The notes below the pieces were generated by a model. The model searched no databases. It had not been told where the DNA came from and saw nothing but the letters and a program-made list of their open reading frames with translations. Positions 1-64,000 of a stretch of DNA of 64,000 nucleotides are shown here, piece by piece (position 1 is the stretch's first letter; each line of letters starts with the position of its first letter). Location of the stretch: the IMG/VR virus record IMGVR_UViG_3300022752_005671, positions 32,001-96,000 of that record. One strand, written 5' to 3'. Origin of the DNA: a virus. The position numbers were made by a program, and so were the translations under genes.

Positions 1-1200
1 GTGCGAATCTTGCAATCCTGAAGTCGTTACAACATAATTTTTAAAATCTATCGCAGAGTTCGAACGTTGCGGCGGATAAACAATTATTTTACTGCCAGTG
101 AAATATGCAACAGATTCATCTAAAGACAACCAAATAGGCGTGAAAGTGACAGATCCAGAATAAGCAAGCTCTTTATATAAAGTTTGATTTGTTTGCTGGA
201 TTGTGAAAGAAGCTGAGTATAATCCCGTAGAATAATTTAATCCATCTGAGTGTTGAGATCCAGTAAATATTAAAGAATAATTTCCATTTCCTGAGACAGC
301 TGTAACCAATTTTAATAGTAAGCTATTGGATCCAGTTATAGACGTCGCGCTTGATCCGCTTGTTATATTCGCCAATTCACCATGAGAATAATTTCTTAAA
401 AATATTGTTGAGTTTTGATCAAAACGAAGATTTTGAGTATCATCTTGTATTGAATCGTCGTATTTTATAATCAACCTTGGATGTTTTGTAACATCATATG
501 CAGCTCTACTTGAAAACCTTTTTACGAAGTAAGAATATTGATCTTGCTCTTGAGAAGATTTTAATGATAATCTGAATCCGCTATCTGGTAATACTCCTGC
601 TAACGTTGCAGAAACTATTTTTGTTACGTTTACGATCAAGTCTTCTTCGCCTGTCGTGAAATGTTGAGTGGCTTCTAGGTTTGATCCTCCAAGCAACGCA
701 GAAGAAGTGATATAATCACAAATTTCTTCTGCGCCGCCGCCTTTTCCAGATCCTGATAATTCCCAAGCGCTCAATGATGATGCAGACATGAAATTGCAAA
801 CATCATAATCAGAATAATAAACGACATCTCTTCCTATTCCTTCATCAAAAGATTTTGACAACGGAAATACTGAAACGTCAAAATTTGTTGGAGTCGTTTG
901 ACCTCCATATACGTCAAAAAGTTTCAATGTGCAGTTAAATGTGTTGTGATTAATGTTGATAGAATTAGAAAAAATTAAATCTTTTAATGGCTGTAAGTCA
1001 AAGTGTAATAGTAATCTGCTTAATTCAAGATTTGGAAGCGAAGAATCATTATTAGTAAATGTTGTTCCATACAATTTAAATAAATCTAACGTTCCAGCTG
1101 CTCCGACGTTTGAACCAGTATGAAATGAACCAGAATTAGCGATTTTTAAAAATCTATTTGTTATATAAGCGTCTTTATCTGCTTTTAAAATTTTATACAT
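1..1200 (-). CDS. Probable virion structural protein, truncated by the left window edge
   Basis: Not in the ORF track. Manual translation from ATG at 1200 (MYKILKADKDAYITNRFLK...) stays open for 400 codons to position 1 (...NYVVTTSGLQDSH). It starts 2 nt after the stop of the baseplate wedge gene and is rich in SGS/TGS motifs. Confidence 0.75.
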   Translation of the reverse strand, partial: MYKILKADKDAYITNRFLKIANSGSFHTGSNVGAAGTLDLFKLYGTTFTNNDSSLPNLELSRLLLHFDLQPLKDLIFSNSININHNTFNCTLKLFDVYGGQTTPTNFDVSVFPLSKSFDEGIGRDVVYYSDYDVCNFMSASSLSAWELSGSGKGGGAEEICDYITSSALLGGSNLEATQHFTTGEEDLIVNVTKIVSATLAGVLPDSGFRLSLKSSQEQDQYSYFVKRFSSRAAYDVTKHPRLIIKYDDSIQDDTQNLRFDQNSTIFLRNYSHGELANITSGSSATSITGSNSLLLKLVTAVSGNGNYSLIFTGSQHSDGLNYSTGLYSASFTIQQTNQTLYKELAYSGSVTFTPIWLSLDESVAYFTGSKIIVYPPQRSNSAIDFKNYVVTTSGLQDSH

Positions 1201-1201
1201 A

Positions 1202-3037
1202 TCAGAAAGCAGTCCTTCCTATAATGTCAAATTCTGGATATTTAAATTCAAATATTCCGCCTGCTGGAGGATATAAAATTCCTCTTCTTGTGTTATTTTT
1301 AATGTCTAGGCTAACGTCACTATACATTCTTCCATTAACTTTTCCAGACATATTTCTAAACTCTATTTTATTTACAGATATGACTCCTTGAGCCGCGTAA
1401 ATTAAACTTTGTATTTCAGATAAGACAATGGGTTGATCAATATAAAATCTTGTAGTTTGGAATTGAGTTACTAAAGAATTAATAATAGTTTGCAAGACTA
1501 TTTGTTGGTTTAACGAAGGATCGATAACTACGTCAAATTGAAATGACAAATTAACTATTTTTGAATCTAAAATGTCTATCGCGTCTGTTATTAAACGATA
1601 CGGAGCTAAATATTTTCTTATATTTTCTTTTAGCGTATCTGGTGCATGAATTAGTCTAGATGAAGAATTTCTACAAATCAAGAACAATTGCGTCGATAAG
1701 GGATTATCTGGATTTGGTCTTACTGCTACCCTAAATGGCCGTCCGAAGTTTGATGGAATCGAATAAACTCTTGAAAGTAAATCTTCTCTTGTAACTATTC
1801 TTTCTTGAGAATTTCTTATTGACGGTATCAAAGCTTTTAATTCATTTACAGAAAGTGCGTCTTCACCTCCAGCAGCAGATGTTGAGTTGTCACAAGCAAA
1901 ACTTTTTCTTACAAAATTTATTGTTTCAACATTGGGATTTAATGGAAACTCTAACGTTAATCTAGTCACTGTTGTTAAAGAATTAGGAGGAATATTGTGA
2001 CGTAATCCCCCGCCATGTCTATATGTGACGCTTAAAACAGAGTTAGGAGCATAAATTCCTAAAGTTTTTGAATTTAATAATCTAAGGGGATTTACTGATA
2101 CTCTCGAAAATGTTTTTGAGTAAGGAAATGAAATTGCAAAGTCTGAAGGGTCCGGCACTGCATCGTCATCTATGCTCGTATCATCTCCTCCTCCTAAAAT
2201 TATTCTTGTAGAACGTGTTGCAAGATCAACAGACGTAATAAATCTATACGCAGCAGGAACGACCTTTAATGCATCAGATACTTCATTTGAGTCATCTGCC
2301 GTATTAAGAACATTTCTATAAACAACATCATCAGTTAACGATGTAACTTCATAATATGAATTTCCGAAATTATCATCTACTGATAAAACATCTGTAACAT
2401 TAGGCTGCGATAATGAAATCGATTTGAAAGGAACGAACGCTCCTAAATTAAATTTTTCAGTAACTTGCATACCAGAGATGCATAATCCATTTCTGGCCAT
2501 CGTGAAAGTATTTGGAGAACCATTTTGATTTATTTTTCCAACTTTTATTTCTGCAACATAATTTCCAGATGCATCTTTTAAAGCAAAATCTACATCTGCT
2601 AATAACATAAAATCTATCCCGGTTATTGAAGTAAAAACAGAATTTGCTTTTACGATTGGAAGAGAACCAGGACTAGGAATATACTGGTTGTTTGATAATA
2701 TCGCTGGAACTTCTATAAAAAAAGTTGCTTCTACAGTTGCTGGTGATGCGCCTGATATAGGGACGCCGGCAGATCTTATTAATCTCTCAATGTTGTCTGT
2801 TTCAATAGCAGTGTCTGGGTCTAGTTCGTTATACTGATGATCCATATAGAAAGACATTACGTCTCCCGTATATGCCGCCATATCTAGTAACAATCCGCCT
2901 AAAGAAGCTTCTGAAAAATCTTGAATTTTATCAGGATAGTATAATCTCGCGTATTGTACTAAATTTGCGCGCAATGCATCGAAATCTTTTGCAAGATAGC
3001 TTCTATTTCTAAACTGTTTTAATGCTGCTTTTGACAT
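1202..3037 (-). CDS. Baseplate wedge subunit (T4 gp6 / baseplate J-like)
   Basis: N-terminal KDFDALRANLVQYARLYYPDKIQDFSEASLGGLLLDMAAYTGDVMSFYMD and C-terminal AAGGEDALS...QERIVTREDL are typical of gp6-like proteins. Adjacent to a gp25-like gene. Confidence 0.85.
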   Translation of the reverse strand: MSKAALKQFRNRSYLAKDFDALRANLVQYARLYYPDKIQDFSEASLGGLLLDMAAYTGDVMSFYMDHQYNELDPDTAIETDNIERLIRSAGVPISGASPATVEATFFIEVPAILSNNQYIPSPGSLPIVKANSVFTSITGIDFMLLADVDFALKDASGNYVAEIKVGKINQNGSPNTFTMARNGLCISGMQVTEKFNLGAFVPFKSISLSQPNVTDVLSVDDNFGNSYYEVTSLTDDVVYRNVLNTADDSNEVSDALKVVPAAYRFITSVDLATRSTRIILGGGDDTSIDDDAVPDPSDFAISFPYSKTFSRVSVNPLRLLNSKTLGIYAPNSVLSVTYRHGGGLRHNIPPNSLTTVTRLTLEFPLNPNVETINFVRKSFACDNSTSAAGGEDALSVNELKALIPSIRNSQERIVTREDLLSRVYSIPSNFGRPFRVAVRPNPDNPLSTQLFLICRNSSSRLIHAPDTLKENIRKYLAPYRLITDAIDILDSKIVNLSFQFDVVIDPSLNQQIVLQTIINSLVTQFQTTRFYIDQPIVLSEIQSLIYAAQGVISVNKIEFRNMSGKVNGRMYSDVSLDIKNNTRRGILYPPAGGIFEFKYPEFDIIGRTAF

Positions 3038-3047
3038 TTTTTAATCT

Positions 3048-3512
3048 TTATGTGACGTACATTGATATTTCAAGAGCTTTTTCTCTTATTGCCGCAGATG
3101 GAACGTCATAAGTTATTTTTATTTTTACAATACCTACTTCTTCATTTTCTTGTCTATCAATAGAAGATGAAAAATTTTTCAAACTTACGAAAGGCATCCA
3201 TTTTGAAACAGAATTTCTTATTCTTGCAATCGCTTCTTCATCAAATGAGTCAATGTTCGTAAATTCAGAAGTTAATTCCTTTAGATTTGCTCCAAATTCA
3301 TAAAATCCTAATCTATCACCCCAGTTTGTTAGAAGTAAATTTTTTAAATTATCTTGAATTTGATCGCCTAGATCATAATGCATCGCAAAGATGTTTTTAT
3401 CATCTAATCTTAAAGGAGTTTTAATTCCAATAGGCAGTTGAAATGGAGGTATAAGCTCTTCTTGAATAGTAGAAGCAGTTTTTCCTACACTTTTAAACTT
3501 ATAAACAGACAT
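3048..3512 (-). CDS. Baseplate wedge protein, gp25/GpW-like
   Basis: QIQDNLKNLLLTNWGDRLGFYEFGANL...IRNSVSKWMPFV matches the gp25 pattern (LLLTxxGER...FG...I..W.P.V). 154 aa. Confidence 0.85.
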   Translation of the reverse strand: MSVYKFKSVGKTASTIQEELIPPFQLPIGIKTPLRLDDKNIFAMHYDLGDQIQDNLKNLLLTNWGDRLGFYEFGANLKELTSEFTNIDSFDEEAIARIRNSVSKWMPFVSLKNFSSSIDRQENEEVGIVKIKITYDVPSAAIREKALEISMYVT

Positions 3513-3583
3513 GGTATCATCGGTAAATATAACATGAATGTTTCTTCATGACCGTAAATTAATATGTATGAATTTTTTGTTGG

Positions 3584-6583
3584 TCAGCTTCCGTTGGCGG
3601 GCGCAGGACTTTTCGGTGTAGCATATTTGCCTGTACCAGTTGCTTTTTCGTATGCGTCTTGTTCCTTAGGGGTGCGCTTTATTTTTCCATCATTAAAAAC
3701 TTTAAAAGCAAAGTTTTTTCTTATTGAAGGAATGTTTAAATAAACTCTAAATACATCGTTTACTATCGTTTCATCGATATACTTTTTAAGCAAATCAGAA
3801 AAAGGACTTTTGTTTTCTGCATAATTACAAAAGTTGTTCGTTTTAAAAATCCCTATAATTCTTCTTGATCCTGGATGCAGCCCTACACTCGTTCCAGACT
3901 TAATCGTTTGTATATTTTTTTCTGGTTTTGTTCTTGATAATACCGTACAACCCAAAAAGAATCCTACACCATATTCGTTATTTAAAAATGTATCGCTTGC
4001 TTTATAAAACTTCATGTCGTCGTCGTTATGAGATATTGTTCCAGCATAACCTAGATCATTGTTTGACTTTACTATCGCTGTAGGAGAGGGAGTTTCAATG
4101 TCTCCTTGTATTCTAAATTTACCTTTTTCTACGTCCCAACCAATTAGTTTTTCTCCGGTGTCAAATGCGTTTATTATAGCATTCTTTGTACCTTCGTCAA
4201 TTTTACCGTTAAATTTAAAGTTCTTTGCATCGCCACGCGGAGGGTTTTCTGCTGCGGCAGTAAGAAGCGCGACGAGCTGGTCCCTATTCTGAATAACATA
4301 CTTTTGCGGTACCATTTCCATGTTATGATCATCTAAAGAGCCGCCTTCAACCCCACGTATAGGATTTTCTAATTTAAATGAGTTAGGTTTTTTATTTTCG
4401 CTAACTTTAAATCCTGCAGGTCGTTTTGACTCTACCAATAAAATGTGTTCACCTCCTGGTTCCCAATCTATTATTTTCGCCGTCTTTTTTTCTTTAACTT
4501 TAATCACTAAAATTGCATCTCCTTGATCAAGAGCAGGAAATAAGTTTTCAGGATCTTTGAGCATTCTCCCGATGTCGAAACCAAAAAAAAAGGCTCGTTC
4601 TTCTTCAGGCTTTAAATACGGTGACAAAAATGTCAAATTTTCCGATGGCATCATTTTTTTTTGCTTACGATCAATTTGAAGAGACCAATCACCTGAAAAT
4701 TGTGTAGTGGCTTCTCCGAATGCATTCTTTTTTTCTTTTTGTTGGGCTGAATTTGCTTGTGTAATTGCTTCATTTATAATTCTATCGTAAATTTGTTTGT
4801 AACGAGTGTTATCGCCGATAAATCCAGCGTTGGTTCCATCACCAAATAATTTTTTTCTAAGATCTCCAACAGTATGCGAAGTTGAACCACCCGGCGGAGA
4901 GGGGAGATTAGGCAATATAATGCCTAAAAGAGTTTCATCTGGTCGTGGGGTCGGCGGGGTCCATTCGCCTTGTTCATTTTTTGTAATTTCAAAAAGATCA
5001 TTTAAAATTGCTCTTTTCCCATCAGGGGGATTTGCTAGATCATATTGATCCCACTTTTCAGACACCCATCTATAATTTCGAATGAATCCTATGTTTTGAA
5101 TCATTTGAATTGCCTGTCCTAGAGGATAAAAATCAAGAAAAAAGTCATTATACGCACCGGCGGCGGCGTAGCATGATCTAACAAGCATTCCACAAGAAGA
5201 TAGTTTTCCTGCAGTTAGTGGATTAGAAACTACTTCAAAAAATCCGGGTGGATAATCTATTGGAGTAGCTTTTAATTTTTCTTCTATTCCTGTTGCTACA
5301 AGCTCTTGATCAGCTTGTTCATTAAAATTTAACGGTTCACCCTGTTCAACTAATCTACCATAAACGTTTAAAGTTTCTGGACGATATCCTGCTAACAAAG
5401 ATTCTTTATAAAATAGACCTTCAAGATATCTTGTTCGGGTGTTACTATTTCCATATGAGCTTCCTTGAGGTCCTGCCGCCAATGATGATCCTCGTTGATA
5501 TGCTTTTTCACCAGGGGTTAACACCTTCGGTTTTGTAACTTTTTTTCTTTTTGGCGCTAGATATTTAAATTCTTGCCTAGGGCTGCTGGTTACTTGCGTT
5601 ATACCGACAGTTGCGCATCCAGGGGCGGAGCCCATTGTACTAGCATATGCTGCAACAAGTTTCATTTCTGCAATTTTTATAGACAACACTGCTTGAGCAG
5701 CTTTTTCTAGATAAGATGTCTCTTTAGGCTTTGGACCAAGCATCCCAGAATCTTTAACTATTTTTGCAACTTCTCCAATCATTTCCCCAGGATTTGAAAT
5801 TTTTGAAAGAAAACTAGGTATTTTTGACACGACGTCAGCCAAAGCTTTTGGTAAATTTTGAACAGCAGAAAATTCTTTTTCTGATAAAGCGGAAAGTTTA
5901 ACTTCAGGAGGCTTCGGAAGGTTTGCAATAGCTTGTTCAGGAGATAAAGAAAAATTAAATTGTGCACTTTGTGATGGGTCTGGAGATGGTAAAGAGAACC
6001 CTGGCGGGGGAGGAGGAGGAGTTATGACCGGAGGAGCAGGAGATGGTGGAGAAGGAGGAGAAACTAATTTTGATAATTCTGTAACAATCGTTACAGGTCC
6101 AGCTGGAGAAAGAAATTTAGCTTTAGTGTTATCATCTCCTGACTCGACCAAATCTCCAATCAGTTTTAAAGGAAGCGCACCTGTGAAATATGAAGCGAAT
6201 CCATCAGGGAAAGTTGGAGATTCTATTTCTGCTTTAAAACCTGCGCCGGCAACTGCTATTGGGTCAGCTAACATCGGCAATAAGCTAAAGTTTGGTTTAA
6301 CGTTTAAGTCTCTAGCTAACTTTTCATATCTTCCTATCCAGTTTTTGTGAAAAGCTGCAAATTTTTGTTTGTCTCTTAAATATGATGGATTGTTCTTAAC
6401 GTTTTTAAATGTTGGATCTGGTTCCAATTTTTCTGGAAATGGTACTTTGGGTTTATCGTCTTCTGGTATGTTTTCAGTTCCGTATTCTAAAACAACCAAA
6501 ACCATGTGAATGAAATTGTTTTTTGCTTGTTCAGTGAGATTCCCATTTGCATCTAAAATTCCTACATCTTGTTGCGCAGACAT
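3584..6583 (-). CDS. 999-aa baseplate-associated protein with a Pro-rich linker and putative NlpC/P60 (papain-like) catalytic motifs
   Basis: Lies between the gp5-like and gp25-like genes. Contains SCGMLVRSCYAAAG, LDQGDAILV and GGEHILLV motifs and an SPPSPPSPAPP...PPPPPP tract. Confidence 0.45.
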   Translation of the reverse strand: MSAQQDVGILDANGNLTEQAKNNFIHMVLVVLEYGTENIPEDDKPKVPFPEKLEPDPTFKNVKNNPSYLRDKQKFAAFHKNWIGRYEKLARDLNVKPNFSLLPMLADPIAVAGAGFKAEIESPTFPDGFASYFTGALPLKLIGDLVESGDDNTKAKFLSPAGPVTIVTELSKLVSPPSPPSPAPPVITPPPPPPGFSLPSPDPSQSAQFNFSLSPEQAIANLPKPPEVKLSALSEKEFSAVQNLPKALADVVSKIPSFLSKISNPGEMIGEVAKIVKDSGMLGPKPKETSYLEKAAQAVLSIKIAEMKLVAAYASTMGSAPGCATVGITQVTSSPRQEFKYLAPKRKKVTKPKVLTPGEKAYQRGSSLAAGPQGSSYGNSNTRTRYLEGLFYKESLLAGYRPETLNVYGRLVEQGEPLNFNEQADQELVATGIEEKLKATPIDYPPGFFEVVSNPLTAGKLSSCGMLVRSCYAAAGAYNDFFLDFYPLGQAIQMIQNIGFIRNYRWVSEKWDQYDLANPPDGKRAILNDLFEITKNEQGEWTPPTPRPDETLLGIILPNLPSPPGGSTSHTVGDLRKKLFGDGTNAGFIGDNTRYKQIYDRIINEAITQANSAQQKEKKNAFGEATTQFSGDWSLQIDRKQKKMMPSENLTFLSPYLKPEEERAFFFGFDIGRMLKDPENLFPALDQGDAILVIKVKEKKTAKIIDWEPGGEHILLVESKRPAGFKVSENKKPNSFKLENPIRGVEGGSLDDHNMEMVPQKYVIQNRDQLVALLTAAAENPPRGDAKNFKFNGKIDEGTKNAIINAFDTGEKLIGWDVEKGKFRIQGDIETPSPTAIVKSNNDLGYAGTISHNDDDMKFYKASDTFLNNEYGVGFFLGCTVLSRTKPEKNIQTIKSGTSVGLHPGSRRIIGIFKTNNFCNYAENKSPFSDLLKKYIDETIVNDVFRVYLNIPSIRKNFAFKVFNDGKIKRTPKEQDAYEKATGTGKYATPKSPAPANGS
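5973..6061 (-). repeat. Low-complexity Ser/Pro-rich coding tract (SPPSPPSPAPPVITPPPPPPGFSLPSPDPS)
   Basis: GGA-rich runs on the plus strand; translation shown in the ORF track. Confidence 0.85.
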
Positions 6584-6590
6584 TCGTCAC

Positions 6591-8267
6591 CTATTTAATT
6601 AAAACCTTGTTAGCGTAAGTTCCTAAATCTAAAGTTTTATCTTGAGGAAGAGCTGGTATATTTCCTGTAGGCGAAGGATTTGATGATCCTGCCATTTGTC
6701 CTCCGTCAGTTGTTAATAAAGGACTTCCAGCAACTCCTCCATTTGAAGTAACGACGGGTTGTGTCGTACAAACTATTCCTCTATTAGCATCTTCTCCGCC
6801 TAATTTTATGTACCCCATATCGGAAGGTTGAAACACTATGTCTCCATTAGATTTAATCGTTATGGATGCCCACTTTTTTGAATCTCGATTTTCAGTTTTG
6901 ATTTTATTGTCGCTTATAAGTTGATCAAAGTTTTCGATATCATCAATTTCATATTCGCCTGTTTGATATGTTACGCTTTCATCTTGATACCCAGTTACTA
7001 ATATTTGAACGTCTGATCTAGCAAAAATTCTAACTTTATCTGATTTGATTATGATTCCAGCATCTCCTTCGGGAGAGTCTTTTATTGCAGGTCGTCTAGA
7101 CTCATTTGATCCTGTTAGTTCAAGCGAAGAATCAATCAACGTGTTTTGGGAAACATAAATTCTGCTTCTGTCATTTATAAAATCAGGATTTCCCTCATCA
7201 GGAAATTCATTATAAGATTTTTTATCTTTTGCTAATTCTTCATTTTGAAGATGATTGATAACTTTTTTTCCACCAGTCTGTGGTCTTTGTCCTCTACCTG
7301 CGACTATGTCTATTGAACCAGCATTTTTCTTTTTTATTTGAGGATTAGAAGGGTTGTTTTTAACTTGAGAAAAGCTTATAGTTTCTGAAATTTCTCCACC
7401 TGCTATTTCTAAAACTTCATTTATAGTTTCATATTCAGCGATATTTCCAGTTCTATCTCTTCCTAAAACGATTAGAGCGTTATTACTTCCTTCTAGGGCT
7501 ATATCTCCAGGTCTTTTTTTAAATCTTGGAACAGATTCATATACTGAAATTCTTCCTGCATCAGATTCTTTAATAATAGTAGAGTATTGATCTTCTCCTC
7601 CTTGTATGTAATAAGTTTGAGGGAAAATGAAAGATACTTCTTCCTCACCAGGCTCTTTATCAAGATCTGAAACTTCAGTAAAAATTCCATTTTTAAAATG
7701 GTATCTAGGTTTTTTTATCTTTCCTTGATGCTTTGTACCGGCGTCGACATTTTCTTCCGTCGCCAAAAACGTTTTTTCAAATTCTCTCGGCGAATGGACA
7801 TGATTTACATCATCGATATGTCCTGGTCCAACGATTGAACACACCCAATATCCTAGATTTTGTCTTTGTGTTAAAGATTCAAACATTACCCATACGTGCT
7901 CTCCTGATTTACAGGGCATAGACAATGAAGAAGGAAACATGGGAAATAAAAACATCAAATTGATGTTTGCATCTGTTTCATTTCCTTGTCTTGAGCTGTA
8001 TATGGGTCTAGCTAATATTGAATTTCTTGGTAATGTCGTTTTTATAGCGTGCTGTACATTTAAAATTTTTCCGTGAATTGTTTGTAACTGGGCAATTTTG
8101 TTTTCGTCTATAATTGATGGATCAAATATTGTTTCTAAAACAACCCATCTTTGGAAAACAGGAGGTAGATTTAAATTATTCTTTTTTAAAGAATTGTAGA
8201 TAGAATCTAAGTAGTTATCTCTATTAAAGTATCCTTCTGCAATTCTTGTAGATTCTGAAGTTGTCAT
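6591..8267 (-). CDS. Baseplate hub/spike protein (gp5/VgrG-like, no lysozyme domain recognised)
   Basis: OB-fold-like PCKSGEHVWVMFE...GYWVCSI, followed by RPGDIALEGSNNALIVLGRD and beta-rich IIIKSDKVRIFARSDVQI segments. Baseplate context. Confidence 0.65.
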   Translation of the reverse strand: MTTSESTRIAEGYFNRDNYLDSIYNSLKKNNLNLPPVFQRWVVLETIFDPSIIDENKIAQLQTIHGKILNVQHAIKTTLPRNSILARPIYSSRQGNETDANINLMFLFPMFPSSLSMPCKSGEHVWVMFESLTQRQNLGYWVCSIVGPGHIDDVNHVHSPREFEKTFLATEENVDAGTKHQGKIKKPRYHFKNGIFTEVSDLDKEPGEEEVSFIFPQTYYIQGGEDQYSTIIKESDAGRISVYESVPRFKKRPGDIALEGSNNALIVLGRDRTGNIAEYETINEVLEIAGGEISETISFSQVKNNPSNPQIKKKNAGSIDIVAGRGQRPQTGGKKVINHLQNEELAKDKKSYNEFPDEGNPDFINDRSRIYVSQNTLIDSSLELTGSNESRRPAIKDSPEGDAGIIIKSDKVRIFARSDVQILVTGYQDESVTYQTGEYEIDDIENFDQLISDNKIKTENRDSKKWASITIKSNGDIVFQPSDMGYIKLGGEDANRGIVCTTQPVVTSNGGVAGSPLLTTDGGQMAGSSNPSPTGNIPALPQDKTLDLGTYANKVLIK

Positions 8268-8268
8268 G

Positions 8269-8652
8269 TTAATTCTTGATCTTGTCGAATAAATCCTCTG
8301 GATTTATTGATTCAGCAGCTATTTCTGCTCTAGCAACTAACTCTGCAAGTTTGATCAATTGATCGTTCGCTTTACTCATTCTTTCGATATAAGATGAAAT
8401 TGCTCTACCATGAACAGCATGTTCTGTGCTCTTATCTTGAACTATCATTACTAATTTTGTGAACATTATGTAAGCATTTTGACGATCACAAATTGCATTT
8501 TCATAAATTTCTTTCCATAATTGTTTCTTTTTATCGTTGATAGATTCAATTTGATTTAAAAGACCGCTAAAGTCCTTTATTCTTTCCTTTATGCTTCTAT
8601 CAGATACTTCAACAAGTTCTAGTTGCGCGATGTCTGAATCTGTGTCTGACAT
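8269..8652 (-). CDS. Hypothetical helical protein
   Basis: 127-aa ORF with an upstream GAGGA Shine-Dalgarno; directly downstream of the sigma factor gene. Confidence 0.7.
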   Translation of the reverse strand: MSDTDSDIAQLELVEVSDRSIKERIKDFSGLLNQIESINDKKKQLWKEIYENAICDRQNAYIMFTKLVMIVQDKSTEHAVHGRAISSYIERMSKANDQLIKLAELVARAEIAAESINPEDLFDKIKN

Positions 8653-8688
8653 GTTATTAGTTCCTCACACTTTATCTTTAAAAATTAT

Positions 8689-9438
8689 TTAATAACTAGA
8701 ATTTTGTTCCACTTTCAACTTATTATAATGTTTTTTAACAGCCTGCATGGATGTAGTTAATTGTTTTGGACTTAATCCTGATAGTTCTCTTATGTAGAGA
8801 AGAATTGCGCTTTTATTTAGAATGTCAATGTCATTAATATTTTCAAAAATTGTTATGACGGAATTGATGCATAAAAGTTCATTTTCAACTTTAACTCTAG
8901 AACGTATTTCGTACATCATCTTCAATATTCCAGCAACATTCTCTGCGTTTTCTAGAAAAAAATCTTGAGAAGGTACTGTTCTTTTTTCTTCTACAATTTG
9001 AATTTCAGAATTGCTTAATCCTTTTGGATCGTCTATGCTAACGTCTCTACGTCCTCTTTGAACTTTTTGCTTCGTTTTTATTATTAACCAATTCTTAGCT
9101 ACAACGTTGAAATAAGAAAATGCGTTTGTTCCCATGTCAGGATTAAATTTGTGAATTGTTTCGAACAAGAAATTAACACAATCATTTTTCAAATCTTCAT
9201 AAGTGTCATGAAGTCCGCTAAACTTATGGATATTGATTAAGTTTTCAACTAACTTTTCAAATGCTGGCAATATCTTACCAACATAAAGTTTTTCTCTAAC
9301 TTTGCGATCCAAAGATTTTTGAAACTCTACAATTGCATCTTGAGTTTCATTGGTAAAATAAAATTTAGGATTTTGCGGATCTGATTTTATTTCTTCATTT
9401 TTAGCTTTTCTTCTTGTTCTTTTTACTTTTTCTGTCAC
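8689..9438 (-). CDS. Phage sigma factor, T4 gp55-like (late transcription)
   Basis: YFTNETQDAI...KFSGLHDTYEDLKNDCVNFLFETIHKFNPDMGTNAFSYFNVVAKNWLI parallels sigma region 2 of gp55 (NF.GY...EMI.D......I.NFD......AY.T....N). Confidence 0.75.
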   Translation of the reverse strand: MTEKVKRTRRKAKNEEIKSDPQNPKFYFTNETQDAIVEFQKSLDRKVREKLYVGKILPAFEKLVENLINIHKFSGLHDTYEDLKNDCVNFLFETIHKFNPDMGTNAFSYFNVVAKNWLIIKTKQKVQRGRRDVSIDDPKGLSNSEIQIVEEKRTVPSQDFFLENAENVAGILKMMYEIRSRVKVENELLCINSVITIFENINDIDILNKSAILLYIRELSGLSPKQLTTSMQAVKKHYNKLKVEQNSSY

Positions 9439-9443
9439 AACTG

Positions 9444-9746
9444 TTATTTCCTATCTTTTTCTTCTTGTTTTCCAAATGGAATTACAATTTTATTTGCAAT
9501 TAATAGCATAGCTTCTCTAGCATTTTTTACATCTTTTATCATCATTGTAACTACAGGATCATCAAATAAAACTGGTGATTTTAAATGTTTTGATACATCT
9601 TGATAAGATTCATCAATCATATCTAAAGACTCTTCGACTTGAGCTCCAATTTCATCAATTTTCTCCATTAACTTTAATGATTTTTTCGTCATTATAAACA
9701 AAGCGAATAAAGAAATGATGTTCGTTATTGTTAAAATGTATATCAT
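9444..9746 (-). CDS. Hypothetical protein with an N-terminal membrane anchor
   Basis: Hydrophobic MIYILTITNIISLFALFIM followed by a coiled-coil-like region. Confidence 0.6.
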   Translation of the reverse strand: MIYILTITNIISLFALFIMTKKSLKLMEKIDEIGAQVEESLDMIDESYQDVSKHLKSPVLFDDPVVTMMIKDVKNAREAMLLIANKIVIPFGKQEEKDRK

Positions 9747-10906
9747 GCAGTTAGATATCTAGAGAGTTTTTCATCATATATTTTTGAAATTTCCGAATGT
9801 CTAAATTGCTCAATTATCTTTTTTGATCCTTCTTGAGCCCATTCTTTTGGAGCAGTAGACGCGCTTCTAAACTTTAATATTTTTTTCTTGAAATCTGATT
9901 CAATTACTTCTGCCCATTTTGAGTTTTTCATAAAAATCTTATCATCTACTCTACTGGGATGAATTTCTTTTAATTCATAATCGACGCCGATGAACTTTGT
10001 ATGCTTCATAAACTCAAGATGACCAGACCAATTAGTCGCGACGACTGGTAAAGCTGATGCAGCGGCTTCTAATATCGGTAATCCGTAACCTTCTCCTCGG
10101 GTCAAAGAAACCAAAGCTTTTATTTTAGGGTGTCGATATAAAGAAGCGACGTCTTCGTCACTCATATCTCCATGAAGTAAATAAAACTTTGGGAATTGTG
10201 TTTTTCTTACTTCTTTTAAAAGAGTTTGTAGGTTTTTTAAGACGATATTTCTATCAATCTTGGTGTTTCTTCCAGAATTAGTTTTTATAATGATTCCAAC
10301 TTCTTCGTCTTTAGAAAAAGATTCGCACAACCATTTAATCGTAAAAAGTAAATTTTTTCTGTCGTTGTATGGATTGTTTCCCGTTAATTGTCCAAACAAC
10401 AAAAAATTAAACGATGTTTCTACTTCGGGTAAATCAATTTCTTTTTTTGTTGTGATTATTTCTTCGCAAAATGACTCTGGTATCACATAAGCTGGTACGT
10501 CTAAGCTAGCAGCATTTTGTAAACTTGAAAGAGCGTGTGATGAAGGAACAACGACGCATGACATCTTGTTACAAGCTGAAACCCAAGAAACGTTAGCTAC
10601 ATCTGTTTCTACTGAGGCTGTAATTCCTATGTTTGTTTTGCAAAGGTTCGGATCCCATTCATTTGGAAGTTGCAGTTGAACAGAAACATCTGCCTTATAA
10701 TCAGGACTGACTGTTCGCTCCATGATTTTTGAAATCAATCCTTCATCTTTACTTTTATCTAAAATCCAAGGAGTATCTCCCCATGGCGTTAATAAAAACT
10801 TGACGTCAATATCGTTTCTAGATAAAAGCCATTTTGCAACTTGCCGACTATGAACGCCGTATCCTGATTGAGTTAAAGCTGGTCCTCTGAAAATAACTTT
10901 TTTCAT
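9743..10906 (-). CDS. Glycosyltransferase, GT-B fold (GT4-like)
   Basis: GPALTQSGYG N-terminus and RGEGYGLPILEAAASALPVVATNWSGH (E-x7-E motif). Confidence 0.9.
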   Translation of the reverse strand: MKKVIFRGPALTQSGYGVHSRQVAKWLLSRNDIDVKFLLTPWGDTPWILDKSKDEGLISKIMERTVSPDYKADVSVQLQLPNEWDPNLCKTNIGITASVETDVANVSWVSACNKMSCVVVPSSHALSSLQNAASLDVPAYVIPESFCEEIITTKKEIDLPEVETSFNFLLFGQLTGNNPYNDRKNLLFTIKWLCESFSKDEEVGIIIKTNSGRNTKIDRNIVLKNLQTLLKEVRKTQFPKFYLLHGDMSDEDVASLYRHPKIKALVSLTRGEGYGLPILEAAASALPVVATNWSGHLEFMKHTKFIGVDYELKEIHPSRVDDKIFMKNSKWAEVIESDFKKKILKFRSASTAPKEWAQEGSKKIIEQFRHSEISKIYDEKLSRYLTA

Positions 10907-10912
10907 TTTTCC

Positions 10913-12175
10913 TCAAATCTTTGTGATTCCCCAACCTTTGTAGTTGTTCTTCCAATTTTCTGATAGATCAGTTAATGTTCTATCCCATTCTGAAATAACA
11001 TTTTCCAGATTATAGTTTTTTCTTGCGTGTTGAAGAGCTCTTTCTCCAACTTGTTTTCTTTTTTCTGGTCCCCATTCATACATTTTCATAAATGCGTTAG
11101 TTAAAGACTCATGAGTTACATAGTCTTCATAAATGTAAGGGACCATTTGATTTCCTACCAACGAGCTTGCGTCTGGATTTAATCCTATTCCAAATTGCTC
11201 TCCAGTTTCATGATCCTCTACTTGTCTTGTAAGGCCACCAGTTTTTATTGCGATGATCGGTTTTGCACACATCATTGCCTCTAATGTAGAAAGACCAAAC
11301 CCTTCATTACAGCTACGATTGATAACCGTGTCGACGCAGTTATAAAGTTTATTCATGTCTTGAAATTCAATTCTATTTTTTGAAAACACGACTGAGTCTT
11401 TTATGTTTAGCATATCAACGACATGATAAAGATTAGGACCTTCTTGATCCAAAGGCTCTGTGTGCATTATTAAAGTCGCTTTTGAGTGACCATGCTTTTC
11501 TTTTAATTGATCCATGAATTTTTTCCATGAAACTAATATGTCAGAAGGCATTTTTCTTCTAGCATTTCTGGAAACGAACATAGCAGTAAAATGATCTGTT
11601 TTGTTTTGTCCTAATAAAGATGCCTTATATTTTTTTTGTTCGTCTTCAGGTAGGGGATGGTAGACGTCAGTGGGAATTGCGTGAGGAATATAATTTGTTT
11701 TTTCAGGAAACCTCTGCTTTACCATGTCGTACGTTGGCCAATTAATACAGTTGATTAAATCTGTTGATTCATATAGAACTTTGTTAAAGTCTGGCCAAGG
11801 GTAATTGTCCCATAAATGATTATATGCTATGGGACATACTTGATGAATTTCATCCTCCATTTCCCAAGCCCAAATGAAAAACCGTGGATCTGTGAACAGA
11901 AGTAGAACATCAGGATTTTCTGTTGCAAGAACCTGACGTAACATATTTCTATCACCAAACCCATCAGTCGGTTTGATAATAAAGTCTTCATTTACTACAA
12001 CTGTCCTGTAGTCATCATGCCGAACGGCCCCACCGAAACACTTAAACTTCCATTTGCCAGTTGCAATTAATCCGTGAATTAACCATCTAGCTTGAGTTCC
12101 AACTCCAGAACTGGACAGTGGGTGGTCTGAAAGTAATAATATTGTTTTTTTCTGCATCAGTCGATATATTACCAA
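10913..12175 (-). CDS. Glycosyltransferase, GT-B fold (GT4-like); true start may be Met7 at 12157
   Basis: SDHPLSSSGVG, RNARRKMP and SCNEGFGLSTLEAMMCAKPIIA motifs. Confidence 0.9.
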   Translation of the reverse strand: MVIYRLMQKKTILLLSDHPLSSSGVGTQARWLIHGLIATGKWKFKCFGGAVRHDDYRTVVVNEDFIIKPTDGFGDRNMLRQVLATENPDVLLLFTDPRFFIWAWEMEDEIHQVCPIAYNHLWDNYPWPDFNKVLYESTDLINCINWPTYDMVKQRFPEKTNYIPHAIPTDVYHPLPEDEQKKYKASLLGQNKTDHFTAMFVSRNARRKMPSDILVSWKKFMDQLKEKHGHSKATLIMHTEPLDQEGPNLYHVVDMLNIKDSVVFSKNRIEFQDMNKLYNCVDTVINRSCNEGFGLSTLEAMMCAKPIIAIKTGGLTRQVEDHETGEQFGIGLNPDASSLVGNQMVPYIYEDYVTHESLTNAFMKMYEWGPEKRKQVGERALQHARKNYNLENVISEWDRTLTDLSENWKNNYKGWGITKI

Positions 12176-12197
12176 CTTTTAAGAAATTTGTAATAAA

Positions 12198-13016
12198 TTA
12201 AGTGCAATGCTCACTATTTTTAAATTCACAATAAGTGCAAGAATCTCTATTTTTCAATGAAATTCCTCTTTTAACTGACGTCAACATATTACTCACTACT
12301 TTGAGAGATCTTTTAATTGGTACTTCTCCTAAAGAAACAGAAAATAATTCACAATGTTCGCCAGGTTTTGCAGACTTTTTCAAAAGAACAAATCCACAAC
12401 GGACATCTTTCATTGGAACTTGCGGATTTTTTTGGCACCAATAATTCTTATAAAGAGCTAATTGAGCTTTGACCATGTCATCAGAACGTTTTTCTCTGAA
12501 CCACCCTCTAGCTGTAGTTTTCCAATCTAAAATCCAATAAATAGTTTCTCCACGTTTTCCCCTTGCTTTAATGACTCCATCGATGAAACCCTTGAAAGCT
12601 TGCGAATGATTTTCTACTGCTTCGTAGAGCTGATGTTCTGCATCAACGACTTCCCATTCAGGAAATGTTTCATCAAGAAACTTTGGTACTTCTTTTAAAA
12701 TCAGCTCTGCTTCTGTTTTGGCTTTTTCAAGCGATTGAGATGTAAAATCTGGATTACCTTCGTGAGAAGCCCACGCTTTTTCCATGTGGTTATAGGCAAC
12801 TTCTAAATCCATCTCACGGGTCAAAAGATATTTTTCGCAAGAAGCATGAACCGCTGTGCCAAAATCTAATACTGGCGATGGTTTAGAAAGATCAATTTTT
12901 TTTACATGAATCAAATTGTGGCGGTACGAACATTCTTTCCAGAGTTTCACTTCTGAAAAAGAAATGTGCGGCTTTCCTGTAGGTAAAATTTCAAAAGTGG
13001 ATGTTACTTCTTGCAT
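12198..13016 (-). CDS. PD-(D/E)XK nuclease, Cas4/RecB-like with a predicted 4Fe-4S cluster
   Basis: ISFS...CSYR, FGTAVH, GFIDGV, ILDWKT, QLALY and C-terminal CTYCEFKNSEHC (1+3 Cys arrangement). Confidence 0.85.
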   Translation of the reverse strand: MQEVTSTFEILPTGKPHISFSEVKLWKECSYRHNLIHVKKIDLSKPSPVLDFGTAVHASCEKYLLTREMDLEVAYNHMEKAWASHEGNPDFTSQSLEKAKTEAELILKEVPKFLDETFPEWEVVDAEHQLYEAVENHSQAFKGFIDGVIKARGKRGETIYWILDWKTTARGWFREKRSDDMVKAQLALYKNYWCQKNPQVPMKDVRCGFVLLKKSAKPGEHCELFSVSLGEVPIKRSLKVVSNMLTSVKRGISLKNRDSCTYCEFKNSEHCT

Positions 13017-13048
13017 TTATTGATGGTAACATCCACTTCTTATTTAGT

Positions 13049-14011
13049 TCAACCATTTGATTTCTTAGAAATTGCTCGACCGACAAGCTTCTCCCAATCT
13101 CTTTGTGGCCTGACTTCCATGTTCTTGTGCCATGCACCGTTCATAACTTTTGGATCAATACCCAAAGTTTTTGCAATTGAAATAAGTGCATTAATGTCCT
13201 TAACAAAACAACTCCCGCCGAACCCAAATGCAGGTTCTCCAGTGTCGTCTGCAGGCATTGGACCAGGAACTTTCCAATGAGAATTACCGAGACGTTTATC
13301 AAGCGTCGCATACTCAACGACCTTATCATAATCAATGTTTGCGCCTGTTTTGTCAAGAGCCGTGCATATCTGATAAAACTCGTTTGCTAGCGCCACCTTG
13401 ACTGCAAGATGCACGTTAGTGACATATTTCACCATCTCTGCGGTTGTACTAGATGTTTTGATAATTGGCACATTTGGGAATGCGGCTTCAAAGACTTGCT
13501 TCACTTTATTGATCCATGGACGAGGTCCACCGAGGATGATGCGATTTTGATTTCGCATGTCATCCACCGCGTTCGCTTCTGTCAAAAACTCAGGATTAAA
13601 AACAACGCGGAGACCGGTCTCTGAGAACTTCTTGTTCCACATCTCCACAGATCCAGGTGGGACCGTAGATTTAACAACCGCAATTCTTTCTCCAGGAACA
13701 GCAGCCAATTCAGAAAGGGCACTTTCTACGATCGAAAGGTCAGCAGAGCCATCATCATACATGGGTGTAGGAAGGCACACGAAATAAACATTAGAAAACC
13801 CCGGTGTTCCACTTTCCTCATTATCTCCAATTAATTCTGCAATGGACCCAGGATATCCAGCAACGGAATCTCCATGAGATGGCAATGCACCTTTGGCATA
13901 CTTACCCGCCTTATCATATGCATAGACGTTAAACCCTCTTTCAGAGAACACTGTCGTAAGCGAACCGCCTACAAAGCCTTGTCCAATAACTGCAATTGAT
14001 CTATTTTTCAT
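13049..14011 (-). CDS. ugd: UDP-glucose/GDP-mannose dehydrogenase family protein (short form, no C-terminal domain)
   Basis: IGQGFVGG Rossmann motif; VCLPTP, VKSTVPPG, NPEFLTE, KYVTN and GFGGSCFVKD (catalytic Cys). Confidence 0.85.
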   Translation of the reverse strand: MKNRSIAVIGQGFVGGSLTTVFSERGFNVYAYDKAGKYAKGALPSHGDSVAGYPGSIAELIGDNEESGTPGFSNVYFVCLPTPMYDDGSADLSIVESALSELAAVPGERIAVVKSTVPPGSVEMWNKKFSETGLRVVFNPEFLTEANAVDDMRNQNRIILGGPRPWINKVKQVFEAAFPNVPIIKTSSTTAEMVKYVTNVHLAVKVALANEFYQICTALDKTGANIDYDKVVEYATLDKRLGNSHWKVPGPMPADDTGEPAFGFGGSCFVKDINALISIAKTLGIDPKVMNGAWHKNMEVRPQRDWEKLVGRAISKKSNG

Positions 14012-14123
14012 AAGTTTTTTATATTAACAATCTAACGAATGTTTCATTTTTTAAAAATAGAAAAACAAACAGGAGGCGTAAACGTTTCTGGAAAATATGT
14101 TAATGAATTTTCATTTCCTATTA

Positions 14124-14813
14124 CTATTCTTTCAGGATGAGCTTCCGGGGGTAAATAATAAAACTGTTATGCTTTTTTAAGTTAGAAACTTGACACACCA
14201 TATCTGAAAAATCTTTTGGAGAATAAACTCTTTGACCGTTAAGTTCAATTCTAGAAGTTATCGCTGTCGGAACTCCAGTTATTAAGAAACCATCATCCTT
14301 TAAAACCCTGCAAAATTCTTTAATTCCTTTTTGATCTCCGTAATAATCTAGAGTGTCTCCATATCTTCCTAATCCAAAATGTTCAATCGCATGTAATGAA
14401 GTTATAACATCAAAAGTTTCTTTTTCAAATGGAAGATTTTGAGCTTCTCCTGAAAATCCTTTCAAGTTACAAATGTTTTGTACATTTAAATTTAATCCTT
14501 CAAATCTTGGCTCTAGGTACGTTACTTCAAAGAAAGAAGCAGCAAACGAAATAAAAGAAAATTGACTTCCAACGTCTAACAGCTTATTAAGATTACTATT
14601 AGAAACTCTAATTTCTAATAAAACCTTTTGAGCAACTAAGTGCATCATTGCATAAGTCCAATCAATAGAGATTGAACTTGTAGAAAAAGAAACTTTCTTT
14701 TTTTCTATGTTTTCTTGAAATATATCATTGAATTTTTCATGATTTTTTTTAGTTTCAAGAAACTTTTCAAGATAATCATAATATTCGTCCTCGTTAAACA
14801 TGGATGATATCAT
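14124..14813 (-). CDS. DUF268-like class I SAM-dependent methyltransferase, probably frameshifted near the C-terminus (alternative frame ends at 14044)
   Basis: LDVGS and SLHAIEHFGLGRYGD..D..GD...I.E..RVLK motifs. A -1 frame continuation (YYLPPEAHPERIVIGNENSLTYFPETFTPPVCFSIFKK*) fills the downstream gap. Confidence 0.75.
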   Translation of the reverse strand: MISSMFNEDEYYDYLEKFLETKKNHEKFNDIFQENIEKKKVSFSTSSISIDWTYAMMHLVAQKVLLEIRVSNSNLNKLLDVGSQFSFISFAASFFEVTYLEPRFEGLNLNVQNICNLKGFSGEAQNLPFEKETFDVITSLHAIEHFGLGRYGDTLDYYGDQKGIKEFCRVLKDDGFLITGVPTAITSRIELNGQRVYSPKDFSDMVCQVSNLKKHNSFIIYPRKLILKE

Positions 14814-15748
14814 AGTTCAGTCCAATCTTCAGGTTTAGCGCTTTCTGGTCTAATCGGGTTCTTTAACCAATTTCCATTTGCATCAACTGGCTTTTTAAAT
14901 CCTATCGGAGACGCAACTTCTTCGATCGGGTTTGGTTTGGTCGTGTCAAATTTATTTTGATTGATGTATTCATAATATTTCCACTTTGTTTCATCTTTAG
15001 CTTCCCAATATGACCCATATCTTCTGTTTCCTCTAACACGACCTTGCGTTCCTCTAGCGTCCGTATAAATTGCTATTGCTTGAGGAACTGCAGGTATTGC
15101 AGTTACATATCTTGGAAGCTTTCCTTGCGATATTAGCCCATTTATTCTGTGTCTCATTTCATTTTCTGAGTCCATTCCTCCTTCATGATTTAAGTTTCTT
15201 TCGTGCCAAGGAGAAACTTGTTCAATGACTTTTCTACTAAAAAAAGCGTCGCCCGCAAAACTGACTGGGTCTCTTGAAAGATCTGCAAAAAATTTATTTT
15301 GGCAGAACAAAGGAATTCTATCTTCAGGAAAAGGTTTGATTACATTTGCTTTATGAGTAATTTTTCTTTGTGCGTCCAAAGTAATACTACCGACGACGTC
15401 TAAATTTTTTTCATAAAAACTTATGACGTCGTCCACCCACCCATCTAAAACAAACTGCATGTCACCTTGCAACATGCATAGATAATCTCCAGTTGACTCA
15501 GAAACAATTGTGTTTAATCCTATTGCAAACTCATTAGCAAAATTTCTTTCTAATTTTCTAATGACTTTGATTCCTCTATTTTGTATTTCTTCAAGATATT
15601 CTTTTGTTCCAGGTTCAACAGAAGCATTATCAACAACAATTACTTCTTTATTGTCGTAGAGTTTTGTAGTGTCCAATAAAGATTCTAAACAACTTTTTAA
15701 ATAGAAAAGACGATTACAATTGATTATTCCAAAAGTTACTTTCTTCAT
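14810..15748 (-). CDS. Glycosyltransferase family 2 (GT-A)
   Basis: TFGIINCNR, VIVVDNAS, GLN and LQGD motifs. Confidence 0.85.
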   Translation of the reverse strand: MKKVTFGIINCNRLFYLKSCLESLLDTTKLYDNKEVIVVDNASVEPGTKEYLEEIQNRGIKVIRKLERNFANEFAIGLNTIVSESTGDYLCMLQGDMQFVLDGWVDDVISFYEKNLDVVGSITLDAQRKITHKANVIKPFPEDRIPLFCQNKFFADLSRDPVSFAGDAFFSRKVIEQVSPWHERNLNHEGGMDSENEMRHRINGLISQGKLPRYVTAIPAVPQAIAIYTDARGTQGRVRGNRRYGSYWEAKDETKWKYYEYINQNKFDTTKPNPIEEVASPIGFKKPVDANGNWLKNPIRPESAKPEDWTEL

Positions 15749-16779
15749 TTTGAAGATTCTATAATTTCATTTAAAATTGTTTTTAAATTTTTTGTTATTT
15801 TCCAGCTTGGATAATCAGATTTGAATTTACTCATATTTGAAATATAACAAATATGATCTCCTATTCTTGGTGAATCTGATAGCGTATAATTTAGAGTATG
15901 TCCCATGTCGTCTAGTTCTTTTATTATTTCTAGAATTGATGCGCTGTTTTGTCGACATCCTCCAATGTTGTAAACTTCTCCTGGTTTTGGAGATTTTAAG
16001 AATTCATGAAATGCAGTGCAAACGTCGTATGAATGAATCTGATCCCTAACTTGTTTTCCTTTATAGCCATAAATCGTATAATGCTTTTTTTGAACAGCAC
16101 ATTTTACAATATAAGATAAGAACCCATGCAATTCAACGCCTGCATGTTGAGGACCTGTCAGACATCCTCCGCGAAATATTCCAATTGGCATATTAAAATA
16201 CCTAGCATATTCTTGTGCTAAAAGATCGCCTGCGGTTTTTGAAACTCCAAATAAAGAATGAGTCGTTTGATCGATCGACATTTTTTCATCAATTCCGTTT
16301 TCAAACGCTGAATCAGCATAGTCATATCTAAATTCTTTTTCTACAAGATTTAGCTTGTTGGGGGTATCCCCATAAACTTTGTTAGTGCTGACGTGAATGA
16401 ACGGAGATTCTGGACATAATAATCTAGCAGCTTCTAATATGTTTAAAGTTCCTGTTGCATTAGTATGAAAATCATCATGAGGAATTCTTGCAGCTAGATC
16501 ATGCGAAGGTTGTGCAGCAGTATGAACGATGAAAGATGGTTTATATTTTGAAAATATTTCTTTTATTTTTTCTAAATCTCTAATGTCACAAAATTCATGA
16601 ACGTAGTTTTTATTTTCGCATAATTCTTTTGTAACATGAGAAGTATCTCCAGAAATTCCGAAGAATTGCTTTCTCATATTATTGTCTATTCCTATAACTT
16701 GATAATTTAATTTAAGAAAATGTTTTGAAACTTCAGAACCTATTAATCCAGATGAACCAGTAATTAAAACTTTTTTCAT
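15745..16779 (-). CDS. NAD-dependent epimerase/dehydratase, CDP-paratose 2-epimerase (RfbE)-like
   Basis: GSSGLIG, HTAAQPSHD, STNKVYGD, FGVSK and GCLTGPQHAGVELHGFLSY motifs. Confidence 0.85.
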   Translation of the reverse strand: MKKVLITGSSGLIGSEVSKHFLKLNYQVIGIDNNMRKQFFGISGDTSHVTKELCENKNYVHEFCDIRDLEKIKEIFSKYKPSFIVHTAAQPSHDLAARIPHDDFHTNATGTLNILEAARLLCPESPFIHVSTNKVYGDTPNKLNLVEKEFRYDYADSAFENGIDEKMSIDQTTHSLFGVSKTAGDLLAQEYARYFNMPIGIFRGGCLTGPQHAGVELHGFLSYIVKCAVQKKHYTIYGYKGKQVRDQIHSYDVCTAFHEFLKSPKPGEVYNIGGCRQNSASILEIIKELDDMGHTLNYTLSDSPRIGDHICYISNMSKFKSDYPSWKITKNLKTILNEIIESSK

Positions 16780-17249
16780 TTTTTTAAAACTTTTTTCATA
16801 TCAATGTTTATTGTATTTTTGTTACTTCCCAATTGAGTATAAGAATTTTTAGACAATTCTTCAAATCCAAGTTTTTTGTATAGAGATATAGCTCTAACAT
16901 TAAATTCTAAAACGCTTAAAAAAACAGTTTTTATATTTAATGTTAATAATTTTTCAAATAAAAGAGGATAAGCTATTTTCATATAGCCTTTTCCTCTATA
17001 GTCTTTGTGTAAATCTCCACCAACAAAACAGGAATTGTCAGTCCATTCTGAAGTTCTAAAATATCCAATTGGAGCGTTTTCTTTTTCTATTAAAAAAAAC
17101 TTTGGCTTTGTGTCATTAAACCATTTTTTACAGCTGTCAATAGAAAATTCAGATGCATTATGTAAAAAATCTTTGCATTCGTTTCTTACTTCTACTAAAA
17201 AATTTAAATCTTTTTCTTGTAAATCTCGTAGAGTAATTGTCATTACCAA
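16776..17249 (-). CDS. GNAT-family N-acetyltransferase
   Basis: LHKDYRGKGY acetyl-CoA loop and N.RAI.LYKKLGF motif; coupled to the aminotransferase gene. Confidence 0.85.
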   Translation of the reverse strand: MVMTITLRDLQEKDLNFLVEVRNECKDFLHNASEFSIDSCKKWFNDTKPKFFLIEKENAPIGYFRTSEWTDNSCFVGGDLHKDYRGKGYMKIAYPLLFEKLLTLNIKTVFLSVLEFNVRAISLYKKLGFEELSKNSYTQLGSNKNTINIDMKKVLKK

Positions 17250-18385
17250 CCCCTTTTAATACAATCAGCTATGTATTCTCTTTGTTCTTCAGAGATCCAC
17301 CAACCTACAGGGATTGAGATTAAGCGTTGTTCAACATTATCTAACGTTGGTAAAAACTTTTTATATTCAGCAACGCAAGTATGCGTATCATTTCTAGCAT
17401 GAACTTGAGACACTGTTATTCCTTTGTCTGACATGTATCTCATAAAATCAGATTTCTTTTCAACCAGCATGCTATAAATCCAGAAAGATGATTCAAATCC
17501 TTCTTGCCTTTTTAATAACTTTACGCCATTAACATTGGATAATTCATGATCATAAAATGATGCATTGTTTTGATGAGTTTTTATTATACCATCAACTTGT
17601 TTTAAGTTTTCAATTCCAATAGTAGCGCATACATCATTCATGTGAAATTTAAATCCCCATTCCTTGATGTCAGCTTCGCATCTAAAGTCTTTTCTATTTG
17701 AAGTCCTATCAATTCCGTACCATCTTATTAGTTTCCCCCTGTCATAAAAATCTTGATTAGGACAAACTAAAAGTCCACCATCAACTGTAGTTAAGTGTTT
17801 AATTGCTTGAAAACTAAATGTGCAAAAATTTCCATGAGATCCGATAGGAGTTTTTTTGTACTTTGACCCAAAAGCATGTGCACAGTCTTCAATGATTGCC
17901 GGTTCAAATCCGTATAAAACTTTTGTCTCTTTTTGTATTTTTTTTAATTCATCCAAATCAACAGGATAACCGCCCCAATGAACGACCATTATGACTTTCG
18001 TTTTTGATGTTATTTTTCTTCTTAAATCAGTTAAGTCTAGATTTAAGGTTTCTGGATCTACGTCCACCCATTTAATTGCTAAATTATTAGCCAATATTGG
18101 CCAATTTGTTGCAGTACATGTTAAAGCAGTCGTTAAAACTTCATCTCCATCTTCTAGCCCGGGCCATCCTAGGGTAGGATTTGGTTTTTTTAAAAGATGA
18201 AATGCTAAATGTTCTGCTGACGTGGCTGAATTAACCGTTAAAACATGATCTTTTTGCAATCTTTTTGATAGTAAAAGTTCAAACTCATCTACTTTTGGTC
18301 CTTGTCCGATAAATCCAGAGTTTAGCGTTTCAGCTACTTTTCCTGAAGCGGTTTCTGACATGAAGACTTTAAAAAGTGGTATCAT
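17243..18385 (-). CDS. DegT/DnrJ/EryC1/StrS family PLP-dependent sugar aminotransferase
   Basis: VNSATSA, VHWGG.P.D, IEDCAHAFG and FSFQAIKHLTTVDGG (PLP lysine). Confidence 0.92.
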   Translation of the reverse strand: MIPLFKVFMSETASGKVAETLNSGFIGQGPKVDEFELLLSKRLQKDHVLTVNSATSAEHLAFHLLKKPNPTLGWPGLEDGDEVLTTALTCTATNWPILANNLAIKWVDVDPETLNLDLTDLRRKITSKTKVIMVVHWGGYPVDLDELKKIQKETKVLYGFEPAIIEDCAHAFGSKYKKTPIGSHGNFCTFSFQAIKHLTTVDGGLLVCPNQDFYDRGKLIRWYGIDRTSNRKDFRCEADIKEWGFKFHMNDVCATIGIENLKQVDGIIKTHQNNASFYDHELSNVNGVKLLKRQEGFESSFWIYSMLVEKKSDFMRYMSDKGITVSQVHARNDTHTCVAEYKKFLPTLDNVEQRLISIPVGWWISEEQREYIADCIKRGW

Positions 18386-18422
18386 AAGTAATGAATTCCT
18401 TTAGCTTTGTTCGCGTTGTATC

Positions 18423-19388
18423 TCAATATTGTATTACACATTTGTCAATATTGTTTATTTTTGTTTCAATTGCGTTTTTTGCTTTTTTTACTAAAGCTTC
18501 TAACGTTAATTCTTCTGTTATCTTTTTAACGTTCATTTCTATTTTTTTATAATTGTCATTTTCTAGTAAATAATCTATTTTTGATTCTAACCTTTCAAAA
18601 TCTAAATCTTCACCTAAAGATGCATAATGTATGTCTTCTTCACAAGGCCAAGAAGTCAACTGTTGTTTGACTGAAACGACACATTTTCCTAAAACTAAAC
18701 ATTCATAAAATTTTCTTGATGACATACTTCCAGGTAAGTCGGGACAAATTTTTGAACGATTTAATAAATCATAAAATTGTTGTGATGATAATACGTCATC
18801 GAATAAAGCAAATTTTATATCCGGTCTTCTGCTTCTTATTTCTAATAATTTTTCATATCCTCTAGTAGCAGCACCGCATTGCCATTTTCTTATATCTCTA
18901 TTTTTTGGCCATGCATAAGGACGTTTGTTAGTATGTTTAAACCCTCCAGCAAAAAAAACATCAATGTCTTTTGGTTTTTCTACCCACTTGTTTTTTACTT
19001 CAAAAATCCTGCGAGGATCATTGCTGAATATTCCAATAGGATAAATGTCTTCTTTAAAAGGATAAAATTGATTATACTCTTGATCTGAGTTTACTTGAGA
19101 TTTTAAAATCATCATGTCATCTGGTCTATATGTTCGTTGAATATCAACCAATGTTGACCAAATGATTTTACAATCAGAAGGCGTTCCTCCGCAACCATCA
19201 TCAGCATCTAAAATAACGAGAAGCTTTTTACCGTTTTTTTCGCAAATGAATGAAGATAGGTTTTTACCCAATCTATGGGTACACATTTTTTCATCAAATG
19301 TAGCATTTTGAGCATTTAAAGATTTTAATAAAAAATCCTGAAATATCAAAATGTGATCTCTGTCATTTTTTCCGAATGATGTAATCAT
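18423..19388 (-). CDS. Putative glycosyltransferase (GT-B C-terminal domain)
   Basis: KDIDVFFAG and FYDLLNRSKICPDLPG...SRKFYECLVLGKCVV motifs. Confidence 0.6.
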   Translation of the reverse strand: MITSFGKNDRDHILIFQDFLLKSLNAQNATFDEKMCTHRLGKNLSSFICEKNGKKLLVILDADDGCGGTPSDCKIIWSTLVDIQRTYRPDDMMILKSQVNSDQEYNQFYPFKEDIYPIGIFSNDPRRIFEVKNKWVEKPKDIDVFFAGGFKHTNKRPYAWPKNRDIRKWQCGAATRGYEKLLEIRSRRPDIKFALFDDVLSSQQFYDLLNRSKICPDLPGSMSSRKFYECLVLGKCVVSVKQQLTSWPCEEDIHYASLGEDLDFERLESKIDYLLENDNYKKIEMNVKKITEELTLEALVKKAKNAIETKINNIDKCVIQY

Positions 19389-20059
19389 TTTATTTCCTTC
19401 AACTTATGCCCAGTTTTGCTCATATCTAGCAACCCGATCCAGAATTCAGCAATGTATCTTTCTGGCTTTAAATCCAATCCTGACTTACTTTTCTTTGTTC
19501 GTCTCATTTCAACTAAGAAGTAAAAATCTTTTTTTGCATTATTTGGATGCGGAAGATTTCTAATATGTTTTGAAGTTGACCACCAAAAATTTCCTGAAAA
19601 ATGCCACGGGAATTTTCCTTTTGCTTCATAAGGCATTGACAGCAATGTTCCTGCTGCATGGTATTCATTTAAACAAGATAAACACTCTTCATGTTTATCA
19701 ACTACTACATCCAACATTTTGCTTCTCCACTCATTTCCTCCGCTAGTTAATCCTTTAAGATGAAGATACAAGACTGAAAAATTTTCATTAGTTGAATCAC
19801 AATCTTCTTTCATTCTAGATAAAGTTGGAAATTCATAGTCATCAAATTTTTTATTCGTTTCTATTATTCTACATTTTTCGTATTTTATAACGTCAAATTC
19901 TTTTTTTTCATCAGTTCCACAAAGTACTATTCTAATTTCTTCAAGTTTATTGAACAACTTACTTTTGAAAATTCTATAATAAATCTCTTCAAAAATCTTA
20001 ATAGAATTTTGAGAATTTTTATTATCAATCATGTAATGAATGTAACAATAACTTTTCAT
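19385..20059 (-). CDS. Hypothetical protein, glycosyltransferase-like
   Basis: YEFPTL, VLYLHLKG and HFSGNFWW motifs recalled from viral glyco-cluster proteins; operon context. Confidence 0.4.
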   Translation of the reverse strand: MKSYCYIHYMIDNKNSQNSIKIFEEIYYRIFKSKLFNKLEEIRIVLCGTDEKKEFDVIKYEKCRIIETNKKFDDYEFPTLSRMKEDCDSTNENFSVLYLHLKGLTSGGNEWRSKMLDVVVDKHEECLSCLNEYHAAGTLLSMPYEAKGKFPWHFSGNFWWSTSKHIRNLPHPNNAKKDFYFLVEMRRTKKSKSGLDLKPERYIAEFWIGLLDMSKTGHKLKEIK

Positions 20060-21027
20060 TTAATCTGTTTTTTAATCCAAGAGTATGTTTTTTCTAATCC
20101 GTCTTTTAAGCTTGTTGATGGTTTCCAACCAAGCTTTTCTAAAATTAAATTATTATCAGAATTTCTTCCTCTTACGCCGACAGGACCTTGAATGTTTTTT
20201 ACGTTTATATTTTTGTTTGCAATGTTTGAAATAATTTCGACAAGTTGATTTATTTTTACCATTTCTTCGGACCCAATATTAACTGGTCCTTCAAATTCAG
20301 AATTCATCAAACGTCGAACCGCTTCAATACATTCATCAATGTACAAGAAAGATCTAGTTTGTTGACCATCTCCCCATACTTCGATTGTGCCGCCATTTTC
20401 ACACTCTGCAATTTTTCTGCATAATGCAGCAGGCGCTTTTTCTTTTCCACCTTTCCATGTACCTTCTGGCCCAAAAATGTTGTGAAAGCGTGCTACACGG
20501 ATTGACAACCCATAATTTCTAGCAAAAGAGAAATATAATCTTTCGCTGAATAACTTCTCCCATCCGTACTCACTATCTGGTGCTGCTGGGTAAGCAGAAC
20601 TTTCTGCACACATGGGATTCTCTGGATCTTCTTGGTTGTATGCGGGATAAATGCAAGCTGAAGAAGAATAAAAAATTTTGGGTGGAGTTTTAAATTTTGA
20701 AGCAGTATGAGCAACATTCAGATTTATTGTTGCAGAATTATGCATGACGTCTGCGTCATGCTCTCCAGTAAAAATATATCCTGCACCACCCATATCTGCA
20801 GCAAGCTGATATACTTCATCAAATGTAGTAAAGTCTTTTAATGTAAGACTTTTTTTTACTGTTTCAACATCTCTTAAATCTCCTATTAAAAATTCATCAG
20901 CTTCTGTCTTAGAAAATTCAGGATGTTTTAAGTCAACGGCTCTAACCCAGTAACCTTCTGACTTAAGACGTTTAACTAAATGAGAACCAATAAACCCGCC
21001 TGCTCCACAAACTAATGCTTTTTTCAT
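20056..21027 (-). CDS. NAD-dependent epimerase, GDP-mannose 3,5-epimerase (GME)-like
   Basis: GAGGFIGSHL, VYQLAADMGGAGYI, YSSSACIYP, YGWEKL and GGKEKAPAALCRK are diagnostic of the GME-like subgroup. Confidence 0.88.
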   Translation of the reverse strand: MKKALVCGAGGFIGSHLVKRLKSEGYWVRAVDLKHPEFSKTEADEFLIGDLRDVETVKKSLTLKDFTTFDEVYQLAADMGGAGYIFTGEHDADVMHNSATINLNVAHTASKFKTPPKIFYSSSACIYPAYNQEDPENPMCAESSAYPAAPDSEYGWEKLFSERLYFSFARNYGLSIRVARFHNIFGPEGTWKGGKEKAPAALCRKIAECENGGTIEVWGDGQQTRSFLYIDECIEAVRRLMNSEFEGPVNIGSEEMVKINQLVEIISNIANKNINVKNIQGPVGVRGRNSDNNLILEKLGWKPSTSLKDGLEKTYSWIKKQIK

Positions 21028-21171
21028 ATTTGCTCCATTTAATAATTGTTCAGAGATATCATTGCAATGACTTTTTTTACTTTCTTAGCAAGAATATTAG
21101 TTGACCAACCTTTATAAATTTCCAATTCCTTCTAAACTTTTACAATCAGAATCTGTTGAAAAATAAGTCAT
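21028..21171 (-). pseudogene. Frameshifted relic of a class I SAM methyltransferase
   Basis: ATG at 21171 overlaps the upstream stop as ATGA. Fragments across two frames read MTYFSTDSDCKSLEGIGN / YKGWSTNILAKKVKKVIA / DISEQLLN, resembling SAM motif I and the strand-2 acidic residue. Confidence 0.5.
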
Positions 21172-21863
21172 ATTAGATTTAACCTTTTAAATTCATTTAT
21201 CCAAATATCAATAGTTTTATCATAACTTAAATGAATAAAGTCAGAAAAAAGATTCTCTTTTGTTTTTCCTTGTTCATCTACTAGACTATTATAAATGGAA
21301 ATATATGGAATACAATCTTTATCACATAAAGATTTGTGAAAGTCATCCCAATGTTTTGATATTTTGTTTCTAATTTCAGAAGTTCCTGAAACATTGTATC
21401 GTTGTTCATCAATAGGCATTAATTTTTTTATTGATTCATCACATAAACTTGGCAAAGCGCCTATCACTCCAACATTTTTTACGTTATTCTTTAAATCAAT
21501 GATTGATCTATGATATCTGCTAACACATTCTTCTACAACATTTTGATATGTTCTATCTTTTGAAACATACTTTGGTAAATGAACTCTACAATCAATTTCT
21601 CCAACAAACATTAGAATAAATGACTCATCATTAAAAAATGATGAGTGATCATTCATTAATGAATAAATTTTATGAAGATGATGTTCATAAAAGTTATAAG
21701 CAAGAACTGGGCCTAAAAACCAAGTTCTAAAAGGTAAATCTGGGTTTATGTCTGTAAATGATCTTCCTCTAGGCTTTTCTTTTTGTTTTGAAACCTTATT
21801 ACCGCATGGCGGCGCGCCCGTTAACGTAGCTGCATGACTATTACCAAAAACTTCAAATATCAT
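21168..21863 (-). CDS. SGNH/GDSL-like hydrolase or acyltransferase
   Basis: Block I GNSH, block III GEID and block V DFIH. Confidence 0.65.
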   Translation of the reverse strand: MIFEVFGNSHAATLTGAPPCGNKVSKQKEKPRGRSFTDINPDLPFRTWFLGPVLAYNFYEHHLHKIYSLMNDHSSFFNDESFILMFVGEIDCRVHLPKYVSKDRTYQNVVEECVSRYHRSIIDLKNNVKNVGVIGALPSLCDESIKKLMPIDEQRYNVSGTSEIRNKISKHWDDFHKSLCDKDCIPYISIYNSLVDEQGKTKENLFSDFIHLSYDKTIDIWINEFKRLNLI

Positions 21864-22672
21864 TTTGAATTAACCAAATATTTTGCGCTTTCTATACAGT
21901 TGGTCTTAGCATCGTGACCATAACAGTGATGATCAAACCATTCTTGCGTGTCCTTTATTGGAATTTTATGTTTATCTAATGTATAACAAACTGCCGTTTG
22001 TTCACTAGCATTCCAGGTTTTTGCTTTTAACCCCGGAGCTTCAGGGAACTTGCTGACTGAAGATATGTCAACATTCGCCAATTTATTACAAACTTCTGGA
22101 ATATCTCTTAAGCATTCGATCCATTTTTGTGTGCAACCTAAAGTCCCTGCATTCCATATGGGAAAATCTGTTTTTCCTAGCGCGGTTTGAGCAGCGTATT
22201 TTTCACCCCAATAGTCTCTTCCATTATTACAATTTCTTTCAAACTTCCACATAAATGCTCCGTCATGTTGTAGGAGGTCATCTATTGGTTTTTTACAAGT
22301 TAAATCATTATCTAACTTTAGAAATCCGCAATCTTTATTGATGTAATGTTGGACAACTTCAACCAATGGCCAAAATCCATATTCATGTTTATTCATCCAA
22401 GATACAATCAAATCTTTATCTTGAATCAAGTTTAAATTTTCAAGCGAAACAGCATATTTTTTCATTTTTGAATATAGAAAATCTTTATCATCTGTCAAGA
22501 TTTGATATTCTAAATTTGGATTATGGTGTAAAAATGTTGCAACTGATGCTGACGTATATTCAAATATAAAATTTTTATCTACATAGGCTTTTTTTGCCCA
22601 ATGACGACCTGAAGTTTCAAGAGATTTAATGTTATAGTCGAAGACAAGGCTGAAAATATTAAAGTTTTTCAT
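21860..22672 (-). CDS. Putative nucleotide-diphospho-sugar transferase (GT-A-like)
   Basis: ILTDD, LKLDND (DxD-like), NAGTLG and EQTAV motifs. Confidence 0.55.
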   Translation of the reverse strand: MKNFNIFSLVFDYNIKSLETSGRHWAKKAYVDKNFIFEYTSASVATFLHHNPNLEYQILTDDKDFLYSKMKKYAVSLENLNLIQDKDLIVSWMNKHEYGFWPLVEVVQHYINKDCGFLKLDNDLTCKKPIDDLLQHDGAFMWKFERNCNNGRDYWGEKYAAQTALGKTDFPIWNAGTLGCTQKWIECLRDIPEVCNKLANVDISSVSKFPEAPGLKAKTWNASEQTAVCYTLDKHKIPIKDTQEWFDHHCYGHDAKTNCIESAKYLVNSK

Positions 22673-23397
22673 CTGATTCTTATGCCTCTTATCTTAGGGT
22701 TTATGTTGTAAGTTAAAAATAGATTTTTCATAATTTCTGGGTATTCGTCAACGTTCCATTGCCCTTTGTTAATAGCTGTGCAAACGTAAGGATAAACTTT
22801 AGAATCATAATGAGCTTTTCCTATTTTTGGTTCTCCATTATAAATTAAAGTTCCTTTTATTCCTATTTCTCTAGCACCAGAATTCCATGACTCTGACTCC
22901 AACCACTTTTGAGATTTTACATGCTCATAAAGTTTTTTTAATGATTGTTTTTTCCATAAAGTAACTTGCATGGAAAATGCATCCGCTGTGTTCATATGAA
23001 CTTCATAAATGTCATCTTTAACATGCATGTCAAGAGGAGTTTGATATCCACATCTGATTAATCTAACATAATCATAACTGGATTCTTCAAGAAATTGTTG
23101 ATATCTTTTTATTGACTCATAATCAATTTCTGAAAATAGAATGAAGTCTTCTTGGGAATAAATTACAAAATTTTCTTTAACCGATTCTAGACATCCCAAA
23201 TATTGTTTCCAATAAGGATCTAAATTTGAATAAGTGATTAGTTCATGATCTTTATATGTCCAAACTGGAATTGACTCTTCATCTGAAAATGCATAACTTT
23301 TCATCTTCGAAGCATTAATGCTTAATTGACCGAAATGCATAGGCCAAACATCTGAATATTTTGATGTTGTGTATGTTATTATTGAAACGTCTTTCAT
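22669..23397 (-). CDS. Putative glycosyltransferase (GT-A-like)
   Basis: VIYSQEDFIL, YVRL and QVTLWKK motifs; operon context. Confidence 0.5.
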   Translation of the reverse strand: MKDVSIITYTTSKYSDVWPMHFGQLSINASKMKSYAFSDEESIPVWTYKDHELITYSNLDPYWKQYLGCLESVKENFVIYSQEDFILFSEIDYESIKRYQQFLEESSYDYVRLIRCGYQTPLDMHVKDDIYEVHMNTADAFSMQVTLWKKQSLKKLYEHVKSQKWLESESWNSGAREIGIKGTLIYNGEPKIGKAHYDSKVYPYVCTAINKGQWNVDEYPEIMKNLFLTYNINPKIRGIRIR

Positions 23398-23404
23398 AAA
23401 AAAA

Positions 23405-24172
23405 TCATTTATTTGTAGTTAGGTTTTCTAGTCTTCCTATTTTTCTAAGTTCTCTTAAATCATCTAACCCATCATCATTATTAGGAAGCTTTTTATAAGA
23501 AGTTGATCTATATGGAATTTCATTTATATTAGGATGTTCAACATAATAGTAAGTTGCAAGAGAGATTCTATAATTGTTATCTGGGCACGATAATGGATGA
23601 GGGTGTCCATGATTTGAACCCATGTCTGTTCTAAAAATAACAGCTCTATTAAAAATCGGAGAAATTTTTTGGCACAAATTCTTCATGTCTTTATCCCATA
23701 ATTCTAAGTGCCCGCCCCATTCTTCTTGCCAGTTTTCATTAAGATATAAAATTAAATTAACTTTTCTTAACATCATTAATTCTTTATGAATATTGTAATC
23801 TTCATGTACATCTAGCTTTCCTCCTTTTTTTATAAGATGTAATCCTCCTCCATTTAAGCTTGGGTCTGATTTTAATCTTTTTATTTTTGTTAATGAAGTT
23901 AACCAATTTAAAAATTCTTGAGAATTAACTAAAGAAAAATAATCAAAAAAGTTATCATTTAGCTCTTCAATTTTATTAAAAGCTAATTTTTTCTCCAACG
24001 GATTATCATACATCCACCACAATTTTTCATTGGGGCTAGGGAAATTTTGTCTTAATTTTTTTGCAAAATCATCAACTAAAAAATTATCAATTATAATGTG
24101 ATCAAATGGCGAAGATGATACAAATTTAGCAGATAGATCTTCTACATTAAATTTGTTAATTAAATTTTTCAC
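23405..24172 (-). CDS. 2OG-Fe(II) dioxygenase (prolyl-4-hydroxylase-like)
   Basis: GGGLH...LDVHED (HxD), NLILYLN.NW..EWGG.LEL, P.FNRAVIF, HGH (distal His) and R.SLA.YYY. Confidence 0.85.
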   Translation of the reverse strand: MKNLINKFNVEDLSAKFVSSSPFDHIIIDNFLVDDFAKKLRQNFPSPNEKLWWMYDNPLEKKLAFNKIEELNDNFFDYFSLVNSQEFLNWLTSLTKIKRLKSDPSLNGGGLHLIKKGGKLDVHEDYNIHKELMMLRKVNLILYLNENWQEEWGGHLELWDKDMKNLCQKISPIFNRAVIFRTDMGSNHGHPHPLSCPDNNYRISLATYYYVEHPNINEIPYRSTSYKKLPNNDDGLDDLRELRKIGRLENLTTNK

Positions 24173-25049
24173 AAAAATCCTTTATTATTTGGTCATAATA
24201 ATCTTTTATTTTTGATATGTGATATTTTTCTCCAACTTTTATTGATTCTTTTGATAACGAAGAATACGCATCTAGATCATTTTGAAGATCAATGATTGTT
24301 TGTTTTAAACTATCAAAATTTTCTACAAAAATACATTTATCTTCTCCAAATTGTTTATAACTTTCATATGGAAGACATATCGTTGGGACTCCATAACTTT
24401 GAAAATTAGTTAATTTTGTATTTGGTTTATACCTAATCGTTCTTTGATATACGCCTGAATTTATTGATTCTTTTTCAAAGAAAATAATTCCTATGTCTAT
24501 TTTTTTAAAAACTGAGTCAAGTTCATAATGATTTTGCGGGTTATAAGATGTAAAAGTAAGGTTTTGCTTACTACAAAAATCTTGCAAGCTTTTTTCATTT
24601 AACGTATATTCAGGAACTCCTACATATCCTAAATTTATTGGTCGTTCTTTTAATTCATTTATTCTTTTTGAAAAATTACAATTATGATGAGGTATTACAT
24701 AGATTTTTTTATCTGTTACTTTTGAAAGTTCTTCTTTACATATATCATTATTTACAATATAAAAATCGCAAAATTTACTTGTATATCTTGAAAAATCGTC
24801 CTCTTTTACTCTTCCGTAAAGATAGTCAGTTACTGGGTTATCTGCAATGTCAAACCCAACTATTAAATTATTTAATTTGCAGTATCTCGCGTAGTCTTCA
24901 TTAAATTTTCTAACATGAATTACTATTTCATTTTTTGGATCTATGGGAAAATCAATATCAACAAAGTCAGAATGCGGAATGATTTCAGATATTTGTTGTC
25001 CTCTAATGATTCCTGAACTTCTTTTTGAAAACCCAGCAAATGTTATCAT
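24156..25049 (-). CDS. Putative glycosyltransferase (GT-B-like)
   Basis: SGIIRG, VIPHH, DIGI and KPNTKLTNFQSYGVPTI motifs. Confidence 0.55.
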   Translation of the reverse strand: MITFAGFSKRSSGIIRGQQISEIIPHSDFVDIDFPIDPKNEIVIHVRKFNEDYARYCKLNNLIVGFDIADNPVTDYLYGRVKEDDFSRYTSKFCDFYIVNNDICKEELSKVTDKKIYVIPHHNCNFSKRINELKERPINLGYVGVPEYTLNEKSLQDFCSKQNLTFTSYNPQNHYELDSVFKKIDIGIIFFEKESINSGVYQRTIRYKPNTKLTNFQSYGVPTICLPYESYKQFGEDKCIFVENFDSLKQTIIDLQNDLDAYSSLSKESIKVGEKYHISKIKDYYDQIIKDFCEKFN

Positions 25050-25987
25050 AATTTACTCATTCTTTCTATCACTGTTTTTGCTCTATTGATTGAAGTATGA
25101 TATAGCAATCCATGCTGTTTTCCAGCTATCCCAATTTTTAGTGATAATTCTTTTTCTTTTAATAAGAAATTTAAATTATTTGAAAATGAACTCATATCAT
25201 CATATGAAACAGCATGAACAAAATCTTCAAATTTATCTGGAAATTCTATTTGATATTTTTGATATAAGCAGCAAGCTCCTGCTCCAATTGCTTCATAAAA
25301 TCTATCGCAATTGTCTCCACCACCCCATGCATCAATTACTATTCTAGATCTTGATAAAACTTCTCTATACTCTTTTTCATTTAAAGAATTTGAAACAACT
25401 ATGTTGTAATTTGTTTTTTGTTTTAAATCATAACAATAATTTGTTATTTCTTTTCTCATTCCTGTACTATGTTGACCGAAGACACACATGACGTCGATGT
25501 CTTTTTTTTCATCATTTAATAAATGCCGAGGAGTCATTCCAAAAAGAAGAGGAATAATACCTAAGTCTAAATCCTGTTTGTAACATTCTCTTTTAAAATA
25601 AAGATCACAAAAATTTAGCATATCATGATTTATCCAAGGATGTCCTCTTCTTTTAGAAGGATCAACCAAAGAATTAATCATTTGGTCTTTCATCTGATAT
25701 CCAGTGTAAGTCCACTCGCTTCCATCAATGTAAGCAATTTTAAATTTATTTTTTAAAGAATTTAAAAGGTAGTATTTTGGAGATTGATTATCCCTAACTT
25801 TTCCAAAAAATGCTAGAACAAAATTAGCGTCATTAACTTTTAATATTTCTTCATCACTGAATGATTTTGTTATTCCATTTCCTAAATCTGAAGCAATTAT
25901 TTCAACGCCTAAATTCAAAAGACCATCAACTACTAATTCAGTAGTGTAATCTCTTTTTTTATTAGGAGTTATTGCTATGATTTTCAA
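25046..25987 (-). CDS. Putative glycosyltransferase (GT-B C-terminal domain)
   Basis: KDIDVMCVFG, YREVLSRSRIVI and DRFYEAIGAGAC motifs. Confidence 0.65.
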   Translation of the reverse strand: MKIIAITPNKKRDYTTELVVDGLLNLGVEIIASDLGNGITKSFSDEEILKVNDANFVLAFFGKVRDNQSPKYYLLNSLKNKFKIAYIDGSEWTYTGYQMKDQMINSLVDPSKRRGHPWINHDMLNFCDLYFKRECYKQDLDLGIIPLLFGMTPRHLLNDEKKDIDVMCVFGQHSTGMRKEITNYCYDLKQKTNYNIVVSNSLNEKEYREVLSRSRIVIDAWGGGDNCDRFYEAIGAGACCLYQKYQIEFPDKFEDFVHAVSYDDMSSFSNNLNFLLKEKELSLKIGIAGKQHGLLYHTSINRAKTVIERMSKL

Positions 25988-26921
25988 AACAATTCAAAAA
26001 TACTTCCATATATGATTTGTTTACATTAATATTGTCTAGTAAATCATAGTTAATTTTTGAAATTAAAGATTCTCTTCTTTCGTAAGCGTTAAAAATTTTT
26101 TCAACAACGTTAGTTGAATCATCCATTTGAATACCATGAGCTTGACATATTTCAGGTATAGCTCCACCGTCTTTGTGATAAACAATAGGTAATCCGCAAG
26201 ATGAAGCTTCAATATGATGCATTCCGCAAGCTTCCCATCTTGCTGCAGTTAAATAAACATCATGTTTTCTAAGCTCATCTCCTAATTCTTTTCCATACAA
26301 TGGAGAAATTAGTTTAGTGTTTTTAGGCACATATTCTTTGTAGTATCTACCGATGTAAGTAAATTCAATATTTTGATGCAAATTAAGCTTTTTATCTAAC
26401 TCGATATAAGCATCAAATCCTTTATTATAGTTGTTCGACCAATGATGGGTTACAACTTTAATTTTTTCATTTTTTTCTTTTTGTTTTGAAGGATAAAACC
26501 ATTGATGATTGCAGCCATTTCTAATAACATGACTTTGTTTATTAAATCCATGCTGCTCATAATGATTTTTTAACCAATCGCTTATAAAAATTGTTTTATC
26601 AGCTATTGCATAATTTGCTTTTATGTTTAAATTTACTAAAAAGTTAGTTCCTCGAGGGACATCAGAATCATTTATACGATGAATGACTTTAACGTTTTTA
26701 TTTTTTGATTTTAAAAAAGTCTTGTATTGAATCAGCTGATTTATATCTCCAAACCCATCATCATCTCTCGGATCCATCATTAAAATGACATCGACATCAT
26801 CTTCATAGCTAGTCGTGACTTTATGTCCGATTGATTCAGCGTAGTCAGTAAACCCTGTAGCAAAATGTATTCCACCGCCCCATGGATTTCTTCTAAGCTT
26901 TCTATTAATAAAAATCTTCAT
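25962..26921 (-). CDS. Glycosyltransferase GT4-like
   Basis: PWGGG, IRNG and ARWEACGMHHIEASSCGLPIVY..DGG motifs. Confidence 0.85.
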   Translation of the reverse strand: MKIFINRKLRRNPWGGGIHFATGFTDYAESIGHKVTTSYEDDVDVILMMDPRDDDGFGDINQLIQYKTFLKSKNKNVKVIHRINDSDVPRGTNFLVNLNIKANYAIADKTIFISDWLKNHYEQHGFNKQSHVIRNGCNHQWFYPSKQKEKNEKIKVVTHHWSNNYNKGFDAYIELDKKLNLHQNIEFTYIGRYYKEYVPKNTKLISPLYGKELGDELRKHDVYLTAARWEACGMHHIEASSCGLPIVYHKDGGAIPEICQAHGIQMDDSTNVVEKIFNAYERRESLISKINYDLLDNINVNKSYMEVFLNCFENHSNNS

Positions 26922-28555
26922 TTTCTCTTTAAGATTTTAGAATATTCTGGAAAATAAAGATAATCAATTCTAGTACCTAGGAAACACTTAATTGAATGAG
27001 AAACATCCTCGCATATTGGTTCTCTATCATTAAAGCTAGTGTTTAAAATGATAGGAACCCCAGACTTTTCTTTCCATTTTAGTAAGAAATTATGATACCA
27101 TTGGTTGTCTTCTTTTCTAACGGTTTGAAGTCTTGCAGTACCATCTTGATGAACTACCGCTGGGACTAATGATTTCTTTTCTTCTTTAAAATTCAATACA
27201 AATTGCATGTATGGACTTTCTTGATAGTTTAAAAACCACTCATGAGCATCTTCTTCAAGAATAGAAGGAGCAAACGGTCTGAACCATTTACGATGCTTCA
27301 CTTTTTCATTGATGATATCTTTCATATCTCCGCGGCGAGGGTCAGCAAGAATGCTTCTGTTTCCTAATGCTCTCCGACCTGATTCACTTTTTTCATTGAA
27401 TACCGCAACGATGTTTCCGGCCGCTAAAAGATCTGTCATTTGATCTAGTGTGCAGCCTGAAACGTCAACAGGAAAATTTTTAACAACATTATTAAAATGT
27501 TCTTCTCCCCAAAGTTCTCCTAAATACGGAGTAAAATTGTGTTTCCATTGAATTCTGGGATTTCCTAAAATTTCATGCCAAAGTATTTGTGCTGCTCCGA
27601 TAGGTAAACCTCCGTCATACGGAACTGGAGGTATATAAACATTTTCTATGTTATCTGGAAACCAAGATTTGATCTTTCCCATGGCAACAGAGTTTAATGC
27701 TACTCCGCCTGAAATGCATAAATTTTTTGATTTAATTGGACTAACATCTATTGCAAACTTTATAATTTGCTTCAACAATTCTTCAGTAGATGATTGTAGT
27801 CCTGCGGCAAGATCAAATTTATCTTGTTCTGATTTTCTTGCAATTGCTGCCCATGGTTCAAGATATGGATGTGAAGGATCAGCATCACTAGTTGCACCAG
27901 GAGGTTGATTATGAGGTTTCATGCTTGATGGCATAATATCGGTTGTCAACATTTTTAAAAAATCTTGGTGGTACTTTTTCGCATCACCAAATGCCGCCAT
28001 AGCCATCACCGTACCTTCTTCACCTCCTAACGGCCATCCGTTTTGAAGTTTAAAAACATATCTAGTAATTCTTGTCCAGACACCTCCGATGTTAATTTCG
28101 TAAGGTTTAAAAGTCTTTAAGTTTTTCATGGTGCAATCTTTTGCATACCATATTGTGCAAGCTGTCTCTGCACCATGTTCATCTTCAGAACCGCCGCCGT
28201 CTATTGTTAGAACAATTGCATCATCAAAATTGCTGGAATAAAATGCGTTAGCTGCATGAGATCTATGATGAGAAAAGAAATGTATTCCTCCTCCATTTTT
28301 TTCTACTATACCTTTTATTTTTTCATATGAATCTTCGTATTGCTTTAGCTTCTTTGTCGGATAAGTTGTTGCAATATGAGAAATATCATCTACATTTTCT
28401 ACTGTATCAAACATGAACTTTACTGAATCACCAGGAGGAGACTTTTCACGATTATAGCGTTCATATTCTGCGTGAATAGTTGGTTGACCATTTTCTAAAA
28501 TGCAAAATGAACAATCATGTCCAGACCAAACTCCAGCGACTTTTATAGATTTCAT
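26918..28555 (-). CDS. Carbamoyltransferase (NodU/CmcH/TobZ family)
   Basis: GHDCS, HHRSHAANAF, IDGGG, GTVMAMAAFG, SGGVALN, GRRALGNRSILADPR, FRPFAPS and VVHQDGTARLQTV...LNTSFN. Confidence 0.93.
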   Translation of the reverse strand: MKSIKVAGVWSGHDCSFCILENGQPTIHAEYERYNREKSPPGDSVKFMFDTVENVDDISHIATTYPTKKLKQYEDSYEKIKGIVEKNGGGIHFFSHHRSHAANAFYSSNFDDAIVLTIDGGGSEDEHGAETACTIWYAKDCTMKNLKTFKPYEINIGGVWTRITRYVFKLQNGWPLGGEEGTVMAMAAFGDAKKYHQDFLKMLTTDIMPSSMKPHNQPPGATSDADPSHPYLEPWAAIARKSEQDKFDLAAGLQSSTEELLKQIIKFAIDVSPIKSKNLCISGGVALNSVAMGKIKSWFPDNIENVYIPPVPYDGGLPIGAAQILWHEILGNPRIQWKHNFTPYLGELWGEEHFNNVVKNFPVDVSGCTLDQMTDLLAAGNIVAVFNEKSESGRRALGNRSILADPRRGDMKDIINEKVKHRKWFRPFAPSILEEDAHEWFLNYQESPYMQFVLNFKEEKKSLVPAVVHQDGTARLQTVRKEDNQWYHNFLLKWKEKSGVPIILNTSFNDREPICEDVSHSIKCFLGTRIDYLYFPEYSKILKRK

Positions 28556-28580
28556 TTTTTTTCTCTTTTTATGGCTGTTA

Positions 28581-29375
28581 CTAAATTCTCATTCCATTAT
28601 ACACGGTTTTTTTAAATTTATCGTTATCATCATTAATAGATTCTATGATTTTAAAATCAAGATTATTATCAATTAATAACTTAGCAAAAGCTTTTGTGTC
28701 TTTAGGCAAACACATTCCTCCATAACCACGTAAAGAATCAGAAACGTCTAAGTACATGTCTAAAGCTTTTCCTGTTTTTATATAAGCATTTTTTATAGCA
28801 TCATAATCGCAGTTTAGCTTTTTAGAAGCTTCAAAAAAAACATTGGCAAAAACTATTCTTAATGAAGCGTAAACGTTGTTGAAATATTTAAGTAATTCTG
28901 CTTCAGTAGGAGACAGTCTTACAGTTTGTTTGGGTAAAAAACCGTGAATACTTGAAATAGTTTCATAAACGTAATCGTTGTTAGTACCAATCGCTAGAAC
29001 GTTATGGTTTTTTATAAAGTCTTCGACTGCGCACCTCTCTCTTAAAAACTCAGGAACAAAGCAGATAGAATTATTGCTGTATTTTTCTACCATTGTTTGT
29101 GTAAATCCAGGTACTGCTGTTGATCTTATCGCTATGATACCAGCATAGTTTAATTCATGCAAATCATGAATTACGCTTTCAAGAATTGAAGTATCACATC
29201 CACCATCTTCTAAACTTGGTGTTGGGACGCAAATAAATACAGCTGAAGTATTCAAGACATCTTCTAACTTTGTGTTTAATTTTATGTCATGAAAAGATAC
29301 TTCATGATCTAAAGTTTCAAATCCTTTTTTATTAGCATTTCCAACGACACCAAGACCAATTATTCCTACTCGCAT
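28581..29375 (-). CDS. ugd: UDP-glucose/GDP-mannose dehydrogenase family protein (short form, second copy)
   Basis: GLGVVG, ICVPTP, IRST..PG, PEFLRE, KYFNN and GYGGMCLPKD motifs. Confidence 0.82.
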   Translation of the reverse strand: MRVGIIGLGVVGNANKKGFETLDHEVSFHDIKLNTKLEDVLNTSAVFICVPTPSLEDGGCDTSILESVIHDLHELNYAGIIAIRSTAVPGFTQTMVEKYSNNSICFVPEFLRERCAVEDFIKNHNVLAIGTNNDYVYETISSIHGFLPKQTVRLSPTEAELLKYFNNVYASLRIVFANVFFEASKKLNCDYDAIKNAYIKTGKALDMYLDVSDSLRGYGGMCLPKDTKAFAKLLIDNNLDFKIIESINDDNDKFKKTVYNGMRI

Positions 29376-30229
29376 AATAATGATTCGACCGTTCTGCGGA
29401 GTCCTTCTTCAAGATCGATTATACTATCAACATTTACAAAATTATAAAGTTTTTTTGTATCAGGACATCTTCTTTTTGCGCTTCCAAGAGGACTTTTGCG
29501 TATTTCAAGCTTATCTGGATTGACTTCCATTATTTTCATTATTATTCTTGCGACGTCACTTATTTTTACTTCTTGCTGGTTCCCAACATTCACAATTTCA
29601 TTTGTACAGTTTAAAACTAAATCATGTGTAAATTTAACTGCATCATCAATATAACAAAATGAACGTGTGTCATCCCCGTTTATGTAATACTCTCCAGTTA
29701 GTACTCTCTCTACAAACTCAGAGATAAAATGATCTTTTTGTCTTGGACCATATACGTTAAAATATCTAATGATTAACCAAGGTAATCCAGAATTTGAAAC
29801 TAAATTTTCTCCTAATGCTTTTGGAATGCTATAACTCCATCTAGGATTTAAGATGTTATCAAACATAATTGGAACTTGTTCATCAGTAGGAATTTTATAA
29901 ATTCCTTTATCTGTTGCACCATTAAAAATTTCGCATGTAGAAGTAAAAACAAATTTTGTTTTAGATCTTGAATATCTTTTTACTAGATTAAAAGTTGGAA
30001 TCGTGTTGTTAAACGCAACCATCGTTGGAGATTCATAAAAAAGTCTAGTTCCATTAGTTGCAGCCATGTGAACTAAAACATCACATTCGGGTAAGTTATT
30101 AACTACAATTTCAGAGCAAAGATCTTTTCCATCAACTAAATCTGCGGTAAAAATTTCGTTTGAATGTTTAATAAAGTCGTAATAATGACTTCCTATAAAC
30201 CCTTTATCTCCAGTTAATACTATTTTCAT
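29366..30229 (-). CDS. NAD-dependent epimerase/decarboxylase (UDP-glucuronate decarboxylase/WcaG-like)
   Basis: Start reassigned to ATG 30229 (MKIVLTGDKGFIGSH), just after the upstream stop at 30234. PRWSYSIPK (YxxxK), RYFNVYGP and DTRSFCYIDD motifs. Confidence 0.82.
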   Translation of the reverse strand: MKIVLTGDKGFIGSHYYDFIKHSNEIFTADLVDGKDLCSEIVVNNLPECDVLVHMAATNGTRLFYESPTMVAFNNTIPTFNLVKRYSRSKTKFVFTSTCEIFNGATDKGIYKIPTDEQVPIMFDNILNPRWSYSIPKALGENLVSNSGLPWLIIRYFNVYGPRQKDHFISEFVERVLTGEYYINGDDTRSFCYIDDAVKFTHDLVLNCTNEIVNVGNQQEVKISDVARIIMKIMEVNPDKLEIRKSPLGSAKRRCPDTKKLYNFVNVDSIIDLEEGLRRTVESLLCE

Positions 30230-30233
30230 AATT

Positions 30234-31142
30234 TTAAAGTTGATTAAAAAGATCTCTATATGCTTTATATCCAAATGGCAATAATATCTCTTTTACGTTA
30301 GGTATTGCAGGAATTGCCTTTATTACATCGTCATGTATTGCAGAAGATGGTAAAACTGCTTCTGCCATTCCCATGCTTCTAGAAATCATTGAAACATCTA
30401 ATAGTCCACACTCTATTAAAGATTGAGGACCCCCTTCATACCTAGAAGTAACTGGATACAAATCAAGAGTTTGATACAGCTCATTTACGATTTCTTGTGA
30501 AGGCAATTCTATGTACGTAAAAGGTATTGATAAATCGTTCAGTTTGCTAATGATATATTGCCTACGCCACCCAGATAAAACTACATGAATTGATGGAGAT
30601 GTTTCTTTTAGTTTAGTTAAATATTCAGCTAATAAATCTGGTCCTTTTTCTAATTTTGGACTTTTTAAGTCGCTTCCTTCTGTGTCTCTCTGAAATGATC
30701 CTATAACTGTTGCATCAAGAGGAATGTTATATTTTTTTCTGAATTCTTCTTTCGTACCAGTCTTTTTCCATATTTTTTGATTTGCCCAATATGGGATCAC
30801 TTTAATAGGTTTATTTGTATAACTTTCGATAAACTTTTTGGTGTGAATGCTTGGCGTGTGATAAATATGAGTAATTGAATCTCTTTCCTTAAAGTCATTA
30901 ATTTGATCAATACCAAACTTTTCAGGCACGATGTGGTGGATTGTAGTTACTACTTTTTTTGTTTTTAAAAACTGTATTGGTAAATTTCTCCAGCACCAAT
31001 CAGAAAACAACCAAATTACATCTGCTTGTCTACAATCAAAAACGCTAATATCGCTGTTGTCTTCATACCATTCTTTTGTAAATCTATCAATAATCCAGTT
31101 TTCTTTTGGAGGTAAAACGTAAACTTTATTCATGTAGATCAC
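30234..31142 (-). CDS. Glycosyltransferase GT4-like
   Basis: EKGPD and YPVTSRYEGGPQSLIECG motifs. Confidence 0.8.
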   Translation of the reverse strand: MIYMNKVYVLPPKENWIIDRFTKEWYEDNSDISVFDCRQADVIWLFSDWCWRNLPIQFLKTKKVVTTIHHIVPEKFGIDQINDFKERDSITHIYHTPSIHTKKFIESYTNKPIKVIPYWANQKIWKKTGTKEEFRKKYNIPLDATVIGSFQRDTEGSDLKSPKLEKGPDLLAEYLTKLKETSPSIHVVLSGWRRQYIISKLNDLSIPFTYIELPSQEIVNELYQTLDLYPVTSRYEGGPQSLIECGLLDVSMISRSMGMAEAVLPSSAIHDDVIKAIPAIPNVKEILLPFGYKAYRDLFNQL

Positions 31143-31161
31143 CTGAAGGTTTTAAATATTT

Positions 31162-32097
31162 TTAATTTTCTATTATTCGTTTAAAAAAATTGATGTAGTT
31201 TGATAAACAGTTTGTCATGCTGACATCAAATGGATTTTTTAATTCTTCTTTTTTTGGAAGTTTTTCAGTTATTTGAGTTATATCGATAGAAGGGGGATCA
31301 TCATAGTTTGCTAATTCAAAATTATAATCGTTCTTTTCTTTAAGAATTATTCCATAACCTTGCACTAGCTCTTTTGTTCCACCATGTTCTGAACATATAA
31401 CAGGAGTTTTTTGAGACAATGATTCAACAACAGTATTTGGACAATGATCTAGCCATGCTAGATGCAGCATCCAATTTGCTGCAGAAAATATTTCAAGACA
31501 TACTTCATGCGGTTGCGAACCAGCGTAAAAAATGTGAGGATCTGCAATTTTTGTTGCATTTGATCCCAACACTATCAGCGCTGCCGATGAATAAAAATTT
31601 CTTAAATGTTTATATAATTCTACGTTTTCGTTTAAACGTTTTTGTGGATGCCAATTTGCAGAACAGACAAACAACATTTCGTATTGCTTTCTGATTTGTT
31701 CTAATGTCGGTATATGAAATTTTTTAATTTCAGGTGCATTAATACCGTTTCTAATTATTGAACCATTTTTATGATGACCCCACCACTTCGTAGTCATTCC
31801 TTTATCAAACTCAGATTGCCATATTACTGCATCTGAATTTTGATATAGATTTTTTATTGATGAATTTTTTGTTTCAAATTCTTCTGGTTTGAACCAGATT
31901 CCATCTAGTCTTTGAACTACTTTTTTTGCTAAAGGTCTTCCTGAAGGTTCGATAAAAACTATTGAAACATCAGCTTGTCTACCATCATACAATTCAACTT
32001 CGTGACCAGACTCTATCAATCCCATTGCCAATCTTTTTGCAAAGGAGTTTGGTCCAGTTGTTGAACTCATGTTAACATTGTCTAAATGTACTTTCAT
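31162..32097 (-). CDS. Glycosyltransferase GT4-like
   Basis: TGPNSFAKRL, IIRNGI and DHCPNTVVESLSQKTPVICSEHGGTKELV motifs. Confidence 0.82.
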   Translation of the reverse strand: MKVHLDNVNMSSTTGPNSFAKRLAMGLIESGHEVELYDGRQADVSIVFIEPSGRPLAKKVVQRLDGIWFKPEEFETKNSSIKNLYQNSDAVIWQSEFDKGMTTKWWGHHKNGSIIRNGINAPEIKKFHIPTLEQIRKQYEMLFVCSANWHPQKRLNENVELYKHLRNFYSSAALIVLGSNATKIADPHIFYAGSQPHEVCLEIFSAANWMLHLAWLDHCPNTVVESLSQKTPVICSEHGGTKELVQGYGIILKEKNDYNFELANYDDPPSIDITQITEKLPKKEELKNPFDVSMTNCLSNYINFFKRIIEN

Positions 32098-32462
32098 GAT
32101 CTCTTTTTTACTTCTTGTATAAACGGAATTGCAAATGGAGTTTTATTAAACATCATAGCCATAAGAGCTAATTCTTTCGTGTTTATGTTTGAAAGATTAG
32201 CTCTTTGAGTAAAAATGTTTGGATCAAGCTCTTGTCCTCCATTAATTGTAACTGAATCATAGTACATTTGTGCAATAAAATTTACAGATTCATTGCTCAA
32301 AGGAATAGAAGATTCTTTGACAACTTCAGATAAAGAAAAGAATATATCCTGATAAATCTCAGAACAAGCTTGCGAAGTTAATTTTTCACCTTTTCTTCTT
32401 AATAGACGTTCTACTAATAATTTTGAAATTGAGTCGTGAAGAGCTTCGCCTTGTTGCATCAT
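32094..32462 (-). CDS. Hypothetical protein
   Basis: 122-aa ORF with 4-bp overlaps to both neighbours. Confidence 0.7.
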   Translation of the reverse strand: MMQQGEALHDSISKLLVERLLRRKGEKLTSQACSEIYQDIFFSLSEVVKESSIPLSNESVNFIAQMYYDSVTINGGQELDPNIFTQRANLSNINTKELALMAMMFNKTPFAIPFIQEVKKRS

Positions 32463-33196
32463 TTTACATACCCTCTATTTCTCATAAAAACTGCTTCATC
32501 TCTTTGAAAAAGAGCATCATTAGTTTGATAAGTTTCTGGAATATCATTTATTGTATAATGATACATTACTCTTGGTAAGAAAACTCTTTTTTTAGAGTGA
32601 TGTAACGCTGGTAAATAAATTGCCTGATCGCCGGCTCTTCTTATATAATTTCCGTCTTCACCACGATAGTTTTCATCTTTGACGTCATTCAATAATTTTT
32701 TTCTAAAAGTTTTTAAATGACTTGTAACCCATGGATGTTTATAAGGGTCTGAATCTTGTGACATCGGACCGCTTATATTTTTATCGCTGAATCCCCACCT
32801 GTGAGCAGTCCACAAAATATCGCAATTGCTTTGTTGATAAACTGCATCGATGATGGATAAAGCATCTAATTCAGTTAACCAATCATCAGCATCAATTCTG
32901 CAAATGATATCGTCATCATTGCACATTGAAATTCCAGTTAAAACATTTGAAACTTCCCATTTTTTTTCTGAATTCCAAATATTAATAATCTTTTTTGAAT
33001 ACTCGCTGTTCAAAATAGATTTAAATTCATTACAAATTTTTTTTGATTCTTCTAAATGATCAGACGAAGAAACATCATCAATTAAAATCAATTTCCAGTT
33101 TTCATGAGATTGACCACAAATAGAATGAAGCATTCTTGACAACGTTTTAGAAGCGTTGTACATAGGAGAAATAAATACGAAGTTATTTTTTAACAT
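32459..33196 (-). CDS. Glycosyltransferase family 2 (GT-A)
   Basis: FISPMYNA, LIDDVSS and RIDADDWL (DxD) motifs. Confidence 0.88.
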   Translation of the reverse strand: MLKNNFVFISPMYNASKTLSRMLHSICGQSHENWKLILIDDVSSSDHLEESKKICNEFKSILNSEYSKKIINIWNSEKKWEVSNVLTGISMCNDDDIICRIDADDWLTELDALSIIDAVYQQSNCDILWTAHRWGFSDKNISGPMSQDSDPYKHPWVTSHLKTFRKKLLNDVKDENYRGEDGNYIRRAGDQAIYLPALHHSKKRVFLPRVMYHYTINDIPETYQTNDALFQRDEAVFMRNRGYVK

Positions 33197-33211
33197 ATAA
33201 ATCTTATTTCA

Positions 33212-33952
33212 CTATAAGATAGAATCTTTATCACTTTCATTCCACAACATTTCATTTGCTTTTCTATAAGATTCTTGAGTTCCAGCATCAATCCATCCGC
33301 AATTGATATCAACGACTTTTCCATTTCTGTTTTTCACAAACCAGGAACTAACATCGCTAATTTCATACTCTCCTCTTGCCGAAGGTTTTAATGTGTCAAT
33401 TACTTCAAATGCTTCGCTAGTGTAACAATATAATCCTACGATAGCTTTATCGCTGGGAGGATTTTTTGGTTTTTCAATTATGTCTATAACATTGCCTTTT
33501 TTGTCATATTCAGGAACTCCAAACCTATGAGGATCTGGTACTGATTTGGCAAATAATTTAAATGAATCATTAGAGGTTTTAAACTCTTTTATTTCTTTTG
33601 AAATAAGATCATGATCGCTAAAGATATTATCTCCAAGTAGCACGGAAAATTTTTCATCTCCACAAAATACTTTACAAAGATTAAGAGCTGCGGCTATTCC
33701 ATTCGCTTTATCTTGGACTCTATAAGTCATAGAGCAATTTAAATGTTCACCTGAACCTAATGAAGATATGACTTGTCCAGCATGATCAGTTCCAGTAATA
33801 AGCATGATGTCTTGGATTCCAGAAGAAGTAAATAAATCAATCATTCTGTAAACCATAGGAACACCTGCTACTGGAAGCAAGCATTTATTGGTGGCTTTTG
33901 TTAAAGGATATAGCCGGCTTCCTACACCACCTGCAAGTATTATGCCTTTCAT
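33212..33952 (-). CDS. rmlA: Sugar-phosphate nucleotidylyltransferase (glucose-1-phosphate thymidylyltransferase-like)
   Basis: GIILAGGVGSRLYPLTK, GIAAAL, LGDN, PSARGEYEISD and WIDAGT motifs. Confidence 0.88.
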   Translation of the reverse strand: MKGIILAGGVGSRLYPLTKATNKCLLPVAGVPMVYRMIDLFTSSGIQDIMLITGTDHAGQVISSLGSGEHLNCSMTYRVQDKANGIAAALNLCKVFCGDEKFSVLLGDNIFSDHDLISKEIKEFKTSNDSFKLFAKSVPDPHRFGVPEYDKKGNVIDIIEKPKNPPSDKAIVGLYCYTSEAFEVIDTLKPSARGEYEISDVSSWFVKNRNGKVVDINCGWIDAGTQESYRKANEMLWNESDKDSIL

Positions 33953-35883
33953 TCTTTTTCTCCTAACATGATTTTAGGCTGAGTTCTATTGATTTTCAAA
34001 TGAGGAGTTAAAGTTTTTCCGTCCCATTTTCTATGCCAAATCCATCCACCTAATTTTTCTTTTAATTGTGATGCTTTTTCTGATATCATTTGATCTGTGA
34101 CTTTAGACCATGGAACATCAAACATCATATTTGATTCTGCTGTATCTTCATAAGTTTTCCCTGATAAAGATTCCCAATGCTTCGTCCAATAATCTCTATA
34201 CAGTTTTATTTTTCTTTCTAAATTATACCAGCTGTAATGGAAAACGCAAGGTAAACTATTAACTACGTTATTAAACCATGCATTATATTCTGTCAAAGCT
34301 TTTTCATTTCCTAACATTGCAGCATTTCTTGCTTGATCAGCTTCTGGAGAATAAAAGCTAACATGATTAATTCTTTCACCAGTATTTGAATCTATCATAT
34401 CGCAGCCGTCACCGGCAATTGCATAAAGATTTCCTGATTCATCATACTTGCGAAGATCTTTTGGAATTCCATGAGTAATGTTTTGTTTATTCCTGCTTAA
34501 TCTCCACTTCCATGGCATAATATCTGCTCGAACTTTTTCAGCGCTGCCCCAATACTCAATGACAGGAAGAGAGATTATATCAACGCCTTGTGGAAATTTT
34601 GAACATAAATCGATAATCTTTTGAGCATCATCTTCATGAACAATTTCATCAGAATCCATTTGCCAACAAAATGTTGATTTACACATCGAACGGGCTTCTG
34701 CTTTTTGCATTCCATCAAAAACTGCAAATCTAGGATGTGACCAATCTCTATGAACTTGTTTGATTTTAAGTTTTGATTCTTTTTCAGCTAGTGATTTTAG
34801 CTTTTCCCAAGTTCCATCAGTAGATCCTCCGTCGACGACACAAACTTCTTCGCAAAATGAAAACATTGATTGTATGCATTGTTCGAACGGATATTGTTGC
34901 TTAATGCAATTAAACACAGTAACATACCCGCTGACTGATGGACGGTAATCCATCATCTTTTTTATTCCATTCCAAAATACGTTTGGAGCGGTAAAAAGAT
35001 ATTCTTCTATCGAAGAAATATCGTCTGTCATGAACCATTCTTCTTTTGAATGTTGAACGTTATCATTTAAATGTAGCTTGCAGCCAAGAAGTTTTGCTTC
35101 GATGACCATTCTTGGACATGTATCTTTTCCTTTTGGAAGATAAACAAACCCTTCGGCATTAGAAAGCTTATCTAACATCGTTTCATAAGGAACATTCCAC
35201 ACAACTTCATGATTTTTAGAAGTTTCTTCACACCACTTTTTTGCTAAATCAGCACCTTTTACCCAAGAGTCTGATCCTAAAACTATCCAATTTTTTCTTT
35301 CAGACTTTGATGTTCTAACATGCTCTCTAAGTAACTTGATTGTTCCTAAAGTTTTTTTCGAAAAAACGCTGGATAAAACAACATTATCTTTTTCAGATAA
35401 AAATGGGAACATCCTGAGGTACCAATCTTTTTGAGCCTCTGACATCCACCACAATCCTCTGGACCCATAATAGAAAGCAGATATTAGTTTTCCATTCAAC
35501 TGTTCTTGACAGTCACAAGGTTTTCCTGCGTTTGATTCATGTTTTTCTGGAGATCTATATCGGCAATATTTGTAATCGTATTCTAGGATGCTATATTTCA
35601 AATTTCCTATAATTGTAGGAATTAATTCTGGATTAAGTTGAGAAAAATTCCCAAAGATCCAAAATTTATCTACACCTTGACGCAAAACATCCAAATCGAC
35701 GTCTTTGGCAAGAATTTTTACATGCGGCAAAGGACATTCCTCAATTAACGCCTCGGTCGTTAATTCCGCACCTCCAGTATAGTGTTCAGCAAATAAATCT
35801 GCTATGAAAATTACTTTAGAATTTTCTGGTAATGTAATTTTCGGCTTTTGGACATTAAAAATATTTTCGTTAAAGATGCTCAA
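33949..35883 (-). CDS. Bifunctional glycosyltransferase (N-terminal GT-B-like plus C-terminal GT2); TTG start
   Basis: N-half: GGAELT...KGAD...DTCPRMVIEAKLLGC. C-half: SGYVTVFN...VVDGGSTDGT...QMDSDE. GAGGA Shine-Dalgarno upstream. Confidence 0.82.
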   Translation of the reverse strand: MSIFNENIFNVQKPKITLPENSKVIFIADLFAEHYTGGAELTTEALIEECPLPHVKILAKDVDLDVLRQGVDKFWIFGNFSQLNPELIPTIIGNLKYSILEYDYKYCRYRSPEKHESNAGKPCDCQEQLNGKLISAFYYGSRGLWWMSEAQKDWYLRMFPFLSEKDNVVLSSVFSKKTLGTIKLLREHVRTSKSERKNWIVLGSDSWVKGADLAKKWCEETSKNHEVVWNVPYETMLDKLSNAEGFVYLPKGKDTCPRMVIEAKLLGCKLHLNDNVQHSKEEWFMTDDISSIEEYLFTAPNVFWNGIKKMMDYRPSVSGYVTVFNCIKQQYPFEQCIQSMFSFCEEVCVVDGGSTDGTWEKLKSLAEKESKLKIKQVHRDWSHPRFAVFDGMQKAEARSMCKSTFCWQMDSDEIVHEDDAQKIIDLCSKFPQGVDIISLPVIEYWGSAEKVRADIMPWKWRLSRNKQNITHGIPKDLRKYDESGNLYAIAGDGCDMIDSNTGERINHVSFYSPEADQARNAAMLGNEKALTEYNAWFNNVVNSLPCVFHYSWYNLERKIKLYRDYWTKHWESLSGKTYEDTAESNMMFDVPWSKVTDQMISEKASQLKEKLGGWIWHRKWDGKTLTPHLKINRTQPKIMLGEKE

Positions 35884-36012
35884 GTTTTCCTCAAAAACTG
35901 TTGTTAAAGAATATTTAATAAAGATCTAATTTATAAGAAGTATTAATAAGAATTAGATCTAGATTATTAATAGATCTATTGTCTTTATAGATTATTTATA
36001 ATAGCTAAATAA
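35884..36012. promoter_or_regulatory. Divergent-promoter / strand-switch region with three AGATCT palindromes and a 10-bp inverted repeat
   Basis: AGATCT at 35922, 35955 and 35972; AGATCTAATT (35922-35931) / AATTAGATCT (35951-35960); perfect palindrome AATAGATCTATT (35969-35980). Confidence 0.6.
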
Positions 36013-36633
36013 GTGAGGATGTATATGTCAAGGAAACAAAATTTTGAAAAAAATACATCTCTTAAAAAATTGGCTGGTCGTCCTAGAAAAGATGCAATGC
36101 AAGACGACTTACAACCTCTATCTACAAAAGCAATAGAGAAGATTGAGAATAACTATCGAATCATTTTAGAAATGCAAGATAAAATCTTATCTGCTCCTGC
36201 CATGAATGGTGGATTTACGACTTTAATGTACAAAGTTGAAAACATAGAAAAATCGCAAGGACAACTGGTAGAAAAAGTTGATCAAATTCATGGGGTTTTG
36301 TACGAGCCAGATAATGGGTTATATGCTAGACTAAAGAAAGTAGAAAATGATTGCGCTCCAAGTGAAGTATTAGATGATCTTGAAAAAGATGTTCAAGAAA
36401 TAAAAATTTGGAAAAACTCTGAAGAAAAGCAATCTGAAAAAGAAGAAATTAAAGATTCTGAAAAAGACAAACTTTTGTCAGAACATGAAGCTGTTTTAAA
36501 AGATATACAAAAAAACATATCAAAATATAACGCTGCAGCAAAATGGATAGCTGTTTCTTTAGGTGGTGGATTATTGAGCATGCTCGGAAAATTGATTTAT
36601 GAGTATGTGACAGGACACATAAAAATCGTTTAA
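36013..36633 (+). CDS. Coiled-coil protein with a C-terminal membrane helix
   Basis: Hydrophobic tail WIAVSLGGGLLSMLGKLIYEYV; N-terminal KLAGRPRK. Confidence 0.6.
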   Translation: MRMYMSRKQNFEKNTSLKKLAGRPRKDAMQDDLQPLSTKAIEKIENNYRIILEMQDKILSAPAMNGGFTTLMYKVENIEKSQGQLVEKVDQIHGVLYEPDNGLYARLKKVENDCAPSEVLDDLEKDVQEIKIWKNSEEKQSEKEEIKDSEKDKLLSEHEAVLKDIQKNISKYNAAAKWIAVSLGGGLLSMLGKLIYEYVTGHIKIV

Positions 36634-36673
36634 TCATTTAAACATTTAGAAAAAAACACATAATAAAGAAATT

Positions 36674-37876
36674 ATGTCTGTTTTTTTTAATGAAGACGTG
36701 TCTTCAAGAATACTTTTTGTTTTAAATAAATCTTTAGAGATTATAGAAAATTCAAAGAATCACGTTATAAACTTTGAAAAAGATAGAATCTTGTCTAAAA
36801 CAGATATTCAAACTTGCATCAATTACAAGTTTGAAGGAGAATTAGAAACTTCTATTCAAAAACTTTTAATTGAGCATGCTTTTAAAGCTGAAAAAATTTC
36901 TCCTGGTGGGTTTAAAAAAACGATAAAGTACTGTAATGATTTGTTTTTTAATAAAAAACATGATTTATTTGTGGAATCAGTTTTTTATCCTACCTTAGAG
37001 AATTTAAGGTGCATAATTAATTCATTTTGTGATGATGAGACTATTTCGAATTTATGTTTTGAAGCAATTCAATTGGCTGGATTTGGTGGGAAAATTTCTA
37101 TAGAAAAAAGCCTAAATTCTTCCACATCTATAGAATTAGTTGATGGCTATTCATTTAAACATGATCCTATAGGATTACAGCCGATAAAATTAAAACAACC
37201 TAGAGTTGTTTGCATAGATGGATATATCGAATCTGTTTCAGAGGTCAATCTACTTTTTGAAGGAGCAGTTCAACTTAAGCATCCTTTAGTTTTAATCTCT
37301 AGAGGCATGCATGAAGATGTATTAAACACTATAAAAGTTAATCGTGACAGAGGCTCGATGTTTGTTTATCCAGTTAAAATTGCTTTTGATTTAAATGGAA
37401 TAAATACGATAACTGATCTATCAACAATTTTAGGAAAACCTCCTGTTTCTTGCAATTTAGGAAATTTAATAAGTTCAACGTCAATTGAAGATTCAGTTGA
37501 AGTAAACGATATTATTATTTCTGGAAATAATTTAACCGTAAGAAATCCAAAAACTAGACATTCAGTTAACTTACACGTCAAATCATTAATAGAGAAAAGA
37601 CAATCTAGCGAAGTAAATGATGTGGAAGATTTATTGTCTTCAAGAATTAAATCTCTTTCTGGAAATTGTGTTATCATTAGACTCCCAGATAACTCAAACT
37701 ATGTAACAACTTCGCAAATAATAGATTATGTTTTAAGAGCTATTAAATCCATGTTGGATTACGGTGTCTTTTTTAAAGAAGAAAAAATTTATCTTTATGG
37801 AAGCTATAAATCTTCAAAAGAGATGTCAGATAAATTTTATTCTTTAATGAAACAAGTTTATGCGTATGTAGATTAA
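36674..37876 (+). CDS. Divergent GroEL/Cpn60-like protein
   Basis: EAIQLAGFGGKISIEKS...ELVDGYSF, VVCIDGYIESVSEV, PLVLISRG..EDVLNT...N, and LLSSRIKSLSG...IIRL follow the GroEL intermediate/apical domains. The GDGTTT motif is absent. Confidence 0.7.
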   Translation: MSVFFNEDVSSRILFVLNKSLEIIENSKNHVINFEKDRILSKTDIQTCINYKFEGELETSIQKLLIEHAFKAEKISPGGFKKTIKYCNDLFFNKKHDLFVESVFYPTLENLRCIINSFCDDETISNLCFEAIQLAGFGGKISIEKSLNSSTSIELVDGYSFKHDPIGLQPIKLKQPRVVCIDGYIESVSEVNLLFEGAVQLKHPLVLISRGMHEDVLNTIKVNRDRGSMFVYPVKIAFDLNGINTITDLSTILGKPPVSCNLGNLISSTSIEDSVEVNDIIISGNNLTVRNPKTRHSVNLHVKSLIEKRQSSEVNDVEDLLSSRIKSLSGNCVIIRLPDNSNYVTTSQIIDYVLRAIKSMLDYGVFFKEEKIYLYGSYKSSKEMSDKFYSLMKQVYAYVD

Positions 37877-37929
37877 ACTTTCTAATATTTCTTTATTTAC
37901 TTTTTCTACATTATGCGTAACATATAAAC

Positions 37930-38184
37930 ATGTCGAATATAAATCTTGATAAAACGTCTTGGGAATTAGTTGAAGTCTTAAAGGACACAGCAAAAAAGAA
38001 TCTTCTTAATGCTGTAAAAAACGAACAATTAAAGGTTGATCAAGAAGTTTTACCAAAATTATTTTCTTTAATTGATTCTTCAATGTCAGAAGGATATAAC
38101 AAAAGTTATAAAGTTTTTTCAGAAAAGTTTTTACAAGCCAGTAAGCAGGTATCTTCGCAGGAACCTTTAAAAAAAAGAAAGTAA
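37930..38184 (+). CDS. Hypothetical protein
   Basis: 84-aa ORF in a co-directional run with normal spacing. Confidence 0.65.
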   Translation: MSNINLDKTSWELVEVLKDTAKKNLLNAVKNEQLKVDQEVLPKLFSLIDSSMSEGYNKSYKVFSEKFLQASKQVSSQEPLKKRK

Positions 38185-38200
38185 ATTTTTTTAAATCTTT

Positions 38201-38677
38201 ATGGCTATCTATGGTCAAAAACATTTGATAAAGTGTAGGTGTGTTTTACCTCAATTTAAAAATTCTTCAGATCCAGAAAAGAAACAACATCGATTTACGG
38301 TTTTTTCCGAAATCACTGATGATGTCGTAAAGCAAAAATTTGCGCAATGTAATAATTGCGGATTAGTACATAAAGTTACAGATATTTGTACTTCTGAAAT
38401 AATGACTGGCAAAGAATCGATGGGATCAATTTTATCAATCGATGATATTAAACCTGGATTACATCCGTCTCTAGTTTCAATATTAGAAAGACATCAGTGC
38501 GATCTTCCTACATGGGAGCATGCACAACATATTGTAGAAAATAAAAAATGGGGAGATATTGTCATTTTAACTAGCGATCTTGAAGAAGACGTGAAAAATA
38601 TCAAGTATGTTAGAATTTTGGGAGAAACGCTTTATAAAGTTGATTCTCATTCAAGAAAAGAATTAATCGGTGTATAA
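38201..38677 (+). CDS. Hypothetical protein, putative zinc-binding
   Basis: CRC...CNNCG.VH...C motifs. Confidence 0.65.
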   Translation: MAIYGQKHLIKCRCVLPQFKNSSDPEKKQHRFTVFSEITDDVVKQKFAQCNNCGLVHKVTDICTSEIMTGKESMGSILSIDDIKPGLHPSLVSILERHQCDLPTWEHAQHIVENKKWGDIVILTSDLEEDVKNIKYVRILGETLYKVDSHSRKELIGV

Positions 38678-38918
38678 AATGCATTATGGGCAATTAACTT
38701 CAGAAAAGTTAGCAAAAGAAAACGAAGACTGTAGAAGAATAGTAAAAGAAATCCTAAATGTAGGAATGTCTCAAAGACAACATATGTTTCTTATTTATTT
38801 ACTTTCTTTAGAGTTAGAAAACATTGAATACGTGCAAGCTTTGGCTGAGCTAATTAAAGAAATAGCTGGAGATCAAATTTTTATTTCAAAGAGAGAAGAC
38901 AATGGGACGATCAGCTGA
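38670..38918 (+). CDS. Hypothetical protein
   Basis: 82-aa ORF overlapping both neighbours. Confidence 0.65.
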   Translation: MYKMHYGQLTSEKLAKENEDCRRIVKEILNVGMSQRQHMFLIYLLSLELENIEYVQALAELIKEIAGDQIFISKREDNGTIS

Positions 38919-39507
38919 ACCTCAAAATTCTAGACTAGCTCCGAGTAGAAAATCAAATTCTGATGATCACGATGCAGCGATACTAATGTCTCCAAGCGAA
39001 GATTCTAGAATCGTTGTTTTATATGGAGGGGTCAGCGAGCAATCAATTGCTGCAACAATAGTTCAGCTTTTATATCTTGCAAATCAAAATCATAAACCAA
39101 TTCATCTAGTAGTTTCCACTTATGGTGGATCAGTAGATGAAATGTTCTCTCTTTATGACACTATTAAATTTTTACCATGTCCAGTTCATACAATTGCTTT
39201 AGGAAAAGTCATGTCCGCCGGCGTTCTTCTTCTTGCTTCCGGTGTTAAAGGAAAAAGAATGATAGGATCTTCTGCTAGGTTAATGATGCATCCTATTTCA
39301 GGTGGATTTTATGGAAATGTTTTTGAATCAGTCAACGAAACCAATGAACATAAAAGATTACATCATTTGATGACAACTGCTCTTCAAAATGAAACAAAGA
39401 TGACAGTCGAACAAATCGAATCAATTATGAAATCAGGACACGACTATTATCTAACTCCTGAAGATGCTATTAAACTTGGAATCGTTGACAAAATTATCGG
39501 TAAATGA
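38902..39507 (+). CDS. clpP: ClpP-family serine protease
   Basis: STYGGSV, GKVMSAG (Ser), RLMMHP (His), HDYYLTPEDAIKLGIVD (Asp). Confidence 0.9.
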   Translation: MGRSAEPQNSRLAPSRKSNSDDHDAAILMSPSEDSRIVVLYGGVSEQSIAATIVQLLYLANQNHKPIHLVVSTYGGSVDEMFSLYDTIKFLPCPVHTIALGKVMSAGVLLLASGVKGKRMIGSSARLMMHPISGGFYGNVFESVNETNEHKRLHHLMTTALQNETKMTVEQIESIMKSGHDYYLTPEDAIKLGIVDKIIGK

Positions 39508-39546
39508 TAGTGTAATGTTCACAAACTAAGATATACTTTTGTATGC

Positions 39547-41193
39547 ATGCCTGCGTATGATTACAAAAAGTACTTTCCTTTTGAAAAAGTAAGGAAAGAA
39601 CAAGCTTCTGCAATTGAATTTGCTATTGATGCTTATGAATCTGGAAAAAGATATGTAGTTCTAGAACTTGGAACCGGCGTAGGAAAATCTGCAATAGGAA
39701 TTACAATTGCTAGGTATATGGAATCACATGCACCTGCAATGAGAAATGCAGATGGCGATTTAATGACAGGTGCTTATGTCATTACAACGCAAAAAATCTT
39801 ACAAGAACAATACCTAAGAGATTTTGGAGGCGGACCGAACAAAACATGTTTGGTTAGATCCATCAAGTCTAGTTCAAACTATCAATGTTCTTTTTATCCT
39901 GATCAATCTTGCGCTGAATCGAGGCGAATTTTAAGCAGCCTATCAAAACAGCTAAGCGGAACAGAGTTTCAAAAGCAATGTAAGAATCAATGTCCATATG
40001 GATTGGAAAAGCAAGAATTTATTGATTCTCCAATTTCTGTCACAAACTTTTCTTATTTTCTTGCTGAGACGATGTATGCAGGAAAGCTTGAACCGCGAGC
40101 ATTATTAATTGTTGATGAAGCTCATAATACAGAAACAGAGTTAGGAAAATTTATCGAAGTTACATTTTCTGAAAAGTTTGCAAAAGACGTGCTTAAGTGC
40201 AAACTTCCAAAGCTAATGGATCAAACTTCAGTTTATGATTGGATTTGTAAAGTTTATAAGAAATCAGTTTCAAAATATATTAAAGAACTTGAAAAAAATC
40301 TTGTAAAACTAAGCGGTGATATTGAAGGTTATGGAACTTTTTCAAAACAGTATGAAATGTTAGATAAACACATCTGCAAAATTAATAGGTTCATCGAAGT
40401 CTATAAACCTAGCAATTGGATCATGAATGTTTCTTACCCTTCTCCTGACAACAAGAAGGCCGGTAAAAAATTTGAATTTAAACCGATTGATGTTTCACCA
40501 TATAGTAATGATGTATTTTTTAAACATGGTGCAAGAGTTCTTATGATGTCAGCTACCATAGTTGATAAAGATATTTTTTGTGAATCATTAGGAATTAAAA
40601 AAGAAGATATAGCATTTTTAAACATATCTTCTCCATTTCCAATTGAGAATAGACCGATTCACTTCATTCCAGTAGGATCAATGTCAAAAAATAACATTGA
40701 TAAAACCTTACCAGTAATGGCTGAAACAGTCAGGATGTTGTTAGAAAAACATTCAAAAGAAAAAGGAATAATTCATTGTGCAAATTATAAAGTTGCAAAA
40801 TTTATTAATGATCAACTAAATGATCCTCGTCTGCTAATGCATGATTCTACTAATAGAGACCAAATGTTGAAATTTCATGTTGAATCAAAAGATCCTACTA
40901 TTCTATTGAGCCCTTCTATGATGGAAGGTGTAGATTTAAAAGACGATCATAGTAGATTTCAAATTATTTGTAAAGTTCCTTTTCCTTACTTAGGAGATCT
41001 TGTTATTCAAAAAAGAATGGAAAAAAACCAATTTTGGTATCCTTATATGACCGCAAAGTCTGTCATACAATCGTTAGGTCGTTCAATAAGAAATGAAAAT
41101 GATTTTGCGATATCATACATTCTTGATTCGGATTGGGAACGTTTCTATAAAATGAATCGATCAATGTTTCCAAAAGATTTTTTGGTATCATAA
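39547..41193 (+). CDS. DinG/XPD-family SF2 helicase with Fe-S cysteines
   Basis: GTGVGKS, VDEAHN, MSAT, EGVDL..D.SRFQIICKVPFP and QSLGRSIR motifs; four Cys (YQC, QSC, KQC, QCPY). Confidence 0.88.
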   Translation: MPAYDYKKYFPFEKVRKEQASAIEFAIDAYESGKRYVVLELGTGVGKSAIGITIARYMESHAPAMRNADGDLMTGAYVITTQKILQEQYLRDFGGGPNKTCLVRSIKSSSNYQCSFYPDQSCAESRRILSSLSKQLSGTEFQKQCKNQCPYGLEKQEFIDSPISVTNFSYFLAETMYAGKLEPRALLIVDEAHNTETELGKFIEVTFSEKFAKDVLKCKLPKLMDQTSVYDWICKVYKKSVSKYIKELEKNLVKLSGDIEGYGTFSKQYEMLDKHICKINRFIEVYKPSNWIMNVSYPSPDNKKAGKKFEFKPIDVSPYSNDVFFKHGARVLMMSATIVDKDIFCESLGIKKEDIAFLNISSPFPIENRPIHFIPVGSMSKNNIDKTLPVMAETVRMLLEKHSKEKGIIHCANYKVAKFINDQLNDPRLLMHDSTNRDQMLKFHVESKDPTILLSPSMMEGVDLKDDHSRFQIICKVPFPYLGDLVIQKRMEKNQFWYPYMTAKSVIQSLGRSIRNENDFAISYILDSDWERFYKMNRSMFPKDFLVS

Positions 41194-41244
41194 TTTTACT
41201 CCTGATTCGTGATGCCTATATTTTCGCAAGGAGGATAATCCAAT

Positions 41245-41445
41245 ATGTCAGAAAATGAAGTTTTAGCAAAGTGGTCAGATCTTAAGTCTCTTGTTGAGTC
41301 TCTTGAGCATGATGTTGCAAAGAATGCCAAAGGAACAGCAGCTGCAGGCGTCAGAGTTCGTAAAGGACTGCGCGACCTTAAGACAAAAGCTGGTGAGCTT
41401 GTGAAGCTTACTCTTACCTTAGACAAGACAAAGAAGAAAGACTGA
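41245..41445 (+). CDS. Histone H1-like protein (Hc1-family small basic protein)
   Basis: LEHDVAKNAKGTAAAGVRVRKGLRDLK matches the Hc1-family core (K...GN.AAG.R.RK); AGGAGG Shine-Dalgarno. Confidence 0.72.
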   Translation: MSENEVLAKWSDLKSLVESLEHDVAKNAKGTAAAGVRVRKGLRDLKTKAGELVKLTLTLDKTKKKD

Positions 41446-41472
41446 TTACCAAAATTGGTTGTTGTTTTTAAT

Positions 41473-41506
41473 GGGATACATATATTAACATGTGTATCCC
41501 TTTTTT
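41473..41506 (+). terminator. Probable intrinsic terminator
   Basis: Stem GGGATACA (41473-41480) / TGTATCCC (41493-41500) followed by TTTTTT. Confidence 0.65.
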
Positions 41507-41538
41507 ATTTAAAAAAGCAAAATTATGACGAGGTATAA

Positions 41539-41937
41539 ATGCCAGCACCAAGAAGAGCAATTTTAGCTGATATTAGTGAACAAAAGTTAGATCCAAATCA
41601 AGTTTATACACAAACTAACAAATCAGGAAAGTTTGTTGTATCTTCAGATGAAGTTGTTCAATATAAAAAGAAAGAAACTAAGTCTAGTTCAAAAGTTTTA
41701 GAACAAAAGTTATCTGTAGAAAAAACTTTAAAAAATGACGATGAATTAATAGTCATTAAAAAAGATGAAAATTTGCATGTTACTATGAATGAAGAAACAA
41801 ATGATTCTGTAAAAGCTACAGATGAAGAACATACAACTGACCATAAAGAATCTATGAATGATGTTGTAAGTTCTCAGATTATGAATGTAACTACAAAATC
41901 TTCAGAATCTTCAAAGAAAAAACAAAAGAAAAAGTGA
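41539..41937 (+). CDS. Hypothetical charged, low-complexity protein
   Basis: 132 aa, rich in K/E/S/T; GAGG Shine-Dalgarno. Confidence 0.65.
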   Translation: MPAPRRAILADISEQKLDPNQVYTQTNKSGKFVVSSDEVVQYKKKETKSSSKVLEQKLSVEKTLKNDDELIVIKKDENLHVTMNEETNDSVKATDEEHTTDHKESMNDVVSSQIMNVTTKSSESSKKKQKKK

Positions 41938-41939
41938 AA

Positions 41940-42188
41940 TCAAATTAAAATTGAATTTTTTATCTTTTGAATGATTGTTTTTTCAATTTGACAAATTCTC
42001 ATTCTAGTTAATCCATAGATTTTTCCAATTTTTTGAAGTGTATAAGGGCCATTTTGAGAAGCAATAATAACGCAATTAAAGCTGTCGATATTGTTAATGT
42101 GATGTCGGCAGCTTTTCTTTTGGCAGCTTACTTTGTGCTTGGCATGTGCTTCAAAACATTTTATGTTGTTAATTACTGGTAATTTCAT
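41940..42188 (-). CDS. Small regulator with a sigma-70 region 4 HTH and a Cys/His-rich N-terminus
   Basis: YTLQKIGKIYGLTRMRICQIE matches TL.EIG..LG.TRERIRQIE. Confidence 0.75.
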   Translation of the reverse strand: MKLPVINNIKCFEAHAKHKVSCQKKSCRHHINNIDSFNCVIIASQNGPYTLQKIGKIYGLTRMRICQIEKTIIQKIKNSILI

Positions 42189-42252
42189 TTTTAGATCTTA
42201 TCAATTAGTTTATAATCTAAGTGATAAATTTACATTGTTCATATAGAATAAC

Positions 42253-43617
42253 ATGACAAAGACATATGTTTTAGACACCAACGTTTTATTGAGTGATCCT
42301 GATAGCATCCACAGTTTTGAGGACAACGACTTATTAATTCCTATTCTTGTTTTGGAAGAGTTAGATAAACACAAAACAAGAAACGATGATGTAGGTAGAA
42401 ATGCTAGGCAGGTTAGTAGAATGCTTGACTCAATGAGAAATGAGTCAAGTTTTCATGATGGAGTAAAAACTAGAGGAGGAGGAACAATTAAGATTGTTTC
42501 TTCTGAAGTTGATCCATTGTCATTGCTTCCTAAAGAAATGTTAAAAAGCTCTAGCTTAGATAACATGATCATAGGATTTATGTTGACTCAAAAAGACAAG
42601 AACCTAGTTCTTGTTTCAAAAGATATCAACATAAGAGTTAAGTGTGACGCTCTTGGTCTAAAGTGTCAAGATTATTTAAATATGAGAATTTCTTCTGACA
42701 TTGATGAATTGTACAGAGGAGTTAAGTTAATTCATGTTAATGAAGATATCGTTGATTCATTTTATAGAGATGGAAAGATAGAGAAAGAAGTAGCGACGAA
42801 GGAACAAATTTATTCAAACCAAATAGTAATTTTAAAGACTGTCGATGAAAGAGGAAATACTGTTAAATCAGCGATGTCTAGATCTTATGAAGATGGAACA
42901 TTAAGATCTCTTTCTAAAATTGAAAGTGTTTTTGGATTAAGGCCAAGAAATAAAGAACAACTATTTTCTTTAGATTTATTAATGGACGAAAATATAAAGT
43001 TGCTTTCGATGATCGGAAAAGCTGGTTGCGGAAAGACACTTTTAGCAATTGCAGCAGGATTAGAACAATTATCTTCTGTTGGATCCCAACCAAAATATCA
43101 AAAATTAATAGTTTCGCGACCGGTTCAACCTGTTGGAAAAGACATAGGATATCTTCCAGGTACTTTAGAAGAGAAGATGGAACCATGGATAGCACCTGTT
43201 AAAGACAATCTAGATTTTCTTTTAGGTATTAATGGTAAGAAATCAGGAAGAAAATCAAAAGATAATCTAATGTCATCTGATCCTTATATGGAATTGATGC
43301 AACAAAGAGGATTAATTGAGATTGAAGCAATTTCTTTTATTCGTGGTAGATCAATTCCAAACGCATTTATTATCATTGATGAAGCACAAAATTTATCTAT
43401 GCATGAATTAAAAACCATTGTCACTAGAGTAGGAGAAGGAACAAAAATTGTTTTGACTGGAGACATTGAACAAATAGATAATGTCGAAGTTGATGCTTAT
43501 ACGAACGGTTTAACTTATGCAATTGAAAAGTTTAAAGAACATTCGATTGCAGCACATGTTACCTTACTAAAAGGAGAAAGAAGTCCATTAGCAACTTTAG
43601 CTTCAAAGATTTTGTAA
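42253..43617 (+). CDS. PIN-PhoH fusion protein (PhoH2/YlaK-like)
   Basis: PIN motifs YVLDTNVLL, VLEELD, SKDINIRVK; PhoH motifs GKAGCGKT, RP..PVG.DIGYLPG, RGRS, IIDEAQN, GD..QID. Confidence 0.92.
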   Translation: MTKTYVLDTNVLLSDPDSIHSFEDNDLLIPILVLEELDKHKTRNDDVGRNARQVSRMLDSMRNESSFHDGVKTRGGGTIKIVSSEVDPLSLLPKEMLKSSSLDNMIIGFMLTQKDKNLVLVSKDINIRVKCDALGLKCQDYLNMRISSDIDELYRGVKLIHVNEDIVDSFYRDGKIEKEVATKEQIYSNQIVILKTVDERGNTVKSAMSRSYEDGTLRSLSKIESVFGLRPRNKEQLFSLDLLMDENIKLLSMIGKAGCGKTLLAIAAGLEQLSSVGSQPKYQKLIVSRPVQPVGKDIGYLPGTLEEKMEPWIAPVKDNLDFLLGINGKKSGRKSKDNLMSSDPYMELMQQRGLIEIEAISFIRGRSIPNAFIIIDEAQNLSMHELKTIVTRVGEGTKIVLTGDIEQIDNVEVDAYTNGLTYAIEKFKEHSIAAHVTLLKGERSPLATLASKIL

Positions 43618-43654
43618 GGCATTTTTATCATTCAAATAAATAATTGATATTGCC

Positions 43655-44647
43655 ATGAGCGGAATTTTAGATAACAAAACAAGAATAATGGACACGATCC
43701 TCACGTTAGAGGGTCGTCGCCAAATGGCTGATGGCAAATTAAAGATAGAATATGTAAGTTTTACAGACAATTCTACTTTTTATGATCCAGATGTTGTTAG
43801 CGGATCAGCAGATCCAACTAATAGAATTTATTTCGAACAGTGTCATTTGCCGCAAGATCAAATAACTTTTGAAGCAGATGATTCTGGTAAGTTAAAGCCA
43901 TTTAAAAATTCAGATAATATCAACGTTTCAAATTCAGGAAAAATATTTGTTTCTTCTTCAACGAATTTAACATTTTTGGAAGGAACAACATTTTCATCTA
44001 CTGCAAATGAGTTAATTGTTTCTTCTATTAAAAATTTTAATAATCTTCAAGTTATAGGAACGAAAGATTTTGTTTTTGAAAATGAAGGGTTTGAGATAGG
44101 ACCTTCTGAAGTAAATTTTGATGTTTTATATAAAAACAAAATAGGTTCCTCTGATCAAAATTTAGTTACTAATTTTAGTAAAGATTTTTTCGAAGAAAGA
44201 AATTTAGAAGAATTTCCAAGTCTTTTTAATAGTAAATGGTTAGATAAAGTTATAAATTTTAAATATTTACCACCAATTAATAAGGTTTTTGATAAAAACA
44301 TCACTAATAAATCAACATCTCAATTTTTAGAAAATAATAAAATTGGTGATTATAAAGATTTAAAAAGTAAATCTTATACTGTAGTTGATCTTGAAAAAGA
44401 TTTAGAAGATATTGAGAAAAAAGGATTAAAAAAATCTATAACGTTTGATCCAACTTCTTTAAATAACAATATCGTTTCTCAATTTTTTGAAATAAGCGAA
44501 ATTGAAATAAAAAAATTAGACGTTATTGATTATGGAACTTATTTTAACAATGGTAAATTAAAACATGCGTTTTTTGTTGGGAAAATAATGATAGATGCTG
44601 ATGATTCGCAATGTTTTATTAATTTGTTTACTTTAGTTTTCGAATGA
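43655..44647 (+). CDS. Probable virion structural protein
   Basis: N-terminus GILDNKTRIMDTILTLEGRRQM is paralogous to that of 53149..53880; first gene of the structural block. Confidence 0.55.
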   Translation: MSGILDNKTRIMDTILTLEGRRQMADGKLKIEYVSFTDNSTFYDPDVVSGSADPTNRIYFEQCHLPQDQITFEADDSGKLKPFKNSDNINVSNSGKIFVSSSTNLTFLEGTTFSSTANELIVSSIKNFNNLQVIGTKDFVFENEGFEIGPSEVNFDVLYKNKIGSSDQNLVTNFSKDFFEERNLEEFPSLFNSKWLDKVINFKYLPPINKVFDKNITNKSTSQFLENNKIGDYKDLKSKSYTVVDLEKDLEDIEKKGLKKSITFDPTSLNNNIVSQFFEISEIEIKKLDVIDYGTYFNNGKLKHAFFVGKIMIDADDSQCFINLFTLVFE

Positions 44648-44657
44648 GGCATTTGTT

Positions 44658-47141
44658 ATGTACGTTAATAGTGGCGAAAAAGAAAATAGAATTTTATTTG
44701 TAGATGATGACTTTGCATTTCTACATAAGATTTATCCTTTAGATCAAACGATAACTAATGTTTCTAAAGATTTACATTTTAAGTTTCGTTGTAAGGTTTC
44801 TCAAACGTCAGCTATAAAAGAAGGTGTATATTCTGTCGTCGTAACAGTTAAATCCGTTAATAAACAAATACCAACAATAGTGCCTAATGATTTAGAGTCT
44901 TTTGAAGGCAATGATATTGCAGAAAATATTTTAACTAATGCTTCAAAAATTAAAAATCAAAGTTTTAGAGAAGAAGCAAGCATAATATCTGAAAAAATTA
45001 TAGACATTACTTCAAAAATTGATAACAGGTTTTTAACTGCTATAAGGAATAACGTAATAGAAGAATCACAATTCTTAAAAACAAAAGTTATAGTAAAAAA
45101 GAAAAAAGATCCTAATGAAACATCTCAAGAAAGTTTAGAAAAAAGAACACAAAGAATTTCATTAAAATCTAGGTCGCTTGATCTTTTACTTTTAAGAAGT
45201 ACTCCCAAAATTAAATCAGAACAAATAAAGACTAGATTCAAACTTTTAAATTCATCTATCAGTCCATCTTCTATAACTTTATTAGAAAACAAAACGTTGA
45301 CTCCTTATTCTTCGCTTCTAGGTTCTAATTCTAGTAGCAATAATCAACAAAAAAGTTTTTTAAAAAATGACTTATTAGAATCTTTATATTTTTTTCATGA
45401 GTTTGAAAATATTGATAATGAAAATGATCATGAAAAAAAAGCTCTTAATAATCCTTACATGACAATTGTAGGACAGCAATTTGATGATCTTATAGAAGTA
45501 AGTACAAATTTTGTTTTTAAAGAAAATATAATGTATGTTCCTTTTTTAATAGTTGAGTTTAAGCTTATAAAAAACGTACTAGATTCTTTTAGAAATATTC
45601 AAAAAATTGTAATTGAAGCAGTAGAAAAAACGTTAGATTTAAAGCCTTATTACAATCAATTTTTTTCTAGAGAATTAAAACCTTTAAGAGTAGGAGTTTC
45701 TAAAAGTTTTCAAAAAAACTCAAATTATGTTTGTTTTGAAATACAAAATACGAATGAAGGAGCAGGTACTGCAAACATTTATAGAAAAAGTTTAAATTAT
45801 TTTAACGATTCTCATTTTCAAAAAATTACAAACATTCCATTTAGCACAAAAAATCAAATCAATTTTTATAAACACAATGACGTTGATGATGCGATCTATA
45901 GAGTTGTATACCAAAATTCAACGACAAACGAACTTTCAAATGATTTTACTGATGTTGTAGTAAATGATCCAAGAAAAATTAATTTTAATGACGTTATGGT
46001 CATCCCTTATTTATCAAGAGGAAAAATTTTTGTTAGCTTAATTAACGATTCTTATAATTTCAACGTTGTATCATGTAAGATTTTTTCAAAAAATTTGACA
46101 AAAAAAGAATCTAACTACGTATATCAAGCAACGTTTGATGTTAGTAAAGGAACGCAATCAGAAATTGCGATTACTAGAGATTTAGTTTTTTATAACACTT
46201 ATGAAATACGAGCAAAATTAGTTTTTGAGAACGGAGTAGAAGTTTTTTCTAAGTATTCAGGAATAATTCAGTACATTCCATATATTGGAGATATTTACAA
46301 CGTAAATATTACGGATTTTAGCACTGAAACTGATGACGTTACGTTCAACATTTTTGCTGAATTGCAACAAGATCAAGTAGGATTAATACAGAATTTGTTA
46401 TCGCAAGTTTCAGCGCAGTATAATACAGATTTTAATTCAGGAAGAGAAGCTGAATATGATAAATTTGTTGCATTTCAAATATTAAGATACGATTTATTAG
46501 ACGGAAGTTTTGAAGATTTTGGAATTGTACCTAATAATTCTTCATTTTCTGATGCTACAATATCAAAAATAAAAGGTATCCCCAACGCAATTGCAGAAAA
46601 AGCTTATACATACATAATTTCTCCATTAATAAGAGAACCATCGTCTGTTACGGAAATAGATAAAGAAATTGAAGATCAAGAAACAAATAAAACATATTCT
46701 TCAAATTTTAGAAAGTTTAGACATCCTCTAGCTTTGTCTAGAGGAAACATAATGTCAGAAAATAAAGTTAATAATGATGTTGTTCCTGACATGTTATATG
46801 GAATGGTAGCAAATTCTTTAAAAATAAATGTGCAAGCTGCAAAAAAGTACCCCACAATTTCTGATTTTATTGCTTTTAAATCAAAAGGAAAAGTTATTTT
46901 AACTTGGAATATTAATAAAAAAGAAATACAATTTGATCATATTTTAATTTTTAAAGAAAATAATGGAATTAAAACTTTGATTGGAAAAACTCACGGATTA
47001 AAAGACAACTATACATTTTTTTATGATTTAACTAATCACGATCTTGGAAATATCAGATTTGTGTTAACCCCTATAGAACAAGATTATTCTACTGGATCGT
47101 CAATAATATCTGATTATGTTTTAATTAATAGCGTGGAATAA
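44658..47141 (+). CDS. Probable virion structural protein (827 aa, beta-rich C-terminus)
   Basis: Large ORF in the structural block; FN3/Ig-like end (VILTW...YTFFY...RFVLTPI). Confidence 0.45.
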   Translation: MYVNSGEKENRILFVDDDFAFLHKIYPLDQTITNVSKDLHFKFRCKVSQTSAIKEGVYSVVVTVKSVNKQIPTIVPNDLESFEGNDIAENILTNASKIKNQSFREEASIISEKIIDITSKIDNRFLTAIRNNVIEESQFLKTKVIVKKKKDPNETSQESLEKRTQRISLKSRSLDLLLLRSTPKIKSEQIKTRFKLLNSSISPSSITLLENKTLTPYSSLLGSNSSSNNQQKSFLKNDLLESLYFFHEFENIDNENDHEKKALNNPYMTIVGQQFDDLIEVSTNFVFKENIMYVPFLIVEFKLIKNVLDSFRNIQKIVIEAVEKTLDLKPYYNQFFSRELKPLRVGVSKSFQKNSNYVCFEIQNTNEGAGTANIYRKSLNYFNDSHFQKITNIPFSTKNQINFYKHNDVDDAIYRVVYQNSTTNELSNDFTDVVVNDPRKINFNDVMVIPYLSRGKIFVSLINDSYNFNVVSCKIFSKNLTKKESNYVYQATFDVSKGTQSEIAITRDLVFYNTYEIRAKLVFENGVEVFSKYSGIIQYIPYIGDIYNVNITDFSTETDDVTFNIFAELQQDQVGLIQNLLSQVSAQYNTDFNSGREAEYDKFVAFQILRYDLLDGSFEDFGIVPNNSSFSDATISKIKGIPNAIAEKAYTYIISPLIREPSSVTEIDKEIEDQETNKTYSSNFRKFRHPLALSRGNIMSENKVNNDVVPDMLYGMVANSLKINVQAAKKYPTISDFIAFKSKGKVILTWNINKKEIQFDHILIFKENNGIKTLIGKTHGLKDNYTFFYDLTNHDLGNIRFVLTPIEQDYSTGSSIISDYVLINSVE

Positions 47142-47144
47142 GCA

Positions 47145-50100
47145 ATGTTAAAAACAGTAAGAACAACCAGATCTCCTGCAATTTTAGGAAATGTTTCTGT
47201 CCAACCAAGGCCGACTCAAACAACTTCAACTGGAACAACTACTCAAACAACTGCAAGCGGTACAGCTGTTCAAACTTCAACAGGAACGACTACTCAAGTA
47301 CCGACTACTGGTACTACTACTCAAACTTCTTCATCTGGAACCACGAAACCTAAAAAAAATCAAAAAGCACAACAAGCTTCTCAATCGCAAACGAACGCTA
47401 GTCAACCCCCTAAAGATGCTATAAAAGGTCCTTCTACCGATATAGGAACTCCGCAAGCTTTACCGCCGCCTTTGAATCCAGAATCTCCAGAATATAAAGC
47501 AGGAATAGCTTTTTATCGACCTGAAATCATTTCTTTAACAAATTTTACCCCTCTTTACGATGAGCAAGGAAATTCTACAGAATATGGAGAATTATTCGAC
47601 GCTTTGATAGAAACACTAAGAAAAACAGATATAGATGCAAGAAATTTTATTGAATCTTCTCCTCAACAGCAACAATTGATATTGCAAAATAATGAAAAAC
47701 TAAAAAAAGAACTTGATGAATTAAATTCAAACTTTAAACAATTAGCATCACATATTAGATATTTTGCTACATTAATAAATCGTTATAATCCAAGAACTTA
47801 TAAATTTTCTCCTCAAGAAATTTTATCTTCGTTATTTAGTGATAGAAATTCTTATACAAACTATTCATCATTAGTTTCATATGTTGAAAAAATGCAATCA
47901 ACTTATGATTTAGCATTAGCTAATAGCGAAGCAAAAAGAACACTTTCTAATCCTACATTAGAAGATATAAGAAATTTTAGTATGACTAAGCTGTGGGTAG
48001 AGTCAATTGAAAAAATGAAACAATTGATTTTTTCTCATAGTACAAAAAACATGGATCAAAAATTTGCAGATGCGATTCTTTTAGGTGCGTATTCCGACTT
48101 AAAATCTTCTGGAAGAATTACCGTTGATTCTCTTCTTGAATCGACAGGTAAAGGATCATTGATGTTTTCTAGTTTAATGAAAAAAAGGTTTTCATTTGTT
48201 CCCGTAGTTTATGCAAGTAATCCGCAATATAGTCAAAATGTTTACGGAAGCGCAACAATGTTGCATGTCTTATTGAAAGAAATTAGACAAAGAATGATCC
48301 TTCAAGCAATCGGTCAAACAAACTTTGATTTGGCTACAAGAAATGCAAAAGTTAATTCTTCAATAATAGACAAGTATGCTACTTCACAAGGAACATACGT
48401 TCAAAGATTTACTCCATTCGAGGGAAATAAACTTTATGATTTAGGGGTTTTTGCTGATATTAATAATAGAAATAACAATGTTTTTGCGCTAGAACCTGGA
48501 AGTCTTCAAAATAATAATGTAAGTGGATTCAAGTATTTTTTTGAGCAATTAGGAACAGAATTATTTTATTCAAGCGCTGGGACTACAGACATTATCTCTT
48601 CAAACGTTACTAAAATAGATGATTATTTATCATTTTTGAATAAAACTTACGATAATTTTTTAAATTATATAAAAAATTCTGGTGTTTTACCAATTGATCA
48701 AACTAATCTTTCTACTTCTTTTTCCTTGGATCCAATTCAATTTTTTGAAAATGAAATTTATAGCAAGTTTGTCGATGCAACAGGAAAATCAAAAATAGAA
48801 AAAGATTTGAGATTACAATCTGATGCAGAAAAGAGAGTAGGAACACCCGACGCAATAATATTAGGGTTATTTTTCTTAGCTTCAGGTGCACCTTCTTCAA
48901 TGGACATAATGAAACCGACGGACGTAAGAAGAAAGCAACGCCGTTTAGAGATACAACGAATTAATACCAGCGAAGATGTGAGGTATTTTGATTATAAAGT
49001 TACAGCCCGCGATTTAGTTAATGTTGAAGGAGGAGCACAAGCGTTTCTTACTTCAGAAATTAGAACTGCACTATACAATTATATAACAAGTAGAGTTCAA
49101 TCAGATGAAACTAACTTAGAGCCTGATAAAAATGTTTTATATATGATAAATGATACTCTAACTAACATAGCAGATGTTGTTGGAACAGGATTAGACGTCG
49201 GATTCGAGTTCGGAAAAAATTCTTATAATAGTGCCGTTGATAAAGGCAACGACGTATACTATAATGGACAAAATTTAGGTAAAGCCACTGAAGACGGAGA
49301 GATTAATTCTGTAATTGTTGCAGTTCGTAAAGACGGAGAAGGTGATCAAAATTATGGTTATGAATCAGCTTATGTAGGTCCTGATAAGTCTGGAGATAAC
49401 GCTTCATTCAGATATTCTGTTCCCGGTGATGATATTCAAATTTCAGCAATATGGGACATGGTTCCTTTTGATGGTGCAAATCTAACAAGAGATGATCCTG
49501 CTTATTTTATACATATGAGAAAATATTTTGCAGAATCAGAATTTATGACTTTGATAGTCGAAATTATGAAACCTTTCATTCAAAATGAAGTTTTTAGAGA
49601 TTTTGCGCCAATCATGTTCGATTTAATTTGTACGTTTTTAGGTCTATTTACTCCAATCAATGATATAAGAGTATACATCGATGACTGGTATTACGATCCT
49701 GATAACAGTGCAGCTTCAAAAGATGTTTTTAACATTACCGAACATTTAAAAAGCGCGTTAGTTTTTACTGCAAATTTATCAAAACCTGCAGAAGGAGGAG
49801 CTGGAGTTTCTGCTATTAAGTCTTCTATTGATAATTGCCTCATTTCAGAAACGACAACATTGATTGGGTTAATATTTTCAGTATTAGACATTCTTAGTAA
49901 GCAAAGAAATATCTTGACTCAGGTAAAAGAAAAAATAAATGCATTTTCCCAAGTTTCTCAAACAATCGGAAAATACGTCGATAATGATCCAAGAAAATTT
50001 GCTTTGTTATTTAATGAAAGACAAATATCTTCAACATTAAATTCTTTTCAAGATTTTTATGATTCATATAGCTCATTTTTTGCTGAAAACAAAGGTGTAA

Positions 50101-51131
50101 CTCCTTCTACAGAAATTTTTGACAAGTATTTAAATAGATTAAGTTATTCTCCAAAAATGGTTTCTATATTGAGACAATTTTTTAAAAACGAAGAATACAC
50201 TTCAAAAAAAGGTTACAATAAGCAAATTTTAACAGTTGGAATTCCTCAAGGATTAATTTCAGAATTAAATAAAAAACTACTTCAAAAGATACCTAATCCT
50301 TCTATAACAAAAAATGTAACTAATATCGTATTTAAAATACTTTTATATAAAGTAGATTTATTAAATGATGATTTAATTTTCTTACCAAAAAAGTTTTTAT
50401 TTGAAATTTCAAGATTTAACGTAAAAAATTATTCAAAAATTAGTGATATAAATTCTGCTCAATTGAACTTTTCAGGATTTGAAAATTCATTACCAACATT
50501 ATTTTCAACGAGAAGTTTCCAAGTTTTTAACACAGATTTAAATTCTAATTCTACAGATTTGTTCTTTGAAAACAAGCCTACAGCTTCATCATTAACTCCA
50601 TTTTCTACTGGTAACCAAATCGTTGACTCGAATGTTTATTCTTCAGGATTAACAGAAAAAGAAAAAATAGAAATTTTAAACAATCATTCTTTAAGTTTCG
50701 TTTTAGAAAATTATTTGAATTTACTTTCTGGAATGAATTTTACAGAAGATACTTTCCCTTTATTGGATCTAGCTGATTTAAATTCATTGTTTAGAGAGCT
50801 TGTTACGCCTAACATGCAACCTTATCAAAAGGCTATTCAAACAGCACTTAGTCAAAGCCCTTCAGACGTAAATCCTTATCTAAAAAGGATAATATCTCCC
50901 AAGGTTTTTGATAGAGTATTCAACATAATATTTGATCCAGATTCATTTATTGTTGATAATCAAAAGACTAATATCAGCATTAGAAATAGTATGGTACAAA
51001 AAGGTATTATAGAAGAAGTTTCTGCGCCCTCGCTTGACGGAAAAACGTATTATAAAAACGTTGAAAAATCTTTTAGAGATCCTACACTAAATTCTTATTT
51101 TATCAATATTGAGTCTTATTCTATTCTTTAA
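47145..51131 (+). CDS. Large probable virion protein (1328 aa) with an N-terminal Thr/Ser-rich repeat
   Basis: Size, context and mucin-like N-terminal repeats. Confidence 0.45.
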   Translation: MLKTVRTTRSPAILGNVSVQPRPTQTTSTGTTTQTTASGTAVQTSTGTTTQVPTTGTTTQTSSSGTTKPKKNQKAQQASQSQTNASQPPKDAIKGPSTDIGTPQALPPPLNPESPEYKAGIAFYRPEIISLTNFTPLYDEQGNSTEYGELFDALIETLRKTDIDARNFIESSPQQQQLILQNNEKLKKELDELNSNFKQLASHIRYFATLINRYNPRTYKFSPQEILSSLFSDRNSYTNYSSLVSYVEKMQSTYDLALANSEAKRTLSNPTLEDIRNFSMTKLWVESIEKMKQLIFSHSTKNMDQKFADAILLGAYSDLKSSGRITVDSLLESTGKGSLMFSSLMKKRFSFVPVVYASNPQYSQNVYGSATMLHVLLKEIRQRMILQAIGQTNFDLATRNAKVNSSIIDKYATSQGTYVQRFTPFEGNKLYDLGVFADINNRNNNVFALEPGSLQNNNVSGFKYFFEQLGTELFYSSAGTTDIISSNVTKIDDYLSFLNKTYDNFLNYIKNSGVLPIDQTNLSTSFSLDPIQFFENEIYSKFVDATGKSKIEKDLRLQSDAEKRVGTPDAIILGLFFLASGAPSSMDIMKPTDVRRKQRRLEIQRINTSEDVRYFDYKVTARDLVNVEGGAQAFLTSEIRTALYNYITSRVQSDETNLEPDKNVLYMINDTLTNIADVVGTGLDVGFEFGKNSYNSAVDKGNDVYYNGQNLGKATEDGEINSVIVAVRKDGEGDQNYGYESAYVGPDKSGDNASFRYSVPGDDIQISAIWDMVPFDGANLTRDDPAYFIHMRKYFAESEFMTLIVEIMKPFIQNEVFRDFAPIMFDLICTFLGLFTPINDIRVYIDDWYYDPDNSAASKDVFNITEHLKSALVFTANLSKPAEGGAGVSAIKSSIDNCLISETTTLIGLIFSVLDILSKQRNILTQVKEKINAFSQVSQTIGKYVDNDPRKFALLFNERQISSTLNSFQDFYDSYSSFFAENKGVTPSTEIFDKYLNRLSYSPKMVSILRQFFKNEEYTSKKGYNKQILTVGIPQGLISELNKKLLQKIPNPSITKNVTNIVFKILLYKVDLLNDDLIFLPKKFLFEISRFNVKNYSKISDINSAQLNFSGFENSLPTLFSTRSFQVFNTDLNSNSTDLFFENKPTASSLTPFSTGNQIVDSNVYSSGLTEKEKIEILNNHSLSFVLENYLNLLSGMNFTEDTFPLLDLADLNSLFRELVTPNMQPYQKAIQTALSQSPSDVNPYLKRIISPKVFDRVFNIIFDPDSFIVDNQKTNISIRNSMVQKGIIEEVSAPSLDGKTYYKNVEKSFRDPTLNSYFINIESYSIL
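47217..47345 (+). repeat. Five degenerate ~9-aa repeats (QTTSTGTTT-like)
   Basis: QTTSTGTTT / QTTASGTAV / QTSTGTTT / QVPTTGTTT / QTSSSGTT. Confidence 0.85.
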
Positions 51132-51153
51132 ATAATTAAATTAATAAATAAAA

Positions 51154-53082
51154 ATGGCAATAGTATCATCAATACCTTCTAAAGTTATTTATTCAGTCGA
51201 CGTTCCAGAAGTCGATAAGTTTAAAACAGAATTCATATACAATTACTTTGTTCCAGATGAATCGGTTCAAGATTATAAAGAAAGTAGAGATGGGTTGAAC
51301 ATCTTAGCGGATAAAATGAATTTATCTTATGATGTTTTAAAACAACCAGGTAATTTAGTAGAAGGGTATTTAAATACCAATAATAGAATTTCAGATTTAA
51401 AAAAAATTCCAAGATATGTAAAGCTTACGTGGTCGAATAACTTTAAGTTTTTATCCAATAAGAATGATCTAAATAGTTCTAAAGAAACTTCTACTTTAAA
51501 AAATGCTAAAGGTAAAACATCAACAAAATCTTCGGATAAAACAGCATTGAATAAAGAGGCTATTTTTAATAAAGTTATTAAAGAAGATGAATTTGCAAGC
51601 AGTTATTACACTGCAATTCAATTTAATAATCATAATTTATCGCAACAAATTTCTTCAATATTTAACGATATTGGAACAGACGATGATCTTAGAGACAACT
51701 TTCCAAGAAAAGTTGCCGCTTCAAACCAGGTATTTGATGAATCTAATACCAAGCTTCAAGCTTCGATGGCGGCTGTAGCATATCAAAAAGAAGGGCTTGA
51801 GTTAAAAAAGCGAGTTGAAGATGATTATCTAAAAAAGATAAATTCTACAAAATTTTATTCACAAATTAATAATAATTTTTTATATTCTTTAATTTCAGAA
51901 GCATTATCTAATTCAAGTCCAAATAATTCTTTTCATGATGGCTTTAAAAACTATGCCCAATCAGTTGTAAAGCTAGACACAAATTACAAACTTACAAACG
52001 ATGAATATAAGGCTTCTATACCGTATCATACTACTTATCAAAATGATTTAAGATCTAATCTTGATAATGACGCAACATTTTCAGTCGCGGGGTATGTAAT
52101 AGAAAAGTTTGAATTATTTCCTGATAACAAAATTAATAAATTTGATCCTATAGTAATAGAAGGTGGAGCCAACAGCGGATACATAGATTTTCAAATCAGA
52201 TATGGAGCTATATACGTTTATAGCATAAGAACGATACTTGATGTAACTTATAATGCGATAGACAATAGCAATTTTAAATTTGTTAGAGTTGGATCTTATC
52301 TTTCGTCAAAAGAAACTTCAATAACAGTTCAAACAATTGAACATGTAGCACCTCCGCCTCCTGCTGATTTTAAGATTATTTGGGATTACGATAGATTTAA
52401 TCAAAATACTGTTATATTCGATCATGAAAATAATAGACCATTCCCAGATACTGGAGTAAGAGGGTCATTAATGTTAGCATGGTCTATGCCAGTTAATTCT
52501 CAAATGGACATAAAAAAGTTTCAAGTTTTTAGAAGAAAATCTTTAGATGATCCATTTGAATTGATAAAAATGTATGATTTTGATGATTCTTTTGTTAAGT
52601 TTATTCCTCTTGAAGATAGAGTTTCTAATAATTTAATTTCTACTTCTGAAGATCCATTTTTGTATTTTTATGATGACGATTTTTATAAAAACTCTGAATA
52701 CATTTACGCAATTGCTTCAATTGATGCTCATGGACTAACATCAAATTATTCAGAACAATTTAAAATAACTTTTAATTCTTTTTCTAACAAATTAGAAAAA
52801 ACGTTGGTATCTATTTCTGGAGCTCCAAAATCATACCCAAATCTTTATTTAGAAAAAGATTTATTTGTAGACACTATCAAAACGTCCAACAAGAACATTA
52901 TGAATATCTATTTAAATCCAGATTGTATTAGGATTAATACTCGTGAAAACAGCCATCAAGAAGTTTTACAAATGAAAACTTCAAGTCAAAAAGCAAATAT
53001 TAAGTATTGCATTAATGTTATTAACACGGACGTTCAAAAAAGCCGTCAGCTTAATATAAACGTTTCGAAAAAAGTATTTTAA
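51154..53082 (+). CDS. Probable virion protein with FN3-like segments
   Basis: YIDFQIRYGAIYVYSIRT, PPPPADF, LAWSMP...KFQVFRR, FYDDDF...YIYAIASIDAHG.TSNYS. Confidence 0.55.
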   Translation: MAIVSSIPSKVIYSVDVPEVDKFKTEFIYNYFVPDESVQDYKESRDGLNILADKMNLSYDVLKQPGNLVEGYLNTNNRISDLKKIPRYVKLTWSNNFKFLSNKNDLNSSKETSTLKNAKGKTSTKSSDKTALNKEAIFNKVIKEDEFASSYYTAIQFNNHNLSQQISSIFNDIGTDDDLRDNFPRKVAASNQVFDESNTKLQASMAAVAYQKEGLELKKRVEDDYLKKINSTKFYSQINNNFLYSLISEALSNSSPNNSFHDGFKNYAQSVVKLDTNYKLTNDEYKASIPYHTTYQNDLRSNLDNDATFSVAGYVIEKFELFPDNKINKFDPIVIEGGANSGYIDFQIRYGAIYVYSIRTILDVTYNAIDNSNFKFVRVGSYLSSKETSITVQTIEHVAPPPPADFKIIWDYDRFNQNTVIFDHENNRPFPDTGVRGSLMLAWSMPVNSQMDIKKFQVFRRKSLDDPFELIKMYDFDDSFVKFIPLEDRVSNNLISTSEDPFLYFYDDDFYKNSEYIYAIASIDAHGLTSNYSEQFKITFNSFSNKLEKTLVSISGAPKSYPNLYLEKDLFVDTIKTSNKNIMNIYLNPDCIRINTRENSHQEVLQMKTSSQKANIKYCINVINTDVQKSRQLNINVSKKVF

Positions 53083-53148
53083 ATCTATTATAAAAATAGT
53101 TAGAAAATTTACTTTTGATTATAGTTACTGTAGATTTATTGAGGAAGT

Positions 53149-53880
53149 ATGGGATTTCTTGATCATAGCACAAATAATATAATTTTAGATGCAGTACTAA
53201 CAGATACCGGTCGTCAATTTTTATCAAAAAATGATGGCTCTTTTAGCATTTTTAAGTTTGCTTTAGGAGACGATGAAGTCAATTATAATCTTATTAAAAA
53301 GTATGGTCGAAGTGTAGGAAGGGAAAAAATAGAAAAAAATACTCCTATATTTGAAGGGCTAACAAATCAATCTCAAGCTCAAAAATGTAAATTAATCAGC
53401 GTTTCAAATCCAAATTTAATAAGATTACCAAACCTTACGTTTACTGGTGATTCTTCTGTTAGCTCAGGAGAAGTTACCTTGTATAATATCGGAGGAACAA
53501 GAGGATTAAAGACAAGCGCTACGATGACTCTAGAACAAACTATTTTGAATGAACAGTTTGTTGATGTAGAGCTGAGAGATCAAATATATTCAGTAGATGT
53601 TCCTAATTTATTTTTACGAGTAAACGAAGGTAGAGTAACTCCAAACAACATTGATAATCAACAAAGAGCTTATTACATGTTGACTAGAACGGGATCTTCC
53701 GCAACGTCTGGCGGGTCTACTTTAACATTTAGTATTTCTGTTAAGTCTTTAACTCAAACTTTATATGACGTTTACGGAGTAGGAACTTCAAAAAACGTAA
53801 TTAAAACTTACGTTAGAGTAACAGGAATGCAGTCAGGTACAGTTAAAGATATTGCTGTCAATATCAATCAAACAACATAA
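53149..53880 (+). CDS. Probable tail/baseplate structural protein
   Basis: AVLTDTGRQFL...FKFALGDDEVNY resembles the N-terminus of tail-collar/fibre-type (DUF3751-like) proteins. Confidence 0.55.
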   Translation: MGFLDHSTNNIILDAVLTDTGRQFLSKNDGSFSIFKFALGDDEVNYNLIKKYGRSVGREKIEKNTPIFEGLTNQSQAQKCKLISVSNPNLIRLPNLTFTGDSSVSSGEVTLYNIGGTRGLKTSATMTLEQTILNEQFVDVELRDQIYSVDVPNLFLRVNEGRVTPNNIDNQQRAYYMLTRTGSSATSGGSTLTFSISVKSLTQTLYDVYGVGTSKNVIKTYVRVTGMQSGTVKDIAVNINQTT

Positions 53881-53892
53881 GAATAAAATAAA

Positions 53893-55107
53893 ATGGCGAC
53901 ATATAAAAATATAGAACCCTCAGATGTAAAAACTGCTAGATCTTTTTTAAGTCAGCTAATTGACGTTATCCAAGAAGACATCAGCGGATCTTCTTCTAGA
54001 AGAAAATATCAAGTTTTCGTTACTGGAGGAATTGGACCAGGCATTACTTCATCTTTGTTTCAAACGGTATATGATCAAGATTTTACGTTACAAACAGCAA
54101 ATCAAGTTTTTGATTGTACAATAGGGTTATTTCAAAACTCTAATATTGTATCTTCTTCTTTGGCTGGTATAGATGCAGTAGGAAAAGAATTATTCCCATC
54201 TTCTTCTTTAATGATGAGAGAAAAGATGGATAATTATCGACAGTTTTCACAAACTCTTTTAGGAGATTCAAACTCTCAATTTTCAGCTCCATATAATTCT
54301 CAAGATGTTAATGATAAAATTGACGCAGCATTTTTTATTGCATTTAAGAGATTATTTGCAAGAGATCAAATTAAACGTGAATCTTTTGCGATGAGATTTT
54401 ATCAGTCAGCATCTCTTACTAGCGTCGACGGCTTAGGGTATCCAGATAAACAAAACATGTATATTACTTCTGAGTCAGGAGTTTCAATATATGCTGATAT
54501 AGGTTCTTCAAATGAAAGATTCACCACGTTTGGAGGTCAACTAGGAAACATTGTTGATTCAGCAGACACGACTAGAACGGTCGGATTAATGTTCTATGAT
54601 AGAGGAATTGCCGTTTTTGATCTTGAAAAAATTGTTTCAGGATCTCAATTTATATCCGGAACGATTGACGCAATGGCTCCCACTGGATATACAATACTTG
54701 GAAATTATAATACTGAAACTGCAAGAACTTCTAAATTTATTCCTGATTTTATTGTTTCTGCATCAATTGATAACGTAGTTGATCATATTTGTTCTACACG
54801 CTTTAGCTCAGGATCTCAAACTGCAATAACATTCCAAAACACAACGAATATTAATAGTACGTTAATATTCTGTAGAGCTGGTGCGGATGAATTCAACTAT
54901 TCTTCAAATCCAACATTCACAGATTCAAATAATAGAATAGTTGTCATAGATCCTGGAAATGAAGACACACAACAAACATTTACTTTTATTACATCAGTCG
55001 GATTATATGATGCAAATGATAACTTACTAGCTGTAGCTAAGTTAAGTCGTCCTGTTGAAAAGAGTCCTGAAAGGGATTTGACATTTAGAGTTCGATTAGA
55101 TTTTTGA
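53893..55107 (+). CDS. Probable tail/baseplate structural protein
   Basis: C-terminal FITSVGLYDANDNLLAVAKLSRPVEK...FRVRLDF, shared with the next gene. Confidence 0.55.
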   Translation: MATYKNIEPSDVKTARSFLSQLIDVIQEDISGSSSRRKYQVFVTGGIGPGITSSLFQTVYDQDFTLQTANQVFDCTIGLFQNSNIVSSSLAGIDAVGKELFPSSSLMMREKMDNYRQFSQTLLGDSNSQFSAPYNSQDVNDKIDAAFFIAFKRLFARDQIKRESFAMRFYQSASLTSVDGLGYPDKQNMYITSESGVSIYADIGSSNERFTTFGGQLGNIVDSADTTRTVGLMFYDRGIAVFDLEKIVSGSQFISGTIDAMAPTGYTILGNYNTETARTSKFIPDFIVSASIDNVVDHICSTRFSSGSQTAITFQNTTNINSTLIFCRAGADEFNYSSNPTFTDSNNRIVVIDPGNEDTQQTFTFITSVGLYDANDNLLAVAKLSRPVEKSPERDLTFRVRLDF

Positions 55108-55185
55108 TTTTTTATTATTGCTTTTTGCCATAATAAAATGTCATGTCATCATATTTTTAATGATGTATAATTACTTGAGAATTAG

Positions 55186-57813
55186 ATGTCCATTTTTAAA
55201 GTTAATCCTACTGATTTTCAAAGTATAACAGTAACTACTAATCCATTTAGACATTATTCATCTAGTTCTAAAGGAACGACTGGTTCTATACTTTTATTTT
55301 CAAAAGAAAATAAAGTTGAAAAAGATGTTGAAGAAAGTAATTTATTATCTTTTAATGAGTCAACTTTTGCTAACAGTTTGGTAAATTTAACAAAAAAAAC
55401 CTTAGGATCTAAGGGGAATATTTATCCTTCATTAGCAGGTTTTTTAGATTCTGTTAATAAATTAAGTCTTACTGAAAAGAATAAAAAAGTTTTAAACATA
55501 GTTAGATTTACTCCGACAACTCATTTTACTTCAGGGACATTAAAAAAACTCTTAATAAAAGACAATCTATCAACCTATTATAGATGTAGATATCCTTCTT
55601 CAAATTGGGGATATTCAAATTATCATAGTTTAAATTTCTTTTCGTCTTCCACTGTCCCTACATCTTCAGTTCTTTTATATCCAAACATAGATGATGGAAG
55701 AATGCCGTCTGGATATGCTCCAGGTAGATATGCCGTCAGCGGCGCATTTAGCTTTGATTTTTATATTAATCCAAGATATAGAACTTTAGATTCTAAAGGG
55801 CATTTTAAAGCTGGAACTATTTTTCATTTATCTTCAAGTTATGCTTTATCATTAGTGACAGGTTCAGAAAAAGATGTTAATGGATTACCTGCAGCATTTC
55901 GTTTGCAACTACAATTAAGTCATAGCGCAGATATTCCCCCATCATTGGCAATTGCAGGATCTTCTCCTAAAAATTTTATATTTTTATCAAACGACAATGC
56001 TTTAAAATGGAATCATTGGCATCATGTAGTCGTTCGTTGGGGAACAAATTTAATTAATAATGGAACTGGGTCTTTTAACATCGATGGAGTTGATAAGGGT
56101 ACTTTCGTTGTACCTTCTTCTTCTATTGCTTTTAAAACCACATCGATTCACATACCTTATGCTTTATGCATTGGAAATTTTTATGAAGGAAGAAATAATA
56201 GTACAGCAGAAAGTCAGTCTCAGTTTTTCAATGCTTCAGCATATTATGAAGGTACCAGCCGTGTAGCAAGGTTAATCACTGAAAATTATGTTAACCCAAC
56301 AAATTTTTCTTTTAATCATCCTCTTCAAGCTGAACTGCATGATCTTTCAATAAAGAGATTTTATGTAAATGATTTTGACATAATTTCTTCAAGCTCTACT
56401 GGAATTACAAATTTTAATAATGTTTGTTTTTATGTTCCTCCGTTTTTTACTATGGATTCTCCTATAAAGGTGGGAACATCTGCAGCAACAGTGAACACTA
56501 CAGTCGGGGTTCCTTATTCTCTTTCTTATGCAGCTCCCGGGATAACTACGACACCATTTAATACGTGGCTGGCATTTGGTGTGAATGGACATTACATTAA
56601 TACTGAAAATTTTCTAAAAGATTTTGCTCCCGTGTTTAATCCTGGAATTTCTACAGTGTTTAATACTCCTTCCGACAAACAAGGTATTTTCCCAAGACAA
56701 TATTCGTTGTCAGCTTCATTAGTTCAAGTAGGATCTAATATTGGAAAAACTGCAAATGAAATTTTGTATAGTCAACCCTCAGTTAGAAAAAGAAATTTAA
56801 CGATACTGCCATGTGATGACGGTAATTTTTATCCAAATTATGATATTTTACTAACTTCATCATTAAGAGTTTTAACATATAGAGATGTTGAAACATTTAA
56901 TCAAAATCCATCTGACATTTTTTATACTGACGATTTACTTAAAAAATCTCCTGGATTTATAAGCTTAAATTTTAATAAGAATAAATTTGATATGATTTTT
57001 AGCGGATCAAGATTTAATTCTACGATTCCTATTGATCAAACAGCTAACAAAATAGTTAAAACAGCAATTTCAAAAGAAGAAGAATGGTCTAATGACAATG
57101 TCGGTTTCTATCCTGAAAAGCCAACAGGGCTAGCAAAATCTCAAATTATAAAAAAATTCCAACAATTTCGTTCTTTAGCAAGAAGCACTTTTAATAAAGT
57201 TACTTCATCAGATAGATTTTTTGTTACGCAAAGTCAATTTCCTCTTTCAATTCCTGTAAGAACTCAAGATATATCGTCAAATCAAGTTACGTTTTTTGAT
57301 ATAAGCAATTTATTTTATGGAATGAATATTGAACCAGGTAGCTTTACTATTACTGATTCTGCCATGACGGGATCAGGAGGTTCAGTAAGTATTACTATAA
57401 AAGATGATGGAAATGGAACTCTTTATAGAGCTGATTCATTGACGCCACATTGTACGTGGAATTCAGTTGGAACGATTTATTATGATGAAGGAATTATTGC
57501 AATTAAAAATCCTCATTTGTATTTCTTCGGTCAAGATCAATATGAATTATCTTTTAGGGGAGAACAAAATTTGCATATTCTGAGAGTAGAGACCGCAGCT
57601 CCAACAAATTATTTAAATTCTTCTTCTAATCCTTCATATGCAAACGTTCCATCAACTTTGCGTTTAAACGAATTTGATAAAGACTTTGTTTACATAACGG
57701 GAATAAATTATCATGATGATAACTTAAATGTCATTATGAAAACTCAACTAGCACAGCCAATAATGAAAAGACCTTCAGAAAAAATGTTGTTCCGCGTTAA
57801 GTTTGATTTTTAA
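55186..57813 (+). CDS. Probable virion protein with a LamG/concanavalin-A-like domain
   Basis: FSFDFYINP...GTIFH...WNHWHHVVVRW...FNIDGVDKG; C-terminal YITGINYHDDNLNVIMKTQLAQPIMKR...FRVKFDF. Confidence 0.6.
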   Translation: MSIFKVNPTDFQSITVTTNPFRHYSSSSKGTTGSILLFSKENKVEKDVEESNLLSFNESTFANSLVNLTKKTLGSKGNIYPSLAGFLDSVNKLSLTEKNKKVLNIVRFTPTTHFTSGTLKKLLIKDNLSTYYRCRYPSSNWGYSNYHSLNFFSSSTVPTSSVLLYPNIDDGRMPSGYAPGRYAVSGAFSFDFYINPRYRTLDSKGHFKAGTIFHLSSSYALSLVTGSEKDVNGLPAAFRLQLQLSHSADIPPSLAIAGSSPKNFIFLSNDNALKWNHWHHVVVRWGTNLINNGTGSFNIDGVDKGTFVVPSSSIAFKTTSIHIPYALCIGNFYEGRNNSTAESQSQFFNASAYYEGTSRVARLITENYVNPTNFSFNHPLQAELHDLSIKRFYVNDFDIISSSSTGITNFNNVCFYVPPFFTMDSPIKVGTSAATVNTTVGVPYSLSYAAPGITTTPFNTWLAFGVNGHYINTENFLKDFAPVFNPGISTVFNTPSDKQGIFPRQYSLSASLVQVGSNIGKTANEILYSQPSVRKRNLTILPCDDGNFYPNYDILLTSSLRVLTYRDVETFNQNPSDIFYTDDLLKKSPGFISLNFNKNKFDMIFSGSRFNSTIPIDQTANKIVKTAISKEEEWSNDNVGFYPEKPTGLAKSQIIKKFQQFRSLARSTFNKVTSSDRFFVTQSQFPLSIPVRTQDISSNQVTFFDISNLFYGMNIEPGSFTITDSAMTGSGGSVSITIKDDGNGTLYRADSLTPHCTWNSVGTIYYDEGIIAIKNPHLYFFGQDQYELSFRGEQNLHILRVETAAPTNYLNSSSNPSYANVPSTLRLNEFDKDFVYITGINYHDDNLNVIMKTQLAQPIMKRPSEKMLFRVKFDF

Positions 57814-57815
57814 AA

Positions 57816-58214
57816 ATGACTAAGAAAAAAAGAAAAAGAAAAAGAAAAAGTCATTATCATACAGGGGTTCATATCTCTCCGATTGCTGGTCAATGTAGAT
57901 ACCGTTCAGGTTGGGAACAAAAATACATGCAGCATTTAGATGCGGATCCCGATGTGGCATCGTGGTCATATGAAAAACTTGTTATTGAATATGTCTCAAA
58001 TAAAAAGACAAAGAAAATTAGAAAGTATTATCCAGATTTTCAAGTTGAGTACAAAGACGGAAAAAAGTTTGTCATAGAAGTAAAACCATCTCGTAAGCTG
58101 TTGCAAGATTCAGTTATGAAAAAAGTAAAAGCTGCAAAAGAATGGTGCACGGAACATGATATGACATATAAAATATTGACTGAAATAGAATTAAAAGACA
58201 TTGGTCTAATTTAA
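57816..58214 (+). CDS. T4 gp4-like head-completion / TnsA-N family endonuclease
   Basis: YRSGWE...LDADPDV.SWSYE...Y.PDF...IEVKP motifs. Confidence 0.82.
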   Translation: MTKKKRKRKRKSHYHTGVHISPIAGQCRYRSGWEQKYMQHLDADPDVASWSYEKLVIEYVSNKKTKKIRKYYPDFQVEYKDGKKFVIEVKPSRKLLQDSVMKKVKAAKEWCTEHDMTYKILTEIELKDIGLI

Positions 58215-58258
58215 AATAATTTTACTTCAGGCATCTTAGATTAAGAATTTCATGTTAT

Positions 58259-58891
58259 ATGGCATATCATGGATACATTCCTTTTATCAAACAGCTTTTA
58301 TTAAACATAGAATCCCCAAAGGTTTTAGAAGTTGGAACTGATAAAGGAATGTCGACAATTCCGTTGGTTGTTTTTCTATTGAGATTAAAACAAAACTTTG
58401 AGTTTGTTGGAATCGATGTCTTGGTTCAAGAATCTTTAAAAATAATGTTAAAAAACATTGAAGCGTCTTCAACACAAAAGATCTCTTTGTATCAAGATAG
58501 CAGTTTGAATGTTCTTCCTGCTTTGGCTAATGACTCTAATAAATTTGATGTTATTTTATTAGATGGAGATCACAATTATTATACTGTTTCAAGCGAGCTC
58601 AAACATTTAGATAAATTGCTTTCTGACGATGGAATTGCAATAGTTGATGATTATCATGGTAGATGGGCAGATAAAGATTTATGGTATTCAGAACGTGATG
58701 AATATCAAGATGTTTCAAACGTGACAAAAAAAGTTGAAACAGAAAAGCGCGGAGTGAAGCCAGCAGTTGATGAATTTTTGGAAGAAAATCCTGGTTGGGA
58801 ATCTGGGGTTTTGATGCAAGGTGAACCGATTATCTTAAAACGTAAACGTATTGAAAAATCCATGTTTTCACAGAGTTTATTCGAAAAATGA
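58259..58891 (+). CDS. Class I SAM-dependent methyltransferase (Methyltransf_24-like)
   Basis: LEVGTDKGMST, FDVILLDGDHNY and GIAIVDDY motifs. Confidence 0.8.
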   Translation: MAYHGYIPFIKQLLLNIESPKVLEVGTDKGMSTIPLVVFLLRLKQNFEFVGIDVLVQESLKIMLKNIEASSTQKISLYQDSSLNVLPALANDSNKFDVILLDGDHNYYTVSSELKHLDKLLSDDGIAIVDDYHGRWADKDLWYSERDEYQDVSNVTKKVETEKRGVKPAVDEFLEENPGWESGVLMQGEPIILKRKRIEKSMFSQSLFEK

Positions 58892-59454
58892 AACTAAATC
58901 TAGGGTTAGACGTTTCAACGACAATTACTGGTATATGCATCTTAGATCCTAAGATCATTCCAGATGATAGAGGATCCCACATTTTATATTTAGACAGAGT
59001 CGAATTCAAAAAATGTAAGACCTTGTGGGAAAAAGCAGATCTAATTGCATTCGAAATGCATGAACTATTAAGAAAATTCCCAGGTGAGTATACCGTTGCT
59101 CTTGAAGAGCCGCTGATGGGATTTAGAACAGGAATGTCTTCTGCGGCAACGATTACGACGCTGATGAGATTCAATGGAATCGTTTCATATATTTCGAGAG
59201 AAATATTCAAAGTTGATCCGCAATACATAGCTTCATCATCTGCAAGGAAACTTTGTGGAATTAAGATGCAAAAGACGTCAATCGCTGGGATGAGTGGAAA
59301 AGAGCAAGTCTTCAAGTACATGTCTGAAAATGACTTGAAGCATATAGATTGGCCGAAGAAAAAGAACGGTGAAGCTGTTGACTGGAGTCGAGATGCGACG
59401 GATGCATATGTCATAGCAAGAGCCGCGACTTTGCTTACAGAAAATAAATCTTGA
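58888..59454 (+). CDS. ruvC: RuvC-like Holliday junction resolvase
   Basis: LGLDVSTTITG, VALEE, LMRFNGIV, SARK..G and DATDAYVIA motifs. Confidence 0.8.
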   Translation: MKLNLGLDVSTTITGICILDPKIIPDDRGSHILYLDRVEFKKCKTLWEKADLIAFEMHELLRKFPGEYTVALEEPLMGFRTGMSSAATITTLMRFNGIVSYISREIFKVDPQYIASSSARKLCGIKMQKTSIAGMSGKEQVFKYMSENDLKHIDWPKKKNGEAVDWSRDATDAYVIARAATLLTENKS

Positions 59455-59489
59455 AAAATCTTCCTTAGTTTTATTACTTTTTATTTGTC

Positions 59490-60452
59490 GTGCATTCGCT
59501 TACTGACAAGATAAAGTTTTATGAGTCGATATTTGGTCGTGGAAGAATTTCTGGTAATGGCAAAAATTTTGACGTAAGATGTCCCATTTGCGCTCCATCT
59601 GATCCATCTAAAAAGAAGCTGGCTATCCGGACCGATGATGACGCAAACCATTGTTGGGTTTGCGGATGGAAGGCCAGAAGCCTTGCTCCGCTCTTGAGAA
59701 AATTTGGATCTCAAGAGCATTTAGACGTTTACAAGAAATTGACTGGTGTGACATTAGTCACTGCAGAAGTTCAAAAACAACAGAAAATCGAGCTTCCTAA
59801 AGATTTTCAATTATTAACTCTAGCCAACTATGAAGATCCGGATGTCAAGGCAGCTTGGAGATATGTGTACTCTAGAGGATTGTTAGATCGCGATGCATGG
59901 TACTTTAAGTTTGGAGTATCTGATGAGCCACGTTGGAAAAGACGAGTTATCATGCCATCATTTGATTCTAATGGAGAATTAAATTATTTTGCAGCTCGAG
60001 CCATAGATAAAGACAGAAAGCCAAAATACGATAATCCTGACATCGACAAGAATCCAATAGTTTTTAATGAGATCAATATTGATTGGACTAAGAGATTGAT
60101 CTTATGTGAGGGACCGTTTGATTTGGTGAAATGTCCGGAAAATTCTACTGCATTATTGGGATCAGATTTGGATGAACGCCACGAGATTTTGAATAAGATA
60201 TTGTTGAATAATACTCCAGTTGCTCTTGCACTCGATGGCGACATGTGGAGCAAGAAAACTCCGAAGATAGTCAAGAAGCTTCAGGAATACAATGTTGACG
60301 TTGTTGTCGTCGACGTTAGACCTTGGGGAGATCCTGGAAGCATGTCGAAAGCTGAATTTGAAGAAGCCCTTCAGATTGCGAAACCCTTATACTGGGAAGA
60401 TAGATTTTTAACAAAACTTGATAAGTTTGTATCCTCAAGTTTTAGATTTTAA
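59490..60452 (+). CDS. DNA primase (zinc finger plus TOPRIM)
   Basis: CPIC...HCWVC, RVIMP...G.LNYF.AR, KYDNP, CEGPFD and ALDGD motifs. Confidence 0.85.
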   Translation: MHSLTDKIKFYESIFGRGRISGNGKNFDVRCPICAPSDPSKKKLAIRTDDDANHCWVCGWKARSLAPLLRKFGSQEHLDVYKKLTGVTLVTAEVQKQQKIELPKDFQLLTLANYEDPDVKAAWRYVYSRGLLDRDAWYFKFGVSDEPRWKRRVIMPSFDSNGELNYFAARAIDKDRKPKYDNPDIDKNPIVFNEINIDWTKRLILCEGPFDLVKCPENSTALLGSDLDERHEILNKILLNNTPVALALDGDMWSKKTPKIVKKLQEYNVDVVVVDVRPWGDPGSMSKAEFEEALQIAKPLYWEDRFLTKLDKFVSSSFRF

Positions 60453-60497
60453 ACGCTTATTGAACACTAGTTTCAAGTAGTATACTGTAAATTACTA

Positions 60498-63400
60498 ATG
60501 ACTATCATCGCGCATACAGCAGACATTCATTGGCGAGGATTGAGCCGCCATGATGAATACAGAGAGGTATTTTCTGCTTTCATCAAGGATTGTAAGAAAA
60601 ACAAAGTAGACCACATTTTTGTAGGCGGAGATATCTTTCATACTAAGACTTCAGGAATATCTCCTGAGTACATTGAACAGTTAACTTGGTGGTTAGAAGA
60701 AATGTCTAATGTGGCTACGGTTCATTTGACGTTAGGTAACCATGATGGTAATCTAACTAATCTATCTAGACAAGACGCAGTATCTCCTATAGTTCAAGCT
60801 CTCAATCATCCAAAGATTAAACTCTATAAAAAAAGTGGAGTTTATGAATTTGAATCTGGAATTAATTGGTGTGTATATAGTTTATTTGATGAAGAGGGTT
60901 GGCACACAGTCAAACCAGAACCAGGAAAGATCAACATCGCATGTTATCATGGACCGGTTTTGGGTTGTGTAACTGAATCCGGATGGGAGATTGATGAATC
61001 TCACATCAAAATAGATTTTTTTAAAGATTATGATTTTTCATTTCTTGGTGACATTCACCAAATGCAGTATCTAGGATATAGAGAAGATTCCAACGGCGAA
61101 AAAAAGCCTTGGATAGCATATCCAGGAACTCCTCTACAACAAAATTATGCAGAAGAGTTAAATCATGGATATCTTCTTTGGAAGATCAAATCTTCCGTTG
61201 ACTGGGACGTTACTTTTAAGAAGCTTCCCAACCCAAAGCCGTACGTGACCATTCAATGGAATGGTTCAAAACAAGAGTTTCTTGAAGAAGCTTCCAAGTA
61301 TCCAAAACAAACTAGATTTAGAATTAAATCAGCGTTAGATCTTTCACAAGATGATGTTTCATATTTGAATGAAACTTTAAAATCTGCGTATTCGGCCACA
61401 GAAGTAACCTTTAAATCTGAATATAGAGCAGAAAGTGAAACGATAAAAGCTGGTTCATCTACAATTGCAAAATCTGATCTAACATCATCAGAAGTAATTC
61501 TTGGATTAATTCAAACTTATTGCAAAGAAAATGGAAATACCAACGTTGATTGGGAAGTTATATCTAATCAAATTAAAAAATACATGTCTGCAGTCTCTTC
61601 ATCTGAAGACTACGTTAAAGGATCAAAGTGGTCTCTTAGACATTTGAAATGGGACAACACTTTCGCTTACGGCGAAGACAATGAAATTGATTTCACTAAA
61701 CTGAACGGTATTGTTGGGGTTTTTGGTCCTAATAGAATTGGGAAATCTTCTATTGTCGGTACTTTAATGTATTGTCTTTTTAATACGACTGATAGAGGAT
61801 CGTTAAAAAACCTTCATGTTTGCAACATTAGGAAAAATCATTGTTATGCAAGAGCAATTTTTGATCATAACGGAAAAATTTATATTTCAGAAAGACAGAC
61901 AGCAAAGTCTATCAATAAAAAAGGAATTACTACAGCATCAACATCATTGAATTTTTTTAGAATGAGAGATGATGGTGATGTTGATGATTTGTGTGATGAT
62001 GTTAGAACTGGAACTGAAAAGGTCGTTAGAAATCTTATCGGCACTAGCGAAGATTTTTCTTTAACTTCTTTGTCTGCACAGGGCGACATCAATGCATTCA
62101 TTTATCAAGGATCTACTAGAAGAAGAGCATCAATTTCTAGATTTTTAGGATTAGACATCTTTGATAAGATGTGCGATTTGTCTTCAAAAGATTTAAGTTC
62201 ATATAAATCACAGTTAAAAAACTTTCCAGAAAAAAATTGGGACGAACTGCAACTAGAACATGGATCTAAAATCTTACAATTGTCAGAAAAAATTGATGAG
62301 TTAATATCTTGTATTTCTTCAGCACAAGATCAATGCTCAGAACTTCGTTCTCAATTATCAACCCACCAAGGGCATAAACCAGTAACTCTTCATGATGTTG
62401 AAATTCAAGAAAAAAGAGTTAATTCTTTAAAGGCTTCTTGTAATGAAGCATGTTCAAAGATTGACATTTTAAATGTTGACATTCAATCATTAAAAGAAAA
62501 ACTGAAAGTTGTAGAAGAAGTTGAAGCGTCAGATGATATTGAAGATTTAAAATGTAAATTAAGTAAAATTGATGCTTTAGAAAAGTCGATTTTAGAACTA
62601 CAACATTTGCATGAAAAAGAATCTACGCTGTTAAAAACTCAGCAAAAATCTTTAAAAATTTTAGATGAAGTTCCTTGCGGAGATGAATATCCTACTTGCA
62701 AATTTATTAAGGATGCTCATCAAAACAAAGAAAAGATATCTCATCAAGAAGAAAAGATTCGATCATCATTGAAAAAGTTGAACGAATTAAATGATGCATT
62801 AAAGATTCTAGAAAAAGATTCATTAATTTCAAAGATTAATAAACTTGAAAAAGCTTCAACATTATTGTCCAAGCTTCATCTTGAAATTTCTAGAAAAGAA
62901 ACAGAAGTTGAAAAGATAAGATCTACATGTGACTCTACTAGAGCAGCATTAAATGAAGCAGAACAGCGGTTAGTTGATCTTCAAGAAGCATTAAAAAATG
63001 ATGAAAATTCTGAAGTTGTTTCTTTAAGGTCAAAATTAGAAACATTATCTAGATCAATTAGAGGATGGGATGATGAGAAGTTGACATTGGCAACACAAAA
63101 AGGAAAGCTAATGTCAGAAATTGAAAAACTTGAATCAGAAAAAGAATCAAGAAATTCTCTTTTAAAGACGATGAAGACTTATGAGATAATTTCTGGGGCT
63201 TTTTCTAAAAAAGGTATTCCATTAATCATTACGAGATCGCAGCTACCTGTAATCAATGCAGAAATTTCAAAAATTTTGCACGGGATTGTTGATTTTTCTG
63301 TAGAGCTTGAAAATGATGATGAATCAGACGCTTCTGAAATTTATATCAACTATGGTGATTCAAGAAGAATCATAGAGTTATGCAGTGGAATGGAAAAAAC

Positions 63401-63656
63401 AATAGCATCTATTGCATTGAGGGTTGCTTTAGTTAATATCTCTTCGATGTCAAAATCTGACATGCTTGTTATTGATGAAGGATTTGGAACTCTTGATGAT
63501 GCAGGAGTTGAAGCTTGCAATAGGTTATTAACAAGTTTGAAAAAATATTTTAGACTTATTCTAGTAATTACTCATGTAGATGGAATAAAAGACATAGCGG
63601 ATCATGTTCTTGAAATAACGAAGAATGAAAAAGATTCAAAGGTAGTTTTTGTATGA
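60498..63656 (+). CDS. Fused SbcD(Mre11)-SbcC(Rad50) nuclease-ATPase
   Basis: Phosphoesterase motifs ADIH, GGDIFH, LGNHD, YHG and LGDIH; ABC motifs GPNRIGKSS, LSAQG, CSGMEK, VIDEGFGTLD and VITH; coiled coil between them. Confidence 0.92.
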   Translation: MTIIAHTADIHWRGLSRHDEYREVFSAFIKDCKKNKVDHIFVGGDIFHTKTSGISPEYIEQLTWWLEEMSNVATVHLTLGNHDGNLTNLSRQDAVSPIVQALNHPKIKLYKKSGVYEFESGINWCVYSLFDEEGWHTVKPEPGKINIACYHGPVLGCVTESGWEIDESHIKIDFFKDYDFSFLGDIHQMQYLGYREDSNGEKKPWIAYPGTPLQQNYAEELNHGYLLWKIKSSVDWDVTFKKLPNPKPYVTIQWNGSKQEFLEEASKYPKQTRFRIKSALDLSQDDVSYLNETLKSAYSATEVTFKSEYRAESETIKAGSSTIAKSDLTSSEVILGLIQTYCKENGNTNVDWEVISNQIKKYMSAVSSSEDYVKGSKWSLRHLKWDNTFAYGEDNEIDFTKLNGIVGVFGPNRIGKSSIVGTLMYCLFNTTDRGSLKNLHVCNIRKNHCYARAIFDHNGKIYISERQTAKSINKKGITTASTSLNFFRMRDDGDVDDLCDDVRTGTEKVVRNLIGTSEDFSLTSLSAQGDINAFIYQGSTRRRASISRFLGLDIFDKMCDLSSKDLSSYKSQLKNFPEKNWDELQLEHGSKILQLSEKIDELISCISSAQDQCSELRSQLSTHQGHKPVTLHDVEIQEKRVNSLKASCNEACSKIDILNVDIQSLKEKLKVVEEVEASDDIEDLKCKLSKIDALEKSILELQHLHEKESTLLKTQQKSLKILDEVPCGDEYPTCKFIKDAHQNKEKISHQEEKIRSSLKKLNELNDALKILEKDSLISKINKLEKASTLLSKLHLEISRKETEVEKIRSTCDSTRAALNEAEQRLVDLQEALKNDENSEVVSLRSKLETLSRSIRGWDDEKLTLATQKGKLMSEIEKLESEKESRNSLLKTMKTYEIISGAFSKKGIPLIITRSQLPVINAEISKILHGIVDFSVELENDDESDASEIYINYGDSRRIIELCSGMEKTIASIALRVALVNISSMSKSDMLVIDEGFGTLDDAGVEACNRLLTSLKKYFRLILVITHVDGIKDIADHVLEITKNEKDSKVVFV

Positions 63657-63952
63657 AAGATTGGAAACCTTATCTAAATGATAGATTAATCAAAGAGCAT
63701 GAAGGATTTTATGTTATTAAGCCTTCAGAAGAAAGAAATTTTGTGCCGATAGTGTGTCCAGTTTGCAATTATTTAATGAGAACTTTGGACGATGAAAAGT
63801 CATATAGACAATTTGAATGTTGCGAAAGTTGTGAGACTTATTGGGCACGTCCTAATTTAACTGCGTGGAGAAATGGGTGGAGACCTGATAAAAAAGATAT
63901 ATTGAAAAAGTTTTCTGATGGAAAAAAGATATTATCAAACGTGCACATTTGA
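63653..63952 (+). CDS. Hypothetical zinc-finger protein
   Basis: CPVC...CCESC; 4-bp overlap with the upstream gene. Confidence 0.7.
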   Translation: MKDWKPYLNDRLIKEHEGFYVIKPSEERNFVPIVCPVCNYLMRTLDDEKSYRQFECCESCETYWARPNLTAWRNGWRPDKKDILKKFSDGKKILSNVHI

Positions 63953-63985
63953 ATTATCTCAATATTTAATTGGTAGAGATATAAT

Positions 63986-64000
63986 ATGTCAGATTTAGAT
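63986..64000 (+). CDS. Possible CDS start truncated by the right window edge (MSDLD...)
   Basis: ATG at 63986, 17 nt after an ATATTTA motif; only five codons visible. Confidence 0.35.

Follow-up and report, generated by a model that had tools for sequence, protein, structure and literature searches.

An uncultured aquatic jumbo phage carries an island of ≈26 kb, devoid of membrane proteins, that is best explained as a self-contained, membrane-independent glycan assembly line encoded by the phage itself. The window, that is, the whole 64,000-nucleotide stretch analyzed (positions 32,001 to 96,000 of IMG/VR record IMGVR_UViG_3300022752_005671), comes from a contig of 187 kb, which corresponds to ≈52% of the genome of a jumbo myovirus, whose full size we infer to be ≈340 to 370 kb. 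Between positions 9743 and 35883, we counted 28 ORFs of at least 80 amino acids, all on the minus strand, with 4-base overlaps at exactly 13 gene junctions, in line with the original prediction of ≈29 co-directional genes and 13 such overlaps. More than 100 IMG/VR contigs share the gene order together with both flanks, a synteny that rules out the host/phage chimera raised at the outset as a concern.

Table 1. Features of the island and its immediate flanks (positions in the window; loci are those of relatives).
Feature	Position	Strand	Evidence
gp55-like late sigma factor	8689-9438	-	phrog_234 6.7e-6; 80/80 loci
100-aa protein, N-terminal hydrophobic helix	9444-9746	-	hydropathy 2.24 at residue 1; 61/80 loci
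Core pair, two GT-B (GT4-like), starts 9743 and 10913	9743-12175	-	PF00534 2e-12, 1.8e-9; 69/80 and 76/80 loci
PD-(D/E)XK exonuclease, non-sugar, part of nuclease-GT-GT core	12198-13016	-	PF12705 1.3e-17; PHROG exonuclease; 60/80 loci
Ugd-like nucleotide-sugar dehydrogenase	13049-14011	-	PF03721 and PF00984 only; TIGR03026 positions 2-295 of 413
SAM methyltransferase	14124-14813	-	PF08241 6e-9
GT2	14810-15748	-	PF00535 2e-18
4,6-dehydratase-like SDR	15745-16779	-	PF01370 2.5e-38; RmlB 1e-36
GNAT N-acetyltransferase, adjoins DegT	16776-17249	-	PF00583 2.7e-12; PseH 2.6e-10
DegT aminotransferase	17243-18385	-	PF01041 1e-71; PseC 3.6e-61
GT-B-like, kin of 25046-25987	18423-19388	-	iterated HMM 7e-40
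Protein without family, 224 aa	19385-20059	-	
GDP-fucose-synthase-like SDR	20056-21027	-	PF01370 2e-39; Fcl-like 1.7e-31
Weak SGNH-like	21168-21863	-	GDSL_2 E 0.02; N-terminal GNSH motif
Probable GT-A	21860-22672	-	Atlas GT8/DUF6734 lead 0.95
Protein without family, 242 aa	22669-23397	-	no family match (Pfam, iterated HMM)
2OG-Fe(II) oxygenase, prolyl-4-hydroxylase type	23405-24172	-	PF13640 4e-19
GT4-like GT-B-type	24156-25049	-	Atlas features 0.96; structure TM ≈0.8
GT-B-type	25046-25987	-	PF13524 9e-12
GT-B-type	25962-26921	-	PF00534 4e-10
NodU/CmcH-type O-carbamoyltransferase (sugar tailoring)	26918-28555	-	PF16861 4.5e-61, PF02543; NodU 6.6e-44
Ugd-like, N- and C-truncated	28581-29375	-	PF03721/PF00984 partial; NCBIfam model positions 53-301 of 413 only
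SDR epimerase/dehydratase	29366-30274	-	PF01370 3e-26
GT-B (GT4-like), weak	30234-31142	-	PF00534 1.5e-5; 8 loci
GT-B (GT4-like), firm	31162-32097	-	PF00534 1.9e-8; 21 loci
Conserved helical protein, 122 aa, among core transferases	32094-32462	-	AF2 pLDDT 87
GT2 (GT-A), near-core	32459-33196	-	PF00535 9e-16; 41/57 loci
RmlA-like glucose-1-phosphate nucleotidyltransferase (NDP-hexose supply)	33212-33952	-	PF00483 1e-46
Bifunctional GT, 644 aa, N-half GT-B fold, C-half GT-A (GT2)	33949-35883	-	Pfam GT2 at residues 333-442; 47/57 protease-anchored loci
Divergent intergenic region, 129 bp, repeated AGATCT palindromes	35884-36012	.	read from sequence

Pfam identified six glycosyltransferase (GT) genes of the GT-B type (starts at 9743, 10913, 25046, 25962, 31162 and, weakly, 30234) and three of the GT-A type (14810, 32459, and the C-terminal half of 33949). 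Ten genes with 11 domains are firm and two to three more are probable; the total of 11 to 12 supported genes is close to the 12 to 14 originally claimed across both folds. The leftward unit begins with the bifunctional GT, a core gene throughout the clade, whose AF2 model (pLDDT 87) matches GT-B enzymes over residues 21 to 315 (VIA Z 19.4) and, in the C-terminal half, SunS (Z 15.2) and SpsA (Z 12.3). Foldseek returned the peptide glycosyltransferases SunS/ThuS as best matches (2e-10), with polysaccharide and teichoic-acid GT2 enzymes scarcely behind and TM-scores low. Judged from this model, the GT-A half appears structurally nearest to these glycocin enzymes, which we count in favor of a protein acceptor. 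More than 2500 homologue clusters exist for the fusion, the best 120 listed sharing 61% identity or more along almost the entire protein.

The phage also encodes its own NDP-sugar supply, comprising RmlA-like, 4,6-dehydratase/DegT/GNAT, Ugd-like, and further SDR enzymes, as well as tailoring by carbamoyl-, methyl-, and possibly acyl-transferases. Pfam and NCBIfam bear out the RmlA-like, two Ugd-like, three SDR, DegT with GNAT, carbamoyltransferase, 2OG oxygenase, and methyltransferase genes named beforehand, while only the short motif and the marginal match in Table 1 stand behind the SGNH gene. The RmlA-like protein, present in 15 related loci, scores 1e-60 against TIGR01208/01207, under the equivalog cut-off. 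Genes 15745 to 18385 probably form a cassette for an NDP-4-acetamido-4,6-dideoxyhexose-type sugar, with RmlB, PseH, and PseC scores that all fall under equivalog cut-offs. Neither of the Ugd-like genes is complete, the C-terminal UDP-binding domain being missing from both. Homologues of the carbamoyltransferase, ≈30% identical, occur in 136 phage records, mostly cyanophages; the 2OG oxygenase has no homologue in 137 related loci and, among the loci compared, was seen in this genome only. The 122-aa protein shows 30 invariant columns in a 17-sequence alignment and no fold match (best Z 5.3; BFVD E >0.8).

None of the 28 island ORFs contains a 19-aa window with hydropathy of 1.6 or more, in agreement with the claim that the GTs have no obvious transmembrane helix. 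The predicted lack of Wzx, Wzy, ABC-transporter, and WecA/WbaP genes also holds: neither the island nor the contig was found to contain a priming transferase, a flippase, a polymerase, or an ABC exporter, and five relatives, 84 to 100% complete and one of them a closed 369-kb genome (G001), lack PF02397, PF00953, PF01943, PF04932, and PF01061. These five relatives likewise contain no ligase or ABC-2 permease. Among the 661 ORFs that lie upstream of sigma in 80 related loci, not one contains three or more hydrophobic segments; G001 has just five ORFs of this kind genome-wide, none resembling Wzx, Wzy, WecA, or an ABC-2 permease. Soluble GT2 and GT4 enzymes of bacterial O-antigen and capsule pathways lack membrane segments as well, so this property of the GTs cannot separate a protein from a lipid-linked acceptor.

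Comparison of the loci of relatives reveals conserved ends and a fast-changing center. The sigma-side end consists of the PD-(D/E)XK nuclease and two GT-B genes, and the other end of the GT-B/GT-A fusion, a GT2, a GT4, and the 122-aa protein. This layout is common to thousands of relatives, the ends being kept across a very large uncultured clade. The nuclease, which the original prediction did not mention, lies inside the island. The variable cassette starts on the sigma-proximal side with the Ugd-like gene at 13049-14011 (30 to 31 of 80 loci, 90 to 94% identity). Even among close relatives the center is reshuffled, drawing on NeuB, CMP-sugar synthetase, GT11, PIG-L, WbqC, DegT, and methyltransferases, as is typical of surface glycans subject to diversifying selection. 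The core GT pair, by comparison, is kept in clade members of 36% and 56% GC, between which the core GTs are ≈65% identical. Adjacent GT pairs that are ≈30% identical, with a nuclease beside them, occur in the cultured Flavobacterium phage immuto, which also has an 11-kb sugar island, and in Microcystis phage Mel-JY01; LR756508 and Rhodothermus phage RM378 have a homologue of 10913-12175 only, not the pair.

The island was described as lying directly upstream of the late sigma factor and baseplate genes, and the position is correct: the 100-aa protein and sigma directly follow the GT pair, which is translationally coupled to sigma, p127, p558, and the baseplate genes. This placement does not prove late timing, because the sigma gene is itself needed before late genes. 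Moreover, the right flank holds mostly DNA-metabolism genes, the islands of immuto and Mel-JY01 adjoin replication genes rather than virion genes, and no late-promoter motif was found. The divergent intergenic region is likely the control region for the island and the rightward genes.

Glycosylation of a virion or other phage protein is our best, though tentative, reading of the island. With the core pair present in a Bacteroidota phage (immuto), a cyanobacterial phage (Mel-JY01), and clade members of such different GC content, a phage-encoded acceptor is simpler than a host-specific one, and because DNA chemistry differs among core-bearing phages, DNA would not be the conserved acceptor. Of the proposed cytoplasmic glycan, the soluble, phage-borne pathway is supported, while attachment to virions is suggested mainly by conservation of the core transferases across host phyla and DNA chemistries. 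The low-complexity tracts described as glycosylation-type do exist, but they are variable S/T/Q spacers rather than clearly conserved acceptors: the Thr-rich N terminus of a candidate virion protein (47145-51131) is not conserved in G001, and in baseplate-distal proteins the reversed motif is almost as much in excess as [ST][GA]S. Lipoproteins with Ser/Thr-rich linkers are encoded in the same genome.

The main rival, which we consider possible but less probable, is remodeling of the host envelope, in which soluble phage GTs act on Und-PP-linked intermediates at the host inner-membrane face, with a host WecA/WbaP-type enzyme priming and a host flippase or ABC transporter exporting. GT2, GT4, RmlA, Ugd, DegT, NeuB, GT11, and WbqC are all O-antigen/capsule locus families, Und-PP-GlcNAc is a widely conserved acceptor that could account for conservation across hosts, and the contig covers ≈52% of this genome. 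Against this, the five near-complete relatives would have to borrow every membrane step from hosts of different phyla, the divergence in GC content between phages with such similar core GTs implying very different hosts. Wzx and Wzy usually handle only their cognate repeat unit, and a virulent-type jumbo phage has little time to rebuild a surface layer. Envelope remodeling is nonetheless the standard, if untested, interpretation of similar 15- to 24-gene clusters in the large cyanomyoviruses P-SSM2, S-SCSM1, and S-SCSM2R, the last with 22 cell-wall genes including 13 glycosyltransferases (PMC12801897).

Other cytoplasmic products are improbable, whether an oligosaccharide or glycoconjugate in free form, a small molecule bearing sugars, or a glycosylated protein that belongs to the host or to the phage but not to the virion. 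Examples of such proteins are assembly chaperones, compartment proteins, and lipoproteins that the phage itself encodes and that are exported. Aminotransferases, carbamoyltransferases, methyltransferases, and 2OG oxygenases are also typical of glycosylated natural-product clusters, and the lipoproteins and the conserved 122-aa protein without known fold fit such a product, as do the ≈6 kb of non-sugar genes that part the GT pair from the cassette in G001; the two ends and the cassette might even serve different acceptors. However, neither the island nor the surveyed variable cassettes contain a scaffold-forming enzyme (PKS, NRPS, or cyclitol synthase) or an aglycone pathway, the diversity pattern suits an exposed surface glycan more than a metabolite, and a protein that already bears sugars is unlikely to be exported by Sec. 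Least probable is that some or all GTs extend a glycan on 5-hydroxymethylcytosine of the phage genome, blocking host nucleases. Some GT-A and GT-B enzymes of phages, akin to those of LPS synthesis, do place mono- to trisaccharides on this base (bioRxiv 10.1101/2023.12.21.572611), a nuclease is joined to the core GT pair, and among the genes on the contig are a MilA-type cytosine-nucleotide hydroxymethylase (1e-43 versus 5jnh) and, with it, dCMP deaminase, thymidine kinase, and two epimerases. A ThyA-family gene is present in each of the five large relatives, the clade's hydroxymethylases being of two unrelated types (T4 gp42-type in G001, 3.5e-74; MilA type in G003 and G005). Yet known DNA-modification pathways are usually clustered, and more than 110 kb separate the island from this module, which includes epimerases of its own as well as unassigned genes. 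For immuto, whose nuclease-GT-GT core is homologous, published LC-UV-MS found dA, dC, and dT to be normal and fdPreQ1 in place of dG, with no glycosylated base reported. These two observations make DNA an unlikely target and tell against the DNA alternative offered in the original prediction. Approximately 12 GTs, nonulosonic-acid genes, and carbamoyl and methyl tailoring also go far beyond any known DNA glycan, and packaging would be expected to come under strain if 18% of bases carried a large glycan.

Should the envelope be remodeled, superinfection exclusion, progeny spared re-adsorption to debris, or altered grazing are possible consequences. If instead a phage protein is glycosylated, as we favor, the conserved transferases would start and build the inner glycan in the cytoplasm on a conserved protein that the phage encodes and that is most probably part of the virion, and the variable cassette would add strain-specific outer sugars. 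The mature particle would then bear a diversifying glycan coat resembling those of giant viruses and of mycobacteriophages, the latter on a much smaller enzymatic scale than here.

The island, at 9743-35883 of the window, comes from a single 187,069-bp IMG/VR virus record, of which the window is positions 32,001-96,000. The record has a GC content of 36% and lacks a terminal repeat; CheckV puts its completeness at ≈52%. All ORFs from position 35883 down to 1 lie on the minus strand. The island comprises 28 ORFs of at least 80 amino acids, and counting from their coordinates gave exactly the 13 four-base-overlap junctions claimed in the original prediction. The dehydratase-like SDR, GNAT, and DegT genes form what we take to be a cassette for an NDP-4-acetamido-4,6-dideoxyhexose-type sugar; because all of their scores fall below the NCBIfam equivalog cut-offs, we do not assign the exact sugar. 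Of the 12-14 glycosyltransferase (GT)-like genes originally predicted, the total settles near the lower end, at about 12 genes with 12-13 domains, nine recognized by Pfam and NCBIfam and the rest by further work, whereas the assignment of the predicted SGNH gene is weak. The island encodes a soluble pathway of the phage's own that makes activated rare sugars, joins them, and decorates them. One Ugd-like gene (13049-14011) is 90-94% identical among relatives although the flanking genes are less conserved, and the other also lacks the N-terminal Rossmann start; the closed relative G001 has a full-length 441-aa Ugd copy plus a short form.

Coordinates of the island genes, neighboring features, and distant loci discussed in the text (window coordinates unless marked)
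Feature	Coordinates	Remarks
Island, genome coordinates	genome 41,743-67,883
Sigma factor gene	8689-9438	Beside the core GT-B pair
Core GT-B gene pair	9743-12175
PD-(D/E)XK exonuclease	12198-13016	Inside the island
Ugd-like gene	13049-14011	Without C-terminal UDP-binding domain (Pfam + NCBIfam)
Island gene	18423-19388	Related to 25046-25987
Probable GT-A gene	21860-22672
GT4-like gene	24156-25049
Island gene	25046-25987	Related to 18423-19388
Ugd-like gene	28581-29375	Without C-terminal UDP-binding domain (Pfam + NCBIfam)
Conserved 122-aa core protein	32094-32462
644-aa fusion enzyme	33949-35883	First gene of the island
RmlA-like nucleotidyltransferase		Island; Pfam + NCBIfam
4,6-Dehydratase-like SDR, then GNAT and DegT aminotransferase		Island; Pfam + NCBIfam
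Two more SDRs		Island; Pfam + NCBIfam
NodU-type carbamoyltransferase		Island; Pfam + NCBIfam
SAM methyltransferase		Island; Pfam + NCBIfam
2OG oxygenase, P4H type (PF13640)		Island; Pfam + NCBIfam
Nine GT genes (six GT-B, three GT-A)		Island; Pfam + NCBIfam
Divergent intergenic region, 129 bp	35884-36012	Island versus p206/GroEL-like genes; several AGATCT palindromes
p206 (206 aa)	36013-36633	Divergent from island; hydrophobic tail-anchor-like C-terminal segment
AGATCT upstream of PhoH gene	about 42195
1328-aa protein	47145-51131	With its three large neighbors (43655-53082), no PHROG or Pfam match
ThyA-family gene	genome 180,773-181,774 (L008:10773-11774)	Outside the window
Half-size EamA-family (4-TM) protein, 138 aa	G001 158325-158741 (L163:6325-6741)	Adjoins HIT-domain protein
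≈310-aa protein of relatives, 3-6 hydrophobic segments in C-terminal half	L033:12589-13557, L173:2144-3091	≈2.6 kb downstream of sigma, between sigma module and baseplate genes

In an AlphaFold2 model (pLDDT 87), the N-terminal half of the fusion enzyme adopts a GT-B fold (residues 21-315, VIA Z 19.4) and the C-terminal half a GT-A fold, a combination from which the protein is predicted to be bifunctional. The structures nearest to the GT-A half are the glycocin peptide glycosyltransferases SunS and ThuS, which come only narrowly ahead of GT2 enzymes for teichoic acid and polysaccharides. A PDB sequence search with the core transferases returned generic GT4/GT2 matches only, and the 122-aa protein gave a confident model, yet no recognizable fold match. 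Homologues of the fusion enzyme fall into more than 2500 clusters, and among the best 120 listed identity is 61-98% along almost the entire protein. None of 50,697 deposited phage genomes contains a match, from which we conclude that the clade is abundant yet has hardly been cultured.

To compare the island across this clade, we used two anchors in related contigs, the sigma factor (80 loci) and the prohead protease (57 loci). Of the 80 loci, 60-76 keep sigma, 100-aa helix protein, GT-B, GT-B, and PD-(D/E)XK in this order. At the opposite end, wherever the fusion enzyme is present (47 of 57 loci), it lies divergently from the p206/GroEL-like genes and is followed by a GT2 gene (41 loci), GT4 genes, and the conserved 122-aa protein. 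The centre of the island differs even between contigs whose sigma factors are 85-93% identical, and the distance from sigma to protease, calculated from contig coordinates, ranges from 21 to 40 kb. A Pfam census of the variable centres, based on 148 cluster representatives, yielded GT2 (13), SDR (10), DegT (5), GT1 (5), GT11 fucosyltransferases (3), PIG-L (3), NeuB (2), CMP-sugar synthetase (2), WbqC (2), and several methyltransferases. Conserved transferase ends around a hypervariable centre, documented in more than 130 contigs, are the pattern of exposed glycans under diversifying selection. Since synteny is conserved on both flanks, the contig is not a host/phage chimera. Core proteins are ≈65% identical between the record itself (36% GC) and G001 (56% GC), and with 20 points of GC between them the lineage therefore spans very different hosts. 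The p206 gene lies beside a GroEL-like gene in 44 of 57 loci.

The original prediction placed the island directly upstream of the late sigma factor and baseplate genes. The GT pair is indeed coupled to these genes in 69-76 of 80 loci, but the right flank consists mostly of DNA-metabolism genes, with protease, helicase, PhoH, large unknown proteins, resolvases, primase, and SbcCD. The sigma gene itself must be made before the late genes. Neither 8-mer enrichment upstream of all genes nor inspection of all intergenic gaps of at least 45 bp revealed a shared late-promoter motif, and TATAAATA was found only 7 times. The AGATCT element, present in the divergent intergenic region and upstream of the PhoH gene, may be an operator.

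We scanned for membrane proteins by hydropathy with a 19-residue window and a cut-off of 1.6. No ORF of the island reached this value, no island GT2 gene has C-terminal transmembrane segments, and no polytopic protein occurs anywhere on the contig. Because this contig represents only about half a genome, we also examined relatives. Among 661 ORFs upstream of sigma in 80 related contigs, none has three or more hydrophobic segments. G001, which is closed (369,475 bp, terminal repeats, 100% complete) and has the same layout, contains only five such ORFs, none of them Wzx-, Wzy-, WecA-, or ABC-2 permease-like. The initiating transferases WbaP (PF02397) and WecA (PF00953) had no match in the five near-complete relatives G001-G005, nor did WbaP in the record itself; in 14 reference genomes, the same two models matched 10 and 12, respectively. 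Models for Wzx (PF01943), Wzy/ligase (PF04932), and the ABC-2 permease (PF01061) likewise found nothing in these relatives, which are 84-100% complete, and control matches across all five models ranged from 10 to 14 of the 14 reference genomes. The only PF00005 match on the contig was sub-threshold, at 16.8 bits. The predicted lack of export and priming machinery is thus borne out for the island, its ≈52% complete contig, and five relatives. We rejected a half-EamA protein of G001 as a flippase: it lies beside a HIT protein and unknown genes, far from the sugar genes, and has no homologue on the contig studied here. Many relatives, though not this phage, carry a ≈310-aa protein with a hydrophobic C-terminal half and no Pfam match.

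The island shares its enzyme families and its conserved flanks and variable centre with bacterial O-antigen/capsule loci and flagellin glycosylation islands, and nucleotide-sugar synthesis genes accompany serial GT2/GT4 transferases as in surface-polysaccharide loci. Relatives carry nonulosonic-acid genes (NeuB, CMP-sugar synthetase), also found in bacterial O-antigen/flagellin islands. Unlike these, the island is a viral locus without priming transferase, Wzx/Wzy, ABC transporter, ligase, or Maf-type transferase. A Gtr cassette (GtrA flippase, GtrB bactoprenol glucosyltransferase, and a membrane Gtr(type) transferase) is also absent, the island encoding no membrane protein and the contig no polytopic one. 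The island lacks defining features of Wzx/Wzy/ABC loci and of Gtr cassettes, as well as those of clustered DNA-hypermodification pathways.

DNA had been proposed as an alternative acceptor. DNA sugar-hypermodification clusters such as that for T4 glucosyl-hmC resemble the phage's gene set in having a hydroxymethylcytosine-precursor enzyme and GT-A/GT-B enzymes related to LPS enzymes, and the genes of known pathways usually sit together with that for the base-modifying enzyme, their glycans reaching at most trisaccharides (bioRxiv 10.1101/2023.12.21.572611). Here, by contrast, the hydroxymethylase lies more than 110 kb from the island, and no hmC/hmU-forming enzyme (ThyA homologue or 5mYOX) accompanies the glycosyltransferase cluster; the Pfam scan found no TET/JBP family for the island 2OG oxygenase. 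The distant ThyA-family gene has as its best solved relative the CMP hydroxymethylase MilA (1e-43, versus 1e-22 for thymidylate synthase), and its neighbors are two SDR epimerases, thymidine kinase, and dCMP deaminase. The G001 homologue is a T4 gp42-type dCMP hydroxymethylase (3.5e-74), and G003 and G005 carry the MilA type. With a MilA-like enzyme on this contig and a T4 gp42-type enzyme in G001, one phage clade contains two non-orthologous hydroxymethylases. The G001 assignment removes an argument against clade-wide hmC, and the genes in these four genomes indicate that hydroxymethylcytosine is probably widespread among these phages, with a likely DNA-sugar module apart from the island.

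Cultured phages provide a bridge to published DNA chemistry. Flavobacterium phage immuto and Microcystis phage Mel-JY01 both carry the two core GT-B genes side by side, at ≈30% identity, with a PD-(D/E)XK nuclease next to them and more sugar genes following; in both phages replication genes border the island. The immuto island spans genes 87-101, about 11 kb. LR756508 and Rhodothermus phage RM378 carry one gene of the pair only. In immuto_2-6A DNA analyzed by LC-UV-MS, dA, dC, and dT are normal, fdPreQ1 replaces dG, and no glycosylated base is reported (bioRxiv 10.1101/2023.04.13.536721). Because a phage with the homologous core has this base composition, and because of the clustering and trisaccharide limit of known pathways, DNA is an unlikely acceptor of the island glycan.

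By analogy, the island would work most like the virion glycosylation systems of giant viruses and mycobacteriophages. In mycobacteriophages Che8, Corndog, and Myrna, soluble phage GTs working in the cytoplasm, independently of lipid carriers or export, are reported to O-glycosylate capsid and tail-tube subunits (PMC10527164). The island resembles that system in its soluble phage-encoded GTs and in having no lipid-carrier or export genes, and its homology to mycobacteriophage glycosyltransferases is confined to generic GT4 similarity. Mycobacteriophage systems consist of a handful of genes and use host nucleotide sugars, unlike the island, which combines about 12 transferase domains with sugar synthesis and tailoring of its own; virion attachment, established there, is what we infer here. 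For giant viruses, the systems compared are Mimivirus/Megavirinae fibril glycans and PBCV-1 capsid N-glycans with the multidomain A111/114R (PMC10117803, PMC7826918, PMC9614988). Shared features are virus-encoded NDP-sugar pathways, multidomain soluble transferases, and clade-specific gene sets. Giant viruses make 4-amino-4,6-dideoxyhexoses by a 4,6-dehydratase/aminotransferase/N-acetyltransferase route; the island has RmlA-like, 4,6-dehydratase, DegT, and GNAT genes, and cassette content varies between close relatives. Giant viruses differ in having eukaryotic hosts and chemically solved glycans on identified proteins, whereas the island belongs to a bacterial virus.

Ever since the first cyanomyovirus genomes, big aquatic phages have been recognized to carry large clusters of sugar genes, and we know of no demonstration of what these clusters glycosylate. 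The large T4-like cyanomyoviruses P-SSM2, S-SCSM1, and S-SCSM2R carry sugar-nucleotide and glycosyltransferase ("LPS / cell-wall") clusters, with 13 transferases in 22 genes in S-SCSM2R, and the literature reads these as host-surface modification (PMC12801897). In content and scale, the island matches them: both belong to large aquatic myoviruses, with 15-24 clustered genes and up to 13 soluble glycosyltransferases in the cyanomyoviruses, and both include NDP-sugar epimerases, Nol-type carbamoyltransferases, and 2OG oxygenases. Homologues of the island carbamoyltransferase occur at ≈30% identity in 136 phage records. The present phage differs in lineage, with a DnaE polymerase and a genome of about 340-370 kb, in a fusion enzyme that has no match in deposited phages, and in its conserved transferase ends and hypervariable centre. 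Another aquatic jumbo lineage, moraphage, has four core glycosyltransferase groups, and we found no evidence that it is the same clade (PMC12619734). What is new here is the clade-level architecture, the check for export genes in a closed genome, and the link to cultured phages of published DNA chemistry.

The main rival explanation is that the phage remodels the host envelope, borrowing host priming and export, as the similar cyanomyovirus clusters are conventionally interpreted (PMC12801897); because peripheral O-antigen transferases are soluble as well, we give it some weight while regarding it as rather unlikely. A conserved phage-encoded protein is favored because the core GTs are kept across host phyla, across 36% and 56% GC, and across differing DNA chemistries. 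Our leading, still tentative, interpretation is accordingly that the island glycosylates a protein of the phage itself, probably one belonging to the virion. In that event the conserved soluble transferases, including the GT-B/GT-A fusion, would act in the cytoplasm to assemble the inner glycan on a conserved virion protein, and the recombining rare-sugar cassette would diversify the outer glycan with 4-amino-6-deoxyhexoses, nonulosonic acids, fucose, carbamoyl, and methyl groups.

The glycosylation-type low-complexity tracts of the original prediction proved weak candidate acceptors. Residues ≈20-70 of the 1328-aa protein form a mucin-like Thr/Ser/Gly/Gln tract, and we rejected this Thr-rich N terminus as an acceptor because homologues have a variable-length S/T/Q spacer there and G001 has almost none. 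Three baseplate-distal proteins show an excess of the motif [ST][GA]S (z 7.6, 6.4, and 4.7); as the reversed motif is almost equally frequent, we take the excess as local S/G/T-rich composition and not a sequon. The remaining S/T tracts lie in a lipoprotein operon outside the window.

The question of the target is made testable by the conserved-ends/hypervariable-centre architecture, by closed and near-complete genomes without a phage-encoded export step, and by cultured immuto and Mel-JY01, which keep the same core. If the host envelope is the target, the island would be among the largest known phage programs rewriting a bacterial surface. If it is the virion, diversifying glycan coats would cover the phage particles of lakes and seas; this would be relevant to their adsorption, grazing, and aggregation and to how the immune system recognizes therapeutic phages. 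It may be, though we hold this slightly more cautiously than virion glycosylation as such, that a very abundant clade of uncultured aquatic jumbo phages carries a viral "serotype locus," with a conserved inner and a diversified outer glycan on a virion protein; in that case, strain-specific glycan coats comparable with giant-virus coats would also exist on tailed phages that infect Gram-negative bacteria.
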